Shown: in pieces, positions 1-64,000 of the stretch
How positions within the stretch are numbered: the stretch's first letter is position 1
How the letters are laid out: each line of letters begins with the position of its first letter
Source: Escherichia phage vB_EcoM_VR7
DNA length: 64,000 nt
Sequence record: NC_014792.1
Reading direction: 5' to 3' (one strand)
Position numbers and translations under genes: made by a program
Notes under the pieces: model-generated
The model's input: only the letters and a program-made list of their open reading frames with translations
Databases searched by the model: none
Told to the model about the DNA's origin: nothing

Positions 1-1
1 A

Positions 2-2242
2 TTATTCCTTATTGGCCGCTTCCACGGCCTTCATGATTTGAGCAACGTTCTGTACTTGTTCAGTTGACATGGCGTTACGGTTATATAAAAAGTGTGAAAC
101 AATCGGGTGATTCTTTTCAAATTCAAAAACCATTTTATCGCTTGTTACTGAAGCGTTTTTGGTCAGGTCGTCATAAATCTTATTACAAAGGACCAGAGTT
201 TCCTGCATGGTCCTGTCAACCGTTCCACTGTTATATGCGTTATAAGAAAAGAACTTATTGAACTGCATTAGTTCAGCATAGTCAGTGGTCACATCTTTCT
301 GAATATCTTTCGCATAAAAATACTTGAACATAAAATTCAGTTCTGCATATTCAGACAGGATAGGAATATAATAACGCGAACGGCTTGAAGCGGCAATGTA
401 CTGGTCCGCATCAACCAAATCAATCAATTCCACATAACGATTGACTGCAGCTTCAATCAGACAATCACACTGCGCCAGCTTGGTAACCTTTTTCTGAAGT
501 TGTGGACGAATAACACAGAATTCATTGATTTCCAACAGATTCGCCAGTTTACACAATGTCTGGGTCCCGAAGTTCGTAACGCCATATTCCTGATTCAACG
601 GGGAAATACTATTGCGGTTAATGAATACAGCATAACCATCGATTTCCTCTGCATCAGCAGCACATGTAAATTCTTCCACAGACTGCCATCTACCATTAGT
701 TTTAGTCCAACGAATCACGGATGGAGTCTTTGACTTAACACGCCTTTTTCGGGTCAAGCAAACCGGAATCCAGTCTTTTACAAGAGCAGTCAGTTCGGAT
801 GTACGATAGATATTAAACTGTATCGCCTTTAAAAACGTTCCTGAAGTTGAAACCATCAAGCGTGTCTGAATTTCGCTGGTCGGGTCAACAAACAATAGAC
901 TACTACCCTGCACCGTCGGAACTTTACCCGATGCTTTAAGCTTTTTGGCTTTCGCGCCGGTATCATACAACATTGAACTGATACCACGAATCATCGCAAT
1001 TCGCCCTTTAGCATCGTCAATAACAATGTTCAAGGTATCATTCTGGATACCAAACATGCTCGTCAGACTTGCCGTATTCGAGTTCGAGCTTGAGTTGCGC
1101 AGACGTTTCAGACGAGTATCACGATAGATATCATAGACAACCCCAGCGTTAATCAGGTCTTTATCCAGCTCGAACATTTCGTACATCTGGTTGAAAGTTA
1201 ATTGTGATTTTGTAAATTTTGTATCAGCATTAGTGGCTTTCAAAAAATTACGAGCTTCATAACTCAGACTCTGCAATTCGCGATACGTATGACGGAGGCA
1301 TTCTGATTCCTGCCATTTCTTACAATCATCTTCCATGACTTTCTTATCAAGGGCCTCAATACGTTCAACGATATTTGCGACCGTACGTTTGTCCAGCGAT
1401 AATGCTTCGCGAGAAGGTGCGATATCTAGCGAACCCATCGGGAACTTAATAAAGACGACATCATTTTTGGCAGTCATCCAGGTTTTCTTTGTATAACCAC
1501 CATCAATCGGATAAACAATCCCACCGTAAATTGCGTAAAGACCATACCGCTCTGGGCTGCTATAATCAATACGTTTTGGAGCATAATAATCATCGAATTC
1601 CGGGAAGTAATTAATTTCATTCGCGCCTTGCACATCAGCCAGCCCAGCAAACGGACGCATGATATATGCAATCTCATGACGGAACTTGCCGAAATCATTA
1701 CTATCGACCGGGACAACAACTTCAATCCCTGTACGGTCACCAGGTTTCATTGGTTCGCTAAAGGTTGGCTTAATCTGTGGACCATCACCATCCATATAAG
1801 CGACATAACCATTAACTTGACCATCATGATATGAAATCAGGCTAAACGTCTCTGTATAACTAAACGGAGATTTAGAGCCCAGACCAAAGCCACCAATAAA
1901 ATCGTTGGATTCAGCCTTGGATGATGCAAAGAAACTGTTATACAGACCAGGGGTATTTTCATCACCACGAATCTGGAAATCACTCATACCTGGACCAAAG
2001 TCACGACATACAAAACGTGGGTCCAGTTCACCAGGAGCTTGCACAATGAATTTATCCTGACAGCCATTGAGCATATGAGCATCAATCATGTTAGTAATAA
2101 GCTCACGAACAACAGCACGCACTTTGTTTGTGTAAAGGTCGCTGGTCAAAATCTTAAATACTTTTGGTGACGCCTGGATTGTAAATGCAGATGCCTTTGC
2201 GCCATTACCAAGGATTGTTTCTTTTTCAGTTTCTAAAATCAT
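2..2242 (-). CDS. rIIA: rIIA protein (GHKL-type ATPase fold)
   Basis: 746 aa; GHKL motifs ELITNMIDAH, DFGPGM, GGFGLGSKS; ATG start, TAA stop at 2-4; sits next to gp39 as in T4. Confidence 0.85.
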   Translation of the reverse strand: MILETEKETILGNGAKASAFTIQASPKVFKILTSDLYTNKVRAVVRELITNMIDAHMLNGCQDKFIVQAPGELDPRFVCRDFGPGMSDFQIRGDENTPGLYNSFFASSKAESNDFIGGFGLGSKSPFSYTETFSLISYHDGQVNGYVAYMDGDGPQIKPTFSEPMKPGDRTGIEVVVPVDSNDFGKFRHEIAYIMRPFAGLADVQGANEINYFPEFDDYYAPKRIDYSSPERYGLYAIYGGIVYPIDGGYTKKTWMTAKNDVVFIKFPMGSLDIAPSREALSLDKRTVANIVERIEALDKKVMEDDCKKWQESECLRHTYRELQSLSYEARNFLKATNADTKFTKSQLTFNQMYEMFELDKDLINAGVVYDIYRDTRLKRLRNSSSNSNTASLTSMFGIQNDTLNIVIDDAKGRIAMIRGISSMLYDTGAKAKKLKASGKVPTVQGSSLLFVDPTSEIQTRLMVSTSGTFLKAIQFNIYRTSELTALVKDWIPVCLTRKRRVKSKTPSVIRWTKTNGRWQSVEEFTCAADAEEIDGYAVFINRNSISPLNQEYGVTNFGTQTLCKLANLLEINEFCVIRPQLQKKVTKLAQCDCLIEAAVNRYVELIDLVDADQYIAASSRSRYYIPILSEYAELNFMFKYFYAKDIQKDVTTDYAELMQFNKFFSYNAYNSGTVDRTMQETLVLCNKIYDDLTKNASVTSDKMVFEFEKNHPIVSHFLYNRNAMSTEQVQNVAQIMKAVEAANKE

Positions 2243-2249
2243 GTTTTTC

Positions 2250-2459
2250 TCACTTTATATTACGTTTGAATAAGTCTGCAACTTCAAGAAGTTCATCCTT
2301 TGTTGCGGTGTCTGAAGCTATTTTAATACGGATTTCTTTGAAGCGTTCTTTAAACTCTTCAGCTTCTCTTATATCAAAAAATCGTTGGATAACACGGTAT
2401 TCTTTATGGACAACCTTGTCAAACAGTTCCAGATTCACTTTGAAGTTTGTCATTTCCAA
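2250..2459 (-). CDS. small hypothetical protein in rIIA.1 position
   Basis: 69 aa ORF directly upstream of rIIA; position only. Confidence 0.45.
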   Translation of the reverse strand: MEMTNFKVNLELFDKVVHKEYRVIQRFFDIREAEEFKERFKEIRIKIASDTATKDELLEVADLFKRNIK

Positions 2460-2718
2460 TCTCCTGTAATATTTTTCTCATACTACGCATGGTAGCTTTA
2501 TGTTCTTGGTCATGGTATATCAATGCAAGGAGTGCTTCAATTCGCTCCTCTGGGACCTTCTGACCATCCTTTATGCTCATGGCTGATGTTCTTACAGCCA
2601 ACAAGTAACTTCGCTTCCTGTCGCTATCTGGGAGCTCCTGTACCTTCCTCAGACCTGCTTCCATAATACAACGAGCAACATTCTGCAGATTAACTAAACT
2701 TCCGTCAGACATAATCAT
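2419..2718 (-). CDS. hypothetical protein
   Basis: 99 aa ORF; GAGGTGA RBS before ATG. Confidence 0.5.
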   Translation of the reverse strand: MIMSDGSLVNLQNVARCIMEAGLRKVQELPDSDRKRSYLLAVRTSAMSIKDGQKVPEERIEALLALIYHDQEHKATMRSMRKILQEIGNDKLQSESGTV

Positions 2719-2770
2719 ATTTTCACCTCAAAGACATCTTAACACAATTTTTGTGGCTTGTACATAATAA

Positions 2771-2796
2771 AAAGGTCTCCCGAAGGAGACCAAATT
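2771..2796 (-). terminator. UUCG-tetraloop hairpin with U-run
   Basis: ggtctcc-cgaa-ggagacc on plus strand; minus-strand reading gives stem, UUCG loop and a T-run. Confidence 0.6.
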
Positions 2797-2949
2797 TTAT
2801 TCTACTTTATAGACTTGACCATACGCTATGAAAGTTTCACCTTCCCAGGTCTCACATGTGATTGTTACGAATTCTGCAAACAAAGGTTTTTTCTCTGCCC
2901 AGAGAAAACCGTATTCACCTGTGGCGAGCGTAATCCAGTATTTAGTCAT
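2797..2949 (-). CDS. small hypothetical protein, possible late gene
   Basis: start moved to internal Met (MTKYWITL) with AGGAGA RBS; TATAAATA motif about 40 nt upstream. Confidence 0.35.
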   Translation of the reverse strand: MTKYWITLATGEYGFLWAEKKPLFAEFVTITCETWEGETFIAYGQVYKVE

Positions 2950-2986
2950 ATCGTCTCCTAGTAGCGGGAGAATATTCTCCCACATC

Positions 2987-2994
2987 TATTTATA
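2987..2994 (-). promoter_or_regulatory. T4-type late promoter motif TATAAATA
   Basis: exact TATAAATA on minus strand just downstream of the gp39 stop. Confidence 0.35.
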
Positions 2995-4819
2995 GCGTCG
3001 CATTCATCCAATCTTTGCGCAGCTTCGGTTCTTTACCGAAAAGCATTTCGAACAGTTCTTTCCAGTTGTCAGGTAATTGAACAACTTCGAAAACAGGTTC
3101 GAGCAATACGCGCTTGTACTCGGAATCTTCCAGAGAACCCAGTCCCTTGATATATCTGATGGTATGCTTCGGAAGTTTATCCTTAGCTTCTTCATAATCA
3201 GGGAGAGAATAGAACCATTCTTGTTTATCTTTTAGTTGCGCAATAATAACAGGAGTTTTCACAAAGCGAATACGTCCTTCATGGAACAGCTCCGGCCAGT
3301 TACTGAAAAATGCCAATAACGATGGATAGATACTACCAACGCCATCCACATCCGCATCTGTCATGATAGCGATATTTCGGTAATTCATATTCTCGGCTGG
3401 TTGTCCAATCGTTAATCCAGTAATCGCACACACATCAAAGGCTTCTGCGTTTTTCATAACTTCAACAGCTTTCAGACCCCATGTGTTTTTGAACTTACCG
3501 CGCAACGGATATGCACCTTGCAATTCGCGGTCACGAACCTTGATAAACGGTCCGGTTGCAGAATCCCCTTCGGTTAGGAACAAAGTCGTTTCCAGCTTGT
3601 CATTACCCCATTCGTTGGCCTTGATATGTTTCTGTACCTTGGCCTTTGAAGCTTTCTTATTCGCCTTTGTTTCTGCAGCTTTCTCTGCAGCCAATTTACG
3701 CGCCAATGCAGCTTCGACAATCGGCATAATCAGCGATTCATTTTTCAGAATAGCTTGAGCGATTTTCTTAGCATCAATTTGGATATGATTTCGAATCTCG
3801 CCAGCCGGAGAAGTCAATCGCTCCTTGGTCTGGGAATCAAATCGCATATTGCTCATATCGCGGATGAACATAAGCATGGTGAGGCATTCTTTAACTCGTG
3901 CCTTGGTCACCTCGATGCCTTTATATTTGCGCTTAATTGCTGGCTGAAGGTGTTCACAGATATCATCCATAACACATTCAACGTGGTGCCCACCATTCTT
4001 TGTATGGATGTTGTTAACATAAGTCAGCTGACGGAAACCGTCTGGGCTGGTCGTGAAAGCCATTGATACTGTATCAGTTTCCTGGATAACAACTTCAGTC
4101 CCGAATTGTTTGGAGAACTTCTTGAAGTTGCCATCAACCTTTTTACCATTAAAGGTAAACTGAATATCCGGGTAAACAACCGCAAGAGTCTGCAGACGGT
4201 CCAATGTAATATCCAGATAAATCTGGGACAAACTATTTTCTTCAAAGTGACTAAAGTCCGGAATAAAGATAACAGTTGTGCCTTTACCCTTAGATTTCTT
4301 GGTAGACCAACCTTTGTTTTCCATACCGTTGGAGCAGTTAACAGTAATTTCATTTGCACCATCAGCGGTAATCCCTGTAAACAATACAGAGAAAATATTG
4401 GTCAGAGAAGACCCGACGCCATTCATCCCGCCAGTTTTACGTTCAGCATCATCACCGAAGTTGCCCCCGGCTTTTGGAATAGTCCATGCTGCAACAGGCC
4501 CAGGGATTTGTTCACCGCTTTGGTCGACAACCATTGCTTGTGGAATACCACGGCCATTATCAGAAACTGAAATCTGATTATCTTTAATTTGAACATCAAT
4601 TTTATTGGCAAATTTAAAACTGGTGCGAATTGCTTCATCAACAGAGTTATCGATAATTTCATCAATCAGTTTTACAATACCAGGAACATAGCTTACGGAC
4701 TTATATTCACCAAACAAGAATCGCTCATGCGCTTCATTTGAACTGGAACCAATATACATCCCGCTGCGTTTTTTGATGTGTTCAATATCGCTTAAAACAC
4801 GAATTTCATTCTTAATCAT
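2990..4819 (-). CDS. 39: DNA topoisomerase II large subunit (single continuous 39+60-type ORF)
   Basis: 609 aa; GyrB-like GHKL motifs EIIDNSVDEA, DNGRGIP, GGMNGVGSS; uninterrupted ORF. Confidence 0.9.
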   Translation of the reverse strand: MIKNEIRVLSDIEHIKKRSGMYIGSSSNEAHERFLFGEYKSVSYVPGIVKLIDEIIDNSVDEAIRTSFKFANKIDVQIKDNQISVSDNGRGIPQAMVVDQSGEQIPGPVAAWTIPKAGGNFGDDAERKTGGMNGVGSSLTNIFSVLFTGITADGANEITVNCSNGMENKGWSTKKSKGKGTTVIFIPDFSHFEENSLSQIYLDITLDRLQTLAVVYPDIQFTFNGKKVDGNFKKFSKQFGTEVVIQETDTVSMAFTTSPDGFRQLTYVNNIHTKNGGHHVECVMDDICEHLQPAIKRKYKGIEVTKARVKECLTMLMFIRDMSNMRFDSQTKERLTSPAGEIRNHIQIDAKKIAQAILKNESLIMPIVEAALARKLAAEKAAETKANKKASKAKVQKHIKANEWGNDKLETTLFLTEGDSATGPFIKVRDRELQGAYPLRGKFKNTWGLKAVEVMKNAEAFDVCAITGLTIGQPAENMNYRNIAIMTDADVDGVGSIYPSLLAFFSNWPELFHEGRIRFVKTPVIIAQLKDKQEWFYSLPDYEEAKDKLPKHTIRYIKGLGSLEDSEYKRVLLEPVFEVVQLPDNWKELFEMLFGKEPKLRKDWMNATL

Positions 4820-5529
4820 TTCGTTTCCTCATGTTTGTTTAAGTATTTTATCGCATTTTTTAGCGAAGCAATATTGTCTTTAAACATTCCTAGACCGGTA
4901 TTGCACTGTCTACACAAAATGCCCCGAACATGTCCACCTTTATGACAATGGTCAACATTTTTACGAATAACAGAATCAAATTTAATACCACATATTTCGC
5001 AGGTCTCCGTCGTCTTAAGAAGAGACTTAATTACTCTATTAGGAGCCATTATGCCACGAGCTTTAGAAAATGGCCTATCCAATGCATTAAAATCTCGAAC
5101 ATAATTTTGACAGGTTTTAGAACAATAACGAGAAGTCCCATTTACAGCTTCATAAGGTTTACCACATCTTTCGCATAAATGTGTTTTAACATATTCGCCA
5201 CACCCAGCACATTCTTTAGAGCAATATTTATGATATCCTCTAACAAAAGTGTGATAATTAACTTTATTGGTGCATACCGCTGAACTACATAAAACAGGCG
5301 AAGTTATATCATTTAATACTCTATAACAAGCCTCATTTAGCGGAGACTGATTTCTCAAGCCTCCTTGGTTGGTTTTAGATATTTCTATTAATTCATCATA
5401 GAACTTTTGGTTATCATCCCAAAATTTTATATCACGTTTTAAAAGATTGCCGTTTAATTTGTTTTTGTTCTTAGTTAAAAGATTTTCTTCAATAAATTGT
5501 TTTAAGTTCATGGAGGTATTATAAGTCAC
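4816..5529 (-). CDS. putative HNH / endonuclease VII-family homing endonuclease
   Basis: C-terminal DHCHKGGHVRGILCRQCNTGLG matches the gp49 His-Me finger zinc motif; Cys-rich N-terminus; track start appears to be GTG with no clear RBS; overlaps gp39 start by 4 nt. Confidence 0.55.
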   Translation of the reverse strand: MTYNTSMNLKQFIEENLLTKNKNKLNGNLLKRDIKFWDDNQKFYDELIEISKTNQGGLRNQSPLNEACYRVLNDITSPVLCSSAVCTNKVNYHTFVRGYHKYCSKECAGCGEYVKTHLCERCGKPYEAVNGTSRYCSKTCQNYVRDFNALDRPFSKARGIMAPNRVIKSLLKTTETCEICGIKFDSVIRKNVDHCHKGGHVRGILCRQCNTGLGMFKDNIASLKNAIKYLNKHEETK

Positions 5530-5537
5530 ATATTTTA

Positions 5538-5562
5538 AAGCAAAAAGGCCCGAAGGCCTTAT
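5538..5562 (-). terminator. UUCG-tetraloop hairpin
   Basis: aaggcc-cgaa-ggcctt, followed by a T-run on the minus strand. Confidence 0.55.
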
Positions 5563-5819
5563 TCAAATCGAATGGTTGAATTCTTGAACAACAATCCAGA
5601 ACAAACAGTTCCTTTGACCTGTTTACCGGTCGGACCCACTGCTGTAAAACCAGTACGTTGGAAGTCATCTTCAGAACACCCAAACAAACTATACCCAGTG
5701 ATTTGGATTTGCTCATAGCCGCTTGCATCCAATACACGAACAGCATTATCTGCATCAGTACAACCAGCCAATGAAACTGCCAAAAATAGCGCGGCAATAG
5801 AACGATTAATATATTTCAT
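5559..5819 (-). CDS. putative lipoprotein
   Basis: 86 aa; signal peptide with lipobox LAGC. Confidence 0.55.
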   Translation of the reverse strand: MKYINRSIAALFLAVSLAGCTDADNAVRVLDASGYEQIQITGYSLFGCSEDDFQRTGFTAVGPTGKQVKGTVCSGLLFKNSTIRFE

Positions 5820-5826
5820 ATTTCCT

Positions 5827-5998
5827 CATTTAAGCAGGTCGTAAAACCCGCCATTAACATGTTTAGGGGCCGAGACTAGCCGAACAGCCAGCCGATGGCA
5901 ATCAGGACAAACATCATTATCTCTTTCAGAGATTTTCTTGATTTTTTCGTATTCTTTTGCGCAGTCTTTGGATTGGCATTTGTAATCATAAAGTGGCA
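5827..5998 (-). CDS. FmdB-like zinc-ribbon protein
   Basis: about 57 aa, MPLYDYKCQSKDC...CPDCH pattern; below the ORF-track length cutoff; coordinates approximate. Confidence 0.4.
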
Positions 5999-6006
5999 TC
6001 TCTAAA

Positions 6007-6366
6007 TTATTCCTTAAAGTGTGCTTTCAACATCTGGAAAACTGACCAGGCTTCTTCATTATTACTAATGGTGATTTTAGTCAATGGGAATGCAGTGATT
6101 TCTGGAGCTTCAGTTTCTTCATCGCCGTCATCCTTTTCTTCTTCAAAGAAATGGAATTCCTCTTCTGTTATGAATAGACTCTCCATCCCGCCGGTTGACA
6201 ATTCTATTTTATACACATCGCCACCTTCAATTTTGACTGGTCTAAACCCTTCGCCATTGATTATAGCATCAGCTATATTATCATTATCCGTGCATAACAA
6301 ACGGAATCTACTTTCAGAAACATTGTCTTTAAAATAATACCACTTATCAGTTTCAAATTTAGACAT
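6007..6366 (-). CDS. hypothetical acidic protein
   Basis: start moved to MSKFETD (AAGGAGA RBS, ATG overlaps upstream stop); acidic patch EEEKDDGDEETE. Confidence 0.5.
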   Translation of the reverse strand: MSKFETDKWYYFKDNVSESRFRLLCTDNDNIADAIINGEGFRPVKIEGGDVYKIELSTGGMESLFITEEEFHFFEEEKDDGDEETEAPEITAFPLTKITISNNEEAWSVFQMLKAHFKE

Positions 6367-6583
6367 TGTAAGTCTCCTTCCAAAAATCTGTACCATCTTC
6401 TGACTCTTCGCGGAACAAAGCATAGCTAGGTAGTTCCGCATCTTTATCTGCGTACACATAAATGATGTCAGTGGTGCAAAGAAATTCATTGATGTTTTTC
6501 TTAACAATCACTTTATCACTTTCAGCAGTATCCCAAAACTCTTCAGCGGTCAGGGAAGTGGTCACGCAATCTTCATTAAACAT
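6359..6583 (-). CDS. hypothetical protein
   Basis: 74 aa ORF coupled to the downstream gene. Confidence 0.45.
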   Translation of the reverse strand: MFNEDCVTTSLTAEEFWDTAESDKVIVKKNINEFLCTTDIIYVYADKDAELPSYALFREESEDGTDFWKETYNV

Positions 6584-6633
6584 AATATTCTCCTCATTGA
6601 TAGGGCAAAATTACCCTATCGTTATTTTATAAT

Positions 6634-7137
6634 TTATGCTCGATGAATGTTGGCATATTCAACGATAAAACTTTCAGGAACTACTTTAAAGGTTCCAGTG
6701 AACACGATGTTATACAGCTTAACACCCTCTTCAACCCATTGGTCTGTGATATAGCCAGACATGCTAGTAGTTTCGTAAGTACCAAACGGTTCGTCGTCAT
6801 ATTCAAAAGGTTTAGGAGAAACGAAAAAGACACCTTCACCTAATTTCCATTTAAAATCAACACCAACATGAGACTGGTCAATGGTTTCAACTTCTTCAAC
6901 TACAGGAGCGATATATCCAGTAAATTCAGTTGATTCCAGGAATTTAGCACGCACGTAGCCGAATTGTGTTTCTGTCTGACCATTTTTAGGAATAACACGT
7001 ACTTTTACTTCAGCGTTTTCAAGTCTGACACCTTCTTTAAGTTGAATACTAACAACTTCAACTAAACGGCCTGCGGCTTTTGAACGAGATTGTTTGGATA
7101 CGCGAACGATACCGCCGATATCGGAAATAGTAATCAT
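6634..7137 (-). CDS. hypothetical protein, shares C-terminal domain with 7215..7970
   Basis: 167 aa; C-terminal ITDQWVEEGVKLYNIVFTGTFKVVPES resembles the C-terminus of the next gene. Confidence 0.55.
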   Translation of the reverse strand: MITISDIGGIVRVSKQSRSKAAGRLVEVVSIQLKEGVRLENAEVKVRVIPKNGQTETQFGYVRAKFLESTEFTGYIAPVVEEVETIDQSHVGVDFKWKLGEGVFFVSPKPFEYDDEPFGTYETTSMSGYITDQWVEEGVKLYNIVFTGTFKVVPESFIVEYANIHRA

Positions 7138-7179
7138 AATTTTCTCTCTTGGTTAATAAGTTTATTCTCCAGTGGGACC

Positions 7180-7208
7180 ATTATACTCTGGCCCCAAGAG
7201 TTTGTACA
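7180..7208 (-). promoter_or_regulatory. early promoter, TGTACA-N17-TATAAT
   Basis: minus strand GTGTACAAACTCTTGGGGCCAGAGTATAATGGTCCC upstream of 6634..7137. Confidence 0.55.
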
Positions 7209-7214
7209 CTAAAC

Positions 7215-7970
7215 TTAATTAAAAATTTGAACAACCATGGAACGCGGGACAACAGTAAATTCACCAACATGGACGACGTTCAGGAGTTCAACACCATCTT
7301 CAATCCACTGGTCTGTTACCCAACCACAAATGGAACTATTAAATGGACGTTTGATTTGAACTGGTTTGCACAGCAAGTCAACAGGGTCACCCAGTTCGCT
7401 AACTTCTTTCAACAGTACAGATTCACGCGGGTAAAGGATAGCTTCAAGATGCTCGTCTGATTCATTGACTGCAGTAAATTCAAAGATGTTTAAGTGAGTG
7501 CTGTACTTAACTGTTTTTACAGTAAATGGAGCAAAGCCAAAAATACCTTTCAGCACACGCCAACCTGCATGCAGTGCGATAGCATTATCAAACTGGCTAC
7601 CATCTTCAATAAGCTGATATGTTTTACCAACTTTGATAGGAGTTTCTTCAACTTCTTTGAAAAGTTCAATCTCAGCTTCATAAACCATAATTTTTTCTAC
7701 TTCATTAGTATCCAGACGACGGGCATGCAAAATATATGCTTTATCAAACCAGTTACTTTTTACAAAAGTTTCAACAACAAATTCACCTTCACCCAAAGCA
7801 TCAGTCAGAGTTTCATACCCAGAAATCATAGCTGCGTTTTGAATAATAGGTTCAATCAGATGATAAGTTTTGTTAATTTCAATAGTCATATTTTGTTTCT
7901 CAAGTTTTAATGGTTTAATAAGAGTACCGTACATGCTTGCGATATCAAAGTCAATAAATTCTAGTTTCAT
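7215..7970 (-). CDS. hypothetical protein, paralogous C-terminal domain
   Basis: 251 aa; C-terminal VTDQWIEDGVELLNVVHVGEFTVVPRS. Confidence 0.55.
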   Translation of the reverse strand: MKLEFIDFDIASMYGTLIKPLKLEKQNMTIEINKTYHLIEPIIQNAAMISGYETLTDALGEGEFVVETFVKSNWFDKAYILHARRLDTNEVEKIMVYEAEIELFKEVEETPIKVGKTYQLIEDGSQFDNAIALHAGWRVLKGIFGFAPFTVKTVKYSTHLNIFEFTAVNESDEHLEAILYPRESVLLKEVSELGDPVDLLCKPVQIKRPFNSSICGWVTDQWIEDGVELLNVVHVGEFTVVPRSMVVQIFN

Positions 7971-8227
7971 TATGCCACCTCGTTGAACATCGCTAGTTGA
8001 TTGGGTTGCACAACCATAATTTCACGACGACCTTTTGCGTTTGACACGTTCAGGTAGATGCCTTTGTTCATGTCTGTTTCTTTATCATATACTGCAACTT
8101 TATTGACAGTAAAGATTTTACCACGAATATTTGTAAATGCACATTCAAACGCTTTGGTCAGACCTGCTTCAGCAGCTTGAATAGCAGACATTTCATATTG
8201 TTGGCCAATTTTAAAAGAAGTAATCAT
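7970..8227 (-). CDS. hypothetical protein
   Basis: start moved to MITSFK after the conserved leader and GAGGAAA RBS. Confidence 0.5.
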   Translation of the reverse strand: MITSFKIGQQYEMSAIQAAEAGLTKAFECAFTNIRGKIFTVNKVAVYDKETDMNKGIYLNVSNAKGRREIMVVQPNQLAMFNEVA

Positions 8228-8258
8228 TTTGTTTTCCTCATCAGTAGTTGATGAGATG

Positions 8259-8287
8259 ATTATGTCTCTTTCCATTGGCCTTGTACA
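8259..8287 (-). promoter_or_regulatory. early promoter cassette (TGTACA-N17-CATAAT plus conserved leader)
   Basis: GTGTACAAGGCCAATGGAAAGAGACATAAT then CATCAACTACTGATGAGGAAAACAAAATG. Confidence 0.55.
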
Positions 8288-8294
8288 CTACTTT

Positions 8295-8978
8295 TTATCG
8301 TTTTTTCGGTAAAGATAGCGGGTCTGCATCTTCTTCGGCAGGAACTTCATCTAAACCAAGAGCATAGCGCTGGGCGTACTTAAGCATAAGAATATCTTTC
8401 GCACAATCATGTACACTATCGTGCGCTACAAATCCATCCAAAGTCCCCTTCGGTAACGGAGTTTCACACATCTTACGGACGAGTGACAGTGCTTCGATTG
8501 CTGTTCGGATATCTCGCTGGTTCCAGAATACAACCGGTTCCAGGTCATAGGTATTCAATTCACGCTCAGGGATACCCTCATTGCGCTGCAGGTCGCGAAT
8601 AAGGTCAACAAACAACGGGAAGTCAAAAGACATCCCACGACACCACATAAGGCTTTCGTATTTGTTAATTCCGTTGCCCTTCAGATAGTCAATCGCTTGT
8701 TGGATACCAGTCAGAGTATCAACATCTTGTGCCATCGGCGCCAGGTTAACACGTGCTTCTGGAGATTGTTTTTTCCACCAACCCATGGTTGTTGTGTCAA
8801 ACAGACGTTTACCTTTCTGGTATTCTAGGCTGAACTTAATGCGTTTACCGCGATTAACCAGAGTTTCGAATGATTCCACAATAGCAGGGTCAGATTCGAA
8901 TGTAATCAGAGCCAGGTCAATAACGGCTCCCTTCGAGCCGTTTCCCAGAGTTTCAAAGTCAATAATAGCATCAATCAT
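8295..8978 (-). CDS. dexA: exonuclease A (DnaQ-like 3'-5' exonuclease)
   Basis: 227 aa; DEDD exonuclease start IIDFETLG; position between dda and the gp39 side as in T4. Confidence 0.8.
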   Translation of the reverse strand: MIDAIIDFETLGNGSKGAVIDLALITFESDPAIVESFETLVNRGKRIKFSLEYQKGKRLFDTTTMGWWKKQSPEARVNLAPMAQDVDTLTGIQQAIDYLKGNGINKYESLMWCRGMSFDFPLFVDLIRDLQRNEGIPERELNTYDLEPVVFWNQRDIRTAIEALSLVRKMCETPLPKGTLDGFVAHDSVHDCAKDILMLKYAQRYALGLDEVPAEEDADPLSLPKKR

Positions 8979-9210
8979 CGCACATCTCTTTTAATTTCTG
9001 AATTTCACCAGCAACATAGTCGGAGATAAAAATCCCGGGCTCTTCATTGTTAAAATATTCAATCGCAGCCATACGTTTCTGGATAAGGCTCAGTTCCAGT
9101 AAAACGTAATTGCCCTGTTGGACGATAGTCGGATTATCTTCGTAAAATTCAACGGCATCATGAATACCGTAGATAAGATTATCTAAATCTTCTTTATATA
9201 CCTTATACAT
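8971..9210 (-). CDS. hypothetical protein (dexA.1/.2 position)
   Basis: 79 aa ORF between dda and dexA. Confidence 0.45.
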   Translation of the reverse strand: MYKVYKEDLDNLIYGIHDAVEFYEDNPTIVQQGNYVLLELSLIQKRMAAIEYFNNEEPGIFISDYVAGEIQKLKEMCDD

Positions 9211-10531
9211 AATATGCGTCGTACCTCGCTCGTGTGATTCCTACATAAGCCAACTGGCTCGCTAATGAAGCTTCAGCCATATGGATGCATGGAGTATAGA
9301 TGAATGCTTTGTTTACTGAAACCCCCTGTGCCTTGTGGATTGTACTGACTGGAAGAGCGCGAACTTTCAAGAAGGTCCGGCGTGCTTTCCAGAAGTCTTT
9401 CCACTCTGGACGTTTACCAGCAGCTTTCATCTGTTTGTATGTATCAGCAACTTTCGCCAGAAATGCCTGGAATTTTGGTTGCTGGTCTTCTGGTAAAACT
9501 TTGATACGGTCAACCTGATATTCTTCATCTTCATCAATTGACTCAACTTCCAGGTCCCAGTAATTAATTACCAACTGGTGCGATTCCCCTTTACAACGGA
9601 GAATGGTGGAAGTGTATTTGCAATCCTTGATACGAACCAACTGACCATTATTAAAAATGGTTTCGCTGAATTTCTTACCTTCAAATTCCAGCTCTTTCAT
9701 GTGTGGCTCTTGCATAACCAGGACTTCATACGGTAAAAATGCTTTATCCGTTTCATAGAGCTTGCGACGAATAATATTGTTCAGTTTTTCAACTGATTTA
9801 TTCGTGTACGCATACATCCTATTTTCCATCAACATATCAGCATCTTTTACATGACTGAAATAGTTTACCATGAAATCCTTTAAAGCGGTTTGTGAGGTGA
9901 AACCTTGTACACCATGACCTTCATACATGCAATCACGGAACCAACCACCGTTACGAATTTCTGTCGCCACTTCAATGATAGGAGCATTGCTTCGCATGAC
10001 CTCAGTCAGATGAATCTGTTTGAACTTAGGATGCGTAAAGAATGGACTTATCTTTTGCTGTGTGCTTCCCGGGTCAACTGGCTGCAGCTGGTGCATATCA
10101 CCAATCCCAAGAATAGTACACCATTCAGGAACAGAATTGCAAATAATCTTAAACAGGGGCCCGTCATACATACTTGCTTCATCACAAATCAGAACATTAC
10201 ATTTTGACATATCAGGCATTTCGCGCTGTTCAAAAATGTTTTGGTCTTCATATGTGGTCGGGTTAATCTTCAGGATGCTATGGATTGTATTCGCTGTTTG
10301 ACCAGACAATTTGGATAAAACCTTTTTTGCCTGGTGAGTTGGTGCAGCAAGCACAATTCCCAAAACTCCATTACGCACCAGGTGGTCAATGACAAATTTT
10401 GTCAGAGTAGTCTTACCTGTGCCAGCTGGACCATTCAGAGTGATACATTCCCCTGAACGTCGCTGAATAGCTTCAGTGATATAATCAAAAGCTTCTTTTT
10501 GTCCTGTGTTCAAGTCTTCAAATTTAATCAT
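9203..10531 (-). CDS. dda: Dda DNA helicase (SF1)
   Basis: 442 aa; Walker A GPAGTGKTT; length and position match T4 Dda. Confidence 0.9.
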   Translation of the reverse strand: MIKFEDLNTGQKEAFDYITEAIQRRSGECITLNGPAGTGKTTLTKFVIDHLVRNGVLGIVLAAPTHQAKKVLSKLSGQTANTIHSILKINPTTYEDQNIFEQREMPDMSKCNVLICDEASMYDGPLFKIICNSVPEWCTILGIGDMHQLQPVDPGSTQQKISPFFTHPKFKQIHLTEVMRSNAPIIEVATEIRNGGWFRDCMYEGHGVQGFTSQTALKDFMVNYFSHVKDADMLMENRMYAYTNKSVEKLNNIIRRKLYETDKAFLPYEVLVMQEPHMKELEFEGKKFSETIFNNGQLVRIKDCKYTSTILRCKGESHQLVINYWDLEVESIDEDEEYQVDRIKVLPEDQQPKFQAFLAKVADTYKQMKAAGKRPEWKDFWKARRTFLKVRALPVSTIHKAQGVSVNKAFIYTPCIHMAEASLASQLAYVGITRARYDAYYV

Positions 10532-10827
10532 GCCAATTTTACTCGCTTAACATATAAAGTATCTAAAACTAATTTCAATTCTCGTGCGTGTTCTTCAGTA
10601 GGAAAAACAGTTTTTGTTTCACGCTTATCAAACCACCACTTCCTGGGAATATACCGTGTTTCAATACGTCCCATGCGTAAATAGCGGTTTGTAGTATATG
10701 AATAGTTGGCAAGTTCATAATCTGCGCCAGCTTTTGTGGTGTATAAGGTAACCTTTCCATCATACTCCAATGGGTGTTCAAAACCATCTTTATCTTTGTG
10801 GACCAGCACATATGCGTAGTACATCAC
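10528..10827 (-). CDS. hypothetical protein (dda.1 position)
   Basis: 99 aa ORF coupled to dda. Confidence 0.5.
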   Translation of the reverse strand: MMYYAYVLVHKDKDGFEHPLEYDGKVTLYTTKAGADYELANYSYTTNRYLRMGRIETRYIPRKWWFDKRETKTVFPTEEHARELKLVLDTLYVKRVKLA

Positions 10828-10828
10828 A

Positions 10829-11575
10829 TTAACCTCTAATCAGTTTAAAAATTGACGCGTTCAAAGGTAGACCACGTTTCAGTTTTAATTTACCAATAAA
10901 ACCAATCTTCTCAAAACGCTCAAGACCTTGAATGATTTTATCATAGCAATCAAAAAGCGTTTCAGCATTAGTTAATTTCTTGGTAACTTTCCAGTCATTA
11001 CCCTTGAGCAGGACATTCAATTTAGTAAGCTCATGGCCTTCTGCAATACGGGACCCATCAATGCGAGCCTTCAGAGCAACCATTTTTAATTGGTTTTCTT
11101 TTGACTGCTCTGATTTACTCATTTGGGCATAATGCTTAACGCGATTCTCACGTTTGTGCTGGATGTTCTTTATATGGTTGTATGACTTTTTAATCTGTTC
11201 CCATTTCTCTGAAGTCAGATTTAACTTTTCAATCTTCTTGGCAGATGGGCGAGCAATTTTTACAGCAACATCATCACGACGTTGTTTAAGCTCATCCAGG
11301 GACCAATCAGAACGCATGGTATTGTATTTCTTTTTAACAGGAATAACATTACCCTTGATATAACCAATATCATTGTTAAAACGTTCTAATGATAACTTCT
11401 CGTCTTCAATAGAGTTATTAAATGCTTCACCAGAATAAGCACAAACTTTTTGGTCAAGAATGTTAACCAAGTAATTGAAATCCAGGTTAAAGTCCTTACC
11501 ACGGCGTTTAGCAGAAGCTTGAGTGTGTTCCAGACGACGTTTAACTTTCAGCGTTTTGGTTTTTGATAAAGTCAT
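10829..11575 (-). CDS. hypothetical basic protein, possible His-Me finger nuclease-like motif (srd position)
   Basis: 248 aa; CAYSGEAF...LSLERFNNDIGYIKGNVIP resembles a DRID-GY-N-V nuclease motif; Lys-rich C-terminal half. Confidence 0.4.
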   Translation of the reverse strand: MTLSKTKTLKVKRRLEHTQASAKRRGKDFNLDFNYLVNILDQKVCAYSGEAFNNSIEDEKLSLERFNNDIGYIKGNVIPVKKKYNTMRSDWSLDELKQRRDDVAVKIARPSAKKIEKLNLTSEKWEQIKKSYNHIKNIQHKRENRVKHYAQMSKSEQSKENQLKMVALKARIDGSRIAEGHELTKLNVLLKGNDWKVTKKLTNAETLFDCYDKIIQGLERFEKIGFIGKLKLKRGLPLNASIFKLIRG

Positions 11576-11622
11576 GATATTTTTCTCATCTTACGGACGA
11601 TTAAATAACTCAGTATGGAATC

Positions 11623-11650
11623 ATTATACACTATTCATCTTTTATGTACA
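11623..11650 (-). promoter_or_regulatory. early promoter cassette (GATTCCATACTGAGTTA leader class)
   Basis: GTGTACATAAAAGATGAATAGTGTATAATGATTCCATACTGAGTTA. Confidence 0.5.
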
Positions 11651-11710
11651 CTACTTTTTCGCCTTTAACGCTTTTATTTTTACCGTGTATAATGGTTCTA
11701 AGGTCTTTGG

Positions 11711-12325
11711 TTAATTCAAAACAGTTAAATGCCAAACAGTATACAGGTTATTCAATGGGTGTGTCTCAATTAAATCTACGCGAAGCGTAGTCCCAGCGGG
11801 AAACATAAACTCATCCTCATCATTAACCAGGTGTAAGTTTGACTTCCTGGTTGCTTCTGGATATGCACCATTGAACTCTTCAGGAGGAGCACCGCAAATC
11901 ATTTTAAAGATTGCTTCCTGATAGTTATACGCATAAGGTGCATTGTTTATGCAGAAAATATTCCTTGTACCATAGAAGCTATATGATGCGAAATTTCTTG
12001 CAACCTGCCAGTCCCTGGAAAAACTCATCACACGATTAAACTCAATTGTTGCACCAACATATCTTAAATCTTCCAGGTGTTCCATGGTTTTCTTTGATAT
12101 ACCACGGAACAATGCCGCATGCGGTTCAGTGTTCAGATTGTTGCGGATAATCCTGGTTAAGTCTTCTTGAATCAGGTCGGGTTTATTTTCCATACACTGC
12201 CAGAGTACTGATTGCTCATTATCTGTATAAAGGGCATCAATCTCTGCTTGACATTGGTCACGAAAAGACTCGCTAGAAGCGGCAGTGTCAATAATTCCAT
12301 TCAAAACGTCATCAGTGTACAGCAT
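11711..12325 (-). CDS. ADP-ribosyltransferase, ModA/ModB-like
   Basis: R-S-E signature: LFRG, MSFSRDW, EDEFMFP; start moved to MLYTDD after conserved leader. Confidence 0.7.
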   Translation of the reverse strand: MLYTDDVLNGIIDTAASSESFRDQCQAEIDALYTDNEQSVLWQCMENKPDLIQEDLTRIIRNNLNTEPHAALFRGISKKTMEHLEDLRYVGATIEFNRVMSFSRDWQVARNFASYSFYGTRNIFCINNAPYAYNYQEAIFKMICGAPPEEFNGAYPEATRKSNLHLVNDEDEFMFPAGTTLRVDLIETHPLNNLYTVWHLTVLN

Positions 12326-12356
12326 TTTATTATCCTCATCAGTAGTTGATAGGAAC

Positions 12357-12385
12357 ATCTTAACGTGTCTTATTGTTCTTGTACA
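12357..12385 (-). promoter_or_regulatory. early promoter cassette
   Basis: TGTACA-N17-TAAGAT then TATCAACTACTGATGAGGATAATAAAATG. Confidence 0.5.
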
Positions 12386-12930
12386 CAGTCAAGAACATAA
12401 TAATCACCAACAAATCCAGCATCAACTATCACGAATTTCTGGTCAACTGGAACAAACCATTCAAGCTCAGAATCAATCATGTCCATATATTCTTCACGCC
12501 TTAATGTAGCTTCCTGTTTGGAACCAGATGCAGTATTGAAGAATTTCAGTGGAACATCAAGCGCGAGCTTACGCATCGCATCATGATAACAAAAAGCCTC
12601 GGTCTGATTTAATCTGACAATAGTCCTTGTCACATATTCCATTGCAGCAAAATCCCTGGCAATGCCATAGTCTTCTGTAAAGGAAGTTATTCTTCCAAAT
12701 TCAAAAGGTTGCATTGATTCTTTTGCTTCATCTAACAAATCAATCTCTTGCTGGGTAACCCCGCGATACAAGACTGTATCAGGTACAGATAGCCTTGACT
12801 TGATGATTGAGTTGACGTTTGAATGCAAGGTTTTGTCAACCTTTGATGTGCGACATTCAAACAATGAAGCTATCTCCATTTCACTAAATTTTAACTGGTT
12901 GGGTTCGGTATCAGATTTGATGATGTTCAT
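12370..12930 (-). CDS. ADP-ribosyltransferase, ModA/ModB-like paralog
   Basis: 186 aa; LYRG, ITSFTEDYGIARDFA, acidic EEYMDMIDSELEW; tandem with the previous ART. Confidence 0.6.
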   Translation of the reverse strand: MNIIKSDTEPNQLKFSEMEIASLFECRTSKVDKTLHSNVNSIIKSRLSVPDTVLYRGVTQQEIDLLDEAKESMQPFEFGRITSFTEDYGIARDFAAMEYVTRTIVRLNQTEAFCYHDAMRKLALDVPLKFFNTASGSKQEATLRREEYMDMIDSELEWFVPVDQKFVIVDAGFVGDYYVLDCVQEQ

Positions 12931-12986
12931 AATGACCTCTCTGTTGTAAGAAAGGCCATTATGTCATTAGGAGGAGAGTAAGTAAA

Positions 12987-13220
12987 CTACTTAAATACTC
13001 CAAGTGGGACGCCGAAGATAGCGATGTCTGCGGCCATGCCAATTGGGGATTGGCATGATGAGTAAGAACTTTTCGATTCTGCCGGGCGTTTGGCTTTAAT
13101 TGTCTCGGATTCAATCTTAAGCCTTTGCACACGATTAATTTTTTGTTGCTCGATTTCCTTATGGGCGTGTTTACGGTCAATATCCTGCGCCGATGTGGGG
13201 ATATTTGTTAACCAGTTCAT
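12987..13220 (-). CDS. hypothetical protein
   Basis: start moved to MNWLTNI, overlapping upstream stop. Confidence 0.4.
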   Translation of the reverse strand: MNWLTNIPTSAQDIDRKHAHKEIEQQKINRVQRLKIESETIKAKRPAESKSSYSSCQSPIGMAADIAIFGVPLGVFK

Positions 13221-13396
13221 AATTTCACCCATGGTGCCCACGGCGGTGGGTCGTCGTAATATGAGGCCAGGTCGCGTAGAACTTCCACTGGGAGACTAAA
13301 ACCGTGCTTCTGTATAATCGCATCAAGTTCGTCAACTAGGTCCACACGGGCTTCTGTGTGAGCTTTAGGCTCTTCAAAAAGTTCAAATAAATCCAT
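13219..13396 (-). CDS. small hypothetical acidic protein
   Basis: about 58 aa ([13 protein letters not shown]...), ATG overlaps stop of upstream gene; approximate. Confidence 0.3.
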
Positions 13397-13884
13397 TAGT
13401 AGCCACCGATAGGACCGTAACCATACATACGAGCACGTACCTTAGTATCATGCAGGGCATCTTCTGTTAAAGTAAAGCGCAGCCCAATATCAAAGTGTTC
13501 CCAAATCTGACGTTCGACTTCAGTAAGGTCTTCGGTAGTGGAAATCAGATAAGTGCGACCTCGAAGACGCTCATTGGAATTCTTGTCAGTATCTTTATAG
13601 AAAATATCTGCGGTTCCTTCGGCGTAAGGGTCCGGATGGCGATAACCTTTGATATGTAGGGCTTCAGACACGCTAAAAGGACAACCTTCGACAACATCAA
13701 CGTTTTTTCTATGAAATACCTTCATCATGATGTTTTCGGGCAACTTAATATCTTTTAATCTTGTTTCCAACTCAGTAACCGAATTCGTGCCATTATAAAC
13801 CATGATAAGACAAGCTGTTGCATCGTAAGGTCGTGTTTGCCCGGCAGAATCACGGACATAGAATTCTAATTCATATACTTTCAT
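13396..13884 (-). CDS. hypothetical protein (mrh region)
   Basis: 162 aa ORF between the mod genes and soc. Confidence 0.5.
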
Positions 13885-14031
13885 AATGTTTTCCTCTTAC
13901 CGACTAATGGACCATCAGGAACTTTATTTTCCTTGATGTACTTTTCGTTTTCTTCCATCATTTTACTACCAATTTTCAAAAGCAAATCCAGTGCTTCTTT
14001 TGCCCGGCTTTCGGCATCTTCTTGAGTCATG
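13882..14031 (-). CDS. small hypothetical protein
   Basis: about 49 aa; approximate. Confidence 0.3.
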
Positions 14032-14221
14032 ATTTATCTCCATAGATATCACGCATCAGTTTAAGCGATGCACGTTCGGTCTTCTTTTCCTGCATGTCTT
14101 TAAGCCCGTTAGCAGCCCATTCTTCGGCTTCGCGCTGCATTTCTTCTTCGGCCCGGGCTACCCAGGAATCATCAATTCCTGGAGTAACTAACCAATCTTT
14201 AAGCCAACTTGTAATTCTCAT
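14027..14221 (-). CDS. hypothetical protein, N-terminal paralog of 14222..14560
   Basis: 64 aa; N-terminus [15 protein letters not shown] resembles MISWLKNLFKTKPG. Confidence 0.45.
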
Positions 14222-14560
14222 TTAATCACACGAGCTGGAAGACGAATCGCAGCTTCCTGAATCATAGGATGAATAAGATGAATCACCAGTCCACGAACTA
14301 ACCGCGGCCGCAGTCACCACAATCGAAGTAGTATCGATATGACTTGTACGGCGAGCATCCAGATGTTCTTTTAACTTTTTAGAATTCAACGGCAATGCAC
14401 CTACGCCAACATTACCAGCTTTTTCTGGTTGACGAATAACTTCTTCCATCATACCATCACCCATGTAAACATATTCTCTTAGTTTTACATCCGATGGCGC
14501 GATAGGAACTACACCTTCACCTGGTTTAGTCTTGAATAAATTCTTGAGCCAACTAATCAT
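14222..14560 (-). CDS. hypothetical protein with Ser/Cys-rich C-terminal tail
   Basis: 112 aa; ends SSYSSYDSGSCDSSSSSCD. Confidence 0.5.
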   Translation of the reverse strand: MISWLKNLFKTKPGEGVVPIAPSDVKLREYVYMGDGMMEEVIRQPEKAGNVGVGALPLNSKKLKEHLDARRTSHIDTTSIVVTAAAVSSWTGDSSYSSYDSGSCDSSSSSCD

Positions 14561-14754
14561 AGGAAACCTCGTTTAAATTCAACTTTACCATCATCACAAC
14601 GGATTTCAATATTGAATTCTAAAGAATCATCATCGTGCATCATGAATGAATGTACGATAACCTCATCAAACACACCCAGGCCATACTTAAAATGGACATC
14701 ATGAGCAATAATTTCATCTAAAGCTTTGTTTGGTTTAATCCAACGGTTTAACAT
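14557..14754 (-). CDS. hypothetical protein
   Basis: 65 aa coupled ORF. Confidence 0.45.
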   Translation of the reverse strand: MLNRWIKPNKALDEIIAHDVHFKYGLGVFDEVIVHSFMMHDDDSLEFNIEIRCDDGKVEFKRGFL

Positions 14755-14799
14755 AGTATTCTCCTCTGTAATTGAAATAATTATACCATCTCTATTAAA

Positions 14800-14830
14800 A
14801 GCAAAAAAGGGAACCCGAAGGTTCCCTTTA
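14800..14830 (-). terminator. UUCG-tetraloop terminator downstream of soc
   Basis: gggaacc-cgaa-ggttccc with flanking A/T runs. Confidence 0.65.
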
Positions 14831-14831
14831 A

Positions 14832-15065
14832 TTAAACAATATCAGTCGGCGTAAACATTGCCTCGTTTTTGGTCTTCCAGTCGGCAGCATCAGTGACCAC
14901 AGTTGAGTAGGCCGCTACCGCCGAAGGGAAAGTCTGATAATGAGCATTAGCAATACGATGCGCATCAGAATAGATTTCAAACGGAACCGAAACCTCAGTA
15001 CCTTTAACTTCTTTACCTACACCAGCTGCATGCGTAAAGGTTTTGATATTAACGAAACCACCCAT
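14832..15065 (-). CDS. soc: small outer capsid protein
   Basis: 77 aa; GFVNIKTF...HYQTFPS...AAYSTV recalled from T4 Soc; late promoter upstream. Confidence 0.85.
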   Translation of the reverse strand: MGGFVNIKTFTHAAGVGKEVKGTEVSVPFEIYSDAHRIANAHYQTFPSAVAAYSTVVTDAADWKTKNEAMFTPTDIV

Positions 15066-15095
15066 AATAACTCCTTTGTTGTTTAATTACAGGTG

Positions 15096-15103
15096 TATTT
15101 ATA
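15096..15103 (-). promoter_or_regulatory. late promoter TATAAATA for soc
   Basis: exact TATAAATA about 30 nt upstream of soc ATG, AAAGGAG RBS between. Confidence 0.6.
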
Positions 15104-15129
15104 TCGGTTTTTATTTGTCTTTAAACAAT

Positions 15130-15816
15130 TTAAATGCCTCTAAATTCATATATTAAAAGTTTAAGTGCACTAGGGGTTGTTTCGTATTTCCCTTTAAGTG
15201 CTTTAACCACGGCAGTTGCCCCACCGGGTTTACCTAATGAAAGCCAAATCTGATAGATTTCACTTTTCAACGGTTCATGCCAATGGGCAGCGGTTCTTTG
15301 AGCTTTAGATGTGGCTTCTGATACGATTTTATTTCCACCATTTGCGTAAAACTCATTCATTGCTTCTGATTGTCTGGATTTGCGTTCAGGCCTATTTTGA
15401 GCGGTGCTTTGAGCTTCCTTCATTTTGGCTTTGGTTTTTGGTTTGTTTAAACGCAATGTTTGGGCCAACTTCATTTCGTCCGTCCATTCGTATCCTTCAC
15501 CACCCTGTCCACCGGGTAAAATATTAATACAATTTGAACCATGTTTAGAATTTAATAATGATATTATATATCTTTCATGTTCAAACATCATTTCCCGATT
15601 CTGGTGACCTACAAACCAACGAATTTTATATTTGACCCCATATTTTTTATAGATATTCCAAAGTATTTTTCCAGAGCCAGGATATCGGTCTTTATTTGGG
15701 TCTAATACATTGGTCTCATGTTTACCACCATACCAAAAAACGCCTTTCGGCGTTTTAACTTTAATTATATAAGTTCTATAAAATTTTGCCTTAATAGCCA
15801 TGGTCCTGGCGCTCAA
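15130..15816 (-). CDS. putative GIY-YIG homing endonuclease (segF position)
   Basis: 228 aa; YIIKV...FWYGGKHE, EHERYII, NILPGGQGG; basic C-terminal DNA-binding-like region. Confidence 0.5.
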   Translation of the reverse strand: MSARTMAIKAKFYRTYIIKVKTPKGVFWYGGKHETNVLDPNKDRYPGSGKILWNIYKKYGVKYKIRWFVGHQNREMMFEHERYIISLLNSKHGSNCINILPGGQGGEGYEWTDEMKLAQTLRLNKPKTKAKMKEAQSTAQNRPERKSRQSEAMNEFYANGGNKIVSEATSKAQRTAAHWHEPLKSEIYQIWLSLGKPGGATAVVKALKGKYETTPSALKLLIYEFRGI

Positions 15817-16309
15817 AGTTGGCTTTATTTTTGAGATAATAAAGCTTGAATATTTGTTGTGCTGAGCATATTAAGACCAATAGCATATTGAATACAAGAA
15901 AGTGCATAATGTCAATTAGTTCAAATTTAATTTCAAGCTGGTCTTCAGGAGACATTTCTGAAATTGGTTTAGATTGAGCTTCGGTATAACGAGCTTTCCA
16001 TTTTTTCCACACAGCAGACGCGTCTTTCTCACCTTTAGACATTTCACCGAGAGAGGTCAGAAGCTCACGGAATTCGTCATCAATACAATCTTTTTGTTCG
16101 CGCATCCAGGCAACAACATCACCCGCGGTGGACAGTTTATCTGGATGATAGCAATATTCTCGGTCATTAGCCAGACGAACCTGCAATGATTTCTGCATAT
16201 CAAGCATAATCTGCAGCGGGTCATTACTAAAAGCAATAGCTTTAGTATAAGCTTCTTCGGCTTTGTCAACACCAGCAATCAGTTGTGAACATTCATTAAA
16301 ATGTGCCAT
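15791..16309 (-). CDS. 56: dCTP/dUTP pyrophosphatase (MazG-like)
   Basis: 172 aa; MAHFNEC N-terminus and EFRELLTSLGEMS...KWKARY match recalled T4 gp56. Confidence 0.85.
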   Translation of the reverse strand: MAHFNECSQLIAGVDKAEEAYTKAIAFSNDPLQIMLDMQKSLQVRLANDREYCYHPDKLSTAGDVVAWMREQKDCIDDEFRELLTSLGEMSKGEKDASAVWKKWKARYTEAQSKPISEMSPEDQLEIKFELIDIMHFLVFNMLLVLICSAQQIFKLYYLKNKANFERQDHGY

Positions 16310-16391
16310 TATTTTTCCTTATCAATTCATGTTGTTTGTATGTTAATTATATCATATTGAGTTGAAGCATAAATAAAAGAAAGGAGGATGT

Positions 16392-16589
16392 ATGCTAAAA
16401 CTATCTAGTCTAATTCAAGCCATTAAAGGCAGTCGTAAGCGAACGATTTTGGCCCTTTCGATACTCTGTTCAGTTCTTTTATGGAACTTCATTGTCGCCC
16501 CTATTGCATTGGCACATGGTCTTGTGCTTCCAGTCGTTGCCTTCGAATCAGTTGTAGATGTTTCACTGGCATTAATCGGCCTTATATAG
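16392..16589 (+). CDS. small membrane protein (plus strand)
   Basis: 65 aa; strong RBS AAAGGAGGATGTATG; hydrophobic segments. Confidence 0.5.
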   Translation: MLKLSSLIQAIKGSRKRTILALSILCSVLLWNFIVAPIALAHGLVLPVVAFESVVDVSLALIGLI

Positions 16590-16597
16590 GTGGAACT

Positions 16598-16867
16598 ATG
16601 GGAACATTATTCTATCAGATATGGAAATTAACCAGTAAGAAAGACAAGAAGCTTATCATGGGATTTTTAGCTCTTGATATTTTCCTGTGGAACTTACTGG
16701 TTGTACCTATCGCCGCAACACAAGGGGTACACTTACCCCAGGTCACAATGGGGCATATCCATTCCATCATCGGTTTACTTTACCGGAATCCCTTCCTAAA
16801 CTTTTGCGTACTTCGAAAGTCGCATTCTTGCCATCAACCCTTTGGGCACGTTATCAGCCATATATGA
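16598..16867 (+). CDS. small membrane protein, paralog of 16392..16589
   Basis: LALDIFLWNLLVVPIAATQG resembles LALSILCSVLLWNFIVAPIALAHG; 3' end converges on primase; end uncertain. Confidence 0.4.
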   Translation: MGTLFYQIWKLTSKKDKKLIMGFLALDIFLWNLLVVPIAATQGVHLPQVTMGHIHSIIGLLYRNPFLNFCVLRKSHSCHQPFGHVISHI

Positions 16868-17824
16868 TTCGATTTGTTCAGGGGTTGCCCCTTCTGATTT
16901 AACCATCTCATTTATGTCTTTTGTATGCCATGGCGCATTATCCCAGAACATAACGGCTTCACCAGCTTCAACGAGTTTCTTCATACGTTTAATCGTATCA
17001 GGATGTCTTGGCTCGTTGTCCATTACCCATACTCTGGTTTCAGCATAAGGAACCGCTTCCAATGACAATGTACCGCCGGTTATCGCAATGCTGTTAGGGA
17101 TAAACAAACTATCAATCGGACCTTCCATTACCCACACGCGCTTACGCTCATCAATCTTGTCTACCCCGTAGACTTTGGAAGCTTCTGGGTGGGCTTTGAT
17201 GGTGATATATTTTTGTGGTGCATCTTTGCGAAGAGCTCGTCCTTGGAAAGATTCGATTTCTTTTTTGCCGTTGAAGATAGGAATAACCAAGCGTGGTTCA
17301 TTCGTTTCATTCTTATACGTCCCAGGATTAACGGAGTTAACTAATGCAGGCCATTTGTTTGTAAACCATAGCCGGTCCCAAACACCAGCCGGAATACACC
17401 GACTTTTTACATACTTAACTATCGGATGCGCTTCTGGTAAAGTATCGAGTCTTTCACAAAAAGCAAGCTGCTCGATAACCGGAGTTTTTTCTGGCTCTTT
17501 CGGAGTTTCTGTGACTTCAGTACGTTGTCGACCAAAGGCATTCTCCTTGTACTTCTCGACCATATATTCCCGGTGTAAATCTGGCTCAAACTCTTTTATG
17601 TATTTGCTTATATGTGTGGAGTAGTCACAGTTAAAACATTTCACATAAACCGCGCCATCCGCTGGATTGGTATACGCCCAGAATCGAGCCTTATGTGAAT
17701 CCTTTTGGGAGTCCCCGCAAACTTTACATCTACAGTTTGCCTTAAATGTGCTCCCGGTGACTTCTCTATAACGTGGTTGATACGATAAAGCTCTGACCGC
17801 AAATTCTTTATCAATATATGACAT
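16796..17824 (-). CDS. 61: DNA primase
   Basis: 342 aa; zinc ribbon CRCKVCGDS...CFNCDYSTH; TOPRIM-like EGPIDSLF. Confidence 0.9.
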   Translation of the reverse strand: MSYIDKEFAVRALSYQPRYREVTGSTFKANCRCKVCGDSQKDSHKARFWAYTNPADGAVYVKCFNCDYSTHISKYIKEFEPDLHREYMVEKYKENAFGRQRTEVTETPKEPEKTPVIEQLAFCERLDTLPEAHPIVKYVKSRCIPAGVWDRLWFTNKWPALVNSVNPGTYKNETNEPRLVIPIFNGKKEIESFQGRALRKDAPQKYITIKAHPEASKVYGVDKIDERKRVWVMEGPIDSLFIPNSIAITGGTLSLEAVPYAETRVWVMDNEPRHPDTIKRMKKLVEAGEAVMFWDNAPWHTKDINEMVKSEGATPEQIESYMADNVPKGLMARMRLSKYAKV

Positions 17825-17856
17825 AGTTTCCTCATTTCAATGGCCCCGGAGGACCA

Positions 17857-18024
17857 TTATACTGTAGGTTTATCGTCTTTGTTCTTACGCTTTTTTGATG
17901 GGATTTGTTCAGGGCCTTTATTGACAACTGCCCCGGAAGTGGTACCTGTTGCGATATTAGTTGGGTTTCCGCCAGCATCACCAGCAACCATATCTTCATT
18001 GATAAAATCTTTGAATGTTTTCAT
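17857..18024 (-). CDS. small protein with capsid-targeting-like N-terminus
   Basis: about 55 aa, MKTFKDFINED... resembles the MKTYQEFITE capsid targeting sequence; TATAAATA upstream; approximate. Confidence 0.4.
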   Translation of the reverse strand: MKTFKDFINEDMVAGDAGGNPTNIATGTTSGAVVNKGPEQIPSKKRKNKDDKPTV

Positions 18025-18040
18025 AACACCCCCTTTCCGC

Positions 18041-18048
18041 TATTTATA
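18041..18048 (-). promoter_or_regulatory. late promoter TATAAATA
   Basis: TGTATAAATAGCGGAAAGGGGGTGTTATG on minus strand. Confidence 0.5.
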
Positions 18049-18235
18049 CAACGAAGATGGCTTTATCACCATTTGCATCAGTCACTTCATAAGTGTCTTC
18101 ATGATACAACGGAATAATCCAGGTAACACCATCATCAGCAATAACATGGATTGCTTCTTGGTCTTGCGACACGATTTCATATTCTTCAAAAATCTCGAAT
18201 ACGGAAATCTTAGAGCCCGTACACATTGCACTCAT
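18044..18235 (-). CDS. hypothetical protein
   Basis: 63 aa acidic ORF. Confidence 0.4.
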   Translation of the reverse strand: MSAMCTGSKISVFEIFEEYEIVSQDQEAIHVIADDGVTWIIPLYHEDTYEVTDANGDKAIFVV

Positions 18236-18431
18236 ATTGTTCCCTTCTTTTAATCAGTTGGCGATGTGCCTTTTTAAGCTTACGAATCTGACGTTTGGTT
18301 GGTCGTGCAACGTAAGCTTGTGTAGTTACTCGTCCGAAAACTCCATACTTGGGAGACGGAGTATCAATGAAGACTTCCCATTGACAAGAGTAGCTATATG
18401 TTGCTTTAGAAAATTGAGTTAAAACAAACAT
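18210..18431 (-). CDS. small basic protein, RPTKRQIR-motif family
   Basis: 73 aa; ARPTKRQIRKLKKAHRQ shared with 19587..19883 and 40041..40217. Confidence 0.5.
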   Translation of the reverse strand: MFVLTQFSKATYSYSCQWEVFIDTPSPKYGVFGRVTTQAYVARPTKRQIRKLKKAHRQLIKRREQYECNVYGL

Positions 18432-18432
18432 A

Positions 18433-18792
18433 TTAACCTCGTTTCATGAAGGCATTAAAAATCTGGTCGTCAATAGCAATAGACTGTTCTTGAGCTTTGG
18501 CCCAAACCCCTTCCAGAATGTCATTCGCTTCAGTAGATATCATGACCCCAATTTCAGGATTTCCAGTTATCCAGATTGCGCAATCGCGCACATTCTTTTT
18601 ATCAAATGGATATCCACGAGTATCTTCATAAGGTCCATCCATTACCATAAATGAGCGAGCCTTTATGATAAAATCATCTTTAACGATAATATAACCAATC
18701 GCCTGATTAAACCGAGGCTCACGAAATTCATAATGAGCATTACCATCATTATTGCTGACCAGTTCAAAATCCAGAAAATTATAATAACTCAT
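18433..18792 (-). CDS. hypothetical protein with duplicated C-terminal cassette
   Basis: 119 aa; ends AIDDQIFNAFMKRG; about 45 nt DNA repeat at 3' end. Confidence 0.5.
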   Translation of the reverse strand: MSYYNFLDFELVSNNDGNAHYEFREPRFNQAIGYIIVKDDFIIKARSFMVMDGPYEDTRGYPFDKKNVRDCAIWITGNPEIGVMISTEANDILEGVWAKAQEQSIAIDDQIFNAFMKRG

Positions 18793-18840
18793 ATTAATCT
18801 CGCTTCATAAAGGCATTAAAAATTTGGTCGTCAACTGAAT
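18433..18840 (-). repeat. about 45-nt direct repeat at the 3' ends of two adjacent genes
   Basis: 18433..18480 and 18790..18840 are roughly 85% identical, covering the last 11 codons, the stop and the next start codon. Confidence 0.55.
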
Positions 18841-19231
18841 AAACGGGGGTTTCCAGAATTTTCAAAAGACTGTTTTTGATGTACTTGCTAGGGATACTTG
18901 CATTAATAACATCATCAACTAATTCGCTGTTGTGATTAATATTGTTGAATTCAAACCCTTCAAATGTTACTTTATGAGGAACACCCCCAGAAAACAGATG
19001 TGTCAATTCAATCATTGTATTACGCGTAAGCGGTTTGGTTACCATTTTAGGGAAATCTTTCCACTGATTTAATTCTTTGTTAAGAAGTTTATGAGCAAAT
19101 ACAATTCTATCATCACTATCAACAAGAAAATAACCCAGATATTGAATCTCGTCGCTCCAAAACACCCTGTAGGCCTGTGCATTTGGATTTTTACAACGAA
19201 GTTTTTTGATAACCAAATTTCTGTTAATCAT
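18794..19231 (-). CDS. hypothetical protein with duplicated C-terminal cassette
   Basis: start moved to MINRNL (AGGTGA RBS); ends SVDDQIFNAFMKRD. Confidence 0.5.
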   Translation of the reverse strand: MINRNLVIKKLRCKNPNAQAYRVFWSDEIQYLGYFLVDSDDRIVFAHKLLNKELNQWKDFPKMVTKPLTRNTMIELTHLFSGGVPHKVTFEGFEFNNINHNSELVDDVINASIPSKYIKNSLLKILETPVYSVDDQIFNAFMKRD

Positions 19232-19232
19232 T

Positions 19233-19526
19233 TTATTCACCTGTAACTTCTTTGACGATGTTTTCATTTTCAAAGTTAGGGTCACAATACAACACGTAAT
19301 TATACTGCATAACCCCACCAGATGCCAACTGGTCAGATACTTCTTTGACCTTGTTTAGTTGGTCACGTTTAGTGATGTTCATGATGTCCGCGTAAATCTG
19401 GTGTTCAACTGCTTCCTGGTCAGCGGTCATTGACCACTCACAAAGGTCTTTATCATAACCAGCGGTAACTGGAGCTGCGTGACATGAAGCGAGGACTAAG
19501 ATTGCTGCGATAGATAACTTTTTCAT
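19233..19526 (-). CDS. sp: spackle periplasmic protein
   Basis: 97 aa; signal peptide; GYDKDLCEWSMTADQ and GGVMQYNYVLYCD recalled from T4 Sp. Confidence 0.7.
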   Translation of the reverse strand: MKKLSIAAILVLASCHAAPVTAGYDKDLCEWSMTADQEAVEHQIYADIMNITKRDQLNKVKEVSDQLASGGVMQYNYVLYCDPNFENENIVKEVTGE

Positions 19527-19554
19527 TTGAATCTCCTTAGTAGTTGATGGGATA

Positions 19555-19583
19555 ATATTAAATCATTATTATCCCGTTGTACA
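19555..19583 (-). promoter_or_regulatory. early promoter cassette
   Basis: TGTACA-N17-TAATAT then TATCCCATCAACTACTAAGGAGATTCAAATG. Confidence 0.55.
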
Positions 19584-19586
19584 CAC

Positions 19587-19883
19587 TTATTTTACTTTAG
19601 CGTAATCTAAAGTCACTAACTGCGGTTCCATTGCCAATTGACGTTGACGACGGAGGACTGATGCACGGACATACACGCGAAATGCCTTTTTGCATTGGCG
19701 AATCTGACGCTTAGTTGGACGAACATCAAATTCATAGAATTCTACAAAGTCCATTTGTCCCTTGGTTTGTTGAGAAATAATAAGTTCCCAACGACTGTTT
19801 ACGCGGTCTGCATAAAACTTGTGCTTACCAAAAGACTTGTCCCAAAAACCACTTTTTACGGGTTTCATAATTTGAATAATCAT
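19587..19883 (-). CDS. small basic protein, RPTKRQIR-motif family
   Basis: 98 aa; VRPTKRQIRQCKKAFR. Confidence 0.5.
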   Translation of the reverse strand: MIIQIMKPVKSGFWDKSFGKHKFYADRVNSRWELIISQQTKGQMDFVEFYEFDVRPTKRQIRQCKKAFRVYVRASVLRRQRQLAMEPQLVTLDYAKVK

Positions 19884-20212
19884 TTTTCACCTTCCACAGA
19901 TTGACCAGTCATTTTGTAATATTCTTCGCGAGCATTATATAACGCAAATTCAATATCGCTGATGCAAATTTCTTCATTTTCCAGTTGAGATTCAACTGCC
20001 AGGATTAAACTACGTAGGGCTGCACCTTTACGTAAATCAATTTTATGATGACATTTTCCATTAACAAATGCTTCTACCTTGGCGTTGTGTGTATCCGCAG
20101 TTTTGTGTGCATACCAATGAATCCCAGCAGGATGTAATGACACTACACGATTATAAGCTGGAAAACCCAACGGGGTGATAACCAGAGTCACTTCAACTTT
20201 ATCAGTAATCAT
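19880..20212 (-). CDS. hypothetical protein
   Basis: 110 aa coupled ORF. Confidence 0.5.
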   Translation of the reverse strand: MITDKVEVTLVITPLGFPAYNRVVSLHPAGIHWYAHKTADTHNAKVEAFVNGKCHHKIDLRKGAALRSLILAVESQLENEEICISDIEFALYNAREEYYKMTGQSVEGEK

Positions 20213-20415
20213 TTTGTTTCCTCACTACGCCAATCTGATTCAAAAACTAGATTATCACCAACAAATGCTTTAACTAACGCATTATTAACTTCAGCAAATT
20301 GTGAAGTGACCCACTGGATTTGGTCTTTATCGGATACGTCCAGAGTCATTTCTTTAGTAAACATATTACCATTTTCAAACCAACCAATAAACATAACTTT
20401 GGCTAAATTTCCCAT
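20209..20415 (-). CDS. dmd: Dmd, antitoxin against RnlA/LsoA-type mRNA endonucleases
   Basis: 68 aa; VMFIGWFENGNMFTKEMT...QWVTSQFAEVNNALVKAF matches recalled T4 Dmd. Confidence 0.75.
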   Translation of the reverse strand: MGNLAKVMFIGWFENGNMFTKEMTLDVSDKDQIQWVTSQFAEVNNALVKAFVGDNLVFESDWRSEETK

Positions 20416-20706
20416 TTAGATTTCCTCACAAAAGGCCCATTCAGCATGATAAACTGTTGCGCCAGGGGTTGCATTCATTTGAACCAAGTCTACAGGTGAA
20501 ATCACACGATATAGCTTAGGTTCTCCTCCAATTGAACGTGCTGCACGTCCAGCATAAATCTTCGCCAAACCAATGTCTTCAGTAAAGAACACGCGATTTA
20601 GATTTTTCTTACGACCAGTTTCTGACAGGACTCCAGTTTCTTCTGGAGGACAAAGCATGTTATTGATATTTGCCAGACTGCATGACCCATGATAGAAAGT
20701 TTTCAT
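20416..20706 (-). CDS. hypothetical protein
   Basis: 96 aa; first gene after an early promoter cassette. Confidence 0.5.
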   Translation of the reverse strand: MKTFYHGSCSLANINNMLCPPEETGVLSETGRKKNLNRVFFTEDIGLAKIYAGRAARSIGGEPKLYRVISPVDLVQMNATPGATVYHAEWAFCEEI

Positions 20707-20732
20707 TTTATTCTCCAGTAGTTGATAGGGTC

Positions 20733-20761
20733 ATTATACTATAAAGAAAAGGGGGTGTACA
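20733..20761 (-). promoter_or_regulatory. early promoter cassette, -35 inside a hairpin
   Basis: GGGGGTGTACACCCCC palindrome, then N17-TATAAT-GACCCTATCAACTACTGGAGAATAAAATG. Confidence 0.55.
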
Positions 20762-20774
20762 CCCCCTTTATCAC

Positions 20775-21077
20775 TTATGCCAACTCATAATTGTGCATTG
20801 TCAGACAACGAATTTTTCCAGTAGTTGGGTGCATAACAGTCACACTAATTGTGCAATCATCACACACGTTAACAAAAGGTTCCGCGATAACAAATACTTC
20901 ACCGCCTGCCAACAGATACTCACGAAGGCTTGAGCGAACCGCTGAAGGGTGAACATCGCTTTTGAGCTTTATTAATTTACCGGTTTGAATGCCAGATGCG
21001 ATAAGAGCAGCACAGGTTTCATCACGGCGAGCGAATTGTCCAAAGTAGTAACGATTCATGTCGGTTTGATTAAACAT
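20775..21077 (-). CDS. hypothetical protein
   Basis: 100 aa. Confidence 0.5.
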   Translation of the reverse strand: MFNQTDMNRYYFGQFARRDETCAALIASGIQTGKLIKLKSDVHPSAVRSSLREYLLAGGEVFVIAEPFVNVCDDCTISVTVMHPTTGKIRCLTMHNYELA

Positions 21078-21128
21078 ATGGTTTTCCTTTTTAGTGGGTT
21101 GGTTTATTGTGTAACTCAGTATGGAATC

Positions 21129-21157
21129 ATTATGCCCTAGTAGAATTCAGTTGTACA
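21129..21157 (-). promoter_or_regulatory. early promoter cassette (GATTCCATACTGAGTTAC class)
   Basis: TGTACA-N17-CATAAT-GATTCCATACTGAGTTAC. Confidence 0.55.
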
Positions 21158-21164
21158 CCCCTTT

Positions 21165-21195
21165 TTAAAATAAAAAAGGACCCGAAGGTCCTTGT
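21165..21195 (-). terminator. UUCG-tetraloop terminator downstream of gp41
   Basis: aggacc-cgaa-ggtcct with A/T runs. Confidence 0.6.
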
Positions 21196-22634
21196 TAGAA
21201 TTTCATCTGTGCCGCAAGGTCGTCCAGGTCGCTCCTGTTGACCCTGGTTTGTCTATTCATTTCAGCCTGACGATTCATCTCACCAGTGGCTTCTTTCACC
21301 GTAGGGCCTTGTTTAGGAGCTGAATCATCATCAACCTCATACCAGCGCTGATTACCTTTCTTAACACCCATCTTGAATTTATTATAGTAGTTCTTATCGC
21401 CATAACGAGACTTAAGCTGTTTGATTAACTGCAGTCCCATTTGAGCGAATTCTTCGGTCTCAACAACACCCAACATAAAGTCAGCCGTGTGCGCAATACC
21501 AAAGGATTCTGCGATGTCAGCCATGTCAATCTCAGCTGCAACGTTCGCGCCCCTGGTTGTCTGTGCTGCAGTCCACAGGACCACATTTTTCTCGACCGCC
21601 AGACCACGAAGTTCTTCTGCAACCATCTTAATCAGGCCGTAACTGTTTTCGGTAAACGTTTTCAGTCTTGAGCTTGCGCAGATTGCCAGGTAGTCAACAA
21701 TAATCACATCCGGTACAAATCCTTGCTTCAGTTTGTACTCGTTCAGTAATGCACGGAAGGTATCCGCATGCGCACCCCCAGTTGGATATTGTTTTATCTT
21801 CAGAGTCCCGAGAGTCCCGGAAGCGCGCCATTTTTCCATTTTACTTTTGTATTCTGCCCATGATATATGACCTTCATCAATATCATCCAGAGATACATCC
21901 AGCAAGTTGGCATCAATACGTTTGGCACATACTTCTTCAGCCATTTCCATGCTTATATAAAGAACATTATGGCCAGTCTGAAGATAGTCAGCAGCTAACG
22001 AACAAAGTCCCAGAGATTTACCAACGTTTGTCCCGGCCAGTAAAACGTTCTCTGTTCCATACTCAACTCCGCCCTTCGTGATTTTATTCAGGATGTTAAT
22101 ACGGAACGGAACTTTCTTCGATTTGTTTAGATAAGTCTGGAATCGAGCTTCGTAATCGTTTAACCAGTCATGACCCAGAGCAGAGTCAAAACAGATAGAC
22201 AATGCATCGCGCATGATGTCAGGGATAGCACCAATATCCGGGATTCGTTTATCACGTTTATCTTTCGGAAGTTCGGCATTACTCTGAATTTCGATAATCC
22301 TGGATGTTGCATTGAACATCGCAGATTTCTGCACATACTTCTCGGTTTCTTTAACCAACCATTCCTGGTCTTCTGGAGTATCAGCCAGGACTCCTAAAAG
22401 TTTCTTTGTGCCTTCATATTCAACTTCAGAAAGGTCAGAACCGTCGAGTGCGATATCAAGTGCAGTCTTAGTTGGAACTGCTTGATATTCTTTTACATGT
22501 TCGTTAATCGTATTAAAAAGGGTCTTCGCAGGACCCTTTTCAAAATATGTGTTATTCAGATATGGCCAGACTTTAACAAAATATTCCTTGTTAAAGAGTA
22601 GCTGGGATAAAATAGTTTCTACCACTTCCACCAC
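21195..22634 (-). CDS. 41: replicative DNA helicase (DnaB-like)
   Basis: 479 aa; Walker A AGTNVGKSLGL; track start is likely GTG; strong resemblance to recalled T4 gp41. Confidence 0.9.
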   Translation of the reverse strand: MVEVVETILSQLLFNKEYFVKVWPYLNNTYFEKGPAKTLFNTINEHVKEYQAVPTKTALDIALDGSDLSEVEYEGTKKLLGVLADTPEDQEWLVKETEKYVQKSAMFNATSRIIEIQSNAELPKDKRDKRIPDIGAIPDIMRDALSICFDSALGHDWLNDYEARFQTYLNKSKKVPFRINILNKITKGGVEYGTENVLLAGTNVGKSLGLCSLAADYLQTGHNVLYISMEMAEEVCAKRIDANLLDVSLDDIDEGHISWAEYKSKMEKWRASGTLGTLKIKQYPTGGAHADTFRALLNEYKLKQGFVPDVIIVDYLAICASSRLKTFTENSYGLIKMVAEELRGLAVEKNVVLWTAAQTTRGANVAAEIDMADIAESFGIAHTADFMLGVVETEEFAQMGLQLIKQLKSRYGDKNYYNKFKMGVKKGNQRWYEVDDDSAPKQGPTVKEATGEMNRQAEMNRQTRVNRSDLDDLAAQMKF

Positions 22635-22963
22635 CTCTTTTTCATTTTAATCTTATCAATTTCATCTTGTATTTGCATTGTAACACACTTTTCTACATGC
22701 ACTGCAAGCTCCGCTTTGCGGTCTTCAGAAGGGGTGCCGAAATCAACTGAAACTTTTCCAGATGGTTCAATTTTAATTCCGGTTACGTACACAATGTGAC
22801 TGGACCCATCGGGAAGTGATAACAGAATTTCCTGTCGTACAGTTCCCATGGATTGCCGGATAATCTCCAAACTTTTTTCGTAGTAAGGTACAGAAGGAGC
22901 CTTAGCTCCCTCCGCATCTTTCTCGAAATTATCTAAATCAGATAAATCGATATCATTCATCAA
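22619..22963 (-). CDS. hypothetical protein in gene 40 position
   Basis: 114 aa between uvsX and gp41; C-terminal KKRWWKW; position only. Confidence 0.45.
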   Translation of the reverse strand: MMNDIDLSDLDNFEKDAEGAKAPSVPYYEKSLEIIRQSMGTVRQEILLSLPDGSSHIVYVTGIKIEPSGKVSVDFGTPSEDRKAELAVHVEKCVTMQIQDEIDKIKMKKRWWKW

Positions 22964-24131
22964 GGTCTTCCATCATATCTAAATCGTTTTCGATATCTGC
23001 CGCAGATGGTTTTGTCTTACCTACCGGAGCAGAGTATTTTTCAACCTTGGAGGCAATAAGCTCATCAACTTCGGCATCAACAACAGCATTGCTATCGATT
23101 GCACCCAGCTGGTAATGACGTTTGATTGCATCACGGAAAGGTTCGTGCTTGAACAGTGGGCCCCAGAATTCGGTGCAGTTGGTATCTTTTGCGCGCCATG
23201 ATTTTTCTTCGCGGACCATTTCACCGGTCTCAACATCAAGATATTCACGGTTATACCAACCAACTTTCGGTTTCACCACAAATCCGATTTCCATTGCCAT
23301 ATCAAGCAGGCCAGAATACGGGTCAATACCCCCATCAAATTTTACATCAATGAAGAATTTGCTTTTCTCTTTGACCATACGAGATTTTTCGGCGTTCAGA
23401 ACAAATTGGAAACCTTCCAACTCTTTACCAGTTTCTTTAATCTGGCGTTTACCGATAATGAATACGGTGTCCGCAGAATACATAACACCTGTACCACCAG
23501 TCATAACGGTTTTGCTATACATCTCAATCGTCTCGATTGTATGGTTAACCGCGACACAAGGAATATCCTTGATACTAAAGAACGGGGTTACAATACGGAA
23601 CAGAGATTTCAGGGATTTAGCACGAGTCATATCGCCGACGACTTTTTCGTTCAATGCATCTTCTGTTTCTTTTTTCGATGCCATGTTACCGATTGAGTCA
23701 ATAAAGATAATGACTTTTTCGCCACGCTCAATTGCTTCAAGCTGGTTAACCATATCAACTTTCAATTGTTCAACCGACTGGATTGGTGTATGAATAACAC
23801 GTTCCGGGTCTACTTTCATTGCACGAAGATATGCTTCTGTGATACCAAATTCTGAATCATAGAACAAACAGATTGCTTCGGGGTATTTGTTCATATATGC
23901 AGAGACCATCGTTAAACCCATATTGGATTTAAAGTGTTTTGACGGACCAGCAAAAATAGTCAAACCTGACTGCATACCACCATCTAGTGCACCGCTGATT
24001 GCAATGTTCAGCATCGGGATTTTTGTACGAACTACATCTTTATCATTAAAGAACTTGGACTTGGTAAGAGTCGCGGTCATTTTGGATGTAGAAGCTTTAA
24101 TCAAACGGGATTTCAAATCTGCAATAGACAT
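22953..24131 (-). CDS. uvsX: UvsX recombinase (RecA-like)
   Basis: 392 aa; Walker A GPSKHFKS; RecA-like core. Confidence 0.9.
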   Translation of the reverse strand: MSIADLKSRLIKASTSKMTATLTKSKFFNDKDVVRTKIPMLNIAISGALDGGMQSGLTIFAGPSKHFKSNMGLTMVSAYMNKYPEAICLFYDSEFGITEAYLRAMKVDPERVIHTPIQSVEQLKVDMVNQLEAIERGEKVIIFIDSIGNMASKKETEDALNEKVVGDMTRAKSLKSLFRIVTPFFSIKDIPCVAVNHTIETIEMYSKTVMTGGTGVMYSADTVFIIGKRQIKETGKELEGFQFVLNAEKSRMVKEKSKFFIDVKFDGGIDPYSGLLDMAMEIGFVVKPKVGWYNREYLDVETGEMVREEKSWRAKDTNCTEFWGPLFKHEPFRDAIKRHYQLGAIDSNAVVDAEVDELIASKVEKYSAPVGKTKPSAADIENDLDMMEDLDE

Positions 24132-24210
24132 TCATTTTTTCCATAGGCACCATTATATTTTTCTCACAGGTTTAAGATAGGATAATTATATCACTGTATT
24201 TTTAGAGCAA

Positions 24211-24339
24211 TTAACGATTGAATCCACGATTAATTGCACGTTCAACAATCTTCCGGGTCTGACGTTTGTCCCACCAGTACATAAAGCCAATACCAAATGC
24301 AGACAACAGCCATAGACTAATCAATAGCATACCAATCAT
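24211..24339 (-). CDS. small membrane peptide
   Basis: about 42 aa, MIGMLLISLWLLSAFGIGFMYWW...; approximate. Confidence 0.3.
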   Translation of the reverse strand: MIGMLLISLWLLSAFGIGFMYWWDKRQTRKIVERAINRGFNR

Positions 24340-24372
24340 AATATTTTTCTCTCGGTTGTTTAGAAATTAATG

Positions 24373-24876
24373 TTAGTTAATACCTTGACGAGCTTTCTCT
24401 TTAGCTACACATTTATTAATATAGCTCAGACGGTTTTGAGCAGAACGCTGATACATATCGCGATACTCATTAGCCTTAGGAGAACCCGTCTCTGCTGCCT
24501 GATAAGCTTCCGCACGCATGATGTTTATCTGCATATTGATGTATGACATGCAGACCTGTGAAATCTGGTTAACAGTATCCAGGTCATTTTGTCGCTTGGT
24601 TTCTGCTTCCAGTTTGGCAATGATTTCGTCATGCTTCGCAGCTTGTTCGCGTTTGTACTCAATTTCACGTTGAGCATATTTTGCGCAATTGTTTCCACAT
24701 TGATTATTGGCGCGTTTGTAGATAAGTCCAGTGCCACCTTTGAAATCAAAGGAACCATTATGCACCTGACGGTCTGCAGCAATTCGCGCTTTACCAATCT
24801 CACTGGCATTAACTACATCACCCTGGTAAGCACAACCAGATAGCAGCATAACAGCTGCGATAGCTAACTTTTTCAT
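24373..24876 (-). CDS. putative lipoprotein
   Basis: start moved to MKKLAIAAVMLLSGC (lipobox); occupies the beta-gt/42 slot. Confidence 0.5.
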   Translation of the reverse strand: MKKLAIAAVMLLSGCAYQGDVVNASEIGKARIAADRQVHNGSFDFKGGTGLIYKRANNQCGNNCAKYAQREIEYKREQAAKHDEIIAKLEAETKRQNDLDTVNQISQVCMSYINMQINIMRAEAYQAAETGSPKANEYRDMYQRSAQNRLSYINKCVAKEKARQGIN

Positions 24877-24884
24877 TTTATTTC

Positions 24885-25028
24885 CTAATTGAAACATTCA
24901 TAACGGGCTTGGAGCCCCAAAAATACCCAACCCAAAATTAAAGTTGGAACCATATGCGGAGTCATTATTGCCCAATAGATTGACATACTAAAAAATGCAA
25001 TCAGTACAATAATTGTAATTATCTTCAT
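24885..25028 (-). CDS. small membrane peptide
   Basis: about 47 aa, MKIITIIVLIAFFSMSIYW...; ATGA overlap with upstream stop; approximate. Confidence 0.3.
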   Translation of the reverse strand: MKIITIIVLIAFFSMSIYWAIMTPHMVPTLILGWVFLGLQARYECFN

Positions 25029-25267
25029 TTGGTTTCCTTGATGATAATTACTTGTGCGTTTGATTTACGTTCAGCAACGAGTGCCCAAATCAATGCAATT
25101 ACCCAACCAATCATCGTCCACCCAAACAGAAGGTTGATGAAAAAGATTCCGACATTGCTTCGGGTGCCACGCAGTAATGCGATAATCCACGGTAGAAAAT
25201 ATGCCAATGCAGCCAAGAATAAAGAACCAGCGCCAAGAACAAAAGTACCCGCAATTATTGTTTCCAT
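25025..25267 (-). CDS. small membrane protein, possibly Imm-like
   Basis: 80 aa, two hydrophobic helices; position just downstream of gp43 as T4 imm. Confidence 0.4.
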   Translation of the reverse strand: METIIAGTFVLGAGSLFLAALAYFLPWIIALLRGTRSNVGIFFINLLFGWTMIGWVIALIWALVAERKSNAQVIIIKETK

Positions 25268-25312
25268 TTTAATATCCTCAAGTTTGTCTAGTCATCAGTA
25301 GTTGATGAAAGA

Positions 25313-25341
25313 ATAATACGGCAATCCATTGCCGTTGTAAA
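25313..25341 (-). promoter_or_regulatory. early promoter cassette
   Basis: TTTACA-N17-TATTAT then TCTTTCATCAACTACTGATGA. Confidence 0.5.
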
Positions 25342-25344
25342 CAC

Positions 25345-28059
25345 TTAAAAGTCAAACATATCAAAAAGAGTTGCTTTCTTTTCGTAATCAACCTTTGCAG
25401 CTTCAGAGAAACCTGTCAATGGCTTAACAAAAGTCTTCTGGAACAGTGTGTTGTAGTCCATCCATTGCAAGACCTGGTCGCGGATTTCAATCGGGAGTTC
25501 AATCCCTGATGGCCATGCAATCACAGTTTCACCAAACGGGTTACCGACTTTAAGAGGAAGCACATACACTTTTTCCCCTTCCATGATTTGCGGAACAGTC
25601 TTCAGACCTTTAGTTGCACGCATATAAGCGAGCACACCTTTGATATGAGCCGGGCACTTAAATCCAGGGAAACCACCTTCGTTATATTTCTGGATGTTGT
25701 TAACCGATGATACACCCGCGATGGTCATGTAGTTAAGCTCATTAAATTCCTTGTTGAATTCCTTGAAGTATGTCTGCAGAGATTCTTCACCTTCTTGCAG
25801 CATACGGCGGATACATTCTTTCAGGGCTTTCTGACATGCCTTTGGAGTACTCGACTTTTGAGTTTCCAGACCCATGATTTTTAGTTTCGGAACAGCATAT
25901 CGTGTGCCTTCCATATCATATACGTTCAGTGCATAACGCTTCTTCGCTGTCCAGAAACCGCCAACACCTTTAGAACCCAGCGGTGGACATGCAATTGCTT
26001 CACGGTCCATAAACATAAGGTGCTGTTTGTTGTTCATGTATTCAGCCAGTTCACGGAAAGCTTTATCGATTGCCGGTTCCAGGCGGTCTTTTGCAAACTT
26101 GTCCATGAAGTCAACCAGGTGGTTTGTATCACGGAATTTAGATTCGCCACCAACCTTTTTAATCAGGTTATCGCACTGGATATAAATGGAGTCAGTATCA
26201 CCATAGAATACGTACGTCTCACCACTTGTACCACACACACCATCAAAGTATTCGTTAACTTTACGTTCAATCCACTGCAATGCCAACTGACCGAAAGATG
26301 TAATCGCAGTTGCATTTCGCAGGTCAAAGTAACGGAACCAGATATTACCCAGAGCACCATAACAGCTGTTGATAAGCAGTTTACGGTTAATCTGCGCGGT
26401 CATGCCAGCAACTTCTTCCATCTGTGCTTTATACAGCATACCGTTCAGGACGGTTTGATTCAGACCATGTAAGGTTGTTTTCATATTGTCATCAAAGTCA
26501 TGACGATAATCAACTTCTGGTTCGGTTGTGCCAGTTCCTGGATTACTCAGAGCTTCCTTAATCAGTTCACCATTACGTTGGGCAGCAAGCATATAACCTT
26601 TGTGTTCTTTTCGTTGATTAAAAACTTTCTCAACTTCTGTCGGAATAATACCCGCAACATCTTTAAAATACATCATACCATTTGGCGCGCAACTAAATGC
26701 ATCAGATGGCCGGTCAGCAGTTCCTGCGATGTATTCGTGCATATGGGCTGGTGCAAATGACCCGGCAATCGTTTCTGGACTGATGTTAATCTGTCGGATG
26801 ATGCTCGGATAAAGAGATGTTAAGTCGCAGCTCATTACATATTTGTATGCGTTCGGAATCGGTTCCTTAACAAATGCACCAGGGAACGATTGACGAACAT
26901 GCGATTTAGTTTCAGGGATAACCTTGTTTTGAGTCTTCAGGCTGTTAAAGATAATCGCATCCCAAGTTTTGATTGGGCTGAATACAGACTGAATCTGCAT
27001 CTTTGCATAATAACCCATCGATTGGCTCAGGTTAATGAACTGTCGCTTACGGTCAATCTGCACAACACGATAAACGTCAATGATGTTATAGCTGATGTAA
27101 CGTTGGTGATTGGATTCACGCAGTTTAGAAATCGGGCCATCATACGGGAGTTTACCAACACCCAGCTCAGATTCCGCAACATAGTCCAACGAGTAAGATG
27201 GTTGGTTTGTGAAGCTGAACTTTTTGTACAGGTCCAGATAATCCAGAACAGAGACACCCAGAATCTGAATGATTTCTTGTTCTTCACCAAAGCCGTTGTT
27301 AATGACCTTAACTTTTGTACGACGATGTGGGCTCAGACGTTTGGCCGTAGCTTCACCAAATACATTTTTAAGGCGGTTGTAGATATATGGAATATCAAAT
27401 TTCTCGATGTTCCAACCAGTTAACATAACCGGAGTTTTCTCGTTCCAGAATACCAAATACTGCTGGAGCATTTCTTCTTCTGAATCAAATGCCATATAAA
27501 CAATTTTTTCAAGGATTTCACTCGGGACTTCATCACCACCATCTTCCTGCAGCTTAGCAGCAATATCAATAGACCATTGCTCCACAGTAGCGTATGGTGA
27601 GCCCAAAAGGTCAAAGACATAGAATTTATCGTCTACCGAATCATAGTGCGTCAGGGCATCAATAGGGTGACGTGCTTCAGACGGCTCAGGGAACCCATCA
27701 GGAGATGTCACCTCGATATCGAAGTTAGCAACACGGATTTTACTTGAATCGTATTTGATTTCATGTGGGTAACGGTCGCTCAGGTATGCGAGTTTGAAAT
27801 CGTCCATACCCATAGCTTCGAGGCCCATATCGTTCATGCGCTTCATCCACTGGGATGCATCACGCATGGAATCAAACTCTTTTTTCACACAGCCTTTATT
27901 ATAGATGTCTGAATATTTTGTTGCTTGGCCTTCACGAGCGTGCATAAAGAGACAAGGAGTATATGGAATTTCACGGGTTCGCTCATTACCATTCTTGTCA
28001 ATATAACGTTCGTGAAGATTATCGCCGATTTGTTCGATAGTTAAATAAAATTCTTGCAT
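25345..28059 (-). CDS. 43: DNA polymerase (family B)
   Basis: 904 aa; exonuclease FDIE, polymerase YGDTDS motif. Confidence 0.95.
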   Translation of the reverse strand: MQEFYLTIEQIGDNLHERYIDKNGNERTREIPYTPCLFMHAREGQATKYSDIYNKGCVKKEFDSMRDASQWMKRMNDMGLEAMGMDDFKLAYLSDRYPHEIKYDSSKIRVANFDIEVTSPDGFPEPSEARHPIDALTHYDSVDDKFYVFDLLGSPYATVEQWSIDIAAKLQEDGGDEVPSEILEKIVYMAFDSEEEMLQQYLVFWNEKTPVMLTGWNIEKFDIPYIYNRLKNVFGEATAKRLSPHRRTKVKVINNGFGEEQEIIQILGVSVLDYLDLYKKFSFTNQPSYSLDYVAESELGVGKLPYDGPISKLRESNHQRYISYNIIDVYRVVQIDRKRQFINLSQSMGYYAKMQIQSVFSPIKTWDAIIFNSLKTQNKVIPETKSHVRQSFPGAFVKEPIPNAYKYVMSCDLTSLYPSIIRQINISPETIAGSFAPAHMHEYIAGTADRPSDAFSCAPNGMMYFKDVAGIIPTEVEKVFNQRKEHKGYMLAAQRNGELIKEALSNPGTGTTEPEVDYRHDFDDNMKTTLHGLNQTVLNGMLYKAQMEEVAGMTAQINRKLLINSCYGALGNIWFRYFDLRNATAITSFGQLALQWIERKVNEYFDGVCGTSGETYVFYGDTDSIYIQCDNLIKKVGGESKFRDTNHLVDFMDKFAKDRLEPAIDKAFRELAEYMNNKQHLMFMDREAIACPPLGSKGVGGFWTAKKRYALNVYDMEGTRYAVPKLKIMGLETQKSSTPKACQKALKECIRRMLQEGEESLQTYFKEFNKEFNELNYMTIAGVSSVNNIQKYNEGGFPGFKCPAHIKGVLAYMRATKGLKTVPQIMEGEKVYVLPLKVGNPFGETVIAWPSGIELPIEIRDQVLQWMDYNTLFQKTFVKPLTGFSEAAKVDYEKKATLFDMFDF

Positions 28060-28111
28060 TTGGTTTCCTTTATAGTCGAGTGATTGACTTTTGTTTGTAT
28101 GGCTATTATAC

Positions 28112-28138
28112 TACAAAAGGGACCGAAGTCCCTTTGCT
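28112..28138 (-). terminator. UUCG-tetraloop hairpin upstream of gp43
   Basis: gggac-cgaa-gtccc; TATAAT and RBS follow on the minus strand. Confidence 0.5.
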
Positions 28139-28366
28139 TTAAATTTCTATTGTACGACGTTCGATGGTCGGATTTCCATTTTCATCTTTGGTTCTAACCA
28201 TAGCCTGGAAGACTCTCTGACCAGGATGTAATAATTTATTGAGTTCCTTTTGAAATTCTATTTGAAGCTCTTCGGAAAGGTCAAAAATAGTTTGAGTTGG
28301 GGAAAGTCCGTATACTTCTTTAAGCCGTTCACATGTTTCAATTTCATGCTTCATATCAATTACCAA
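28139..28366 (-). CDS. hypothetical protein
   Basis: 75 aa. Confidence 0.5.
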   Translation of the reverse strand: MVIDMKHEIETCERLKEVYGLSPTQTIFDLSEELQIEFQKELNKLLHPGQRVFQAMVRTKDENGNPTIERRTIEI

Positions 28367-28724
28367 TTGTGTATTTGGCTACGAGTTTCCAATCATCTTT
28401 TTGTTTGAAGGAGATAACACGGAAGTTATTTGTTACTGCGAACAATTCATTATGCTCTTCTTCTTTGATAGCGATTAAGCCCCAGTCTTCGAGCAGTTGA
28501 GCGATGGAATCACGGCGCTGATAGTCTTCGCCATCAATATCCACCTGACGGCCATCCATGCGCAGCATTTCTTTGAAGTGAACAATATAGTAACGACCTT
28601 GCTTCTGTAAGATGTGGCAGCTCTGGTACAGCACACGGTCTTTATTATTCGCGATGCCCATACGGGTCAGAGTTTCTTTAACTTTCAGGAAGTCTTCAGG
28701 TTGCTTTAATGTAATTTCAATCAT
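28356..28724 (-). CDS. regA: RegA translational repressor
   Basis: 122 aa; near-identical to recalled T4 RegA (MIEITLK...NNFRVISFKQK). Confidence 0.9.
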   Translation of the reverse strand: MIEITLKQPEDFLKVKETLTRMGIANNKDRVLYQSCHILQKQGRYYIVHFKEMLRMDGRQVDIDGEDYQRRDSIAQLLEDWGLIAIKEEEHNELFAVTNNFRVISFKQKDDWKLVAKYTIGN

Positions 28725-28725
28725 T

Positions 28726-29304
28726 TTACCATTCCAATATTTGTTTTTTAATTTCTTTTTGTTCTTTCACATTACTGGTAACGGTCTTTAAGAATTCATC
28801 CGTTACCAGACCTTTTGTCTTTTTCAAAACATCTTTAAGACTGCCTTTAACTTTCAATGTTTCCATATACATCAAAGCATCATCTGCATTAATTGTATAA
28901 TATTTCATTAGAAGCTTAATCACTAGCTGGACGTTGACCGCATCGGGTTCAGCCTTTGCCCATTTGCCATAACGCTTGCCTTGTGGAACTGCATGCAACA
29001 GATAATTGTAATGCTGCTGGTCTGTTAACCCGGCACCGATTAAGTTCATCACATTGACCTGCATAATACAATCAACATGTTGGCTCAGGGCATTGTCCAA
29101 CCAAAATTTATTATAGTTTTCCGATTGAATCAGGCACCGAGGCTTTTTACCTACAGTGACATCGTTAAGAATCGCAAACAATTCATTTTCGGCTTTCTCT
29201 TTGTATGAATCAGACAATTCCTGAATTTTGTTAAAGTCGCATGATTTCCACGCAACCTCATGTTCGTTTAATTGAACGTCATCATCAAAGAGACTTACAG
29301 CCAT
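28726..29304 (-). CDS. 62: clamp loader small subunit
   Basis: 192 aa, directly upstream-coupled to gp44. Confidence 0.75.
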   Translation of the reverse strand: MAVSLFDDDVQLNEHEVAWKSCDFNKIQELSDSYKEKAENELFAILNDVTVGKKPRCLIQSENYNKFWLDNALSQHVDCIMQVNVMNLIGAGLTDQQHYNYLLHAVPQGKRYGKWAKAEPDAVNVQLVIKLLMKYYTINADDALMYMETLKVKGSLKDVLKKTKGLVTDEFLKTVTSNVKEQKEIKKQILEW

Positions 29305-30254
29305 TTCATTTCCCCAGCCAGTTGAGCAAACAAGTAGGTCAGGTGAACTTCGGTGTTCGCTGCCAGCCCGTGATACTGATTGTTCTCACCCACAATTTCA
29401 TACATACGGATGATGCTTGCGCCGGTCAGTTTGCCGTACATTTCATCAGCGAGCTTGGCAATGAAGTTTGAATAATCATTTGCAAATTTCGGCGCCAGAC
29501 CACGAAGAACTTTAAAGTTACGGTCTTTAAGGGCATCAATCACATCATCGATTGGAGTGCGATTATTTGTCACGATACTTAAGATACCAGAATCGATAAC
29601 ACCCTTCGCAGAGTAACGGTCAAGCTCGTTAATTGTCTTACGCAAGTCCGGGAAGTTATGCTTAACCAGGGCAGCAACAACTTTCAGGTCTTCGATTTCA
29701 ACACCTTCGTTCTTACAGATAGCCACTGAACGATGAATCATCTGCTTAAGCATGGAGGTACGGTCTTCATCGGTTGACTCACCGAATTTAATCACACGAC
29801 AACGGGACTGCAATGGAGTGATGATACCATCGATGTTGTTCGCGGTCATAATGATAGAACAGTTACTTGAATAAGCTTCCATGAAACTACGTAAATGTCG
29901 CTGGGATTCTGCCAGACCCGCACGGTCAAACTCATCGATAACGATTACCTTACGGCGTCCTTCGATTGATTTGGATGATGCAAAGCGAGTCAATTCATTA
30001 CGCACAAAGTCAATTCGGCAATCGGAGCCGTTAACAAACAGCATATCAGAATTCGTATCCGCGCACATAGCTTTCGCAACTGTTGTCTTACCAGTGCCAG
30101 GGGAACTACTGACCAGAATCAAGTTAGGAATCAACCCTTTTTTAACAATCGCCTCTAACGTTTCTTTATCATGAGCCGGTAGAATACACTCTGATAATGT
30201 ACCTGGGCGGTATTTTTGTTCCCACATGAATTCTTTATCATTAACCGTTAACAT
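29295..30254 (-). CDS. 44: clamp loader large subunit (AAA+)
   Basis: 319 aa; Walker A SPGTGKTT; Walker B VIVIDEFD. Confidence 0.9.
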   Translation of the reverse strand: MLTVNDKEFMWEQKYRPGTLSECILPAHDKETLEAIVKKGLIPNLILVSSSPGTGKTTVAKAMCADTNSDMLFVNGSDCRIDFVRNELTRFASSKSIEGRRKVIVIDEFDRAGLAESQRHLRSFMEAYSSNCSIIMTANNIDGIITPLQSRCRVIKFGESTDEDRTSMLKQMIHRSVAICKNEGVEIEDLKVVAALVKHNFPDLRKTINELDRYSAKGVIDSGILSIVTNNRTPIDDVIDALKDRNFKVLRGLAPKFANDYSNFIAKLADEMYGKLTGASIIRMYEIVGENNQYHGLAANTEVHLTYLFAQLAGEMKWL

Positions 30255-30288
30255 ATATTTTCCTCATATTAGTTTTACTTTGTACTCC

Positions 30289-30306
30289 ATGGGGCCGAAG
30301 CCCCAT
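30289..30306 (-). promoter_or_regulatory. UUCG-tetraloop hairpin without U-run between gp45 and gp44
   Basis: tggggc-cgaa-gcccca; no T-run after it on the minus strand. Confidence 0.35.
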
Positions 30307-30309
30307 TTA

Positions 30310-31005
30310 TTAATCTTGGAATTCGTGGCTGGAGCCTTGTTCCATTGCAATCACATAACTTGCTTGTGTGCCTTCAAACTTCGTAGCAAATTTATCATCT
30401 TTCGCCCAAAGCATAACACGGTAATCAGCCGGAATCATTTTCATGTTCAGTTTGTTAATGATAAATTTAAACGCTGCATCGCCTTCGTAATCACCACACA
30501 CCAGGGAATACAATGGGCGCGCTAATTCTTTATCTTCGAGCTGGTTATAACCATGGATAACAATCTTACCGTCTTTGTTGGTGATAGCAAAAGTATCCAG
30601 AGACAAACCACCGGCCACGCGCAGAAGCTGCTGCAGGTCACTACCTTTCAGGTCGAAGATAACCTTAGCTACTGGGAAAGGAATCTTCTTAGCAGGGAAC
30701 ACGATTGTGCTTGGGTCAGCTGCAGGCCAGTGAATCGTTGAACGTTGGTCTTTGATAATGATGTTTGATGCATCTTCAGCCAGAGATACTTCAGCTTGGT
30801 CAGTTACCAGGCCCAGGATACTTAAGAAGCCGTTCAGGTCATAAATTGCAGCTTCAAAGTCAATTGTGTCATTGATTTCAGATTCACCATATGACGCTCC
30901 AGTTACGGAACGAGTTAGGATGGTATTACCTGGTTTAAGCATAATGCCAGAGTAGATGGAAGTGAAGTTTTTCAGAACTGCGATAGTGTCTTTAGAGAAT
31001 TTCAT
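30310..31005 (-). CDS. 45: sliding clamp
   Basis: 231 aa; position and size as T4 gp45. Confidence 0.8.
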   Translation of the reverse strand: MKFSKDTIAVLKNFTSIYSGIMLKPGNTILTRSVTGASYGESEINDTIDFEAAIYDLNGFLSILGLVTDQAEVSLAEDASNIIIKDQRSTIHWPAADPSTIVFPAKKIPFPVAKVIFDLKGSDLQQLLRVAGGLSLDTFAITNKDGKIVIHGYNQLEDKELARPLYSLVCGDYEGDAAFKFIINKLNMKMIPADYRVMLWAKDDKFATKFEGTQASYVIAMEQGSSHEFQD

Positions 31006-31035
31006 TTAATTACCTTTTATTCAAATCAAAATTAA

Positions 31036-31461
31036 TTAAGCAACAACTGCCATTTGTTTGCGGATAGCTTCCGGAAGAGATTCAATATACTCTGGAAGTT
31101 GCGCAGCAATAATAGAACCAGCTTGGACCAGGTGGTCATCGAAGTCAACACAGTAATCATCTTCTAGACGTTCGGAGCCGTCACGGTCGATAACCAGTTT
31201 AGCACCAGCTGCCAGAGATTCGGTGTAATGACGTTGCATCAGTTCAATCCACTTATCAGATACATCAGTATCGATAACACCATACAGCATAAATTTAACT
31301 TCTTGAGGAAGTGATTTCAGACGGGTAGCAGATACTTCATCACATGCCAGGACCCAGGATTTACGGATGCGGTTTTGGTTATGTGGGTTAGCGTCAGTGC
31401 GGATGGTTTTAACTTGGATATCTTTAGCAGTTACGTTGTTCATAATATTCTCTCTATTCAA
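31036..31461 (-). CDS. hypothetical protein in rpbA position
   Basis: 141 aa between gp46 and gp45; position only. Confidence 0.4.
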   Translation of the reverse strand: MNRENIMNNVTAKDIQVKTIRTDANPHNQNRIRKSWVLACDEVSATRLKSLPQEVKFMLYGVIDTDVSDKWIELMQRHYTESLAAGAKLVIDRDGSERLEDDYCVDFDDHLVQAGSIIAAQLPEYIESLPEAIRKQMAVVA

Positions 31462-31466
31462 TTCAA

Positions 31467-31718
31467 TTAATCAAAGTATTCATATGCGAACCAGGCTTTG
31501 TGTCTGTTCGCAATTATTTTAACATATTCTTCACCGAAAGCGTTTTGCAAGTCACGTTCAGTAACTAGGTGTTCATCTTTCGAAAAGGTATTAACTAACA
31601 CATATCGTTTAATTTCGGGGACAGCTAGTAGATGTTGTCCGGTTAAGAAGTCAGCCATAACAGCCTCTATTATAACATCCTTGTTTAAAGCATTATTCCA
31701 TAACAGTGAATCGACCAA
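31467..31718 (-). CDS. hypothetical protein
   Basis: 83 aa. Confidence 0.45.
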   Translation of the reverse strand: MVDSLLWNNALNKDVIIEAVMADFLTGQHLLAVPEIKRYVLVNTFSKDEHLVTERDLQNAFGEEYVKIIANRHKAWFAYEYFD

Positions 31719-33387
31719 CTTTTTTCATCTGGAGATGTTGCCCGTATGCTTCCGGGTCATGGTCTCGGTGACTGATAATAAAGATGTTGGTGTCTTCCAA
31801 TTTGTTCAGGATGGTAGCAATTGCTTTAACACCCTCTACATCAGTAGCTGAATCGAAAACTTCGTCCAGAATCAATGTGTTTATATTGACACCAGATACT
31901 TTCGCAGCAATATCACGCCATGTAAACAACAATGCAATATCGATACGAGCTTTTTCACCCTGGCTAAATGATGCATAGCTAAAGTCTTCACGCCCACGAG
32001 ATTTAATTGTTTCGTTGAATTCTTCATCAAGCGTAAAACTATAATCAGCTTCCATAACTTTCAGATAAGCATTAATTTGCTTATTAAAGATAGGAATATA
32101 TTTCTTAATAATCGCGCCTTTGATTCCAGAATCTTTCAACATATCCGTTAAGATACCACGTTGATATTTTTCCATAACAAGGTTTGATTTCTGTTTGACT
32201 ATTTTATCAAGCTGGTCTTGAAGCGTTTTAATATCATCGGCATGGTCAATGAATTCAGACTTAGCTTGTTCAATTAACGTCTTAACCTTTTTAGCTTTAT
32301 CCACAGTCTGGATTAACGTTTGTTTCTTAGTTTGAATCTCTTGAGCTATTGTACGTTGGTTTTGTCTTGCTTCAGCGTACGCATCAAATCGCTCCTGAAT
32401 GGAGGCCTGGAGAGCTTTATGGCTATCAGACTCACGATTATACTCTTCAATCTTTGTCTCAATTCTGGGGACTATGGAGTCTCCTGGCGACAATTGACTC
32501 AAACACGTTTGGCAACAACCGCCTTTCTCGTACAAACCGATTACTTTACGGAAGCTATCGATTTTCGATTTAATCAGGAAAGATTCTTGCTTGACTTTCG
32601 TCAGTTCCTGTTCAGGGTCTTCACCCAAAATAATTTCGGTCAATCTTGTCGTTGCTTCATCAATCGTTGATTTGATATCACGTGCTTCTGAAGCCAAATC
32701 ATCATACATCGTTTGCAACCGCAGCAGATTATCACCTGATAATTTTTTCTGCTTTTCAACGTTGTCCTGGTAGATTTTAATCTGTTGCACAACACCATCA
32801 TGCTGAACATCAATCACCTGGATTTGGCTATTGACTTCGCGGATAAGAGATTTGTTCAGCTTATCCATATCAGCCAGTACAGAAACCTCTAACAGGTCTT
32901 CGACAAGTTTTCTTCTTGCAGGAGTGGATAGGCCCATGAAAGGGGTATATCCAGCTGTGCCGAGTACGACAATCTGTTTGAAACTGGCGTATGACATTCC
33001 GATAAGCTGTTCAAATTCTGCTTGGAAATCTTTACTGCTGGCAGATTCATCAAGACGTTCACCGCCACAAGAGATTTCAAAAACATTGGGTTTTTGCCCG
33101 CGTTTGATATAGTATTCTTTGCCATCATATTCCATCCACAATTCAACGAGCATATCTTTTTTGTTGCTCGAGTTAATCAACTGCCCTTTCTTAACATCAC
33201 GAAAAGGCTTACCAAACAATGCAAATGTAACGGCTTCAAGGAACGTAGATTTCCCTGCACCGTTCTTTCCGGTCACCAGAGTTTTCTGAACCTTATCGAG
33301 TTGAACCGTAATTGCTTGCGCTCCAACTGACATGATATTTTTATAGATAACTTTTTTAAGCTTAAAAGTCTTCATCGTAATAAGCAT
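31693..33387 (-). CDS. 46: recombination nuclease subunit (SbcC/Rad50-like)
   Basis: 564 aa; Walker A GKNGAGKST; coiled-coil middle; CxxC hook-like CCQTC. Confidence 0.9.
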   Translation of the reverse strand: MLITMKTFKLKKVIYKNIMSVGAQAITVQLDKVQKTLVTGKNGAGKSTFLEAVTFALFGKPFRDVKKGQLINSSNKKDMLVELWMEYDGKEYYIKRGQKPNVFEISCGGERLDESASSKDFQAEFEQLIGMSYASFKQIVVLGTAGYTPFMGLSTPARRKLVEDLLEVSVLADMDKLNKSLIREVNSQIQVIDVQHDGVVQQIKIYQDNVEKQKKLSGDNLLRLQTMYDDLASEARDIKSTIDEATTRLTEIILGEDPEQELTKVKQESFLIKSKIDSFRKVIGLYEKGGCCQTCLSQLSPGDSIVPRIETKIEEYNRESDSHKALQASIQERFDAYAEARQNQRTIAQEIQTKKQTLIQTVDKAKKVKTLIEQAKSEFIDHADDIKTLQDQLDKIVKQKSNLVMEKYQRGILTDMLKDSGIKGAIIKKYIPIFNKQINAYLKVMEADYSFTLDEEFNETIKSRGREDFSYASFSQGEKARIDIALLFTWRDIAAKVSGVNINTLILDEVFDSATDVEGVKAIATILNKLEDTNIFIISHRDHDPEAYGQHLQMKKVGRFTVME

Positions 33388-33625
33388 CCTTGATGCAAGA
33401 TTCTGCCATATGAATTAATGTCTCTGGTGTATCATCTTCCATTACATTAAAGCTAAATTCTACAGCCCAATCAGTGACTACATAGACTTTGATAAGTTGA
33501 CCGGTTTCCCGGTCAGTAATAGCTTCAAACCAATACTTAATCGTATTCGGTTGGTTATCATCGTCAACCACATCACATTCGCGGATATGTTCAAGACACG
33601 CTTCATTAAAATCATAAAGTCTCAC
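33362..33625 (-). CDS. hypothetical protein
   Basis: 87 aa between gp47 and gp46. Confidence 0.5.
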   Translation of the reverse strand: MRLYDFNEACLEHIRECDVVDDDNQPNTIKYWFEAITDRETGQLIKVYVVTDWAVEFSFNVMEDDTPETLIHMAESCIKDAYYDEDF

Positions 33626-34641
33626 GGTTGCACCTCAAGGTATAATTTGTTGGCCAATGCTTTAAGAGCTTTTGATTCTTTTTCATTGGCATCAGGTAAT
33701 GCATCGATATATTCTGCCATCATATCCGTTAAGCGTTTTATGTCTAGCTCTTCATCTGCATCTGTTGTGTCTACACTATTGTCAACCTTATTGACAATAC
33801 GCAAGTCATGCACGCGCTTTTCTAATTCAGATTCAAACTTGGTCAGTTCTTTATCGACTTTTTCTACAATAACACGGACTGATAAGTCTTTGAAGTCGTC
33901 GTAGTTAATAGTTTCGTTTGGATAGAAAATCTTCCGATGCCAGGTGGTTTCATTCGGAATAAATTTCATCTCTTCGGTTTCGGTATTAAATTCCCAGAAC
34001 CCGCGAGGGTCGTTCTCATCGCCTGCTGTTAATGTCCATGGTGTACCGATGTACTTAACGTTTGCAGCTTCTGAAATGGTATGGAAGTGTCCAGACCAAA
34101 CTTGCTTGTACTTCTTAAGGAAATCAGGCTCAAGCCCGTGTGATTTCAATCCTTTGTAGAAATAAAACCCGGTTAATTCCCAGTGACCGATGCAATATTC
34201 AGCGCCAGAGGTTTTGATGTGGTCATGAATAGCTGTCGCGTTCTCATCACACATCCATGGAATCATATCAATCTGACAGCCGTCAAAATCAACAGTCGTT
34301 GGCTTATCGTAGATTTTAACATGGTCATACTTATTCAGAAGTTCGGTGATAGCGTTAGGATGAATCTTATTCTTTAGATTCATGTCATGGTTCCCGATTA
34401 TCGTGTGCAGAGTAATTCCTGCTTCACGAAGGAGTTCCATAATCTCACGGCTGAATTCCATCGTCTTATGCGTCACGGCCTTACGGACATCAAAGATATC
34501 ACCGTATTGAATCCAGACTTTAATTCCATTCGCCTTAGAATATGCAATCGCCTGTAAAATACCATCGCGTTGAATGTTTTGAGCCCATGGGTCGTCAGCT
34601 TTGACACCCAAGTGCCAATCACCTAAATTTAAAATTTTCAT
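33622..34641 (-). CDS. 47: recombination nuclease subunit (SbcD/Mre11-like)
   Basis: 339 aa; metallophosphatase motifs LGDWHLG, GNHD. Confidence 0.9.
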   Translation of the reverse strand: MKILNLGDWHLGVKADDPWAQNIQRDGILQAIAYSKANGIKVWIQYGDIFDVRKAVTHKTMEFSREIMELLREAGITLHTIIGNHDMNLKNKIHPNAITELLNKYDHVKIYDKPTTVDFDGCQIDMIPWMCDENATAIHDHIKTSGAEYCIGHWELTGFYFYKGLKSHGLEPDFLKKYKQVWSGHFHTISEAANVKYIGTPWTLTAGDENDPRGFWEFNTETEEMKFIPNETTWHRKIFYPNETINYDDFKDLSVRVIVEKVDKELTKFESELEKRVHDLRIVNKVDNSVDTTDADEELDIKRLTDMMAEYIDALPDANEKESKALKALANKLYLEVQP

Positions 34642-34684
34642 ATACTCTCCTCAGTTGGTTCATTTTATCATCCCGATTATAAAG

Positions 34685-34712
34685 CAAAAAAGGAAGCACT
34701 AGGCTTCCTTTC
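34685..34712 (-). terminator. hairpin with U-run upstream of gp47
   Basis: aggaagc...gcttcct stem followed by TTTTTTGC on minus strand. Confidence 0.45.
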
Positions 34713-34958
34713 CAATTAATACACCATACAGAGGTTCATGAGAAGACTTGAACTTGATGGTTTTATAGGTAATAGTACCTTCATTTTCTGCTTTAATACG
34801 AGCGGCTTCAAATTGAAGCATCATCTCATTTTTGTCAGATTTAATCTTATCAAAATCCGTCGAACTCGTCATTCATACGCCCTCTTAAACCTTTTCGTAT
34901 TCGTCGTTCAAGCTATTAAAAATCCGGATGTTCGTCATTCATTAACCTTCTCCAAATC

Positions 34959-35162
34959 CTACCAGCGTTTCCACCATTTTTTAAGCTGGTGTGAATCAAC
35001 CCACACCTTCGCTACTGGCTCAATCTGAAAAATACCGTCAGAATACTGGTCAATCATTTTGTATTCGGTTTCAGTCTGCTTAATACAGATATTACCATAT
35101 GAGCGAAGTCTGAAAGCGGCTCCAACAAGAAGCCGTTTAAAAGGTTTATTTACTAATGCCAT
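34959..35162 (-). CDS. hypothetical protein
   Basis: 67 aa. Confidence 0.4.
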   Translation of the reverse strand: MALVNKPFKRLLVGAAFRLRSYGNICIKQTETEYKMIDQYSDGIFQIEPVAKVWVDSHQLKKWWKRW

Positions 35163-35457
35163 TTACGATTTCCCAAATTTGCTTGCGAGTAGTTTCCCAC
35201 ATCAACTTAATCAGGTCTTCCGTAACTGGTTGGCGGTAAATTCCACGCAGTTTAACTAAAGCATATTTGTATGCTTCAAAATTGTTTTCCAGCACTGCCC
35301 CTTGAGCATGCTTATTCAGTCGTTCAATTTCACGAGCATTCTTTTTCAGAATCTTTGCTGCTTGGATGGTTGCTTCGAGTGCGTTCGCTTCTTCGAGACG
35401 TTCCTGTGCTTCTTCAATCTGCTTATCGGTCAGTTGAGAAATATCTGGAGCTTGCAT
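35146..35457 (-). CDS. hypothetical protein
   Basis: 103 aa helical ORF. Confidence 0.5.
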   Translation of the reverse strand: MQAPDISQLTDKQIEEAQERLEEANALEATIQAAKILKKNAREIERLNKHAQGAVLENNFEAYKYALVKLRGIYRQPVTEDLIKLMWETTRKQIWEIVNGISK

Positions 35458-35458
35458 A

Positions 35459-35710
35459 TTAATCCTTGGGAGTTAACTCAATTGTAAAATATAGATTAGC
35501 ATTATCCACATGATAACGGTAATCAACGTTATTATCCGGTGAAGTAAATTCCAGATTCCGGACGTTTAAAGGGTCGATATCAATTGGAAGACCTTTTATG
35601 TCTCGCAGATAAAGTTTAATGAAATATGGGAGCGCTGTAAAGTCTTCCTCGATTTTATCTAAAAAATCGGTAATATCAAATTGATGTTCCATATAAAAAA
35701 TCCAAATCAC
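35459..35710 (-). CDS. hypothetical protein
   Basis: 83 aa; start codon ambiguous (GTG in track). Confidence 0.4.
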
Positions 35711-36233
35711 CCTCTTTATCCTTGGCGCTCTTATCAGACCCTGGCGCTTTAACTAAGGAGGATTCGTACTGTGTCATTTTGTCATAGATGTCCTGGATAA
35801 ATGTTTCGTCAGCCAGAGCCACCATATCGTCGTCACGTGAATCATACACGTTATGGACGAAGTAGCTATATTTCTTTGCCATTTCTTTACGTTCTTTTTT
35901 GATACGCTGAACGAAAGCATTGAAGCAAGCCATTGTTATGTAAGCATGTGGATTATCGTATTTTGTTTCGTCGAAGTTATGAAGACCTTTTATTGCGGCC
36001 TCAATTCCGTCCGCTATCATTTCCTGCTTCCAAGATTGGGTATATCCTGAAAAGTTGAAACGTTTAGACAGACCTTCGGCTATAAGCATAATTGCCAGAC
36101 CAATAACATCGTTCTGGCGAATAATTTTATTTGGGTCGGTGTTCGCATTCAGCTTCTGTTTCCACTCCGAAATAGCTTTCAGAAGCTCTTTATTATTTAC
36201 ATAGTTATTCTTGGTTAATTTAATTTCGTTCAT
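35676..36233 (-). CDS. 55: late sigma factor
   Basis: 185 aa; [42 protein letters not shown] recalled from T4 gp55. Confidence 0.9.
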
Positions 36234-36256
36234 ATCGCCTCACTTAGTATATGAAT

Positions 36257-36290
36257 ATTATATCATCCTTGATACAAAGCGTTAGCGAAG
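36257..36290 (-). promoter_or_regulatory. candidate middle-type promoter (GCTTT box near -30, TATAAT at -10)
   Basis: AACGCTTTGTATCAAGGATGATATAAT upstream of gp55; near-identical element at 45755..45790. Confidence 0.35.
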
Positions 36291-36548
36291 TAAACAGTAA
36301 GCCTGGAAGACCTTCTCCATAATTGCCTTAAATTCGTGGATGTCAATATAAGGGATAACCTCAGCATCACTAATGAATTCCATCAGCCGGTCATGCTCGT
36401 TGTGGTATTGACCTTCATTCAACATGCTGATATGAGATTCCCAGGAGCCATACCCTTCTGCGTGTGGGAAGAATGTTATTTTCATGAATTCATCCACCCA
36501 AAACGTTCCCAGGTCCTGGACGGATATCATTGTATGATTGATGTGCAT
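36282..36548 (-). CDS. hypothetical protein
   Basis: 88 aa. Confidence 0.45.
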   Translation of the reverse strand: MHINHTMISVQDLGTFWVDEFMKITFFPHAEGYGSWESHISMLNEGQYHNEHDRLMEFISDAEVIPYIDIHEFKAIMEKVFQAYCLLR

Positions 36549-36814
36549 CAGTGCACCAATTGGGCAGCTTCTAAAACATCATCAAGCTTATCAAACTGGT
36601 CAACATAATCAATCCCACCAACTTCATCTTTGGCATACAACCAATACTGCTTGAATTCATATTCAATAATAAAGTGGTCGCCTTCAATCTGGAGGACACC
36701 AACATCATTAAATTGAACTGCGTAACCCGTAAAGCGGGTATCATTCAGGAGTTCTTCTTTCATAGTAATCATTTCCAGGTTTTTCTCATAATGAGAGAGT
36801 TTAATTTTAATCAT
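36548..36814 (-). CDS. hypothetical protein
   Basis: 88 aa. Confidence 0.45.
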   Translation of the reverse strand: MIKIKLSHYEKNLEMITMKEELLNDTRFTGYAVQFNDVGVLQIEGDHFIIEYEFKQYWLYAKDEVGGIDYVDQFDKLDDVLEAAQLVH

Positions 36815-37070
36815 TTAAGTAGTCCAGGAATTCGTCTAATGTCATGCCTTCTCCCCAAGCTTCCCAAGCATCGATTTTAGTGTACTTGGTTTTAGTGCGC
36901 ATAGGATAGATTCTGAATTCATATCCCATTGAAATGAAATAATTTAAAGTCCTTTGTAAATAGTAACCGTGACTAATTTTATGAGCTCGGCGAATTCCAT
37001 TAGCATACTTATGTTTGTAGGATACTATTACCGCAACACCTTCAGGTAATTCAATAGCAGGACACATCAT
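36807..37070 (-). CDS. hypothetical protein
   Basis: 87 aa. Confidence 0.45.
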   Translation of the reverse strand: MMCPAIELPEGVAVIVSYKHKYANGIRRAHKISHGYYLQRTLNYFISMGYEFRIYPMRTKTKYTKIDAWEAWGEGMTLDEFLDYLND

Positions 37071-37411
37071 TTTACGCCCTTAACAATTTTCAGGTCAACA
37101 AAACCTTTCTTGCGCTGGGAATTCATACGCTTGATGGCTTTGTCAGAAACTTCTTTGTTTTCACGTGGGAGCGGCAGACCAAACGCTACTACATCGAATT
37201 CGTTCAGGATATACTGAACAAGGCTTTCACGAATACGCGCTTTACCCATTGTCTGACCTTCTGCAATAATCAACTTCTGTACATCGCCTTCCCACTGGTC
37301 CAGAATCTCAGGGGTAACAAAACCAGATTTCATCAGAGTGTTAACTTTAGCAAATGCGAAATTAGCGATGATGTTAGTGATAGATGCAGTCATGATATAT
37401 TCCTCAGTCAA
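37067..37411 (-). CDS. hypothetical protein
   Basis: 114 aa. Confidence 0.5.
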   Translation of the reverse strand: MTEEYIMTASITNIIANFAFAKVNTLMKSGFVTPEILDQWEGDVQKLIIAEGQTMGKARIRESLVQYILNEFDVVAFGLPLPRENKEVSDKAIKRMNSQRKKGFVDLKIVKGVK

Positions 37412-37436
37412 TTAAATTAAAATTTTATTATCCTTG

Positions 37437-37458
37437 GGGTCATTATACCATGACCCCG
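37437..37458 (-). terminator. 8-bp hairpin GGGGTCAT...ATGACCCC
   Basis: perfect inverted repeat between two genes; TATAAT sits inside the loop region. Confidence 0.4.
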
Positions 37459-37465
37459 TTGGTTT

Positions 37466-37663
37466 TTACTGCGCTTTAGCGGCTTTCCATCCTTCATACA
37501 TCATTGCGACGGATATTAATATTGCTCCTGAACAGCTTGAATATTTGTGATTCCAAAACCAGTTCAGAAAAACTTCGTCATCAATACCTTGGGCCATCAT
37601 ATTTTCAAAGAACTGACGACGAGCTTCGGCAATTCGCTGCGATAATTTAGATTCAGGATTCAT
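37466..37663 (-). CDS. hypothetical protein
   Basis: start moved to MNPESKL immediately after upstream stop. Confidence 0.4.
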   Translation of the reverse strand: MNPESKLSQRIAEARRQFFENMMAQGIDDEVFLNWFWNHKYSSCSGAILISVAMMYEGWKAAKAQ

Positions 37664-37664
37664 T

Positions 37665-37796
37665 TTAAATTTTCCAATTGCCATTTTCATCAATGAATTT
37701 AATCCAGTCATTTACTGACCACTTAGTTGTATCACCCTTTGGAGTAACATTTAAAGTGTATAACCCCTGCTTAAAAAACATTCGTTTGATATTCAT
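37665..37796 (-). CDS. small hypothetical protein
   Basis: start moved to MNIKRMFF with GAGGAAA RBS; about 43 aa. Confidence 0.35.
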   Translation of the reverse strand: MNIKRMFFKQGLYTLNVTPKGDTTKWSVNDWIKFIDENGNWKI

Positions 37797-37803
37797 ATTT
37801 TCC

Positions 37804-38097
37804 TCAGCTATAACGGTAACATTCATTTGATTTACGCTTTGCAACACGATGAGAAGTATTATAATCAAAATCATCCTCAACGTACACATCTTTTTTCAAC
37901 TGACGAACTTCTTTACGCAGTTGACGATTCATCTCATTCTTAACTTCTGAATCAACACCACGCATACGCTTCCATTTGTCTGAACGGAAGATATTTTCTT
38001 CAACTTGTTCCTGACTTACACCATCAGGCGCCTGACGACGCCCTGAATAATAAAAATCTTTTACAGACAATTCTTTGCGACGAATAGTTTTACCCAT
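37804..38097 (-). CDS. hypothetical basic protein
   Basis: 97 aa; GAGGTAAC RBS. Confidence 0.5.
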   Translation of the reverse strand: MGKTIRRKELSVKDFYYSGRRQAPDGVSQEQVEENIFRSDKWKRMRGVDSEVKNEMNRQLRKEVRQLKKDVYVEDDFDYNTSHRVAKRKSNECYRYS

Positions 38098-38099
38098 AG

Positions 38100-38354
38100 T
38101 TACCTCAGCAGTTTGTATCCAATAAGATTTTTGATATACTGAATATCTTTGATACCCAAATCCAACTTAAGGTCTTTCAGACGTTCACTCAGGGTCAAAA
38201 AGGTTACGTGCTTCCAATTCTTCACTGGGCAACAATAAGTCTTAGGACCATTTGCAATTTCAATATTCTTATCAGTGACGGTGAGAAAAATCAGACGCTC
38301 ATCATCCAGATTAAGGGTAATGACATTTTTCATTGCGTGTAATTTCAGTCTCAT
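38100..38354 (-). CDS. hypothetical protein
   Basis: 84 aa. Confidence 0.45.
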   Translation of the reverse strand: MRLKLHAMKNVITLNLDDERLIFLTVTDKNIEIANGPKTYCCPVKNWKHVTFLTLSERLKDLKLDLGIKDIQYIKNLIGYKLLR

Positions 38355-38533
38355 AATTTAGGTCCTTTTGCAACTGTATTGAACAAGCTACGGTCACACA
38401 CCATCAACGGAGCATCAGGCCATTTCAAAGGACGATACCATACATCTTGGTCAGTCACTTTGGTTACCTGTACAGGATAGCCATTTACAGAATAATACCG
38501 GTCAACTTTAATTTCTTTATCTTGAATAACCAT
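38351..38533 (-). CDS. hypothetical protein
   Basis: 60 aa; first gene after an early promoter cassette. Confidence 0.45.
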   Translation of the reverse strand: MVIQDKEIKVDRYYSVNGYPVQVTKVTDQDVWYRPLKWPDAPLMVCDRSLFNTVAKGPKL

Positions 38534-38554
38534 TTTGTTTTCCTCATCAGTAGT

Positions 38555-38583
38555 TGATGGGATAATGATACATCATTCAAAGG
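38555..38583 (-). promoter_or_regulatory. early promoter cassette
   Basis: TGTACA-N17-TATCAT-TATCCCATCAACTACTGATGAGGAAAACAAAATG; -35 lies in a hairpin loop. Confidence 0.55.
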
Positions 38584-38595
38584 GGCTTGTACACC
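38565..38595 (-). terminator. hairpin AAAGGGG...CCCCTTT
   Basis: stem encloses the TTGTACA -35 element; downstream of 38601..38918. Confidence 0.45.
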
Positions 38596-38600
38596 CCTTT

Positions 38601-38918
38601 TTAATCTTCAATTAAGTCCTGGTCATACCCCAGGGATATCAGTTTTGTTTTAAAGGCAGGAATATTGGTCATTTTTTCATCATTGACAAAAATCACCGGG
38701 TAGCGAATGTTAAGGGTAGGATATCCAGCACGCTTAGCCAGAGACACGATTAAAGGCCTGTCATAAGCGATTTCAGAGCCTTGTTTGTTAAGGACTGAAT
38801 AGAATGTATAAGGAAGGTTTAAGGAGCCCAGAAGGCTCCTGACGTACATACAACCAGGACACCGCCCGACTTCTTCGGGAATGCCATAGATTTCAATTTT
38901 AGTCGAGTTTTGGCCCAC
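38601..38918 (-). CDS. glutaredoxin/NrdH-like redoxin
   Basis: 105 aa; CPGC active-site motif in IYGIPEEVGRCPGCMY. Confidence 0.55.
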   Translation of the reverse strand: MGQNSTKIEIYGIPEEVGRCPGCMYVRSLLGSLNLPYTFYSVLNKQGSEIAYDRPLIVSLAKRAGYPTLNIRYPVIFVNDEKMTNIPAFKTKLISLGYDQDLIED

Positions 38919-39198
38919 AGGAAATTACTCCTTGGTAGTTCCAGGTTTTAATAACTTCTTCATCACTGGTAGTTTCATACGGAATGTAAACCTGTATAAG
39001 GAAACCAGTGTCATCGAAAGAGAAATAAACTGTCGGTTTGATTCCATGAATCTCGGATTGAGCATAGATATCTTTAAGGTCTTCTTCCTTATCAGCAAAG
39101 AATTCCGGGTTCAGGTCACAGTCATGGAAGTACCATTCATCACCAAACTTGTCCCATGCGGTCCAATTAGTAGCTACATATTCTTCAAAACGTTTCAT
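38899..39198 (-). CDS. hypothetical protein
   Basis: 99 aa. Confidence 0.45.
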   Translation of the reverse strand: MKRFEEYVATNWTAWDKFGDEWYFHDCDLNPEFFADKEEDLKDIYAQSEIHGIKPTVYFSFDDTGFLIQVYIPYETTSDEEVIKTWNYQGVISCGPKLD

Positions 39199-39446
39199 TC
39201 TTTCACCTTCAGCATTTTTGCAATGGTATTATGAATAGCCTGGATTCTTTTGTTGAATTCAGAGCTTTCGAGGCCAGGATTAGTGCTTAACCAACCGATG
39301 ATAACAAACAGCAAACCAAACGGGATGGCCAGAATAAGCAGACAAACGATGAACAACACAAGCGTTATATTTGCCAGGATATCTGCCACCGCATTGCGAA
39401 AATTATTCATTAGAAAGGTCCTGTATTGGTTACGAGGAATAGCCAT
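39195..39446 (-). CDS. small membrane protein
   Basis: 83 aa; hydrophobic LVLFIVCLLILAIPFGLLFVIIGWL. Confidence 0.45.
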   Translation of the reverse strand: MAIPRNQYRTFLMNNFRNAVADILANITLVLFIVCLLILAIPFGLLFVIIGWLSTNPGLESSEFNKRIQAIHNTIAKMLKVKE

Positions 39447-39531
39447 TGAGAAGGATACTCGTCACCCATCAATCGTATTAAATTGTTTATAGCTTCGCCA
39501 ATACAATACACAATAATTCCATAAAAATTAA

Positions 39532-40005
39532 TCATTTAAGCGATTTCCTCAGTTGTTTTTTAAATGAAGCTTGTAGTTTAGGCTTCGTATCAGATTCATT
39601 ATAAGTCATGCCGTTCAAAAGCATTTCCTGAATCATTTCTTCTTTCCCCAGGCGACCGAACTCTTTGGCTTTGTCTGCCACAAAATTGGGGTGAATATTG
39701 TTTTCGGTATAATCAGATTTCAGATAGACAAGCAAACTCTCTAACCATTCCAGGTAGTCAACATTGCGACCTTTCAGACCCGAGCGGCTGAACTTATGCT
39801 TCATTTGTCCTTCTGTTCCATTGCACAGATTGCATAGTAACCCACGAACTTTACCGGCTTTTGGCCCGTTCAATTCGTGGTCATGGTCAAGATGGTTGGC
39901 CTGAACATCGGAGTCCAAATCACGGTGGCAAATTGGACACTTACCAGCTTGTGCATCATAAAGTTTTTGTTTTTCTTCTTTGTATAATTTGCCAGTCAAC
40001 AACAT
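39532..40005 (-). CDS. 49: endonuclease VII (Holliday junction resolvase)
   Basis: 157 aa; near-identical to recalled T4 gp49 (MLLTGKLYKEEKQK...HLDHDHELNGPKAGKVRGLLCNLCN). Confidence 0.9.
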   Translation of the reverse strand: MLLTGKLYKEEKQKLYDAQAGKCPICHRDLDSDVQANHLDHDHELNGPKAGKVRGLLCNLCNGTEGQMKHKFSRSGLKGRNVDYLEWLESLLVYLKSDYTENNIHPNFVADKAKEFGRLGKEEMIQEMLLNGMTYNESDTKPKLQASFKKQLRKSLK

Positions 40006-40040
40006 AATAAACCCTTACCATTATTAGATAAGGGTATTTA

Positions 40041-40217
40041 TTAAATATTATAAAACGAGCGATGCAACCGTTTAAATTGTCGAATCATCTTTTTAGTAGG
40101 ACGAGTATATAATCCTACGCAGGTGACCATAAACCGGTCAGTAGGACTTCCTTTGATAAGAAGTTTCCAGACCTTACCACCATTTAACTTTTCGGTATAG
40201 ACTAATACAGTTTTCAT
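40041..40217 (-). CDS. small basic protein, RPTKRQIR-motif family
   Basis: about 58 aa, ...YTRPTKKMIRQFKRLHR...; below track cutoff; approximate. Confidence 0.4.
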   Translation of the reverse strand: MKTVLVYTEKLNGGKVWKLLIKGSPTDRFMVTCVGLYTRPTKKMIRQFKRLHRSFYNI

Positions 40218-40489
40218 TAAACAATCCTAAAACAAGGATAATGACATTCAACGTTACCATTATCAATTATCATATACTCTGTGATACAAGTCCATGACCC
40301 TTCAATTTCTATGGTATCAAAAAGGTATTCATCTGCTTCAACAACGTCCCAAACATTACATTCAACATCAGGATCAAAACGTTGTCTTAACGCTTGGATA
40401 ACATCGCCATTTTTAAATCCTGTGTCTTGAAGCTCTTTCATAAAACCTGATTGAGCAGCAGCATGAATATTAACAATTTCTAAAAACAT
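40217..40489 (-). CDS. hypothetical protein
   Basis: 90 aa acidic. Confidence 0.45.
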   Translation of the reverse strand: MFLEIVNIHAAAQSGFMKELQDTGFKNGDVIQALRQRFDPDVECNVWDVVEADEYLFDTIEIEGSWTCITEYMIIDNGNVECHYPCFRIV

Positions 40490-40659
40490 TAAAAGACCTC
40501 ATCAGAAAAGCGAAGTTGAGCTTCAAGCCAATGAATATAATCTGCTGCGGCAAAAATTAAAGCAGATTCTTCATCGGGTAACTTACGAGAATCCGACAGC
40601 TCGTAAAGAGAATGTTCAATTAAACGACCTTTATGTCGACCTACTTCAATTTTGGTACT
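40489..40659 (-). CDS. small hypothetical protein
   Basis: about 56 aa; approximate. Confidence 0.3.
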   Translation of the reverse strand, partial: STKIEVGRHKGRLIEHSLYELSDSRKLPDEESALIFAAADYIHWLEAQLRFSDEVF

Positions 40660-40778
40660 CATATCCAAACTCCATATCGATTAATTCATTGTTTGAAGGT
40701 TCATTATACTCTGTTTCGGAACCATTGTAAACAGGTTCCTCTGGCTCGACAGTTTCAAATCTACATACAAACCAAGGT

Positions 40779-41459
40779 TTATTCATTATTCTTTTTCCTA
40801 GCATCAGAAGCAGCTTTTCTTCTAGTTCTAGTCCTTTCTAAATCAGCAGCAATCAAATTAGCTATATTAGTAACCGGATTACCAAATTCATCATAAGTAA
40901 TATATTTCCAAGCATATCCAAATGTATGATTTCTCTCATTAAGCAGGCACCTTTTAATAGCGCTGCCTGCTTTATAAATTGAAAGAAATTTAGCTGCATC
41001 TGGTAAATAATCAAAAGTTTCTACCAATTCACCTGAACTTAAATCAAATGCACCAAAAAGCTCAATAGTGTATTTACTCCTATCAAGACTGGCTTTAGCT
41101 TCATGCTTTAAGTGGTTTATTTCTTTTAGAATTTTAAGGTCTAATTGTCCTGGTATTTTATCTATCTGTACACCCATTCTAGATAAAGCATACCCCATTT
41201 TATAGTTTCCTGATTTGGCCAACCAATAGTGAGCCATAATATGGCTTTCTATACTTAGATTTACAAGATTCCATTTAGACGTTTTAAATTCAGGAAATAA
41301 GGATTTAGGTAATATATGGTGAGACTCGGTTTTACCTTTTATTAAAGGCCCGGAAGACTCTATTAAAGAGAAATAGTTTTCAGCAAATTGCCAATAAGGC
41401 AATTTGCTTTTAAGAAGTTCTTTAATTTCGTCTAAGGTTTTAGTAGGCTTAACGGTCAC
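40779..41459 (-). CDS. putative HNH homing endonuclease (Mob-like)
   Basis: 226 aa; HNH pattern ESHHILPKSLFPE...NLVNLSIESHIMAHYW; basic C-terminus. Confidence 0.55.
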   Translation of the reverse strand: MTVKPTKTLDEIKELLKSKLPYWQFAENYFSLIESSGPLIKGKTESHHILPKSLFPEFKTSKWNLVNLSIESHIMAHYWLAKSGNYKMGYALSRMGVQIDKIPGQLDLKILKEINHLKHEAKASLDRSKYTIELFGAFDLSSGELVETFDYLPDAAKFLSIYKAGSAIKRCLLNERNHTFGYAWKYITYDEFGNPVTNIANLIAADLERTRTRRKAASDARKKNNE

Positions 41460-41757
41460 ACCACCAACTACTTACTTCAAAATCAGGCTCGCCGTCGTCC
41501 CAATACCAAGGACCAACCGGATGCCAATCGCCATGCTTATCTTCTTCGTATTCTTCAGATTCTAGTCCAACGTATTGCCATTGGACTTCATAAGCAGTGC
41601 CACCAATTACGACAGTGTTTTCACCATACGGGTTAGCCACAGCAAAGTCAATGCCTTCTTCTTTCGCCAGGGCTACCATGTATTCATAGAGTTTATATTC
41701 CAGGTCGTCTTCGTTACCATCGCCCAGATAAATTGTTTGTCCACTTAATTCACTCAT
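41449..41757 (-). CDS. hypothetical acidic protein
   Basis: 102 aa. Confidence 0.45.
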   Translation of the reverse strand: MSELSGQTIYLGDGNEDDLEYKLYEYMVALAKEEGIDFAVANPYGENTVVIGGTAYEVQWQYVGLESEEYEEDKHGDWHPVGPWYWDDGEPDFEVSSWWCDR

Positions 41758-41779
41758 AATTCCGCCATAAATTTGTCAT

Positions 41780-41947
41780 TCATTTAAAGTTCCAGAATGA
41801 AGCACCAACCAGAAATAAAGGCCAACAAATCATAGACGTCAGCCACCAACAAAAATCACCTGCGCCGAAATCATCCAATTTAGCTAGGGTCTTAGCATAG
41901 CCAATACCAATGATAATATACAAAACACCCAACAATAATTCAATCAT
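41780..41947 (-). CDS. small membrane peptide
   Basis: about 55 aa, MIELLLGVLYIIIGIGYA...; ATGA overlap with nrdC stop; approximate. Confidence 0.3.
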   Translation of the reverse strand: MIELLLGVLYIIIGIGYAKTLAKLDDFGAGDFCWWLTSMICWPLFLVGASFWNFK

Positions 41948-42207
41948 TTGAAATATTCTCGCAGTTCAGTGAACCCACCAATATGACTTCCGTCAGGAGC
42001 AAACACTTGTGGCATAGTCAAACCAATTTGAGATTCGCGACCAAGTGCAGCCAGGAGTTGAGCAATCTTCTCATCATCAAACACACCTTTTTCTGGCATG
42101 ACGTTGATGAATTCGTAAGGTTGTTTTTTAACATCCAAAAAACGTTTTGCATTATCGCAGAATACACAGCGATGGATAGATGAATCATAACCATATACTT
42201 TAAACAT
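41944..42207 (-). CDS. nrdC: thioredoxin/glutaredoxin NrdC
   Basis: 87 aa; near-identical to recalled T4 NrdC (MFKVYGYDS...CVFCDNAKR). Confidence 0.85.
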   Translation of the reverse strand: MFKVYGYDSSIHRCVFCDNAKRFLDVKKQPYEFINVMPEKGVFDDEKIAQLLAALGRESQIGLTMPQVFAPDGSHIGGFTELREYFK

Positions 42208-42208
42208 A

Positions 42209-42466
42209 TTATTCCGTAATTCCTAATACTTGTTTGAAGGTCTCAGTATAATCGGAGTATTGACCGGTTTGTTCTTTATGTTTGTCCATAATATCATAAA
42301 CTTCTGAACGCATATTATTATACGAACGGGTTAAAGCGGATTTCAATACTGAATAACTATCCGGGAATTTACCGTGTTCTTTATAATAGGCCAGAGTTAA
42401 TTCACGGACCGCCTTATCAGCAGTCTCAAGATATTCTTTACGCTTTGCCATTTTCTTCTCGCTCAA
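42209..42466 (-). CDS. hypothetical protein
   Basis: 85 aa. Confidence 0.45.
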
Positions 42467-42740
42467 ATCGGTGTTTACAATGTCTGCATTTATATTGAAG
42501 CGGAGAGCTACGCCAATAAGTCAATTGGACCTGTTCAGTTCCACATTCAGGGCAGTTCGGAACGTTTTTAGAAGCTTGTTCACGTCGTTCGACAATTTTA
42601 ATAATCGCATTCCAATCAGGAATATCTTGACTATAATCATCACAACCGTGAATCTTACCAATCAATTCGGCTCCTTTAATAAAGTTCAATAAACCTGTAT
42701 TAGATGCTGAAGCAATGTCTTCTCTTAAACGTTGTTTCAT
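42438..42740 (-). CDS. hypothetical protein with C-terminal zinc ribbon
   Basis: 100 aa; CPECG...CRHCKH. Confidence 0.45.
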
Positions 42741-43729
42741 TTCAGCAGCTCCAGAGCCTGTTCCAGTTTATCCAGACGATTGGTTGATTCTTCCCAAAGT
42801 CGCTTGGCTTTTGTATAATCTTCAGTTGCCTTTTTATTAACAGCAAGAGCTTCATTATACGCTGTTTCCAGGGCAACAATTTCAGGCGCTTTTTGTTTCA
42901 CTGGCTCATTATTCAGATTATCAATCAGGTCTTCAAGGGTAGTAACTTCTTGCGGTGCATTCATAATTTCCTCACTTTTCTTTTTATAGATTTCTGCATC
43001 AGTTGGCTGCTTTGCGCATTTAACTTCGCGTAATGTCACCACAATTTTCCAACCTTTCCAACCATGAGAACTGGTGATAGGGTCAACTTTAATTTTTTCA
43101 ACAGTGCGCATATAATTAAGTGCACACTGCAGCTGATGAGTGAGCGTGCATGCAACATCAAGATACTTTTTGATATTTTCAGGTGTAGCCTCTGGAGTAT
43201 AGAACTCATGCTTAACTGTAATAATTACCTGATTTTCACCAGAATCTTTAACCTTTACCATGTTCTCAGCCAGATGGTAGATAGTGCGAAAATCACCGCC
43301 CATCAATTTTGTTGCTGATTTTATGATAGACATTTTGTTATTTCTGAATTCACGCGCCCAACTGTTTGCAAATTCAGAAACAGTATAGCCTTGTTTATCA
43401 AGATAGTATTTTTCAACATCACCAAACCAATGATACCCAATTGTACCTTTACCACGTCTGGATTCAACACCAAACTTATTAAGAAGGTCTTTATTAACCA
43501 GGCATGCCAGGACTCGGGAACCTTTAAAAGTTTTCTTGATATCAGCATTACCAGCACGACTCGCAATAGTCGCGATGTCTTTCTTAAAACGACCGGATGC
43601 AACAATCGATGCGTCAATCTGATTTAACCAGAAATTGATAATCGAAAGGATAGCCGATTCACCTATTAATGGTTTTACTTTTGCATCGATAGTGGTGTTA
43701 AAGGCCTGGATATATTCGTTACGTGTCAT
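42737..43729 (-). CDS. hypothetical protein, C-terminal coiled coil
   Basis: 330 aa; first gene after promoter TTTACT-N17-TATAAT at about 43750..43790. Confidence 0.5.
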   Translation of the reverse strand: MTRNEYIQAFNTTIDAKVKPLIGESAILSIINFWLNQIDASIVASGRFKKDIATIASRAGNADIKKTFKGSRVLACLVNKDLLNKFGVESRRGKGTIGYHWFGDVEKYYLDKQGYTVSEFANSWAREFRNNKMSIIKSATKLMGGDFRTIYHLAENMVKVKDSGENQVIITVKHEFYTPEATPENIKKYLDVACTLTHQLQCALNYMRTVEKIKVDPITSSHGWKGWKIVVTLREVKCAKQPTDAEIYKKKSEEIMNAPQEVTTLEDLIDNLNNEPVKQKAPEIVALETAYNEALAVNKKATEDYTKAKRLWEESTNRLDKLEQALELLK

Positions 43730-43787
43730 AGTGTTCTCCTCATAAAGTAGGAATTCATTATACTCCCTCCATCCTTGGAAGTAAACA

Positions 43788-44705
43788 TTATTTTAATGCT
43801 TTGATTGCAGCTTGCAATTTATTGCGTTGCGTTTCCATGTTCTTGATGCGATTCAGGACATCCTGGATACCCTTCTTCTCATCTTCAATCAGACCATTTA
43901 AGCGGTTGACTGATTCCTTGATAGCATCCGCATGATAGCTCTCAATAGGCTTCATTGTTGGGTTAAAGATTTCAAGAGAGCTGGATGGCTGGACATTCCA
44001 TTTGTACATATTTTTAACGTCCAGTGGTGAAATTTTGGTCTGGTCATAAGATTTAAATTGACCTGCAAATGCTGGGCCATATGCCGCAGTAAGGGTACGT
44101 TCCATTTCTGGTTCCTTTTTCTCTTGATAAGGAGCATAAGACAAAAGATATTCTTTAGTTAATTTAATATCAATGGCTATAGTTTTAAGGAATTTTTCCG
44201 TTTGATGGATATAATTTGTATCTTCATCAAACGTGTATGATTCAACAGCATGGCGCATATAAAACAGCGCAATACCCATAACCTCTTTAAAGTTATGACA
44301 AAGAGCAACATCGCCCTTGGTGGTTGGTTTGAACTTAATCTGTACACCATCATTCTTGATATTAATAATCAAGTTATTGGAGTTGAAATTATAGTTCTTG
44401 ATGTTAATCGGAGCTTTGCGAATACGAAATCCGCCGGCCAGAATTTCCTTGATACTCTTACGAACCGTGGCACCAAACAAAAACGCTGGGCGGCGGCAAT
44501 AATCATTCAGAGAGTTAATTCTTACAATACGTTGGCCATACCCCTGGGTAGCAGAACCTGATTTGATTTTACCAAAGTTAACCAAAGAATTCATTGCGAT
44601 AAGACGAGCCACACGACCGTCATGTGGTTCATAACTACTAGCATATTCAGCGCGAGTTTTAATTTTCATATCATAGTCCAAATAATTTTTCATAGAGTTT
44701 AGCAA
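43788..44705 (-). CDS. hypothetical protein, C-terminal coiled coil
   Basis: 305 aa. Confidence 0.5.
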   Translation of the reverse strand: MLNSMKNYLDYDMKIKTRAEYASSYEPHDGRVARLIAMNSLVNFGKIKSGSATQGYGQRIVRINSLNDYCRRPAFLFGATVRKSIKEILAGGFRIRKAPINIKNYNFNSNNLIINIKNDGVQIKFKPTTKGDVALCHNFKEVMGIALFYMRHAVESYTFDEDTNYIHQTEKFLKTIAIDIKLTKEYLLSYAPYQEKKEPEMERTLTAAYGPAFAGQFKSYDQTKISPLDVKNMYKWNVQPSSSLEIFNPTMKPIESYHADAIKESVNRLNGLIEDEKKGIQDVLNRIKNMETQRNKLQAAIKALK

Positions 44706-44907
44706 AAGGCCAGGTCACACACATTATAACAGCGATTATCCAAAACACAGGCCATACGAATGTTGTGAACACTGCATCATACTCGTCCCCACTTTCGTAG
44801 GGACTATCAAACTTGTGGAGCAACAGGGTAGTAATAAATCCCGTCAAAAGATAACCAAAAATAATACTGATAATCAAAATGGTCATATTAATCCTTAAGC
44901 AATTCAA
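44671..44907 (-). CDS. small membrane protein
   Basis: 78 aa; two hydrophobic helices. Confidence 0.45.
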   Translation of the reverse strand: MNCLRINMTILIISIIFGYLLTGFITTLLLHKFDSPYESGDEYDAVFTTFVWPVFWIIAVIMCVTWPFAKLYEKLFGL

Positions 44908-45736
44908 TAACGTTCATTAGTTTTTGACGTTCAGCTTTTGCTGCACTGTTCAGTCCTGACAGGCGGAAAATTTCATCATCTTGTTGCTGGATGGTGATGT
45001 TAAGTTCTTCAATCTGTTTAGTGAAAAGCTCAATTTGCTCTGAATATTTTTCATTGCTTCGCACTGGAACAGGTTCCATTTTAGGAGCTTGTTCTGAAGG
45101 ACTCTCAACTACAACTCGGTCTTTAATTTGGCATAATTTAATACGCTGGACGCCTCCAGTTTTAACATCATAGAAGGTAAGAACCCCATGATGTTCGAGT
45201 TCAGACAATGCCAAACGGAGGTGGAATTTCCAGTTTTCGTATTGACATCCGCTAAAAGAAGAAATACTGTATTCGCCTTCATTTTGACCTTTAATAACAT
45301 TAAATAGTTTGTAATCTAAAGAATTATTGGTTTTAAAGGTCATTTGTTTATCTTGACCGCTTGCTAAACGAGCACCAAGAGCTAATAAACGTCGTTGGTT
45401 AGTATGAAGGTCTTTGACCACTTCATCAAATGTCATGGTGCTAATCGCACGACCATAAAGGTCATAACCTTTATTATAATTTTTAAGTAAAATTTTGGCA
45501 TTAGCACGAGACAACATACCCGAACGTTGAAGAGATTTCATGACTCGGTCTTCTAATGTAAGCAAGCCCGTTGTTTTATTAAAGATTTTAGTGAATTCAG
45601 CAGAATTAGTACAAACATTGAACTTATTCCACATCATATATAAAACATTTAAAACCACATCTTTAGTGCTCGGAATACTGTTAAATTTAACAACTTTTTT
45701 AACTTCAGAACGAATTTCATTAATTGCTTGTGACAT
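44888..45736 (-). CDS. hypothetical protein, C-terminal coiled coil
   Basis: 282 aa. Confidence 0.5.
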   Translation of the reverse strand: MSQAINEIRSEVKKVVKFNSIPSTKDVVLNVLYMMWNKFNVCTNSAEFTKIFNKTTGLLTLEDRVMKSLQRSGMLSRANAKILLKNYNKGYDLYGRAISTMTFDEVVKDLHTNQRRLLALGARLASGQDKQMTFKTNNSLDYKLFNVIKGQNEGEYSISSFSGCQYENWKFHLRLALSELEHHGVLTFYDVKTGGVQRIKLCQIKDRVVVESPSEQAPKMEPVPVRSNEKYSEQIELFTKQIEELNITIQQQDDEIFRLSGLNSAAKAERQKLMNVIELLKD

Positions 45737-45754
45737 ATTATTTTCCTCAATAGA

Positions 45755-45790
45755 TTAATCAAAGGTCAGAACCATTATACCATCCTTGGT
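45755..45790 (-). promoter_or_regulatory. candidate middle-type promoter
   Basis: AACGCTTTATACCAAGGATGGTATAAT, near-identical to the element upstream of gp55. Confidence 0.35.
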
Positions 45791-45799
45791 ATAAAGCGT

Positions 45800-46324
45800 T
45801 TATGCGAGAACCGTCTTTAAACGCTCTTCAAACTTCTGAAGGAGTACCTGGCGCTCTGCTCTTTGTTTGGTATAGGTTTCAATACGCTCTGAAGTGAGAT
45901 TGTATTGTTCATTAACTGATTCCCGCATGAATTCAGGAATCTCTTTACATGCTTTGATTTCATTGAACTTATCAAGCACTGCTTGATGTTCAGCAATCAG
46001 ACCATCATAATATTGGATATCTGATTTGATGTTCTGTACATCAGATTCAGTTGGCATATTTTTCTTTACTCTTGCCGCTTGATACTCAGCATTAGTCTCT
46101 CTTGACCAGAACAAAGAGCGGTTTTTGTTAGTGTTTTTATACACATCAATAATACCAACTGAATCAACATTCACAATCCAGTTCCAGGCGTTTTTATAAG
46201 TTTGACCACCTGATACTGTAATCTCACCTGCACAAGCAACATCATTAAAGAACTTGCTTTGTGCTTCTGATTTAAAATTACCATTATTGTAATTAATCAG
46301 ATTAAAGATTGATTTGGCTTCCAT
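45800..46324 (-). CDS. hypothetical protein
   Basis: 174 aa. Confidence 0.5.
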   Translation of the reverse strand: MEAKSIFNLINYNNGNFKSEAQSKFFNDVACAGEITVSGGQTYKNAWNWIVNVDSVGIIDVYKNTNKNRSLFWSRETNAEYQAARVKKNMPTESDVQNIKSDIQYYDGLIAEHQAVLDKFNEIKACKEIPEFMRESVNEQYNLTSERIETYTKQRAERQVLLQKFEERLKTVLA

Positions 46325-46358
46325 TTTATTCTCCAGTTTGGTAACTCAGTATGGGAAC

Positions 46359-46387
46359 ATTATACGTCTATCCCATACTGATGTACA
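46359..46387 (-). promoter_or_regulatory. early promoter cassette
   Basis: TGTACA-N17-TATAAT-GTTCCCATACTGAGTTACC. Confidence 0.55.
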
Positions 46388-46390
46388 CAT

Positions 46391-46693
46391 TTAATTAAAA
46401 GTTCTTTCAGTATTTTCACCACTGAACCAGGCGCTCTTAACGGCTTGCTGTGCGCGATGAATCTGTTCAGCCATATAAACACCAAGGGCCTCTGCTTTTC
46501 TTGTCCTGTGGGCTTCTGCGGCGACCATTTGCAGCTTATCCATCATGATAAGAGCTTTACATTTCTCCTTCAGAGCATAACGTTTCTTCTCTTCTGGAGT
46601 TTTGACCATTCCTCTTAACTTGTGCATTTTCAACTTAAAATGGTCAGCAGATTTCAGACATGCATCAATCATGTCAATTTCATACTTTTTCAT
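46391..46693 (-). CDS. hypothetical basic protein
   Basis: 100 aa. Confidence 0.45.
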   Translation of the reverse strand: MKKYEIDMIDACLKSADHFKLKMHKLRGMVKTPEEKKRYALKEKCKALIMMDKLQMVAAEAHRTRKAEALGVYMAEQIHRAQQAVKSAWFSGENTERTFN

Positions 46694-46699
46694 AATTCC

Positions 46700-46906
46700 T
46701 CACTTGCGACGGCGTTTTGGTAATGGTTTAGGGAAGAACATTGCTTTACCTGCAGGGGTCAAAGTCACACGCAAAGCATTACCAATACCAAGGGATGCTT
46801 TAACCAGACCTTTGGCTTTTAACTCACCAAATGCTTGACGTTGTTCAGGGTCACGAGTGTTAACCATCAGACCTTTTTCACCAGCAGCTTTGATTAATTC
46901 TAACAT
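46700..46906 (-). CDS. hypothetical protein
   Basis: start moved to MLELIKAAG after conserved leader and GGAGAATAAAATG RBS. Confidence 0.45.
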   Translation of the reverse strand: MLELIKAAGEKGLMVNTRDPEQRQAFGELKAKGLVKASLGIGNALRVTLTPAGKAMFFPKPLPKRRRK

Positions 46907-46945
46907 TTTATTCTCCAGTTTTATTTGGTAACTCAGTATGGAATC

Positions 46946-46974
46946 ATTATGCCTCATGACCATCTGGTTGTACA
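46946..46974 (-). promoter_or_regulatory. early promoter cassette
   Basis: TGTACA-N17-CATAAT-GATTCCATACTGAGTTACC. Confidence 0.55.
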
Positions 46975-46984
46975 CTACTTTTTA

Positions 46985-47015
46985 AAATAAAAAAGGACCC
47001 CGAAGGGTCCTTTGT
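46985..47015 (-). terminator. UUCG-tetraloop terminator
   Basis: ggaccc-cgaa-gggtcc flanked by A/T runs. Confidence 0.6.
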
Positions 47016-47016
47016 A

Positions 47017-47313
47017 TTATTTCTTACAACCAACATATTTTGGCATATGACAGAAAACAGAATCGGTAACTACTCGACCCTTTGCCCATGCTTCCTGTGC
47101 TTTACCGTGAGTAGTATTCACATAGCTGGATTTAATATTCTCAATACCTTGAGAATGTGATGCGTGTGCAGAACCATTAGAAGGACCTGCTGACTGACTT
47201 GAACTTTGACCGCCGGTGGAACCACCAGGGCCTGATGTGCCTTCAGTAGCCAGTACACCAAAAGACATAACAGCGGCCAACAGGCCTATAGCCACTTTTA
47301 ATTTTAATTTCAT
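47017..47313 (-). CDS. secreted Gly/Ser-rich protein
   Basis: 98 aa; signal peptide, low-complexity GPGGSTGGQSSSQSAGPS, two C-terminal Cys. Confidence 0.5.
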   Translation of the reverse strand: MKLKLKVAIGLLAAVMSFGVLATEGTSGPGGSTGGQSSSQSAGPSNGSAHASHSQGIENIKSSYVNTTHGKAQEAWAKGRVVTDSVFCHMPKYVGCKK

Positions 47314-56039: not shown

Positions 56040-56566
56040 TATTGCATTCCTATCACAAAGAATAACGGCAAAGGCTTATCACCTTGACACATAAATTTAT
56101 TCATCATTACCTGATAAGCTTCATAGAACTTATCCATTGCAGGGAGGCGAATAGGTTCTTCAATAATGATTAAAAGACGCGTAAAACGCAATCCACGGTA
56201 CTTATGGAAATTATCTTCATCAAGGAAACTGCGTACAGTATCATAGACAACGAATCCAGGTCGTTCAACTTGAAGATGTGGTTGTGCCTTAGAAACCCGT
56301 TTTATTACATCACAGATTTCTCGTGAGCGATGTGAAGAACTTGACATAACAATCACATCATTACCCTTGGAAACCCAATCAGCAGCGAATTGAGCAAGGG
56401 CACTTGTTTTACCCGTTTGACGACCACCATCAAGTCGAAGAGTACCAAACTCTTGCATTCTTGAAGCGGGTTCATACCAGGTGTATTGGTCTGAATCTAA
56501 GCGTTCAATGGCGCGTTCAGCGAAGGCGTGCATTAAGGTTAGATAAATTGGAGTTAAAAATTTCAT
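56039..56566 (-). CDS. P-loop NTPase-like hypothetical protein
   Basis: 175 aa; Walker A-like GGRQTGKTS; Walker B-like LLIIIEEP. Confidence 0.45.
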   Translation of the reverse strand: MKFLTPIYLTLMHAFAERAIERLDSDQYTWYEPASRMQEFGTLRLDGGRQTGKTSALAQFAADWVSKGNDVIVMSSSSHRSREICDVIKRVSKAQPHLQVERPGFVVYDTVRSFLDEDNFHKYRGLRFTRLLIIIEEPIRLPAMDKFYEAYQVMMNKFMCQGDKPLPLFFVIGMQ

Positions 56567-56727
56567 AGTTGTCTCTTAGTTGTAGGGCCATTCCTTGGCA
56601 CATTAATTCGTCCATGTATCCGAATGTAAACCCCTTACCGCACTCGGGCTCGACCTTATTACAGGTAGGGAAAGGTCCATCACTCAGAGGACACGACGTT
56701 CATGAGGAGAGGGTCGGTTTGCCTTTA

Positions 56728-57027
56728 TTAAAAAGAACCAGAGCCTTTAATTGTGTTCTGGCGACCTTTATTTTCGAATTCAGAATGGTCGATTTCGTAT
56801 GCTTGTGCTACGCCAAAGGCCTTTTTAACTTTAGCTAAAGAACCTTTAGATGTAACAATATTAAAAGTATTGCCTTTGGTAAAATCAACCAAATCCACTT
56901 GCACACCCTGTTTACCGAGGCTTGCTACAATAGCATCAACATATTGTTGGTCTAAATTGCCTTGAACCCCAATTTGAAATGCTTTAGGAACTTTGGCTTC
57001 TGTGATAAATTCTTGATAAGTTAACAT
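56728..57027 (-). CDS. internal head protein (capsid-targeting sequence)
   Basis: 99 aa; N-terminal MLTYQEFITE resembles the T4 internal protein targeting sequence. Confidence 0.6.
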   Translation of the reverse strand: MLTYQEFITEAKVPKAFQIGVQGNLDQQYVDAIVASLGKQGVQVDLVDFTKGNTFNIVTSKGSLAKVKKAFGVAQAYEIDHSEFENKGRQNTIKGSGSF

Positions 57028-57056
57028 TATACACTATCCCATCATAAAGTAAACAG

Positions 57057-57320
57057 TTAAGCTTTACCGCCAGAAACAATACCAAAGGTCTCAAAGTCCC
57101 ATTCAATATCGTCAACATCAACTTTCTTACCAGCAACCACAAATGCGATTTCGCGGCGTTTTGCATAGGTAACAATTTCTTTGCCATCGCCGCCAAAGAA
57201 AGAATAACCATTGCGCTTCATGGTGCCAAAGTCTTCAGCATCACCAGCGAAGGCACGGACTTTAAAGGAGCCAGCAGGAGCTTTAGCAGATTCAGTAATA
57301 AATTCTTGATAAGTTTTCAT
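57057..57320 (-). CDS. internal head protein (capsid-targeting sequence)
   Basis: 87 aa; N-terminal MKTYQEFITE. Confidence 0.65.
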   Translation of the reverse strand: MKTYQEFITESAKAPAGSFKVRAFAGDAEDFGTMKRNGYSFFGGDGKEIVTYAKRREIAFVVAGKKVDVDDIEWDFETFGIVSGGKA

Positions 57321-57333
57321 AATGTCTCTTTAG

Positions 57334-57648
57334 TTAAGCTTTAGGGAAATCGCGCAAAAACGCATCATAAAGTTTATTACCAATGCGACGGAATGCTTTT
57401 GCCGCATGAACGTTATCTGGGTTTGCAATTTTAATCTGCATTACATGACTACCAGCCCATGATTTAGCTTCGTCATAATAACCTTTAATTTCTTTAATAG
57501 TCTTGCGTTTTCCACCAGGACCATCGACAGTAATTTTCCACGAACCAGTGCTTGTTTCACTTGGTGGGGTTAACTGTTCAATCCAGACATAACCACCTTC
57601 AACACGTTGTTGAGTAGATTCAGTAATAAATTCTTGATAAGTTTTCAT
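57334..57648 (-). CDS. internal head protein (capsid-targeting sequence)
   Basis: start moved to MKTYQEFITES; track ORF extends to 57687 through the promoter -10. Confidence 0.6.
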   Translation of the reverse strand: MKTYQEFITESTQQRVEGGYVWIEQLTPPSETSTGSWKITVDGPGGKRKTIKEIKGYYDEAKSWAGSHVMQIKIANPDNVHAAKAFRRIGNKLYDAFLRDFPKA

Positions 57649-57678
57649 TTTATATTCCATTGTTTGGTTGATAAAATC

Positions 57679-57707
57679 ATTATACAACCTTTTTAGTTAA
57701 GCGTACA
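57679..57707 (-). promoter_or_regulatory. early promoter upstream of the internal-protein genes
   Basis: GTGTACG-N17-TATAAT on the minus strand. Confidence 0.45.
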
Positions 57708-58113
57708 CAGCTTTCCCATAGTATTTGTACCAGGTAGGCTTTTGAGAAATTTTCTCATTCAGTCTGGATTGACTGATTTCAATTGACCAGATTGATGGTT
57801 GATAATCATTCTTCCATTCATCAGGAATATCATTTAAATCTTGGGTAGAAATATCTTTTATATTAAACCCTCGCTTTAAACATTCAGCAATAAGTTCTTG
57901 ATGACGGTTTTTAAGGAACAAAAGCTTATCATAAAAGAAGGTGACATGACCAGTCCCTAAAAGAAAAGATGATGGGATTTTAAAGTCAGACACCTTTTTA
58001 CCATTTTGCACATGCTTACGAACAGCACCAAACACGCGAGGAAGCTCACGGTATTCAGCCATAAGGTGTTGGTCAGCAAGTTCAGATACCAGGGTTAAAT
58101 TAATGCGAGTCAT
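57697..58113 (-). CDS. denV: endonuclease V (pyrimidine dimer DNA glycosylase)
   Basis: 138 aa; near-identical to recalled T4 DenV ([34 protein letters not shown]). Confidence 0.9.
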
Positions 58114-58139
58114 GTTTGTTCTCCGTAGTTGATAGGGTC

Positions 58140-58168
58140 ATTATAACCCTATCGTTTGGAGATGTAAA
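58140..58168 (-). promoter_or_regulatory. early promoter cassette upstream of denV
   Basis: TTTACA-N17-TATAAT-GACCCTATCAACTACGGAGAACAAACATG. Confidence 0.5.
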
Positions 58169-58657
58169 CTAATAAGCGTCAAAAGTTCCAGTACGGAAAG
58201 TTTCAATAACTCGTTTGGCCCGGTTTGGAGTCTGGACTTTATACCATCTTGAGTCCGCCAGTTCCTTAGCAGCAGCTTCCCACGATTTGGCCTTGAGCAA
58301 TCGCAGCCCCTTAGGAAAACCAGCAACACCAGCAACACCCATTTGGAATACCATATTAATGAGTGCGCAACGACGAACTTCATCCAGTACATCATAAACA
58401 GGTTTTAAGACAGGATGTTTCAAGATTCCGGCTTTAGCTTTTTCGACCGAACGATTAAACAATGTTTCGGCTTCGTGCTGGGTTATACGGCCATTACAGA
58501 CGCGACCCATGAGCTTGTCGAGCTCGGCACGAGCAACATCTTTCGATGGGTTCTTAGTTATCAGTTGCCCGATACCGATGGTCCAATAACCTTCGGTATC
58601 TTTATACAAATCCAACTTACAACCTTCATCTATGCGTAACATTTCGAATATATTCAT
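58169..58657 (-). CDS. e: lysozyme (endolysin)
   Basis: 162 aa; [12 protein letters not shown]...YKDTEGY.TIGIG and catalytic Glu/Asp context as T4 lysozyme. Confidence 0.9.
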
Positions 58658-58683
58658 AATACCCCCTTATATAGGGGTATTTA

Positions 58684-59145
58684 TTATCCGAAAATTTGAG
58701 TCAAAACCTTGTACATCGATTTACCCATTACGTATTGCCATTGACTCGGTTTAATCAGAGCAAATGCATCAAACTCTGGGACCGAACTACCATCCGGGAA
58801 GGTATGATATGCGGAGCATTTACTATGTCTGAATTGCTCATGCTCGACCGGGACCGTGTACAAAAACAGGTGAAGGTTTTTGTTATCTGAATAACGGAAC
58901 TCGCCTAGGTCTTTTAAGAATGCCGGGTCATACTGGGTAAAGCCTGTTTCTTCTTCGCATTCACGTATAGCCGCTTCAATCGGGGATTCACCGGCTTCAA
59001 CATGACCCTTAGGGATATCCCATTTATGTGCAGGCATACCCGGTTTGCGAGAACCAGTCACACGACCCATGAATAACTCTTTATCTTCAGTCATGAAAAT
59101 AATGCCGGCAGATAATTCTTTCACCACGTTTTTCTTACTCATCAT
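58684..59145 (-). CDS. nudE: Nudix hydrolase
   Basis: start moved to MMSKKNV; Nudix box GHVEAGESPIEAAIRECEEETG. Confidence 0.75.
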   Translation of the reverse strand: MMSKKNVVKELSAGIIFMTEDKELFMGRVTGSRKPGMPAHKWDIPKGHVEAGESPIEAAIRECEEETGFTQYDPAFLKDLGEFRYSDNKNLHLFLYTVPVEHEQFRHSKCSAYHTFPDGSSVPEFDAFALIKPSQWQYVMGKSMYKVLTQIFG

Positions 59146-59371
59146 CACGTTCCCAAGATTTTTTAAAGATTTCAGCCATAATAATTTCAATGCGTGTTTC
59201 TGTTGAAGGCGATTCACTACTAGAAGTTTGAACTCTGTATTCAGAAATTGGGCGGAACAAGTCCAGGTCAATTTCCAAATCATCTTTGATTTCAACTTCG
59301 GGTGTACCTTTATCATAGGAATACAGGTAAGAATCACATGACTCTGATTTAATATAAATTGCAATACTCAT
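59135..59371 (-). CDS. hypothetical acidic protein
   Basis: 78 aa. Confidence 0.45.
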   Translation of the reverse strand: MSIAIYIKSESCDSYLYSYDKGTPEVEIKDDLEIDLDLFRPISEYRVQTSSSESPSTETRIEIIMAEIFKKSWERDDE

Positions 59372-59943
59372 TTACGACATTCCTCAATAAAAGAGTTTAA
59401 TGTATTTTTCTTTGTGATATTGTCATATACCTTTTTAACTTTAGAAATACGAAAAGGTACTTCAATAACAGAGGTCCACAAAAATGATGCGATAATACCT
59501 GCAATGGCCGCAGATACTGCTGCCCCGAATACAGAAATAGGCAAGTCATTTTTCGTTGTCAGGAAAAACCACAGGATTGGAAAAAATAGTATTCCCATCC
59601 AAACATAGAACCTGGAGCACACCAACTTGTCATATTCATCGCTCCATGTACGAAAACCATATTTTTCACTATAACAAATCAATGGGTCAGGTGTTTGTTC
59701 TTTATGCGGTTCTGGTTGCCAGCCTTTAACGATGTGCTTCATTTTATATTCCTCAATTAAAAGCTCTTTCATATGACGGTTACAATGCGACCAATCAACG
59801 TTTTCCACCTTGATTCCTTCATCACCATCATCAAGGTTTGCCCAATATCTTTTGGTAATCATAAATTCATCTCTTGGAACTGGAATACCCGCACATCCAC
59901 CTTTCATATCACCCATGCAACCGGGTTCATACATCATTACCAT
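59368..59943 (-). CDS. membrane protein
   Basis: 191 aa; Cys-rich N-terminus, C-terminal hydrophobic helices. Confidence 0.5.
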   Translation of the reverse strand: MVMMYEPGCMGDMKGGCAGIPVPRDEFMITKRYWANLDDGDEGIKVENVDWSHCNRHMKELLIEEYKMKHIVKGWQPEPHKEQTPDPLICYSEKYGFRTWSDEYDKLVCSRFYVWMGILFFPILWFFLTTKNDLPISVFGAAVSAAIAGIIASFLWTSVIEVPFRISKVKKVYDNITKKNTLNSFIEECRK

Positions 59944-60623
59944 CCCTCCATAGGGAATTCCAGATATACTTGGGCATTAACGCGGATTTCATTGGTAATA
60001 TTTTTAACACGGTCAGTGTTACGAGATACACGACCAAACCAACGCCAACCATTGCGCACTGTCTGGGAACCAGTATGCCAGGTATGACAATTAAACTGCA
60101 GGAGTGTGCGGTCAGGAGCTTCCCATTGCTCTAATTCACCTGATTCAATTTTAGCCAGAACTTCTTTATGCCATTGGCGATAAATCAGTTCACCTTCTGG
60201 GATTTCACTAAAGGTGGCTTCGCCTGTAGCAAAATGGGTAGGACACACATCAGCGTTAACAAGACCAAGAATGTGTTCAGACATATAGCGAGGGTTGTCA
60301 TAATCTGGTTGACCCGCAGTAATAAAATGTTGTCCAGTTGGAATGGGTGGACGCGGAACATCATCATGATGATAGCCAGGGATAGCTGGATACCAACCCG
60401 GCATTAACATATGCACACGTGAATCAAACACAACATGTTGATTAGTCCAATCAATTGGGAGATTGGCAATAAAGCTACGAGTGATTGGACCACCATTATC
60501 CCAAGCAAAACTCAAATCACAGTTAAAAAACATTGGTTCATTTTTGATTTGGTCATTTTGTACGTTATGTGCAAAACCACCAACTGCACGAGCTTGACTA
60601 TTAAAAGTTTTAGGACCGTTCAT
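59937..60623 (-). CDS. hypothetical His-rich protein, possibly a metal-dependent oxygenase-like fold
   Basis: 228 aa; YHHDD and CHTWHTG spaced roughly as an HxD...H triad; weak. Confidence 0.45.
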   Translation of the reverse strand: MNGPKTFNSQARAVGGFAHNVQNDQIKNEPMFFNCDLSFAWDNGGPITRSFIANLPIDWTNQHVVFDSRVHMLMPGWYPAIPGYHHDDVPRPPIPTGQHFITAGQPDYDNPRYMSEHILGLVNADVCPTHFATGEATFSEIPEGELIYRQWHKEVLAKIESGELEQWEAPDRTLLQFNCHTWHTGSQTVRNGWRWFGRVSRNTDRVKNITNEIRVNAQVYLEFPMEGW

Positions 60624-60650
60624 AATATTTTCCTCATTGATTGTGGGACC

Positions 60651-60679
60651 ATTATGTCATAGCCCCATTTGGTTGTACA
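60651..60679 (-). promoter_or_regulatory. early promoter cassette
   Basis: TGTACA-N17-CATAAT-GGTCCCACAATCAATGAGGAAAATATTATG. Confidence 0.55.
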
Positions 60680-60682
60680 CAC

Positions 60683-61333
60683 TTATTTTTGTCTATTATA
60701 ATATTTCAATTCAGCGGCGCGACGTCTTTCCATTGCTTCGTCGCGAGAATCACCATAGTAAAGTTGGATTTCTTTATGATTAACAGTAATATATGATATC
60801 CATTTACCTCTGTCTTTTCTAAACTTGACACCTGTAATTGGACCAGGTGAATCTTTTCGGGTATCCTGGTCAAATGACTGTATTGATGATGAAGCCCATT
60901 CGCAAGTTTCTTTACTGTATAGCTTACATGAATTTATCCGATTAATGCTTGTACCTGCTGGACGAATACCCATATCTTCAACAAAATTCAAATAACCAGT
61001 TTTTCCCTTTGGTAGCCACCTATCACATATTTGTACACCAGCGCCACCATACTGCTTCCAACGATGATGGTTAGGATTTGTACACCTTTCAATCATGGCA
61101 GCATACGATGAATATGTAGGTTTGTCAGAAATAAATGAATAATGATATTTCTGACAGCCGCATGATTTGGTTTTACCTGATTTTATACGAGCGGCGGCTG
61201 TGACAAACTCTTTACCACAATGACAAATACAATTCCATTTAGTAGAAACTCCAGCGGTTTTATATGCTACCGAAACAAATTTGATTCCATTAATAATTTT
61301 ACCAGTCAAATCTTCTAATGGTCTTCCCATCAT
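60683..61333 (-). CDS. putative homing endonuclease-like protein with AP2-type DNA-binding domain
   Basis: 216 aa; zinc knuckle CICHCGKEF...CGC; INRINSCKLYSKETCEW motif; C-terminal GVKFRKDRGKWISYITVNHKEIQLYYG...AAELKYY is AP2-like. Confidence 0.5.
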   Translation of the reverse strand: MMGRPLEDLTGKIINGIKFVSVAYKTAGVSTKWNCICHCGKEFVTAAARIKSGKTKSCGCQKYHYSFISDKPTYSSYAAMIERCTNPNHHRWKQYGGAGVQICDRWLPKGKTGYLNFVEDMGIRPAGTSINRINSCKLYSKETCEWASSSIQSFDQDTRKDSPGPITGVKFRKDRGKWISYITVNHKEIQLYYGDSRDEAMERRRAAELKYYNRQK

Positions 61334-62295
61334 TCATCCTTTTTGAATGGTTTAATTAAATGCTGGTTAGCCTTAAAACGTTTAATATAATCGTCATGAC
61401 CTAAAGCATTATACATACTTATAATTTTACCATAATTTTCATATGCGAAGGTGCGGAACCATCCAGAAGTAATGGAGGTACAGACTTTTTCTAGTGCAAT
61501 ATGGAAGCTCACGGATGGAGATATACTAAACTCGTTAGGAACCTGCGAACGCTCCAGAGCGAGTACACATGCTTCTTCATAAACCCCTGCCAGTTTAATA
61601 ACATCAGGGAGTGCTTCAAATTTTTCACGTGAGGTCATGACTTCTGAATCATCCTTCATATAGAACTTATATGCAGGCTTATCAGCAAGCGCCACGGCCT
61701 CGTGGATGGAGTCATGGTCAAGGGTATAGATTGTATCATTAAAGAAAGTTTTCTTGCCCACGTCTAGTTTAGGGTGACTATATGACAGTGTTTCTGTCTG
61801 ACGTTGTAACATGATTTTCTGCAGTTCATCATTAAGAACAACACCCTTATTACGAAGGTAATTAATATGGCTCATGGTCTTCAGGAAGAATGGATTGTTC
61901 TTCAGATAACGATGAGATAATTTAATTGCCAGACAAATATCAGGAGTCGCCCAGTAAAAACCAGATAGACGGTCCTTTTTAATATGATTTTCAGCATATT
62001 TCAGGAGACGATAACTTGAGGTGAAATCTTCGTCTTGAAGCTCGCCAGTAATTTCTCGTACGTTGGTCAGGGCACGGACAATATAAGCTTCAAAATAGGT
62101 TTCTTTGCCATTGTACATACATTTAAAAGCTTGGACATCAGGGTTATCCACAGGAACATGAGCACCGAACATACGTGCTTTAAAGTGGTTCCATGAGCCT
62201 TGGTCGGCAATGAAATCCCAATCAGAGTTTTCAATTTTCTGACTTTCAATCAGACCAGCGTTATGTAATGCACGAGAACCAATAACTAACATCAT
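61330..62295 (-). CDS. hypothetical protein, possible nucleotidyltransferase fold
   Basis: 321 aa; N-terminal IGSRALHNAGLIESQKIENSDWDF loosely fits GS...DxD; weak. Confidence 0.4.
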   Translation of the reverse strand: MMLVIGSRALHNAGLIESQKIENSDWDFIADQGSWNHFKARMFGAHVPVDNPDVQAFKCMYNGKETYFEAYIVRALTNVREITGELQDEDFTSSYRLLKYAENHIKKDRLSGFYWATPDICLAIKLSHRYLKNNPFFLKTMSHINYLRNKGVVLNDELQKIMLQRQTETLSYSHPKLDVGKKTFFNDTIYTLDHDSIHEAVALADKPAYKFYMKDDSEVMTSREKFEALPDVIKLAGVYEEACVLALERSQVPNEFSISPSVSFHIALEKVCTSITSGWFRTFAYENYGKIISMYNALGHDDYIKRFKANQHLIKPFKKDE

Positions 62296-62308
62296 AATAT
62301 TTTCCTCA

Positions 62309-62476
62309 TTAGTAAAGACGAGTTACTTCATATTTTCCAAGTGCCGATTTTTTCGCTTCAATTCGTGAGGCAGCAAGATTGGCGGCCTCTAGTGAAGAAA
62401 ATTGAACCACTTGAGAAGTATTCTGTCTTACTCCACCTTGCGGGTGAGTGACAAAAACAATAAGAACATTATACAT
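62309..62476 (-). CDS. small hypothetical protein
   Basis: about 55 aa; first ORF after an early promoter cassette; approximate. Confidence 0.3.
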   Translation of the reverse strand: MYNVLIVFVTHPQGGVRQNTSQVVQFSSLEAANLAASRIEAKKSALGKYEVTRLY

Positions 62477-62504
62477 AATATTTTCCTCATTAGTTGACGA
62501 GATA

Positions 62505-62533
62505 ATGATACTACGTTTCTTTAGGCTTGTACA
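62505..62533 (-). promoter_or_regulatory. early promoter cassette
   Basis: TGTACA-N17-TATCAT-TATCTCGTCAACTAATGAGGAAAATATTATG. Confidence 0.55.
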
Positions 62534-62579
62534 CTAAATTTCTGCACATAAGTCCTCCTATCACATCCTTGTGATAATT

Positions 62580-62804
62580 TTAGCAGCTACTCGGATACCA
62601 GATTTGACCATCAGCACGAGCAACGAAGGTACGGCCAGCTTCTTCACCATAACAAGAGCTGTTCAACCAGTCTTCAAGACGGACTTCGCCGTCATAATCA
62701 TCGAGCTCGACACCAAAATCTTGAGCAGAAGCCATATCTTTTACTTTCTTATACAGTGCAGCCAGTTCAAGGGAAGCTTTTTCTAATTCATTAATATTGG
62801 ACAT
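62580..62804 (-). CDS. small acidic protein, C-terminal W-x-S-S-x-C family
   Basis: 74 aa; ends IWYPSSC. Confidence 0.5.
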   Translation of the reverse strand: MSNINELEKASLELAALYKKVKDMASAQDFGVELDDYDGEVRLEDWLNSSCYGEEAGRTFVARADGQIWYPSSC

Positions 62805-62813
62805 TTTATCACC

Positions 62814-63041
62814 TTAGCAAGACATAGAGGAGTTGTACCAGAAACCTTTACCATCTGGGATACCGTAATCACCACGAATCCAGTCATACTCTTCGTATTC
62901 TGGACAACCCGCGGGAATATATCGTTGAAGACTGTCAGCATATACATGAAAGTATTCACCAGTTTTATCGGCCAGTTGTTCACCTTCACAGATTAGTGCA
63001 CGGATTTGGTCTTCAATTTCTTTAACAGTTTTAGCAGTCAT
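62814..63041 (-). CDS. small acidic protein, C-terminal W-x-S-S-x-C family
   Basis: 75 aa; ends FWYNSSMSC. Confidence 0.5.
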   Translation of the reverse strand: MTAKTVKEIEDQIRALICEGEQLADKTGEYFHVYADSLQRYIPAGCPEYEEYDWIRGDYGIPDGKGFWYNSSMSC

Positions 63042-63050
63042 TTTATTTCC

Positions 63051-63248
63051 TTAGCATTCGTAAGAGGAGGACACCCAAGAGGTACCACTAATAGTAATAC
63101 AGCCATTATAAAGCGTGATATGTCGTTCTAGGTCACGCTGACCATCAATATAGATATCAGCTTCTTCACGTTCTTCTTTACAAATCTGGATAACGTTTTC
63201 AATAGCTGCCGCGGCAGTACGGATTGCACAATCTAATTCACGAGACAT
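63051..63248 (-). CDS. small acidic protein, C-terminal W-x-S-S-x-C family
   Basis: 65 aa; ends SWVSSSYEC. Confidence 0.5.
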   Translation of the reverse strand: MSRELDCAIRTAAAAIENVIQICKEEREEADIYIDGQRDLERHITLYNGCITISGTSWVSSSYEC

Positions 63249-63257
63249 AATAGTTCC

Positions 63258-63539
63258 TTAACATTCAGAAGAGGAGGACACCCAACCGCCTTTTTCCAGG
63301 CTGGTAGTGTAATCATGTTGGTTTACAATAGCCCATTCAGGATGACCATGTTCTTCCCAATGAGCAAGGTCAGCTTTCAGGGCGCCAGGAGAATAATAGT
63401 CACCGCCCATACCGCGAGCAGGGTATATATTAAAATGAGTCTCATATTTGTCTGCAATTTCCTCGGCACGACGAATAGCTTTATGGATGTCATTTACTGC
63501 GTTAGCCAGTTCTTTATTTTTACGGTAATCATTCATCAT
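63258..63539 (-). CDS. small acidic protein, C-terminal W-x-S-S-x-C family
   Basis: 93 aa; ends GWVSSSSEC. Confidence 0.5.
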   Translation of the reverse strand: MMNDYRKNKELANAVNDIHKAIRRAEEIADKYETHFNIYPARGMGGDYYSPGALKADLAHWEEHGHPEWAIVNQHDYTTSLEKGGWVSSSSEC

Positions 63540-63548
63540 AGCGTTTCC

Positions 63549-63839
63549 TTAGCACATTGCCGAAGAGGAGACCCAAGCACCAACTGTAACGACACCGTTT
63601 TCAACTTCACCGCCGTTGTTTTCAATTTCATCTTTAAACCACTGGGAGCATTCATAACCGACAGGATAATATGTACGGCCCGAACCATAATCACCGGTAC
63701 CAAATTGGATACCATATTCATCTGCGATTTCTTCACAGTGTTTTTCAATTTCAGAGGTCTTATTTAGAAGAGAATAGATAGCTTTTTCTGCAGATTTCTC
63801 ATCATAATACTTGGGGATAGCAATTTCAATTTTATTCAT
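63549..63839 (-). CDS. small acidic protein, C-terminal W-x-S-S-x-C family
   Basis: 96 aa; ends AWVSSSAMC. Confidence 0.5.
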   Translation of the reverse strand: MNKIEIAIPKYYDEKSAEKAIYSLLNKTSEIEKHCEEIADEYGIQFGTGDYGSGRTYYPVGYECSQWFKDEIENNGGEVENGVVTVGAWVSSSAMC

Positions 63840-64000
63840 GATTTACATTCCTTAATAAAGGTTTCAAGGTCATTACGTTTTGTTTTGTCTAGGAACTTAT
63901 TATACTCAGCCATTGCTGAAGCGTATCTCTTCCGACTAGGAGCATTCACGGCATTTGTGTGGCAAATATCATACACAACAGGGATAAAATAAGACACAAC

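Follow-up and report, generated by a model that had tools for sequence, protein, structure and literature searches.

A single open reading frame (ORF) in the 64-kb window (the whole stretch of DNA analyzed here, 1..64000) is almost certainly an ordinary gene 39 that was never split, encoding the large subunit of a phage type IIA topoisomerase in one 609-aa chain (2990..4819, minus strand). We observed the ORF itself, its collinearity with both gp39 and gp60 of phage T4, and its domain motifs, and we found no component of the cassette that interrupts the T4 locus. The topoisomerase ORF in itself holds nothing new: an unsplit gene 39 is the default in T4-like phages, T2 and T6 included. The gene is annotated in this form in hundreds of genomes, the biochemistry of the enzyme has been studied in T2 and T6, and the T6 structure has been solved. 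What the window gene does is to reconfirm that the bypass (ribosome hopping) of T4 gene 60 is a derived and well-documented exception brought about by a mobile cassette. It also has a small practical use as another "empty site" allele, a possible MobA target from a genus outside Tequatrovirus.

An unsplit gene 39 in a Gaprivervirus-like phage

In the ORF listing of the window, minus-strand positions 2990..4819 form a single ORF with an ATG start, 609 aa and a stop codon. A GAGG Shine-Dalgarno sequence is placed 8 nt upstream of the ATG, and in-frame stops occur shortly 5' of it. The minus-strand gene order is rIIA (2..2242), rIIA.1 (Pfam T4_RIIA1), a 99-aa DUF7367 ORF (2419..2718, minus strand; Pfam E = 2.3e-38), a small ORF, the 609-aa ORF, 39.1, 39.2, goF, cef and motB. 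The synteny rIIA / rIIA.1 / 39 / 39.1 / 39.2 / goF / cef / motB is common to the window, T4 and the phage VR25, whereas T4 has no annotated counterpart of the DUF7367 ORF between rIIA.1 and gene 39. A tRNA scan and an Rfam scan at the gathering threshold, both run over window positions 1..64000, found neither tRNA genes nor Rfam matches.

We compared positions 2000..6000 with a phage collection (megablast) and found 96.6% identity to VR25 (Escherichia phage vB_EcoM_VR25) and 91-94% identity to VR20, SP18 and several TH phages. The matched relatives belong to Gaprivervirus (Straboviridae, Tevenvirinae), and by sequence similarity the window phage is a Gaprivervirus-like T-even coliphage. Gene 39 of these phages (VR25, VR20, SP18 gp39, TH40) is the same gene with the same neighbors as in the window; nucleotide identity is 94-100% over most of the gene, and the TH40 protein is 99.3% identical. 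The VR25 homolog (gp005, YP_009209747, 1830 nt) is annotated as "DNA topoisomerase II large subunit, similar to T4 gp39". The ORF itself, its match to PHROG 543, its alignment with PDB entry 8YLU and VR25 gp005 are the basis on which we annotate 2990..4819 (minus strand) as an unsplit gene 39 for a DNA topoisomerase II large (GyrB/ParE-like) subunit.

The match to PHROG 543 ('DNA topoisomerase II large subunit') extends over aa 1-608 (E = 2.3e-278). Four domains follow one another along the chain, all encoded on the minus strand. The core of a GHKL ATPase domain occupies aa 49-189 (4253..4675; Pfam HATPase_c, E = 3.2e-10, above cut-off), with the N-box, G1 and G2 motifs present as EIIDN at 54, DNGRGIP at 87 and GGMNGVG at 130. 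A transducer domain comes next, at aa 250-385 (3665..4072; Pfam DNA_gyraseB, E = 1.8e-15, above cut-off), with its QTK loop at QTKERL, residue 330. The Toprim domain is continuous at aa 412-494 (3338..3586); its Pfam match is weak (E = 0.0088, below cut-off), and the assignment also draws on its motifs, EGDSA at 417 (E417) and DADVDG at 488 (D488-x-D490), which stand on one chain. A C-terminal Toprim-associated domain completes the protein at aa 522-607 (2999..3256; Pfam TOPRIM_C, E = 1.2e-07, above cut-off). The GyrB/ParE models of NCBIfam gave sub-threshold matches only, as one would expect of a phage enzyme; they are silent on the question of the split. Judged by these domains, the 609-aa protein is a predicted B-type subunit of type IIA topoisomerases (GyrB / ParE / T-even gp39).

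One ORF is collinear with T4 gp39 and gp60

T4 gp39 and gp60 were taken as queries from NC_000866, with gp60 joined over its annotated 50-nt bypass. Residues 1-475 of the window ORF align with T4 gp39 aa 1-473 at 74% identity (695 bits; blastp), and residues 475-606 with T4 gp60 aa 28-159 at 71% identity (E = 5e-70; blastp). In addition, PHROG 7229, the gp60-type family, matches aa 453-607 of the ORF (E = 5.6e-60). When the whole 64-kb window was searched with tblastn, gp39 matched once, at 4819..3395, and gp60 once, at 3397..3002; the two matches adjoin each other in one frame, with nothing between them, and no second gp60-like copy was found in the window. The part equivalent to gp39 (aa 1-475; blastp and tblastn) thus corresponds to 3395..4819 and the part equivalent to gp60 (aa 475-609 plus the stop codon; blastp, tblastn and PHROG 7229) to 2990..3397, both on the minus strand, and the codon equivalent to the T4 split point is that of A475 (3395..3397). 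A 609-aa ORF with such matches to T4 cannot have arisen by chance. A prior sequence-only reading of this DNA had proposed that one 609-aa ORF spans gp39 and gp60, and the ORF listing, blastp and tblastn bear this out with coordinates and length exact, the strand (minus) being added here; the C-terminal part, whose correspondence to gp60 that reading had left to be confirmed, aligns with gp60 over 132 residues at 71% identity.

Among solved structures, the best match is PDB 8YLU chain C, which is T6 gp39 (PMC11461880); it aligns in one stretch (1-606 to 1-604, 1041 bits). The second-best is an artificial fusion of T4 gp39 and gp60 (8YO3), which aligns in two stretches. Like the window protein, the unsplit gp39 of T6 (and T2) is a single chain of ~605 aa with the same domain order (PDB 8YLU, 8YO1, 8YOD; PMC11461880), it keeps the E...DxD residues, and its partner gp52 is encoded separately. 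Indeed, window residues E417/D488/D490 align with E415/D486/D488 of T6, the residues named in PMC11461880. Amino acid identity between the window protein and T6 gp39 is about 75% (the value obtained with Tequatrovirus proteins), with two single-residue length differences; T6 and T2 belong to Tequatrovirus, whereas the window phage is Gaprivervirus-like. Human TOP2A (aa 10-574) and TOP2B, bacterial ParE (aa 6-575) and GyrB also gave single-stretch alignments that span residue 475; therefore a continuous Toprim domain is the state in the cellular homologs too.

No component of the T4 cassette is present at the locus

T4 genes 39 and 60 together encode the same ancestral protein as the window gene and occupy the same position beside rIIA and rIIA.1. 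They differ by an insert, which extends gp39 by a 43-aa tail and gp60 by a 30-aa head and brings in a mobA pseudogene, gene 60.1 and a 50-nt coding gap; the window lacks all of these. According to published work, the mobA/bypass element is mobile and was inserted into an ancestral Topo2L gene (PMC11461880; bioRxiv 10.1101/2022.08.31.505936).

We searched the window for each part. The C-terminal tail of T4 gp39 (aa 474-516, CTE) had no significant match in the window (tblastn), the best having E = 0.044 and lying elsewhere, and neither did the N-terminal tail of T4 gp60 (aa 1-30, NTE; E = 7.3, tblastn). The 76-nt T4 bypass region gave only chance matches of 10-14 nt in the window (best E = 0.81, blastn-short). 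Intact MobA of phage HY01 had no match at the gene 39 locus (tblastn); its sole match in the window is in a different ORF, at 41175..41366 (E = 5e-7, tblastn).

The T4 coding gap is positioned between Gly46 and Leu47 of gp60, inside the motif DADHDG|LG. At the equivalent position, between G493 (GGC, 3341..3343) and V494, the window reads GAT GCG GAT GTG GAT GGC GTT GGT without interruption, encoding DADVDG-VG (aa 488-495). Around the equivalent of the MobA site, window DNA differs from the Tequatrovirus target at many synonymous positions. All features of the split type (two ORFs, insert-derived tails, a 50-nt coding gap, a mobA gene or pseudogene) are accordingly absent from the locus. The proposal that neither a gene 60, nor a bypass element, nor a homing endonuclease separates the two parts of the ORF agrees with the tblastn and blastn-short searches, which found none of them there.

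Two other explanations of a continuous ORF were weighed. A gene once split by the MobA cassette could have been rejoined when endonuclease and bypass were precisely deleted, as in the 'hit and run' re-fused genes of an Aeromonas phage clade (bioRxiv 10.1101/2022.08.31.505936), and there is homing-endonuclease traffic nearby in the window (the ORFs at 4816..5529 and 40779..41459, discussed below). Such re-fused genes, however, keep sequence homologous to CTE and NTE at the insertion site (bioRxiv 10.1101/2022.08.31.505936), whereas both T4 tails lack a significant tblastn match here. Moreover, gp39 residue 473 meets the first matched residue of gp60 (28 by blastp; homology is recognizable from ~31) directly at residue 475, without any intervening residues, and the length of 609 aa matches that of T6 (605 aa) and of VR25. 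We rejected secondary re-fusion, which we consider very improbable, because no extra residues are present at the junction. An error of assembly or base calling that erased a real interruption would also yield a continuous ORF. Yet the same 1830-nt gene is found in the independently sequenced VR25 and VR20 (94-97% nucleotide identity) and in TH40 (99.3% amino acid identity), and about two thousand phage records share the layout. Since many relatives that were sequenced independently have an identical layout, we take an assembly artifact to be excluded; we would give it even less credence than re-fusion. The reading that we retain is that gene 39 of the window phage was never invaded by a cassette at the insertion site of T4.

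The unsplit gene as the ancestral state

It has been reported that an ancestral large-subunit gene of T4 was split into genes 39 and 60, that the T4 insert carries MobA, as a pseudogene, that intact MobA moves the split and the 50-nt insert into T2, and that each insert-bearing clade has 96-99% identical genomes without the insert (bioRxiv 10.1101/2022.08.31.505936). That preprint cites work from 2011 on the mobile cassette as its reference 19. The Topo II of T2 and of T6 consists of two subunits (PMC11461880).

We compared the T4 locus with the unsplit gene of the Tequatrovirus KIT03 and found 95.8% identity over nt 1-1418 and 97.7% over the last 349 nt, with a 1104-nt insert in T4 replacing 51 nt of the KIT03 gene. 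Against the window gene, these two segments of T4 reach only 72% and 70% nucleotide identity. The cassette region of T4 (T4 2790-3920) was found in 43 phage records of the collection, all of them 97-100% identical. By comparison, the window protein matched 2204 records of the collection (tblastn), and in 1998 of these the match extends over 80% or more of its length. Among 40 rows taken at even steps down this ranking, just one (phage BF15) has a homing endonuclease annotated under a two-piece match. Several database annotations already read "60plus39" or "identity to both gp60 and gp39 of T4".

Because the Toprim domain is continuous in T6, TOP2A, TOP2B, ParE and GyrB, because the KIT03 gene matches the T4 flanks, and because the T4 cassette is rare, the comparisons support the view, already stated in the literature, that the unsplit gene is the ancestral state from which the T4 layout derives. 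T4 genes 39 and 60 are this gene in the form it took once the mobA homing-endonuclease/bypass cassette had invaded it. The earlier suggestion that the uninterrupted form seen in the window may precede the T4 layout therefore stands as far as the ancestral state is concerned, but the window gene, with 70-72% nucleotide identity to T4, did not itself give rise to the T4 genes. The T4 layout came directly from the Tequatrovirus version of the gene, 96-98% identical to the T4 flanks; the window gene is a cousin of that progenitor, in another genus, which has kept the same ancestral layout.

Partner subunit and proposed activity

T4 gp52 found nothing in the 64-kb window (tblastn). A gp52 homolog is present in VR25 at 164742..166121, and in both T4 and VR25 gene 52 is found past rIIB, across the conventional start of the genome; by synteny, gp52 of the window phage should lie beyond rIIB as well, outside the window.

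The gp39 of T6 has been characterized biochemically and structurally (PMC11461880), and the mechanism that we propose follows this enzyme and its family. By analogy with T6 and T2, two large subunits and two copies of gp52, the GyrA-like subunit with the catalytic tyrosine, would form an A2B2 type IIA topoisomerase, and we infer that the large subunit encoded in the window assembles with gp52 in this way. As in the family and the T6 structures (PMC11461880), ATP binding would dimerize the GHKL gate, so that the T-segment is captured, and the E...DxD residues of the Toprim domain would hold Mg2+ for cleavage of the G-segment by the tyrosine of gp52. During phage replication, the enzyme would use ATP-dependent strand passage to relax and decatenate DNA; the expectation of ATP-dependent relaxation and decatenation comes from the identity of about 75% to the characterized T6 gp39 (PMC11461880).

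An endonuclease ORF and a mosaic patch at the start of gene 39

Immediately upstream of gene 39, and outside the topoisomerase gene, is a free-standing ORF of the Endonuclease-VII/HNH type (4816..5529, minus strand), with 237 aa counted from a GTG and an ATG at 5511. It matches Pfam Endonuclease_7 (E = 2.6e-18) and PHROG 1271, HNH endonuclease (E = 1.4e-29). Its stop codon overlaps the start of gene 39 (ATGA), and the ORF sits between a terminator-like hairpin of gene 39.1 (5545..5560) and the ribosome-binding site of gene 39. VR25, VR20 and TH40 lack this ORF; at the same place, VR26 carries one that is 50% identical (gp006). Kinship of this endonuclease with MobA was considered and rejected (blastp E = 0.63).

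A mosaic patch at ~4749..4830 (minus strand) takes in the ribosome-binding site of gene 39 and the initial 60-70 nt of the gene itself. Here VR25 and TH40 differ sharply from the window, over the first ~60 nt of the gene together with the ribosome-binding site, whereas just downstream gene 39 is identical to both. Identity to VR25 is 0.90 over 4691-4790, versus 0.92-1.00 in the rest of gene 39. With the Klebsiella T4-like phages HMGUkp2 and SAKp28, by contrast, the patch shares 95% identity, and HMGUkp2 has no endonuclease at the equivalent locus.

Co-conversion beside free-standing homing endonucleases is known in T-even phages, and the pattern of the patch looks like such a co-conversion tract. 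We tentatively raise the possibility, which we hold to be somewhat less probable than its negation, that the ORF at 4816..5529 encodes an active homing endonuclease targeting the 5' end of gene 39, which arrived together with the co-converted patch of ~70 nt (~4749..4830). If this is true, a second and unrelated endonuclease lineage attacks the large-subunit gene, at a site other than that of MobA.

Other observations in the window

The region that contained the sole match of HY01 MobA belongs to a Mob-type HNH homing-endonuclease ORF of 226 aa (40779..41459, minus strand), which matches the N-terminus of HY01 MobA (E = 5e-7, tblastn) and PHROG 655, 'homing endonuclease' (E = 1.2e-28). We considered it as a candidate for the MobA of the cassette and rejected it as an unrelated Mob-type HNH ORF away from gene 39. 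Two ORFs from it (about 480 nt) is an 87-aa ORF with a CxxC motif, glutaredoxin/thioredoxin-like as judged by eye.

At the opposite end of gene 39, the stretch between the DUF7367 ORF and the gene (2701..2998), which contains the small ORF at 2797..2985 (minus strand), is 99-100% identical to VR25 and only 73-82% identical to VR26 and to TH40, the latter being nearly identical to the window inside gene 39. A further boundary of recombination thus falls at the 3' end of gene 39. In VR25, a shorter ORF of 50 aa is annotated at the equivalent of 2797..2985.

Follow-up and report, generated by a model that had tools for sequence, protein, structure and literature searches.

A repeated early-promoter module of probable PeSL type in the rIIA-to-e region of Escherichia phage vB_EcoM_VR7

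Identity and genomic setting

The window analysed, a 64,000-nucleotide stretch of the Escherichia phage vB_EcoM_VR7 genome (NC_014792.1), contains a real repeated element of 60-100 nt, which constitutes the early-promoter set of a T4-like phage. Judged from the sequence, the cassettes are very probably early-class promoters, each packed with a hairpin or terminator and a leader into a compact module of promoter-early stem-loop (PeSL) type. The window represents the rIIA-to-e early region of a Gaprivervirus, a T4-type phage like VR25, VR26 and SP18, and is 95-98% identical to VR25 and VR26. Among the genes that cassettes precede are orthologues of T4 early genes (motB, modA, srd, sp, imm, regB and denV); regB itself is thus encoded within the window.

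Detection and strand specificity

A position matrix of 37 columns, extending from the -35 through 8 nt past the -10, was built from the copies and applied with a cut-off of at least 12 bits. Twenty matches were obtained on the minus (coding) strand of the window and none on the plus strand; 40 dinucleotide shuffles averaged 0.23 and never exceeded 2. Leave-one-out scores ranged from 11.8 to 37.5 bits. The same matrix yielded 20-21 minus-strand and no plus-strand matches in the relatives. Nineteen copies are convincing and two further sites (37470 and 40731) are weak, which bears out a preliminary description of at least 17 copies; its reading of these as early sigma-70-type promoter and leader units appears to be right. 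The type 1 leader (TATCCCATCAACTACTGAGGA) was matched five times at up to three mismatches and the type 2 leader (GATTCCATACTGAGTTAC) four times, on the minus strand only in both cases, with shuffles yielding 0.00 and 0.04, respectively. An unbiased repeat search returned the cassette as the largest direct-repeat families (D1-D7, D10 and D11). Cassettes were not separable from background in a generic sigma-70 scan (69 found, 58 expected); TGTACA agrees with TTGACA at only four of six positions.

The convincing copies, followed by the two weak sites and the modB promoter, are:

62474-62533, minus strand: -35 from 62533, before a 55-aa ORF (VR7 gp137-like); TGTACA-17-TATCAT, leader tatctcgtcaactaatgaggaaaatattATG (type 1 variant); no stable hairpin; replacement breakpoints versus VR25 and SP18 lie inside it.
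60621-60679, minus strand: -35 from 60679, before a 228-aa ORF; TGTACA-17-CATAAT, ggtcccacaatcaatgagga leader, stem TGGGGC/GGTCCCA around the -10; a 651-nt indel ends 10 nt upstream.
58111-58168, minus strand: denV cassette, -35 from 58168; TTTACA-17-TATAAT, type 1 leader with GGAGAACAAAC; 8-bp stem GATAGGGT/ACCCTATC with the -10 in its loop (z -3.2).
57658-57707, minus strand: -35 from 57707, before an internal-protein gene; TGTACG-17-TATAAT, gattttatcaacc leader, stem GGTTG/CAACC around the -10.
54908-54966, minus strand: regB cassette, -35 from 54966; TGTACA-17-TATGAT, tatcccatcaaacaaaaGGAGataatcATG.
50991-51090, minus strand: -35 from 51050, before a MobD.5-like ORF; TTTACA-17-TACTAT, exact type 1 leader; predicted TTCG-loop terminator upstream (51090-51063).
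46904-47013, minus strand: -35 from 46974; predicted terminator 47013-46992, TGTACA-17-CATAAT, type 2 leader ending GGAGAATAAAATG (D11).
46322-46387, minus strand: -35 from 46387; TGTACA-17-TATAAT, type 2 leader with GGAGAATAAAATG as Shine-Dalgarno sequence (SD); 11-bp inverted repeat TCAGTATGGGA/TCCCATACTGA around the -10 (z -4.4).
43727-43785, minus strand: -35 from 43785, before an NrdC.4-like ORF; TTTACT-17-TATAAT, gaattcctactttatgaggag leader; the weakest good copy.
38531-38600, minus strand: -35 (TGTACA) from 38593, in the loop of AAAGGGG/CCCCTTT (z -4.0); TATCAT -10, type 1 leader CATCAACTACTGATGAGGAAAACAAAATG (D2).
25265-25341, minus strand: -35 from 25341, between gene 43 and imm; TTTACA-17-TATTAT, type 1 leader; hairpin CGGCAAT/ATTGCCG within the spacer (z -4.7); an early promoter with the leader ATCAACTACTGA occupies the corresponding T4 site.
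21075-21192, minus strand: -35 from 21157; predicted terminator AGGACCTTCGGGTCC with T-run, TGTACA-17-CATAAT, type 2 leader.
20704-20770, minus strand: -35 from 20761, within GGGGGTGTACACCCCC and followed by a T-run, a predicted terminator/promoter overlap (z -2.8); TATAAT, type 1 leader ending GGAGAATAAAATG.
19524-19583, minus strand: sp (spackle) cassette, -35 from 19583; TGTACA-17-TAATAT, type 1 leader; 9-bp stem GGGATAATA/TATTATCCC takes in the -10; the orthologous T4 promoter has ATAAACTACTGAGGAG.
12323-12397, minus strand: modA cassette, -35 from 12385, in the loop of TGTTCTTG/CAAGAACA; TAAGAT -10, type 1 leader.
11573-11650, minus strand: srd cassette, -35 from 11650; TGTACA-16-TATAAT, type 2 leader; the sole 16-nt spacer.
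8225-8287, minus strand: -35 from 8287, before a VR7 gp013-like ORF (T4 motB.2 position); TGTACA-17-CATAAT, type 1 leader.
7135-7208, minus strand: motB cassette, -35 from 7208; TGTACA-17-TATAAT; 7-bp stem TGGGGCC/GGTCCCA around the -10, then GGAGAATAAAC in the leader.
2716-2791, minus strand: -35 from 2764; predicted terminator GGTCTCCTTCGGGAGACC with T-run, TGTACA-17-TAAGAT, short leader; outside the range of the preliminary description.
40660-40731, minus strand: weak or doubtful site; TTTACA-17-TATAAT inside the gp49.1 ORF, conserved in T4 (T4 47451); an indel breakpoint lies 25 nt upstream in 3/3 relatives.
37391-37470, minus strand: weak site; TATAAT in the loop of GGGGTCA/TGACCCC (z -3.0), no -35 match; it may be half a cassette or belong to a different class of promoter.
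12928-12986, minus strand: modB early-type promoter; TTTACT-17-CATAAT, neither conserved leader.

Anatomy of the cassette

In the consensus, 17 nt separate gTGTACA or TTTACA from TAtAAT, after which come a discriminator rich in C (gaTCCC), an A as the predicted start and a short leader. The -35 reads TGTACA in 14 copies, TTTACA in three, and TGTACG and TTTACT in one each; the 17-nt spacer is present in 18 of the 19, the other being of 16 nt. An ATG-initiated ORF lies 17-51 nt past the -10 in all 19. An A-rich tract is found upstream of the -35, and positions -6 to +2 are conserved; the box following the -10 (gATCCCAT) holds 0.5-1.1 bits per position and the -35 slightly more (1.0-1.6 bits). 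This extended consensus agrees with published T4-type early promoters (Hinton 2010, PMC2988021; Nolan 2006, PMC1524935). The leader is type 1 (ATCAAC.., core ATCAACTAC) in 11 copies, type 2 (CCATACTGAGTTA, core ATACTGAGTTAC) in four and of another kind in four, so that 15 of the 19 carry one of the two types. Since the modB promoter has neither, the promoter can occur leader-free.

Known causes account for part of the leader conservation. The RegB/S1 consensus, GGAGAAUAAAA / GGAGRAYARAA (Durand 2006, PMC1702504), is matched exactly in three leaders (the 46974, 46387 and 20761 copies), where, as at T4 RegB/S1 sites, it forms SD and spacer; GGAGAAUAAAC occurs in the motB leader, and regB is present with GGAG in its own SD. 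Cleavage by RegB may be expected at such sites. Unlike the T4 sites, only about half of the cassettes have GGAG; the rest have GAGGA, which does not match the GGAG consensus of RegB/S1 sites.

T4 early promoters, which comprise UP, -35 GTTTAC, TGn and -10 elements with extra consensus regions (Hinton 2010, PMC2988021; Nolan 2006, PMC1524935), are of the same class as the cassettes. They occupy the same places at motB, motB.2, sp and imm.1, the last three with the related leader ACTACTGAGGA, and share the A-rich -40s and 17-bp spacer. In the cassettes, unlike T4, G replaces T at -34, the conserved TGn is absent and CCC is conserved at -3 to -1, a feature that the early promoters of RB69, RB49 and 44RR are reported to share (PMC2988021, PMC1524935).

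Hairpins

A hairpin is present in 14 of 19 cassettes, either as a predicted TTCG-loop terminator upstream or as a stem that surrounds the -35, occupies the spacer or encloses the -10; a convincing hairpin is absent from the other five. Those beside or around the -35 confirm the preliminary description, to which the in-spacer and -10-bracketing forms are an addition. The mean hairpin z was -1.45, with z < -2 in 8 of 20. Real upstream/downstream pairings gave -5.98 kcal/mol versus -4.59 kcal/mol for chimeras (permutation p = 2e-4), and the two strongest terminator-like sites of 44-63 kb adjoin cassettes. In the motB stem, 92% of cells are paired and both sides have changed in five of seven pairs; the covariation score was reached by 0 of 500 shuffles. 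This -10-bracketing stem covaries in at least three genera (Gaprivervirus, Tequatrovirus and Dhakavirus). T4 motB, too, has a stem around its -10, as does T4 dmd when read by eye. The -10-bracketing stems of the cassettes are not followed by a U-run and are thus not canonical terminators. In many cases the discriminator forms the 3' arm of a selected stem.

Relationship to PeSLs

PeSLs were described in RB49/phi1 (Arbiol 2010, PMC2839356), extended to T4/PST and nt-1/KVP40 and proposed for all T4-like phages (Comeau 2014, PMC4122927); this literature, to which the preliminary description had pointed, fits the cassettes. Common to both are the order of the unit (upstream stop codon, AT-rich tract, -35, 17 nt, -10, SD, ATG) and a stem-loop of variable position (upstream, over the -35, in the spacer or over the -10), which the five published stem positions fit. 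Also shared are chimeras and indels whose crossovers fall within the unit, the presence of half-length or degraded copies and of middle-promoter versions, and a distribution that in VR7 concentrates copies among small accessory genes and leaves few in the replication block (25-38 kb). Differences are the -35 (TGTACA here, TTGACA in RB49, TTTACW in T4/PST) and the far more conserved discriminator and leader, the latter of two types.

Recombination and breakpoints

Chimeric cassettes occur in relatives, with crossovers within the conserved leader. VR26_46225 joins the promoter of the window's 46387 copy to the leader and gene of the 46974 copy; SP18 has, behind a 21157-type terminator, an inserted extra gene whose promoter is of the 51050 type; in VR25 the denV promoter half is swapped along with an ip5 indel. 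Long near-identical copies lie 25-30 kb apart within the window: the 21157 and 46974 copies (D11) share 84% identity over 81 nt, terminator included, and the 8287 and 38593 copies (D2) 82% over 77 nt.

Cassettes had been proposed to mark the borders of variable gene blocks. Against a uniform null they do, 11 of 52 breakpoint ends falling at cassettes where 1.9 are expected. The proper null, however, is gene junctions rather than uniform positions, and on this basis cassette junctions are not enriched (6/19 versus 30/111 other gene junctions in three relatives; Fisher p = 0.44), in which they differ from PeSLs. The step from leader conservation to a mobile cassette was likewise overstated, having ignored the T4 leaders, the C at -3 to -1, the RegB/S1 sites and the stem arms. 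Recombination inside cassettes is visible in VR26, SP18 and VR25.

Alternative explanations

If each copy independently required one and the same optimum in promoter, initial transcribed sequence and RBS, functional constraint could explain the repeats without mobility, leaving recombination no special role. The leader common to T4 orthologous promoters, the generality of C at -3 to -1 among T4-like early promoters, the ordinary breakpoint frequency of cassette junctions and a modB promoter that apparently does without the leader would all suit this reading. It is nonetheless rather unlikely, as the likeness of the D11 and D2 copies, terminator included in the former, far exceeds the functional consensus, chimera crossovers fall inside the leader and SP18 has an ectopic promoter copy. 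An actively mobile element, with a dedicated recombinase or site-specific nuclease target and genes moved as mini-circles like integron cassettes, would be in keeping with the mini-circles reported and the stem-binding protein speculated upon in RB49/phi1 (PMC2839356, PMC4122927), and several indels here do end inside cassettes. It is very improbable given the lack of enrichment over ordinary gene junctions, the many indels that have no cassette or are explained by homing endonuclease genes, and crossovers in the longest shared blocks, as homology-driven exchange predicts.

The promoter lies inside a stem, as do T4 late promoters in RBS-masking hairpins (gene e; PMC3014915), so that in both systems the promoter's own transcripts lack the 5' arm. 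Only cassette-started transcripts might then be translated, with read-through RNA silent, as at the T4 lysozyme gene. Predicted RBS openness is 0.61 in primary and 0.50 in read-through RNA (p = 0.006, RNA lengths unmatched), and the 51050 spacer TCCTCA pairs by eye with the SD TGAGGA. Unlike gene e, the cassette promoter is early-class and the 3' arm is usually not over the RBS, stopping 8-15 nt before the SD in most copies and leaving it uncovered, which makes such gating quite improbable. The box from -6 to about +12 (gaTCCC-ATCAACTAC) could instead be an operator at which a phage factor or a modified polymerase binds to shut off early promoters a few minutes post infection, a mechanism stated in the literature as not understood for T4. 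Its conservation almost equals that of the -35, and it is largely missing from the window's middle-type promoters. T4, however, shows shut-off with unconserved discriminators (acaact, ataaac, aacacc), stem pairing and start-site preference explain much of the box, and no candidate protein is known; an operator of this kind is very improbable.

Proposed mechanism

As modules of PeSL type, the cassettes would act just after DNA injection, when host sigma-70 RNA polymerase would bind the A-rich tract, gTGTACA/gTTTACA, 17-bp spacer and TAtAAT and start transcription at the A 7 nt past the -10, in the conserved gaTCCC-A box. The resulting leader of 11-45 nt, mostly ATCAACTACTGA.. or ATACTGAGTTAC.., would end in a strong SD, GAGGA, or in an SD doubling as the RegB/S1 cleavage site GGAGAAUAAAA, and the outcome would be strong early expression followed by post-transcriptional shut-off. 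The stem-loop of each module would fold only in transcripts that read through from upstream. Given enough intergenic room, it would precede the -35 as a canonical terminator with a TTCG loop. If the preceding stop codon directly adjoins the -35, the promoter itself would accommodate the stem, which would then surround the -35, sit within the spacer or enclose the -10, so that the spacer covaries with the discriminator. Its function is most likely read-through attenuation and/or 3'-end protection of the upstream mRNA. The conserved blocks, 20-80 nt long, may double as homology patches, with recombination between copies swapping promoter halves, moving genes and thereby keeping the copies alike. 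Because PeSLs have already been described in related phages, the element is a tidy example rather than a new kind.

Identification of a repeated early promoter cassette

The window was placed by megablast in the rIIA-to-e early region of Gaprivervirus, the T4-type phages of the VR7/JS98/SP18 group, with VR25 and VR26 being 95-98% identical to it. Nearly all of its genes are carried on the minus strand, in the order found in VR25, VR26, SP18 and T4. A unit consisting of an early promoter and a leader, mostly with a hairpin, here termed the cassette and named by the start position of its -35 element, recurs along this strand.

Cassettes of the window (position of -35, strand, hairpin and gene where assigned)
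62533, minus strand, promoter and leader
60679, minus strand, stem bracketing the -10
58168, minus strand, 8-bp stem bracketing the -10, denV
57707, minus strand, stem bracketing the -10
54966, minus strand, promoter and leader, regB
51050, minus strand, TTCG-loop terminator directly upstream
46974, minus strand, TTCG-loop terminator directly upstream
46387, minus strand, 11-bp stem bracketing the -10
43785, minus strand, promoter and leader
38593, minus strand, -35 within a stem-loop
25341, minus strand, stem inside the spacer, between gene 43 and imm
21157, minus strand, TTCG-loop terminator directly upstream
20761, minus strand, -35 within a stem-loop
19583, minus strand, 9-bp stem bracketing the -10, sp
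12385, minus strand, -35 within a stem-loop, modA
11650, minus strand, promoter and leader, srd
8287, minus strand, promoter and leader
7208, minus strand, stem bracketing the -10, motB
2764, minus strand, TTCG-loop terminator directly upstream and stem inside the spacer

Copies were recovered first with the pattern T[GT]TACA, 16-18 nt, TA...T, and then with a position matrix of 37 columns covering the -35 through the first 8 nt after the -10, at a cut-off of at least 12 bits. The matrix yielded 20 matches on the minus strand and none on the plus strand, against an average of 0.23 in dinucleotide shuffles, and leave-one-out scores held at 11.8-37.5 bits. Nineteen copies are convincing and two are weak (37470, without a -35, and 40731, within the gp49.1 ORF). 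Both leader strings occur on the minus strand only, where none would be expected by chance, and the largest families in an unbiased direct-repeat search correspond to the cassette. An ATG-initiated ORF starts 17-51 nt after the -10 at each copy. The upstream stop codon, where reliable ORFs allow it to be placed, is found anywhere from a few nt within the -35 region to 60 nt ahead of the -35. An equal frequency of the motif inside coding sequence, which the preliminary description had named as speaking against the element, was clearly not the outcome. The cassette is thus a real and statistically solid feature, in which the early promoters of VR7 are arranged in modules of the promoter-early stem-loop (PeSL) type.

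A generic sigma-70 scan was not discriminating as a cassette detector (69 sites versus 58 expected). What defines the cassette is an extended consensus specific to the phage. When IMG/VR was scanned for exact 14-16-mers of both leaders, the matches were mostly single and probably due to chance; VR20, VR25 and VR26 were the only contigs with several, and the scan was uninformative on distribution.

Promoter anatomy and class

Each cassette comprises, in order, an A-rich tract, a g followed by the -35, a spacer, the -10 and the sequence gATCCC-AT. Among the 19 copies the -35 is TGTACA in 14, TGTACG in one, TTTACA in three and TTTACT in one, and the spacer is 17 nt in all except a single copy, where it is 16 nt. 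The -10 resembles TAtAAT, and its A2 and T6 do not vary. The six positions preceding g-TGTACA prefer A (0.4-1.0 bits), and gATCCC-AT holds 0.5-1.1 bits per position, slightly under the 1.0-1.6 bits of the -35. Transcription is predicted to start at the A located 7 nt after the -10. Eleven leaders are of type 1 (ATCAAC[TA]AC..), four of type 2 (ATACTGAGTTA.) and four of other sequence; every leader finishes in a Shine-Dalgarno sequence of GAGGA or GGAG type. A modB promoter at 12986 is of early type without the conserved leader.

A GTTTAC-like -35 at 17 bp from a TAtAAT -10, a UP-like A-rich tract and a consensus extending beyond the hexamers are features of T4-type early promoters, and all were found here. 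The sites lie 5' of early genes in the direction of transcription and always on the coding strand, the downstream genes including motB, modA, srd, sp, imm, regB and denV. Judged by sequence and position, the cassettes are T4-type early (sigma-70-dependent) promoters. Middle (MotA-dependent) or late promoter identity was rejected, since none of the 19 cassettes has its -35 replaced by a MotA box (TGCTT) centred at -30, and TATAAATA is absent as well. Separate middle-type sites are present at 14755-14831, 34642-34698 and in other intergenic gaps. No curated RNA family of Rfam 15 matched anywhere in the window at the gathering score.

Plus-strand genes are confined to 16310-16900, at approximately 16392-16589 and 16600-16800 according to the VR25/VR26 annotation, and the 300-nt gap that they face contains a middle-promoter-like site for gene 56.

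Hairpins and relationship to PeSL elements

A hairpin is present in 14 of the 19 copies. The preliminary description had placed several copies next to a hairpin, or with the -35 inside one, and both arrangements were confirmed, by the TTCG-loop terminators at four copies and the stem-loops containing the -35 at three. No terminator-like sites between 44 and 63 kb are stronger than those abutting 51050 and 46974. Two further arrangements had escaped that description, namely the stems inside the spacer and those bracketing the -10, in which GGG-rich spacer bases pair with the CCC-rich discriminator. Folding of 63-nt segments gave a mean z of -1.45, with z below -2 in 8 of 20, and true upstream/downstream pairings were more stable than inter-cassette chimeras (-5.98 versus -4.59 kcal/mol; permutation p=2e-4). 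With at least 30 nt between the upstream stop codon and the -35, a separate terminator is the usual form of hairpin (4/6, combined by eye); with the stop abutting the -35, the hairpin is mostly folded into the promoter (10/13, likewise combined by eye). This suggests that hairpin position follows the distance between the upstream stop and the -35, a pattern matching the five subclasses described for the PeSLs of RB49 and phi1. Accessibility of the RBS differed little between primary and read-through RNA, a comparison without a length-matched control.

The unit fits the PeSL description (Arbiol 2010, PMC2839356) and its extension to T4/PST and nt-1/KVP40 (Comeau 2014, PMC4122927): it is a repeated composite motif of a promoter with a Shine-Dalgarno sequence and ATG at its 3' end, and in the 14 hairpin-bearing copies a stable stem-loop occupies one of several places with respect to the promoter. 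Termination or attenuation of upstream transcription by the stem-loop, and mini-circles arising between copies, are experimental features reported for PeSLs (PMC2839356). The window cassettes differ from published PeSLs in their TGTACA -35, in the stronger conservation of discriminator and leader, and in the covariation evidence. The 2010 paper (PMC2839356) also mentions sequences resembling PeSLs around gene 43 in JS98; in the window, gene 43 is closely flanked by cassette 25341 on its downstream side and by a terminator with a -10 box on its upstream side.

Middle-promoter versions and degraded halves of PeSLs have also been described, and PeSLs have been proposed for all T4-like phages (Comeau 2014, PMC4122927). 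A relic-like cassette similar to these 'half PeSLs' is found at 6583-6633, upstream of cef, where a hairpin (GATAGGGT..GCCCTATC) and leader (caATGAGGAGAATATTATG) resemble those of the denV cassette; it lacks a -35, and its -10 is degraded to TAATTT. At terminator hairpins 14770-14828, 34650-34711 and 28060-28138, the last upstream of gene 43, the T-runs lead directly into TTTGCTT, which resembles a MotA box and precedes a -10 box. On this sequence evidence, these sites are putative middle-promoter counterparts of the cassette (PmSL-like). Direct-repeat family D13 connects 14798, 34681 and 46983.

Covariation of the motB stem

The motB promoter was aligned from the window, VR25, VR26, SP18, T4, T6, PhiZZ6, Bp7, IME540 and WFK. 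Orthologues were drawn from GenBank phage records because scans of IMG/VR, with a degenerate motB promoter pattern and with the MotB protein, gave only close Gaprivervirus relatives. The F2 and APCEc01 loci matched other promoters and were left out.

In the 7-bp stem around the -10, 92% of cells are paired in a small sample of nine distinct sequences, from which the structure was itself derived, as against only 33-52% in slid controls. Both sides change at five of the seven pairs, for example A-U/G.U/G-C at one and C-G/U-A at another, and the covariation score was reached in none of 500 shuffles. In nine cells the sense-strand pair is G.U, equivalent to A.C in the other strand, which argues for a structure selected in the sense strand. 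Transcription from the cassette itself is predicted to begin within the 3' arm, so the stem would most simply form in RNA read through from upstream. Such G.U-tolerant, cross-genus covariation of a stem bracketing the -10 extends the published description of PeSLs and points to a sense-strand function. By eye, a perfect 9-bp inverted repeat (GACAAGACT..TATAGT..AGTCTTGTC) also brackets the -10 of the T4 dmd early promoter (locus L002, approximately 20611), so stems of this kind are not confined to the Gaprivervirus group.

Conservation of the leader

As sigma-70 recognition does not require a conserved leader, the preliminary description had viewed the element as a duplicated mobile cassette. 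Several causes of leader conservation were found, none of which needs mobility. Early-type promoters occupy the corresponding positions in T4 for motB, motB.2, sp and imm.1, with AT(C/A/G)..CTACTGA(G/T).. leaders at the last three; the leader core is therefore older than the genus split, whereas the CCC discriminator is not. A consensus beyond the sigma-70 elements is known for T4 early promoters (Hinton 2010, PMC2988021), and C at -3 to -1 with an A-rich tract in the -40s has been reported for those of RB69, RB49 and 44RR (Nolan 2006, PMC1524935). The 3' arm of the stem is, in many copies, formed by the discriminator. In T4 the RegB/S1 site reads GGAGAAUAAAA, with the 11-nt general form GGAGRAYARAA (Durand 2006, PMC1702504). 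Exact matches, as GGAGAATAAAATG, constitute predicted sites in the leaders of 46974, 46387 and 20761, and for comparison the motB leader contains GGAGAATAAAC. The window also encodes regB, behind cassette 54966, with GGAG in its own Shine-Dalgarno sequence. The central ATCAACTAC / ATACTGAGTTAC core of the leader may affect promoter escape.

The early-specific gaTCCC-ATCAACTAC / -ATACTGAGTTAC box, which covers the discriminator and the first transcribed bases, might be more than a start-site or stem sequence: it might serve this phage group as a cis-element for early-promoter shut-off, or be recognised by a dedicated recombination activity, though we give this very little credence. For shut-off, the box could act through a phage factor or a modified RNA polymerase. 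T4 is without the conserved discriminator, which makes the early-specific -6 to +12 box an unlikely cis-target of shut-off. If true, the shut-off or recombination reading would provide a handle on the still unexplained shut-off of T4-type early promoters.

Recombination and borders of variable blocks

Copies 25-30 kb apart have 77-81 nt in common at 82-84% identity, terminator included (repeat families D2 and D11). In VR26 a chimera (VR26_46225) joins the promoter half of 46387 to the leader and gene of 46974 within the shared CCATACTGAGTTACC block; in SP18 an additional gene, carrying a promoter nearly identical to the 51050 type, lies between the terminator and the -35 of a 21157-type cassette; and in VR25 the promoter half of denV has been replaced along with an ip5 indel. 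These chimeras indicate that cassettes have been used as crossover points.

Preferential association with indels or replacements among close relatives is a further feature of PeSLs. Breakpoints were taken from whole-region comparison with VR25, VR26 and SP18, VR20 being left out. Cassette zones contain 11 of 52 distinct breakpoint ends, against 1.9 expected uniformly. Whole-gene indels must, however, end at gene junctions, and a gene-junction null is therefore needed. Breakpoints occur at 6 of 19 junctions with a cassette and 30 of 111 without (odds ratio 1.25, p=0.44), and approximately 7 of 23 events, merged manually, touch a cassette, near the approximately 27% to be expected given the share of junctions that carry a cassette. 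Many of the indels have no cassette or concern homing-endonuclease genes. The proposal that cassettes mark the borders of variable gene blocks was not supported as a preference; against this null they do not appear to be special hotspots of gene gain or loss, though used as crossover points.

Homing-endonuclease-like genes at 4816-5529 (VR7 gp006-like) and 15130-15816 (segF-like) are missing or replaced in VR25 and SP18, and VR26 has inserts of mobD and of a further endonuclease gene at 48592 and 31013 of the window; several cassette-free indels are explained by these differences. Within the gp49.1 coding sequence, a good TTTACA-17-TATAAT match at 40660-40731 is kept in T4 (L002, 47451), and a replacement breakpoint lies 25 nt upstream of it, at 40756, in all three relatives. 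The anaerobic ribonucleotide reductase genes nrdG and nrdD (approximately 2.4 kb in VR25 and SP18) are missing at 39410-39535, where just 124 nt with a 41-aa ORF separate a gp55.8-like gene from gene 49, as in VR26. An internal-protein gene array at 56728-58113 varies in content among VR25, VR26 and SP18. The first 39 nt or so of these genes (ATGAAAACTTATCAAGAATTTATTACTGAATC..) occur four times (family D9) and presumably encode a conserved capsid-targeting N-terminus. Five small genes (65-96 aa) stand in tandem at 62580-63839, four gene junctions having in common a 43-nt repeat (family D8) of gene end and next RBS; this shared repeat suggests tandem paralogues.

The analysis provides a statistically checked catalogue of Gaprivervirus early transcription units, a group for which no promoter description was found in accessible papers. 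The stem covariation and the junction-level null result both add to what has been published on PeSLs and are of moderate interest to phage specialists. PeSL architecture extends to Gaprivervirus, with a -35 of its own (TGTACA) and with a discriminator and leader conserved to an unusual degree.

Follow-up and report, generated by a model that had tools for sequence, protein, structure and literature searches.

The window analysed here, a 64,000-nucleotide stretch of Escherichia phage vB_EcoM_VR7, comes from a T4-like coliphage of the genus Gaprivervirus and is ~97–99% identical to vB_EcoM_VR25. Between the genes for dCTPase (gene 56) and primase (gene 61; its VR25 homologue is annotated as 'DNA primase, similar to T4 gp61') lie two short open reading frames, ORF1 and ORF2, on the plus strand (Table 1). 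A preliminary description of this DNA had located both ORFs correctly and quoted their hydrophobic cores exactly. It had also regarded them as the only convincing plus-strand genes, in agreement with the annotation of VR25: of the first 145 CDSs of that phage, 143 have minus-strand orientation, and the remaining two, the homologues of ORF1 and ORF2, are the sole plus-strand genes across ~66 kb. Both genes are already known. ORF1 is a RefSeq protein, 100% identical to VR25 gp031 (YP_009209773.1), and both ORFs belong to the catalogued family PHROG 2024, whose members include RB69ORF029w, RB32ORF030w, VR5_029, VR25 gp031 and VR25 gp032.

Table 1. Features at the gene 56–gene 61 junction and other genes of the window considered in the text
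Feature	Position	Strand	Details and basis
MotA-type middle-promoter-like site TGCTTCA-N11-TATAAT	16346..16369	-	points at gene 56; consensus match only
Late-promoter-like motif CATAAATA	16368..16375	+	7/8 bases of the gp55-type consensus TATAAATA
Shine-Dalgarno sequence of ORF1, AGGAGG	16382..16387	+	4 nt ahead of ATG; direct sequence reading
ORF1, type-A PHROG 2024 small membrane protein	16392..16589	+	65 aa; profile match
Shine-Dalgarno-like sequence of ORF2, GGTGGA	16589..16594	+	overlaps ORF1 stop codon; sequence reading
ORF2, type-B PHROG 2024 member	16598..16867	+	ATG 16598, TGA 16865-16867; 89 aa as read
Terminator-like hairpin GGGGTAAGTGTACCCC followed by TTGTGTTG	16724..16739	-	in ORF2, ~60 nt downstream of primase stop; terminator scan
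T-run with one extra T	16774..16776	+	TTT vs TT in relatives; alignment and blastn vs VR25
Primase gene 61	16796..17824	-	342 aa, convergent with ORF1/ORF2; from ORF list
Primase stop codon	16796..16798	-	reads CTA on plus strand
Canonical TAA stop of ORF2	16797..16799	+	out of frame in window; overlaps primase stop
Imm gene	25028..25267	-	
RI gene	51467..51808	-	

ORF1 aligns with PHROG 2024 over its entire length (residues 1–65 to positions 1–65 of 65, E-value = 3.1e−26), and ORF2 over residues 1–61 (positions 1–61, E-value = 3.3e−25). The two proteins share 36% identity over 42 aa (BLASTP, E-value = 1e−6), which together with the common family match bears out their description as small paralogous proteins. 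In the family, which spans lengths of 57–69 aa, one W and one P are invariant, N, A and a further P are nearly so, and an E/D following the G-x-x-L-P turn is near-universal. ORF1 carries the full conserved set (W31, N32, P37, A39, P47 and E/D at position 52). ORF2 has the family W, N, P, A and P, with G in place of E/D, as in its copies in VR25 and VR26. The ribosome-binding site of ORF1, previously noted as strong, is indeed AGGAGG; GGAGG or GGAG also precedes the homologues in T4, RB14, HX01, ZX14 and Marfa. The ATG of ORF2 is located 8 nt past the stop codon of ORF1, and therefore the two genes probably form one operon.

The family is narrow in range but deeply conserved, being present in ~800 records of T-even-type phages. 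Using tblastn, we matched 714 phage records with a type-A query and 115 with a type-B query (subtypes are defined below), from the genera Tequatrovirus, Mosigvirus, Gaprivervirus, Dhakavirus and Kanagawavirus as well as from Klebsiella, Citrobacter and Enterobacter phages. The preliminary description allowed that the ORFs might lack conservation; this objection fails, because the genes are conserved in related phages. Their position is conserved too: in the window, VR25, T4, RB14, Ursula, ZX14 and four distant T4-like contigs from metagenomes, where it was checked, the gene runs opposite to the early genes and is flanked by gene 56 (or dam) on one side and by the 3′ end of gene 61 on the other. 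In HX01 the family gene is on the same strand as in these phages, and the primase is unannotated there. The exception to synteny is P0041, the one member outside T4-like phages, encoded in a siphovirus-like contig. T4 itself has an intact homologue at 17738–17938 on the plus strand, between dam and gene 61, with 49% amino-acid identity to ORF1 and without annotation in RefSeq NC_000866.4. Thus, T4 has dam plus the ORF1 homologue, and the locus, which the preliminary description placed roughly where T4 dam lies, does not replace dam.

Searches did not connect the family to any characterized protein. Pfam, NCBIfam and PADLOC scans of both ORFs and of family members yielded no significant match, and comparison of the family profile with PDB sequences returned hydrophobic-helix noise, the best hit being a transmembrane helix of the nicotinic acetylcholine receptor (E-value = 0.02). 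Foldseek search of BFVD with an AlphaFold2 model retrieved family members only. An exhaustive HMMER profile search against 1.84 billion cluster representatives produced 12 clusters, one of which is a spurious repeat protein, and no annotated distant relative. No homologue, prophage-borne or otherwise, emerged when 185,579 species genomes of bacteria and archaea were scanned twice. The gene was likewise not found in the literature searched on the ORF names, on small or unannotated T4 proteins, or on T4 late antisense transcripts.

ORF1 and ORF2 are two old subtypes, A and B, judging from sequence similarity. ORF1 groups with the proteins of T4, RB14 and HX01 (type A). ORF2 belongs to the subtype typical of JS98-like and Klebsiella phages (type B) and shares 72–78% identity with the sole copy found in Dhakavirus, Klebsiella and VR5-type phages, compared with only ~36% for ORF1. 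The possibility that the pair arose by recent tandem duplication, as proposed in the preliminary description, was rejected on this ground, since ORF2 clusters with single-copy members from other genera. Most phages carry just one family gene; both subtypes are found in tandem only in a part of the genus Gaprivervirus.

Within this genus the two genes have fared differently. All 13 Gapriverviruses that were examined have an intact ORF1 of 65 aa. Its pN/pS within the genus is 0.34, compared with 0.29 and 0.41 for two control frames; because the annotated frame does not stand out clearly from the controls by this ratio, the evidence that ORF1 is coding comes mainly from conservation between genera. 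ORF2 is intact in VR25, VR26, UPEC01, P479, MN01 and TH15. Codon 2 is a nonsense codon in VR20, CJ20 and RZ, deletions affect the gene in SP18, EAWsc9 and CJ20, a homing-endonuclease gene interrupts it in RZ and P8, and in DK-13 the match is split into two pieces across an annotated homing endonuclease. The G that stands in for the otherwise near-universal E/D in the VR25, VR26 and window copies fits this decay. ORF2 is probably the ancestral, primase-abutting copy, which has become redundant in this genus and is decaying in many sister phages. Redundancy can be only part of the explanation, because the intact copies are under strong purifying selection (pN/pS of 0.09 for seven copies with codons 1–59 intact).

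The copy in the window carries a frameshift of its own. Residues 1–59 of ORF2 are canonical and match VR25 gp032, a 66-aa protein ending in ...IIGYFTGIPS; thereafter the reading frame is shifted by the extra T, which replaces the last six residues with a basic tail of 29 residues. Intact relatives all have GG-TTAC at this point, and the frameshift is seen only in the window, where ORF2 is 89 aa long compared with 66 aa in VR25, VR26, UPEC01, P479, MN01 and TH15. The preliminary description had noticed an apparent overlap of ORF2 with the 3′ end of the primase gene and had asked for its stop codon to be confirmed. The stop is the TGA at 16865–16867, and the overlap does amount to 72 nt in the window; however, this extent is due to the single extra T, and normally the two genes overlap at their stop codons only. 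The same tail-to-tail overlap of 4 nt is found in T4, RB14, Ursula, UPEC01, MN01 and distant metagenomic relatives. Hence the long overlap is the product of a single-base frameshift rather than a designed feature. The extra T could be a sequencing error, because the window contains other unique 1-nt indels in homopolymers, six of them within 110 nt of rIIA. One could argue instead that the 89-aa protein and its primase overlap are a real functional variant: the frame stays open for 29 more codons before the TGA, and the primase gene has two indels close by that offset one another, as real mutations filtered by selection might. We find this very unlikely. The 89-aa form is absent from every other phage record and metagenome and has no occurrence in a collection of 15 billion proteins, its tail is modelled with low confidence by AlphaFold2, and the net charge of the C side shifts from 0 to +3, contrary to the charge bias of the family. 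Outright inactivation of ORF2 in sister phages also speaks against it, as do the further unique homopolymer indels, which raise the possibility of sequencing error.

Upstream of ORF1 lies the late-promoter-like element recognized earlier, and comparison across lineages strengthens its assignment. CATAAATA deviates from the consensus TATAAATA by a C at −13. The usual base at this position in T4 late promoters is T or A, and T(−13) is weakly conserved in the consensus, in which it is the least conserved position (PMC1524935, PMC2988020). The motif exceeds chance expectation. The string ATAAATA occurs 8 times in the 64 kb, against 21.7 occurrences expected, with one site on the plus strand, upstream of ORF1; the remaining sites lie ahead of late-gene homologues, those of soc, 61.1, rI and e. 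In 11 of 12 T4-like lineages NATAAATA is found 19–29 nt upstream of the start codon of the family gene, the background chance being ~0.012 per 40-nt window, and in phages with type B only the motif is a perfect TATAAATA. The pair thus has seven of eight motif bases in common with T4 late genes such as soc and e, and the spacing of motif, ribosome-binding site and ATG equals that upstream of the 61.1 homologue in the window. It differs from T4 late genes in the C at −13 and in its location within the early region, where it has the opposite orientation. No ATAAATA is present between ORF1 and ORF2, and a scan for sigma-70-type promoters on the plus strand found none for the pair. Two points count against the promoter model, the C at −13 and a predicted leader of only ~11 nt that starts with the Shine-Dalgarno sequence. 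The MotA-like site on the other strand diverges from the late motif and overlaps it by 2 nt. Sites of the form TGCTTYA-N11-13-TANNNT occur 9 times in the window compared with 1.9 expected, and none of 100 shuffled sequences reached 9.

Given the late motif, the pair is probably expressed late in infection. After the onset of replication, RNA polymerase with gp55 would initiate at CATAAATA, with a predicted transcript start at ~16381, and the transcript would cover ORF1 and then ORF2 on the strand opposite to all neighbouring genes. A conserved intrinsic terminator between the convergent genes could not be established: besides the hairpin in the window, hairpins are present in the QGVxLPQ codons of other type-B genes, in differing registers. 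As no conserved terminator separates the pair from the primase gene, the transcript probably continues antisense into gene 61, and late antisense transcription of this gene is plausible.

This raises the question of whether the RNA is the important product, a late transcript antisense to the 3′ end of gene 61 shutting down primase expression and the ORFs being incidental. The convergent arrangement with overlapping stop codons and the lack of a conserved terminator fit such a role, as does the documented use of both T4 strands as templates at differing times in infection (PMC2988020). Nevertheless, we regard it as highly improbable, because conservation is evident at the protein level across genera that have diverged at the DNA level (49% identity to the T4 protein; invariant W, N and P), all lineages retain the ORF length and the ribosome-binding site, and pN/pS of ORF2 is 0.09. 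An antisense effect may exist as a by-product of protein-coding genes. The explanation that we favour, and consider likely, is that the locus is a late two-gene cassette within the early region, encoding two divergent inner-membrane proteins of ~65 aa, of which ORF1 (type A) is the maintained copy and ORF2 (type B) is decaying.

The AlphaFold2 model of ORF1 (pLDDT of 76) comprises helices at residues 2–11, 15–41 and 51–64, and a three-helix layout is predicted for both ORF1 and ORF2. Hydropathy is maximal at residues 21–35. What follows the first helix in type B is too polar for a transmembrane segment. Family members have a positive N side (net charge of +2 to +5) and a C side that ranges from −2 to 0. 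The predicted topology, consequently, is a cytoplasmic N-terminus, a single helix crossing the membrane, and short amphipathic helices at either membrane face. On the cytoplasmic side would be the N-terminal helix, which is short and amphipathic, together with a basic cluster. The single transmembrane helix would contain an A-x-x-x-G stretch along with W-N and P, which are invariant, and the periplasmic face would present the conserved G-x-x-L-P turn followed by an amphipathic helix of ~14 residues that usually starts with E/D.

Such an architecture suggests a tentative mode of action. The protein would bind another membrane protein through the polar face of its transmembrane helix and its periplasmic helix, and binding of this partner would modulate a late event at the envelope, for example the timing or inhibition of lysis, or late exclusion, without formation of a lethal hole by the protein itself. 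We put this forward as possible, though somewhat doubtful. The more specific reading, in which the family is an overlooked late inner-membrane component of T-even phages controlling lysis timing or inhibition, or late superinfection exclusion, by attaching to a membrane protein of phage or host through its W-N...P...G-x-x-L-P...E surface, seems rather unlikely on present data.

Two established types of small phage membrane proteins have to be weighed against modulation through a partner. One is the holins or pinholin-like pore formers, which would oligomerize late and permeabilize the inner membrane. The proteins are small, predicted to be late and embedded in the membrane, and they have a conserved polar Asn in the transmembrane helix and a C-terminal helix whose acidic or polar stripe is narrow. 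Class II holins and pinholins, exemplified by S68 of phage 21, are likewise small and late with polar residues within hydrophobic helices. Some GenBank and UniProt records label members as holins, depositors having named them 'holin family protein' (EAWsc9) and 'Holin' (OE5505), but we found these names to be without experimental support. No member matched a Pfam or NCBIfam holin family significantly: the best of 15 members gave an E-value of 0.08, from a non-significant match to GTA_holin_3TM that was seen in two of the 15. Sequence relationship between the pair and class II holins or pinholins is lacking. Unlike these, type B has only one clear transmembrane helix, the segment beyond it being too polar for a second, and the C-terminus is hydrophobic, amphipathic or acidic, with a net charge of −2 to 0, instead of forming the hydrophilic, highly charged and basic cytoplasmic tail typical of holins. 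Neither is the pair part of a lysis cassette, as its neighbours are genes 56 and 61 and the endolysin gene, the homologue of e, begins near 58.65 kb, ~42 kb away. Moreover, T-even phages already employ an unrelated holin, T, together with RI and RIII. A pore-forming role is, on balance, improbable.

The other is a late factor of superinfection exclusion or envelope protection in the inner membrane, which would block entry of secondary phage DNA or lysis from without, as the early T4 proteins Imm and Sp do. Siphoviruses often have exclusion genes in the region following the tail-tip gene, and the P0041 member is found in accessory DNA that follows a J-like tail-tip gene. In the predicted topology the conserved motif is at the periplasmic face, and the presence of two diverged subtypes per genome with frequent loss of one fits accessory genes engaged in an arms race. 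T4 Imm and RI, both of which are also encoded in the window, are likewise T-even proteins of small size that reside in the inner membrane and affect the envelope. Homology to them was nonetheless rejected, as hhalign comparison of the family profile with Imm and RI from the same genome gave probabilities of 0.08% and 0.26%, respectively, both below 1%. Imm also differs in having two transmembrane helices and in being encoded by an early gene on the minus strand. In addition, PADLOC returned no match, and the known exclusion functions of T4 are early whereas the pair has a late-type promoter only. A role in exclusion or protection of this kind is accordingly unlikely, if less so than pore formation.

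Two cautions for annotation follow from these results, namely that the 'holin' labels in databases are unsupported and that the long overlap with primase is a one-base frameshift and possibly a sequencing error. Beyond this, a tiny gene has long kept a single precise location in the T-even early region, on its "wrong" strand, with a late-type promoter of its own in almost every lineage, which is of modest comparative value. The intact copy missing from the T4 reference annotation offers a cheap and well-defined target for knockout or tagging in T4. The possible gain would be an added component of late membrane events, for example in lysis control or exclusion. If the proposed role is true, the two-subtype cassette with its repeated losses would represent an ongoing replacement of one specificity by another.

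The two plus-strand ORFs of the preliminary description are present at the place reported, and the hydrophobic cores quoted for them are exact; the stop of ORF2, which had been left to be confirmed, was located. As proposed there, ORF1 and ORF2 are homologous (36% identity over 42 residues, E = 1e-6), and both match the 65-position profile PHROG 2024, to which no function is assigned (E = 3e-26 and 3e-25, respectively). The strong ribosome-binding site and the late-promoter-like element claimed for the pair correspond to AGGAGG and to CATAAATA, a near-match to the late-promoter consensus of T4. The view that these are the only plus-strand genes also holds, because the first 145 annotated CDS of Escherichia phage vB_EcoM_VR25 (genus Gaprivervirus, Tevenvirinae) all lie on the minus strand except gp031 and gp032, the counterparts of ORF1 and ORF2. 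The original observation is confirmed and its interpretation partly supported; both genes are already recorded as hypothetical proteins. Positions 16250-16900 are 99.4% identical to VR25 and 87-98% identical to about 30 further Gapriverviruses. VR25 and the window share 92-98% identity over the aligning parts of the first 49 kb, so that the window represents a distinct isolate. VR25 lacks the SegF-like gene, and the same slot holds two small soc-like or head genes.

Features of the ORF1/ORF2 region and late-type promoter motifs in the window
Feature	Position	Strand	Remark
soc	14832-15065	-	local gene order
SegF-like GIY-YIG homing-endonuclease gene	15130-15816	-	65% identical to T4 SegF; between gene 56 and soc, as in T4; overlaps gene 56 3' end
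gene 56 (dCTPase)	15791-16309	-	local gene order
MotA-type middle-promoter consensus TGCTTCA-N11-TATAAT	16346-16369	-	consensus match, points at gene 56
late motif CATAAATA	16368-16375	+	upstream of ORF1
AGGAGG		+	Shine-Dalgarno sequence, 4 nt before ORF1
ORF1	16392-16589	+	65 aa
ORF2	ATG 16598, stop 16865-16867	+	89 aa
hairpin GGGGTA-N4-TACCCC with T-rich tail	16724-16739	-	inside ORF2, ~60 nt beyond primase stop
primase gene 61	16796-17824	-	local gene order
long-range inverted repeat AACCCCTG...CAGGGGTT	~16835-16890		last ~110 nt of gene 61
(T/A)ATAAATA	2987	-	just upstream of start codon
(T/A)ATAAATA	15096	-	just upstream of start codon; soc
(T/A)ATAAATA	18041	-	just upstream of start codon; 61.1
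(T/A)ATAAATA	40035	-	just upstream of start codon; then hairpin containing ribosome-binding site
(T/A)ATAAATA	51832	-	just upstream of start codon; rI
(T/A)ATAAATA	58678	-	just upstream of start codon; e (lysozyme); then hairpin containing ribosome-binding site

The family has a narrow distribution: when 1.84 billion cluster representatives were searched exhaustively with its profile, 12 clusters were returned, one of them spurious, with true members of 57-69 aa throughout, and no homologue was found in the 185,579 bacterial and archaeal species genomes scanned. By tblastn, ORF1 matched 714 phage records and canonical ORF2 115. Members occur in Tequatrovirus (T4, T2, T6, RB14), Mosigvirus, Gaprivervirus, Dhakavirus and Kanagawavirus, as well as in phages of Klebsiella, Citrobacter, Enterobacter, Yersinia and Salmonella; the RB14 member is named RB32ORF030w and annotated as similar to RB69ORF029w. 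In all T4-like genomes inspected the gene lies opposite to the early-gene strand, directly against the 3' end of gene 61, usually with a 4-nt overlap between the two stop codons. T4 itself encodes an intact homologue of 66 aa between dam and gene 61 (NC_000866.4, 17738-17938, plus strand), preceded by an AAGGAGG ribosome-binding site and GATAAATA. No CDS is annotated at these positions in the RefSeq record, whereas a recent T4 record with PHROG labels does annotate it. The lone member outside T4-like phages, P0041 (PHROG 2024 E = 6e-11; contig coordinates 4001-4210), resides on a siphovirus-like contig between genes for a J-like tail-tip protein and endonuclease VII on one side and a serine recombinase on the other, and its upstream region is devoid of the late-promoter motif.

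All promoter evidence for ORF1 and ORF2 comes from consensus matching. ATAAATA is found 8 times in the 64 kb, compared with 21.7 expected; the site upstream of ORF1 is its sole plus-strand occurrence. An ATG follows closely after five of the other sites, in three cases that of the soc, 61.1 and e homologues, and a sixth is 24 nt upstream of an rI-containing ORF; the motifs in front of soc, 61.1, rI and e suggest late promoters within the early region. The geometry is identical for ORF1 and 61.1: motif, 6 nt, Shine-Dalgarno sequence, 4 nt, ATG. Among 12 T4-like representatives from lineages with otherwise unalignable upstream DNA, NATAAATA begins 19-29 nt before the start codon in 11, the background chance being ~0.012 per 40-nt window. 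Phages with type B only (one of two family subtypes, see below) carry TATAAATA, AATAAATA or CATAAATA. Published work ranks T(-13) as the weakest position within late promoters of the T4 type: in a list of 50 T4 sites, A replaces it in 9 and single deviations occur in others, and other T4-like phages conserve it poorly (PMC2988020, PMC1524935). A promoter scan detected no sigma-70-like promoter on the plus strand. With no motif of its own, and with a start preceded by GGTGG and 8 nt from the ORF1 stop, ORF2 is probably co-transcribed with ORF1. The MotA-type site stands back to back with the late motif, overlapping it by 2 nt, and may be the counterpart of the oriA-associated promoter that T4 has upstream of gene 56; with 9 occurrences versus 1.9 expected, sites of this type show a five-fold enrichment over the window.

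The proteins appear to share one architecture. The hydropathy maximum falls at residues 21-35 of ORF1 and 24-38 of ORF2, and net charge is +2 to +5 on the N-terminal side in most members and -2 to 0 on the C-terminal side. AlphaFold2 models have the same layout, with helices 2-11, 15-41 and 51-64 and a loop at 42-50 in ORF1 (pLDDT 76), and helices 2-11, 14-41 and 51-63 in ORF2 (pLDDT 70.5). Conservation is seen at W31-N32, midway along the transmembrane helix, at P37, A39 and G43, at L46-P47 of the turn and, as E or D, at the beginning of the last helix. This last helix is amphipathic, and its type-B version is too polar for a membrane span. We infer a single-pass inner-membrane protein with a cytoplasmic N-terminus and with helices lying in plane at either face. 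Polar transmembrane faces like this one commonly mediate helix-helix association.

Two subtypes can be defined. ORF1 groups with the proteins of T4, RB14 and HX01 (type A), whereas ORF2 (type B) is 72-78% identical to the single copy in JS98, JS10, Bp7, VR5 and Klebsiella phages such as Marfa; the ZX14 protein is clearly similar to ORF2. Local duplication as the source of the pair is rejected by this grouping. In Gaprivervirus the order is A, then B, and type B holds the ancestral primase-adjoining position.

The overlap of ORF2 with the primase gene had been noted previously. As the window reads, it extends for 72 nt, but it stems from a one-base frameshift: at 16774-16776 the window has one more T than VR25, VR26, VR20, SP18, UPEC01, P479, MN01 and TH15, in which ORF2 encodes 66 aa ending ...IIGYFTGIPS and stops at a TAA equivalent to 16797-16799, overlapping the primase gene by its stop codon only. 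The window version exchanges the last 6 residues for a basic 29-residue tail (C-side net charge +3 versus 0 or -1) of low AlphaFold2 confidence, and the 89-aa sequence was not found in a collection of 15 billion proteins. Either mutation or sequencing error may account for the extra T, given that the window has further unique indels in primase and rIIA. In primase, a +T at 16841-16843 is compensated by a -A at 16848, so that AQ becomes PK; rIIA carries six +1 homopolymer insertions within 110 nt (at 744-850), is in frame overall, and its altered peptide matched no other phage above 78%. These clustered single-base homopolymer indels are absent from all relatives, that of ORF2 being uncompensated, and reflect sequencing error at these places or else genuine frameshifts that were compensated.

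Inactivation of ORF2 is frequent within Gaprivervirus. VR20, CJ20 and RZ have TGA as codon 2; deletions are present in SP18 (between GTGGAAC repeats), EAWsc9 and CJ20; and in RZ (piece coordinates 2022-2771) and P8 (1930-2697) a homing-endonuclease gene between ORF1 and primase destroys ORF2. The same insertion is probable in DK-13, where the match to ORF2 is split in two across an annotated homing endonuclease. Where codons 1-59 are intact (7 sequences, the window included), pN/pS is 0.09, pointing to strong purifying selection. All 13 genomes keep ORF1 intact at its full 65 aa; its pN/pS of 0.34 does not stand out clearly from two control frames within the genus.

The hairpin inside ORF2 may either act as a terminator or arise incidentally from Gly and Pro codons; further type-B genes fold a hairpin in the QGVxLPQ codons, in differing pairing registers. 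The inverted repeat in gene 61 is common to T4 (piece ~3475-3530), RB14, ZX14 and Gapriverviruses and is retained in HX01 as a CCAC/GTGG variant with pairing kept; it is absent from RZ, P8 and Ursula, and the window's own indels shorten its stem.

Searches of family, structure and defence-system libraries gave no functional lead, and comparison with the Imm and RI proteins of the same genome revealed no homology. Pore formation is improbable: two records use the name "holin", but these are depositor labels, and the family has neither holin-family membership, nor a charged C-tail, nor linkage to an endolysin gene. Since none of these comparisons yielded a function, the best-supported statement is structural and regulatory, namely a T-even small inner-membrane protein predicted to be expressed late. 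Beyond this, we tentatively favour, as one possibility of several, a protein that would bind a membrane partner and thereby modulate a late envelope event. A role in exclusion seems unlikely, if somewhat less so than a pore, and a purely antisense-RNA role of the locus is the least plausible, a very slim chance.

What appears worth keeping is, by way of correction, that a one-base frameshift underlies the primase overlap, and, for the family, its fixed position on the "wrong" strand, the near-universal, consensus-based late-type promoter motif, the T4 copy missing from annotation, and a second subtype, B, that is decaying in Gaprivervirus.

Follow-up and report, generated by a model that had tools for sequence, protein, structure and literature searches.

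Gene 61.1 of Escherichia phage VR7: a candidate capsid-targeted head peptide resembling the N-terminal arm of gp23

The 55-codon gene that precedes the primase gene of Escherichia phage vB_EcoM_VR7 is the ortholog of T4 gene 61.1. Its product, gp61.1, is probably a head peptide that is targeted to the capsid, processed by the prohead protease and mimics the N-terminal arm of the capsid protein; we put the probability of this reading at roughly 0.55. The basis for it is formed by homologies, sequence motifs and synteny, by the presence of two homologs in virion preparations and by a post-Glu N-terminus in one of these homologs. From this evidence we infer, for VR7 itself, the targeting, the cleavage by gp21, the late transcription and the role of the mature peptide. 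All positions refer to a stretch of 64,000 nucleotides of the VR7 genome (sequence record NC_014792.1; hereafter, the window) and are specified in Table 1.

Table 1. Positions of gene 61.1, its parts and the features with which it was compared
Feature	Position	Strand	Remarks
Gene 61.1 ortholog	17857..18024	-	55 codons and TAA stop, ATG start; product MKTFKDFINEDMVAGDAGGNPTNIATGTTSGAVVNKGPEQIPSKKRKNKDDKPTV
Upstream 63-aa ORF	18044..18235	-	TAA stop (18044-18046) overlapped by TATAAATA
TATAAATA, T4-type late promoter -10 motif	18041..18048	-	Exact
16-nt leader gcggaAAGGGGGtgtt with Shine-Dalgarno sequence	18025..18040	-	Read directly from the sequence
Codons 1-10, MKTFKDFINE	17995..18024	-	CTS-like decapeptide closing with the I-x-E prohead-protease motif
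Codons 11-41, DMVAGDAGGNPTNIATGTTSGAVVNKGPEQI	17902..17994	-	Conserved core, homologous to the N-terminal arm / N-fist of mature gp23*
Codons 42-55, PSKKRKNKDDKPTV	17860..17901	-	Basic variable tail
Hairpin	17838..17859	-	9 bp, UCCG loop, no U-run; begins at the 61.1 stop codon
Gene 61 (DNA primase)	16796..17824	-	Invariant downstream neighbour
Three internal-protein genes	56728..57648	-	Comparators; ATGs at 57648, 57320 and 57027

The gene, its family and its neighbourhood

An earlier note, made from the letters of the window, had described a 55-aa ORF beginning MKTFKDFINED next to the primase gene. This ORF is real and starts with ATG, and gene 61 lies directly downstream on the same strand. 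The minus-strand orientation, the identity as gp61.1 and the gp23-like body of the protein had not been mentioned in that note. An alternative 55-aa ORF that overlaps the gene (17832..17999) was treated as spurious, being out of frame with the conserved protein.

The assignment to the gp61.1 family was made with profile and sequence comparisons: phrog_1823, which represents the short form of the family, matched residues 1-52 (E=1e-32), phrog_2086, which represents the long form, matched with E=1.4e-16, and the VR7 protein is 100% identical to VR25_034, annotated as 'similar to T4 gp61.1'. The T4 protein (NP_049649, 54 aa, 'hypothetical protein', sequence MKTFKEFIKEDMVAGDSGGNPENISIGTTSGAVVNKGPEQIP...) is encoded at the same site upstream of gene 61 and has the same architecture; its extreme C-terminus is acidic, whereas that of the VR7 protein is basic. 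The tail keeps a KKRK(R) run and varies at its extreme C-terminus. A tblastn search matched 1517 phage records (61.1, gp23 or both), with 580 covering at least 80% of the query, and the reading frame, junction motif and core of gp61.1 are conserved over many genera and hundreds of genomes.

In many T4-like genera the protein occurs as a long form of ~155 aa, in which a helical N-domain replaces the decapeptide. The core is nearly invariant between the short and long forms, all of which carry a hydrophobic-x-Glu motif directly before the conserved (D/E)MVAGD; some long forms have LTEAEVAGD at this junction, nearly identical to LTEAEIGGD of gp23. The long-form N-domain (~100 residues) is fused to many different C-termini, with a linker after it that is enriched in [LIVM]xE, and no relative of known function was detected for it, by fold or by sequence. 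When the long-form profile was aligned with gp23 residues 1-130 (hhalign), only residues 54-101 aligned, so the N-domain has no detectable homology to the first 53 residues of the gp23 propeptide.

Gene 61.1 was found directly upstream of gene 61 in every T4-like genus examined, and its site between the sp/61.x genes and the primase gene, on the same strand, is shared by VR7 and nine further genera. Its neighbours are the anti-defence genes dmd, 61.4/TifA-like (DUF7279), 61.2/AdfA and sp, not head genes, which counts against the head-peptide reading. The Pfam families AdfA, DUF7279 and Spackle were recognised in the neighbouring ORFs. No Pfam relationship was found between gp61.1 and the characterised members of the dmd-61.x island (Dmd, TifA/61.4, AdfA/61.2). 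Since the head-assembly gene 40 also belongs to the cluster that holds 61.1 in T4, position is weak evidence for function. In the literature found, no function was assigned to gp61.1, which is named only in genome descriptions; papers retrieved for 61.1 together with T4 and gp23 were reference-list artefacts only, and gp61.1 peptide strings occurred in no main text of the literature searched.

The CTS-like N-terminus and the homology to gp23

The resemblance of MKTFKDFINE to the internal-protein start MKTYQEFITE, pointed out in the earlier note, was confirmed as a genuine likeness to a capsid-targeting sequence (CTS). The three internal-protein genes of the window begin MKTYQEFITE, MKTYQEFITE and MLTYQEFITE (overall, M(K/L)TYQEFITE), and the decapeptide of gp61.1 follows the CTS pattern: residues 4 and 7 are aromatic, residue 8 is I/L and residue 10 is Glu. 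Even a loose pattern, M..[FY]..[FV][ILVM].E, searched in all six frames of the window, was matched only by the gp61.1 ORF and the three internal-protein ORFs (shuffled windows: mean 0.16 matches). According to a review, targeting and processing of T4 IPIII depend on four positions (Mullaney & Black 1996, reviewed in PMC9026906), and F4, F7, I8 and E10 of gp61.1 occupy the positions named there as critical. T4 IPII and IPIII begin MKTYQEFIAE; 61.1 homologs of the T2/T6 type begin MKTYKEFIKE and are identical to this T4 CTS at 8 of 10 positions.

Past residue 10, no likeness of gp61.1 to the internal proteins was found. The description of the gene as a fourth, dispersed internal-protein-like gene is therefore apt for its CTS-like start, and has to be given up for the rest: gp61.1 is not an internal-protein paralog, and a recent dispersed copy was ruled out by the fixed, ancient site of the gene beside gene 61, 39 kb from the variable internal-protein locus between denV and e. 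With T4 IPI, IPII, IPIII and Alt, which bear a CTS and are processed by gp21, VR7 gp61.1 shares the 10-residue N-terminal tag, and for homologs of gp61.1 there is evidence of post-Glu cleavage and of presence in virions (see below). Unlike the hypervariable cargo of the T4 internal proteins, that of gp61.1 is tiny, strongly conserved and derived from gp23; the gene lies beside the primase gene and not in the denV-e locus, and in many genera the N-domain of ~100 residues stands in place of the decapeptide.

[quoted passage not shown] This homology was detected by BLASTP (E=1e-9 against VR25 gp23; 6e-9 for the T4 pair) and by hhalign (probability 96%, E=3.7e-9), and in a PDB sequence search T4 gp23 chains were the sole matches below E=1 (best E=8.9e-5). 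The body of gp61.1 is a paralog of gp23 residues ~54-101, to which the alignment is confined; gp61.1 has no counterpart of the initial ~53 propeptide residues or of any part of the HK97-fold body. At the propeptide junction the L/I-x-E cleavage motif is shared in register: MKTFKDFINE aligns with SEAFGSFLTE / AQAFGSFLTE of gp23, with Glu10 of gp61.1 opposite Glu65, the gp21 cut site. The 55-aa protein lacks the HK97-fold A and P domains, and neither form of gp61.1, short or long, matched any Pfam or NCBIfam family, capsid models included. For these reasons the database names 'major capsid (domain-containing) protein' are misleading, and the GenBank annotation 'major capsid protein' carried by the 55-aa 61.1 gene in many records needs correcting.

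[quoted passage not shown] An accessory of the shell itself is conceivable on these grounds: the processed peptide, instead of lying loose inside, would attach to the capsid lattice in place of an N-arm, e.g. where gp23 hexamers meet gp24 pentamers or the portal and lack an adjacent arm, or would adjust head length through competition with gp23 N-termini for the scaffold. It is favoured by these contacts and mutations and by the 30-residue core, which copies the N-fist / arm of gp23 and is far more strictly conserved than tag or tail; against it, AlphaFold models the gp23-like region of gp61.1 as disordered on its own. We regard this explanation as unlikely. The T4 head structure papers examined ascribe no unassigned density to gp61.1, which was counted against the head-peptide reading.

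Homologs in virion preparations

Homologs of gp61.1 are present, unremarked, in two published virion proteomes, those of Yersinia phage phiR1-RT and Klebsiella phage ValerieMcCarty04. In purified phiR1-RT particles, the long-form homolog Gp036 ('gp61.1', 160 aa) was identified with 9 unique peptides and 61.9% coverage (PMC6893735, Table S3/S4), comparable with gp12 and with the baseplate and scaffold proteins; DNA polymerase, gp41 and UvsX were far lower. At this coverage, the N-domain of the long form is present in the particles too. In its build (a ~100-residue N-module, a hydrophobic-x-Glu motif and a cargo), the long form is like the head and ejection proteins of giant phages, which have long N-terminal propeptides (SPN3US gp47/50/53/54, phiKZ; PMC5694885), but its N-domain, in contrast to those propeptides, is itself found in the particles of phiR1-RT.

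For CsCl-purified virions of ValerieMcCarty04, the data contain peptides of the short-form homolog WKM80554.1: E.EMVAGDAGGNPQNIASGTTSGAVVNK.G was recorded twice (-10lgP 89.9 and 65.2) and E.MVAGD...NK.G once (-10lgP 54.4), and the uncleaved tryptic peptide K.LNEEMVAG... is absent (PMC13119998, Data S2). The N-termini of these peptides correspond to cleavage after L10-N11-E12 and after E13. Evidence for cleavage after the Glu of the targeting motif, which the earlier note had proposed to look for, thus comes from a homolog in another genus, with peptides that start exactly after the L-x-E Glu; it consists of three spectra from one phage. The P1' residue at the junction is Asp in VR7 gp61.1, Glu in the ValerieMcCarty04 homolog and Ala in gp23. 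The N-terminal fragments of internal proteins are too short to be detected and were unusable as a positive control for gp21 cleavage in the Klebsiella data.

Both preparations contain non-structural carry-over (e.g. gp32, lysozyme, helicase and exonuclease), so presence alone is no proof that gp61.1 is incorporated. The expectation that the protein would be found in virions has support from homologs of other genera, detected in purified particles, with the carry-over as a reservation. The post-Glu N-termini, together with the absence of the uncleaved peptide, point to processing by the prohead protease; in T4, such processing takes place inside proheads. Against the head-peptide reading, T4 gp61.1 was not detected in a time-resolved T4 proteome (PMC9697503). 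Papers on fHyAci03, DLP1/DLP2, the fPS phages and fHy-Eco03 contained no usable gp61.1 proteomics.

The carry-over also bears on a second explanation, to which we give a low probability, namely that gp61.1 is a mimic of the capsid protein that acts in the cytoplasm of the infected cell and reaches virion preparations as a contaminant. Such a mimic may serve as a decoy or competitor for some factor that recognises the N-terminal part of new gp23; a host defence that senses capsids, folding by gp31/GroEL, EF-Tu and gp21 are examples. A role of this kind would suit the location of 61.1 in the dmd / 61.4 / 61.2 / sp island of small counter-defence genes, the early transcription of the T4 ortholog and the specificity of the similarity to gp23. 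It does not account for homolog peptides that begin exactly after L-x-E with no uncleaved counterpart, nor for a late-promoter motif kept in many genera (see below), and a decoy has no obvious use for a CTS-like N-terminus. A decoy for Lit was set aside: the Gol segment of gp23 that triggers Lit comprises ~residues 93-122, just past the region copied in gp61.1, and begins about where the similarity to gp61.1 ends.

Transcription signals, alternative roles and proposed mechanism

The TATAAATA that had been reported upstream of the ORF is exact and on the same strand, with its last base 16 nt before the ATG, and the ribosome-binding site AAAGGGGG lies between the two. A single copy is not improbable in itself, the window containing three copies of TATAAATA against 5.3 expected from shuffles. 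Seven of the eight ATAAATA heptamers in the window are located 1-30 nt upstream of ORF starts, soc and lysozyme e among them. Both (N)ATAAATA upstream of 61.1 and a hairpin downstream recur across genera: TATAAATA or NATAAATA is kept 16-32 nt upstream of the 61.1 homologs of Gaprivervirus, JS98-like, CIP9-like, Tegunavirus phiR1-RT, Jiaodavirus, CC31, CHI14 and Acinetobacter phages, and the motif persists in other genera despite unrelated flanking sequence.

T4 differs from VR7 in having TATGAATA in place of TATAAATA, and the T4 61.1 mRNA is classed as early; both points weigh against the head-peptide reading. The suggestion that the gene has its own late promoter consequently holds as regards the motif, exact in VR7 and conserved in several genera, and does not extend to T4. 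In VR7, late transcription of 61.1 is predicted solely from the motif; going by T4 late promoters, the transcript would have its 5' end ~6 nt after it.

The hairpin after 61.1 (dG -17 kcal/mol, z=-3.4) is situated directly before the ribosome-binding site of gene 61. Of 16 lineages, 11 have an equivalent hairpin after 61.1, and in the CIP9-like, Acinetobacter and phiWae14 phages a T-run comes next; in T4 there is no hairpin between 61.1 and gene 61. These observations relate to a third explanation, in which 61.1 is an accessory or regulatory ORF of the replication module, whose product acts with the primase-helicase or whose translation, together with the hairpin, sets the level of gp61. The invariant synteny with genes 41 and 61, the hairpin abutting the gene 61 ribosome-binding site and the fact that marine T4-like contigs encode proteins bearing the long-form N-domain within their replication module are in keeping with it. 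It was nevertheless judged improbable, more so than the two preceding explanations: what is strongly conserved is an amino-acid sequence homologous to the capsid protein, the virion proteomics and the post-Glu N-terminus of the homologs argue for a location in the head, and T4 lacks the hairpin altogether. The last explanation, a chance or decaying ORF left as a functionless fossil of a gp23 duplication beside a coincidental TATAAATA, agrees with the unsurprising single motif in 64 kb and with the failure to detect gp61.1 in the T4 proteome, but is effectively refuted by the conservation of frame, junction motif and core across hundreds of genomes and by the peptides detected in two phages.

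For the preferred reading, a processed head peptide, the following course of events is proposed. VR7 gp61.1 would be produced late in infection from the gene's own TATAAATA promoter, with some probably appearing earlier through read-through in the operon from gene 41 to gene 61. Its first 10 residues would serve as a tag, in the manner of the internal-protein CTS and of the final 10 residues of the gp23 propeptide, and bring the protein onto the prohead core. The prohead protease gp21 would cut after Glu10 (I-N-E|D), which is, relative to the conserved core, the same position as L-T-E65|A in gp23, and would turn the uncleaved TFKDFINEDMVAGD...NK into a product with the N-terminus DMVAGD...NK. 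This 45-residue product, composed of the gp23-N-arm-like core and the basic tail, would stay in the mature head, the core probably held by the usual partner of the gp23 N-arm and the tail placed on DNA.

As to what the peptide does in the head, one doubtful possibility, rated slightly below the shell accessory considered above, is that it is a free-standing surrogate of the N-arm and takes up arm-binding sites, on the gp23 lattice or on the scaffold, which gp23 subunits are unable to occupy, e.g. beside gp24 pentamers or the portal, where it would affect the length, expansion or stability of the head.

Head assembly is studied with T4 as the reference, and the list of T4 head proteins is regarded as essentially complete. 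Were gp61.1 targeted by a CTS and cut by gp21, it would be an overlooked head component that is conserved across the T4-like phages examined, T4 included, and its targeting tag would look as if copied from the ten residues that close the gp23 propeptide. Should the surrogate-arm role hold as well, the peptide would be an unrecognised structural component of the T4 head that arose from a duplicated 45-residue piece of the major capsid protein.

Identity and surroundings of gp61.1

The phage is T4-type (genus Gaprivervirus); across 16700-19400 it shares 98.7% identity with Escherichia phage vB_EcoM_VR25. Judged by sequence, the 55-aa ORF beside the primase gene is the ortholog of T4 gene 61.1: it matches phrog_1823 (E=1e-32), the 55-aa gene is annotated as gp61.1 in the SP18 and VR25 records, and T4 gp61.1 (MKTFKEFIKEDMVAGDSGGNPENISIGTTSGAVVNKGPEQIPKKKKEESKEKEE) is encoded directly upstream of gene 61. 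A tblastn search with gp61.1 matched 1517 phage records (61.1, gp23 or both counted), and 61.1 was located just upstream of the primase gene in every genus opened (Jiaodavirus, Krischvirus, Pseudotevenvirus, Karamvirus, Winklervirus, Slopekvirus and Tegunavirus, and one Aeromonas phage). No published function for gp61.1 was found in the literature. The earlier note had read the ORF and its exact upstream motif correctly from the sequence, but took the gene for a fourth, dispersed internal protein (IP)-like gene; it is instead 61.1, an ancient gene that T4-like phages carry as a fixed member, its body derived from the capsid protein and its ancestor a long form.

Two neighbouring ORFs share the C-terminus DDQIFNAFMKRG/D, which is that of T4 gp61.2, the anti-DarT factor AdfA. 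In the first of them, the Pfam AdfA match is restricted to the last 19 residues and lies below the cut-off; the two ORFs look like a duplicated or diverged AdfA-like pair. The 228-aa ORF of the soc/gene 56 interval resembles a GIY-YIG Seg-type homing endonuclease (..YIIKVKTPKGVFWYGGKHE..), and VR25 carries small soc-like ORFs in its place.

Coordinates of the features discussed (window positions unless stated otherwise)
Feature	Position	Strand	Details
gp61.1 ORF	18024..17857	-	ATG start, 55 aa, MKTFKDFINEDMVAGDAGGNPTNIATGTTSGAVVNKGPEQIPSKKRKNKDDKPTV
Gene 61 (primase)	17824..16796	-	32 nt downstream of gp61.1 ORF
Late-type motif TATAAATA, exact	18048..18041	-	16 nt between motif end and gp61.1 ATG
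Hairpin	17859..17838	-	9 bp, dG -17 kcal/mol, z=-3.4, starts at 61.1 stop codon
ATAAATA/motif site	16369-16375	+	
ATAAATA/motif sites	40035-40041, 51832-51838, 58678-58684, 15096-15103, 2987-2994	-	
Small ORF between genes 56 and 61	16392..16589	+	preceded by a heptamer
AdfA-like ORF pair	18433-18792, 18794-19318	-	
Seg-like ORF	15130-15816	-	228 aa
IP genes	56728-57648		compared with T4 gene 23 (locus L004, 6946-8511)
Sequences preceding IP genes	57028-57060, 57649-57700	-	TGTATAAT-type sigma-70 -10

A gp23-like body behind a targeting-like tag

[quoted passage not shown] Most genomes gave two tblastn match sites: 61.1 and the gp23 gene. In direct comparison, gp61.1 residues 2-46 and VR25 gp23 residues 55-99 are identical at 19/45 positions (E=1e-9), T4 gp61.1 matches T4 gp23 with E=6e-9, and a search of all PDB sequences with gp61.1 returned only T4 gp23 chains below E=1 (best E=8.9e-5). 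The prohead protease gp21 cuts gp23 at E65, and the alignment sets F-I-N-E10 of gp61.1 over F-L-T-E65 of gp23. The conserved core of gp61.1 (DMVAGD..GGNP.NI..GTTSGAVVNKGP) is aligned to AEIGGDHGYNATNIAAGQTSGAVTQIGP, the N-terminal arm of mature gp23 (gp23*). Conservation of this core far exceeds that of tag or tail, and the core would therefore be expected to contact whatever conserved part of the head the gp23 N-arm binds, and not just to accompany the DNA. The HK97-fold body is absent from gp61.1, and no Pfam or NCBIfam capsid model matched it; the names 'major capsid protein', 'putative capsid protein' or 'major capsid domain-containing protein', given to this 53-62-aa gene in many GenBank records, are therefore a misleading artefact of local similarity to the gp23 N-terminus.

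[quoted passage not shown] The head-length mutations A66D, A94V and G97S fall within this gp23 region (PMC9546572). A lattice-bound gp61.1 that stands in for the arm and influences the length or stability of the head is considered unlikely.

The three IP genes of the window start with MKTYQEFITE, MKTYQEFITE and MLTYQEFITE. The loose pattern M..[FY]..[FV][ILVM].E was confined to four ORFs in all six frames of the window, gp61.1 and the three IPs (mean 0.16 matches in shuffled windows), in agreement with the IP-like N-terminus noticed earlier. T4 IPII and IPIII start with MKTYQEFIAE, to which the T2/T6-type gp61.1 start MKTYKEFIKE is identical at 8/10 positions; gp61.1 of the Jiaodavirus KMI13 starts with MKTYKEFVTE, and one internal protein of the related ValerieMcCarty04 with MKTYKEFITE. 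Mutagenesis of the IPIII capsid-targeting sequence (CTS) linked residues 4 and 7 to targeting and residues 8 and 10 to processing (Mullaney & Black 1996, summarised in PMC9026906). All four positions are kept in gp61.1 (F/Y4, F7, I/V/L/M8, E10), where the decapeptide would have the same targeting role, and in AQAFGSFLTE, the ten residues with which the gp23 propeptide ends. The IP decapeptide and this propeptide end share aromatic residues at 4 and 7, I/L at 8 and Glu at 10; by this resemblance, the IP CTS may have arisen by copying the cleavage junction of gp23 itself.

In long forms of gp61.1 (~155 aa), the decapeptide position is occupied by an N-domain of ~100 residues. This is a widespread N-terminal phage module (1950 cluster representatives at E<=1e-3 in a profile search; loci L023-L027, L030-L034 and L043, proteins P0132-P0280), fused to many unrelated C-termini, and in marine T4-like contigs its gene follows a DUF7207 gene within the replication module. 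The 40 residues after it are enriched in [LIVM]-x-E (138 motifs vs 67 +/- 6.7 in composition-preserving shuffles). N-domain and motif-rich linker recall the long propeptides that are cleaved from giant-phage head proteins (PMC5694885), a likeness that is no more than suggestive. The short-form decapeptide may derive from the long-form linker (..EIFKELPLFE|D vs MKTFKEFIKE|D); intermediate truncations are known (P0020, P0021, RB69ORF032c).

Homologs in virion preparations, one with a post-Glu N-terminus

CsCl-purified virions of the Klebsiella phage ValerieMcCarty04 were analysed by LC-MS/MS (PMC13119998, Data S2), and the gp61.1 homolog WKM80554.1 (MKTFKEFVKLNEEMVAGDAGGNPQNIASGTTSGAVVNKGPETLPKKKRDKSKPET) was represented by E.EMVAGD...NK.G (twice, -10lgP 89.9 and 65.2) and E.MVAGD...NK.G (once, -10lgP 54.4). 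Flanking residues are printed in this file, as judged by its ordinary tryptic peptides, and the E-flanked peptides thus place N-termini directly after L10-N11-E12, a canonical L-x-E, and after E13, on the evidence of three spectra. The uncleaved K.LNEEMVAG... was absent from these data. In purified particles of the Yersinia phage phiR1-RT (Tegunavirus), Gp036 ('gp61.1', a 160-aa long form) was detected with 9 unique peptides and 61.9% coverage, close to gp12 (10 peptides), the scaffold (11) and a baseplate wedge protein (8), whereas DNA polymerase (3 peptides, 4.4%), gp41 (3) and UvsX (2) stayed well below; Gp036 tops the authors' list of hypothetical proteins re-annotated as structural (PMC6893735, Tables S3/S4). 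This coverage means that the N-domain is also in the particles. Non-structural carry-over proteins were present in both preparations. The earlier note's expectation of a head protein cut after the Glu of I/L-x-E fits these data from homologs; gp21 would be the protease, and a 45-residue peptide the mature product in the window phage.

Transcription signals and function

The TATAAATA before gp61.1 overlaps the TAA stop of the preceding 63-aa ORF and is separated from the ATG by AAAGGGGG. The motif is not rare by itself (3 copies in the window vs 5.3 expected); it marks gene starts in this genome, since 7/8 ATAAATA heptamers are found 1-30 nt before an ORF start, among them those of the late genes soc and e (lysozyme). 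From this placement, NATAAATA seems a reliable late-promoter marker here, the heptamer being avoided elsewhere. Downstream of the copy at 2987-2994 come a hairpin and a second ORF of ~50 codons, which starts near 2949. The IP genes are preceded by sigma-70 -10 sequences, not late motifs, so the late motif in the window goes with gp61.1 and not with the classical IPs.

An exact TATAAATA lies 16-32 nt upstream of 61.1 in Gaprivervirus, JS98-like and CIP9-like phages (in the latter despite a different upstream gene), phiR1-RT and the metagenomic locus L025, where a terminator precedes it; AATAAATA, GATAAATA or CATAAATA takes this place in Jiaodavirus, CC31, CHI14 and Acinetobacter phages. The late motif is missing upstream of 61.1 in T4 type, RB49-like and Lw1/KP15-like phages; T4 type has TATGAATA, inside the last codons of 61.2. 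A stable hairpin at or just past the 61.1 stop codon was found in 11/16 lineages, followed by a T-run in CIP9-like, Acinetobacter and phiWae14 phages. With motif upstream and hairpin downstream, 61.1 looks in many phages like a small late transcription unit inside the 41-to-61 operon, and would be transcribed late in the window phage.

The sole transcript data for T4 class 61.1 as early, as they do ipII and ipIII mRNAs, and T4 gp61.1 protein was not detected in the same study (PMC9697503, Table S2). Early transcription in T4 and the anti-defence neighbourhood (Dmd, 61.4, AdfA, Spackle) would suit a cytoplasmic capsid mimic or decoy, which is judged unlikely. The gp61.1 hairpin adjoins the gene 61 Shine-Dalgarno, and part of GAGG is paired with its flanking bases in the minimum-free-energy fold, so the hairpin might have an additional effect on primase translation. 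A primase-linked regulatory role for gp61.1 itself is judged quite improbable, and a functionless relic can practically be dismissed.

As a prohead-targeted, gp21-processed head protein, gp61.1 would, with somewhat better than even chances, join the CTS-tagged head proteins processed by protease, a known class, as a new member carrying an unusual cargo. The finding matters for T4 itself, and is directly testable.
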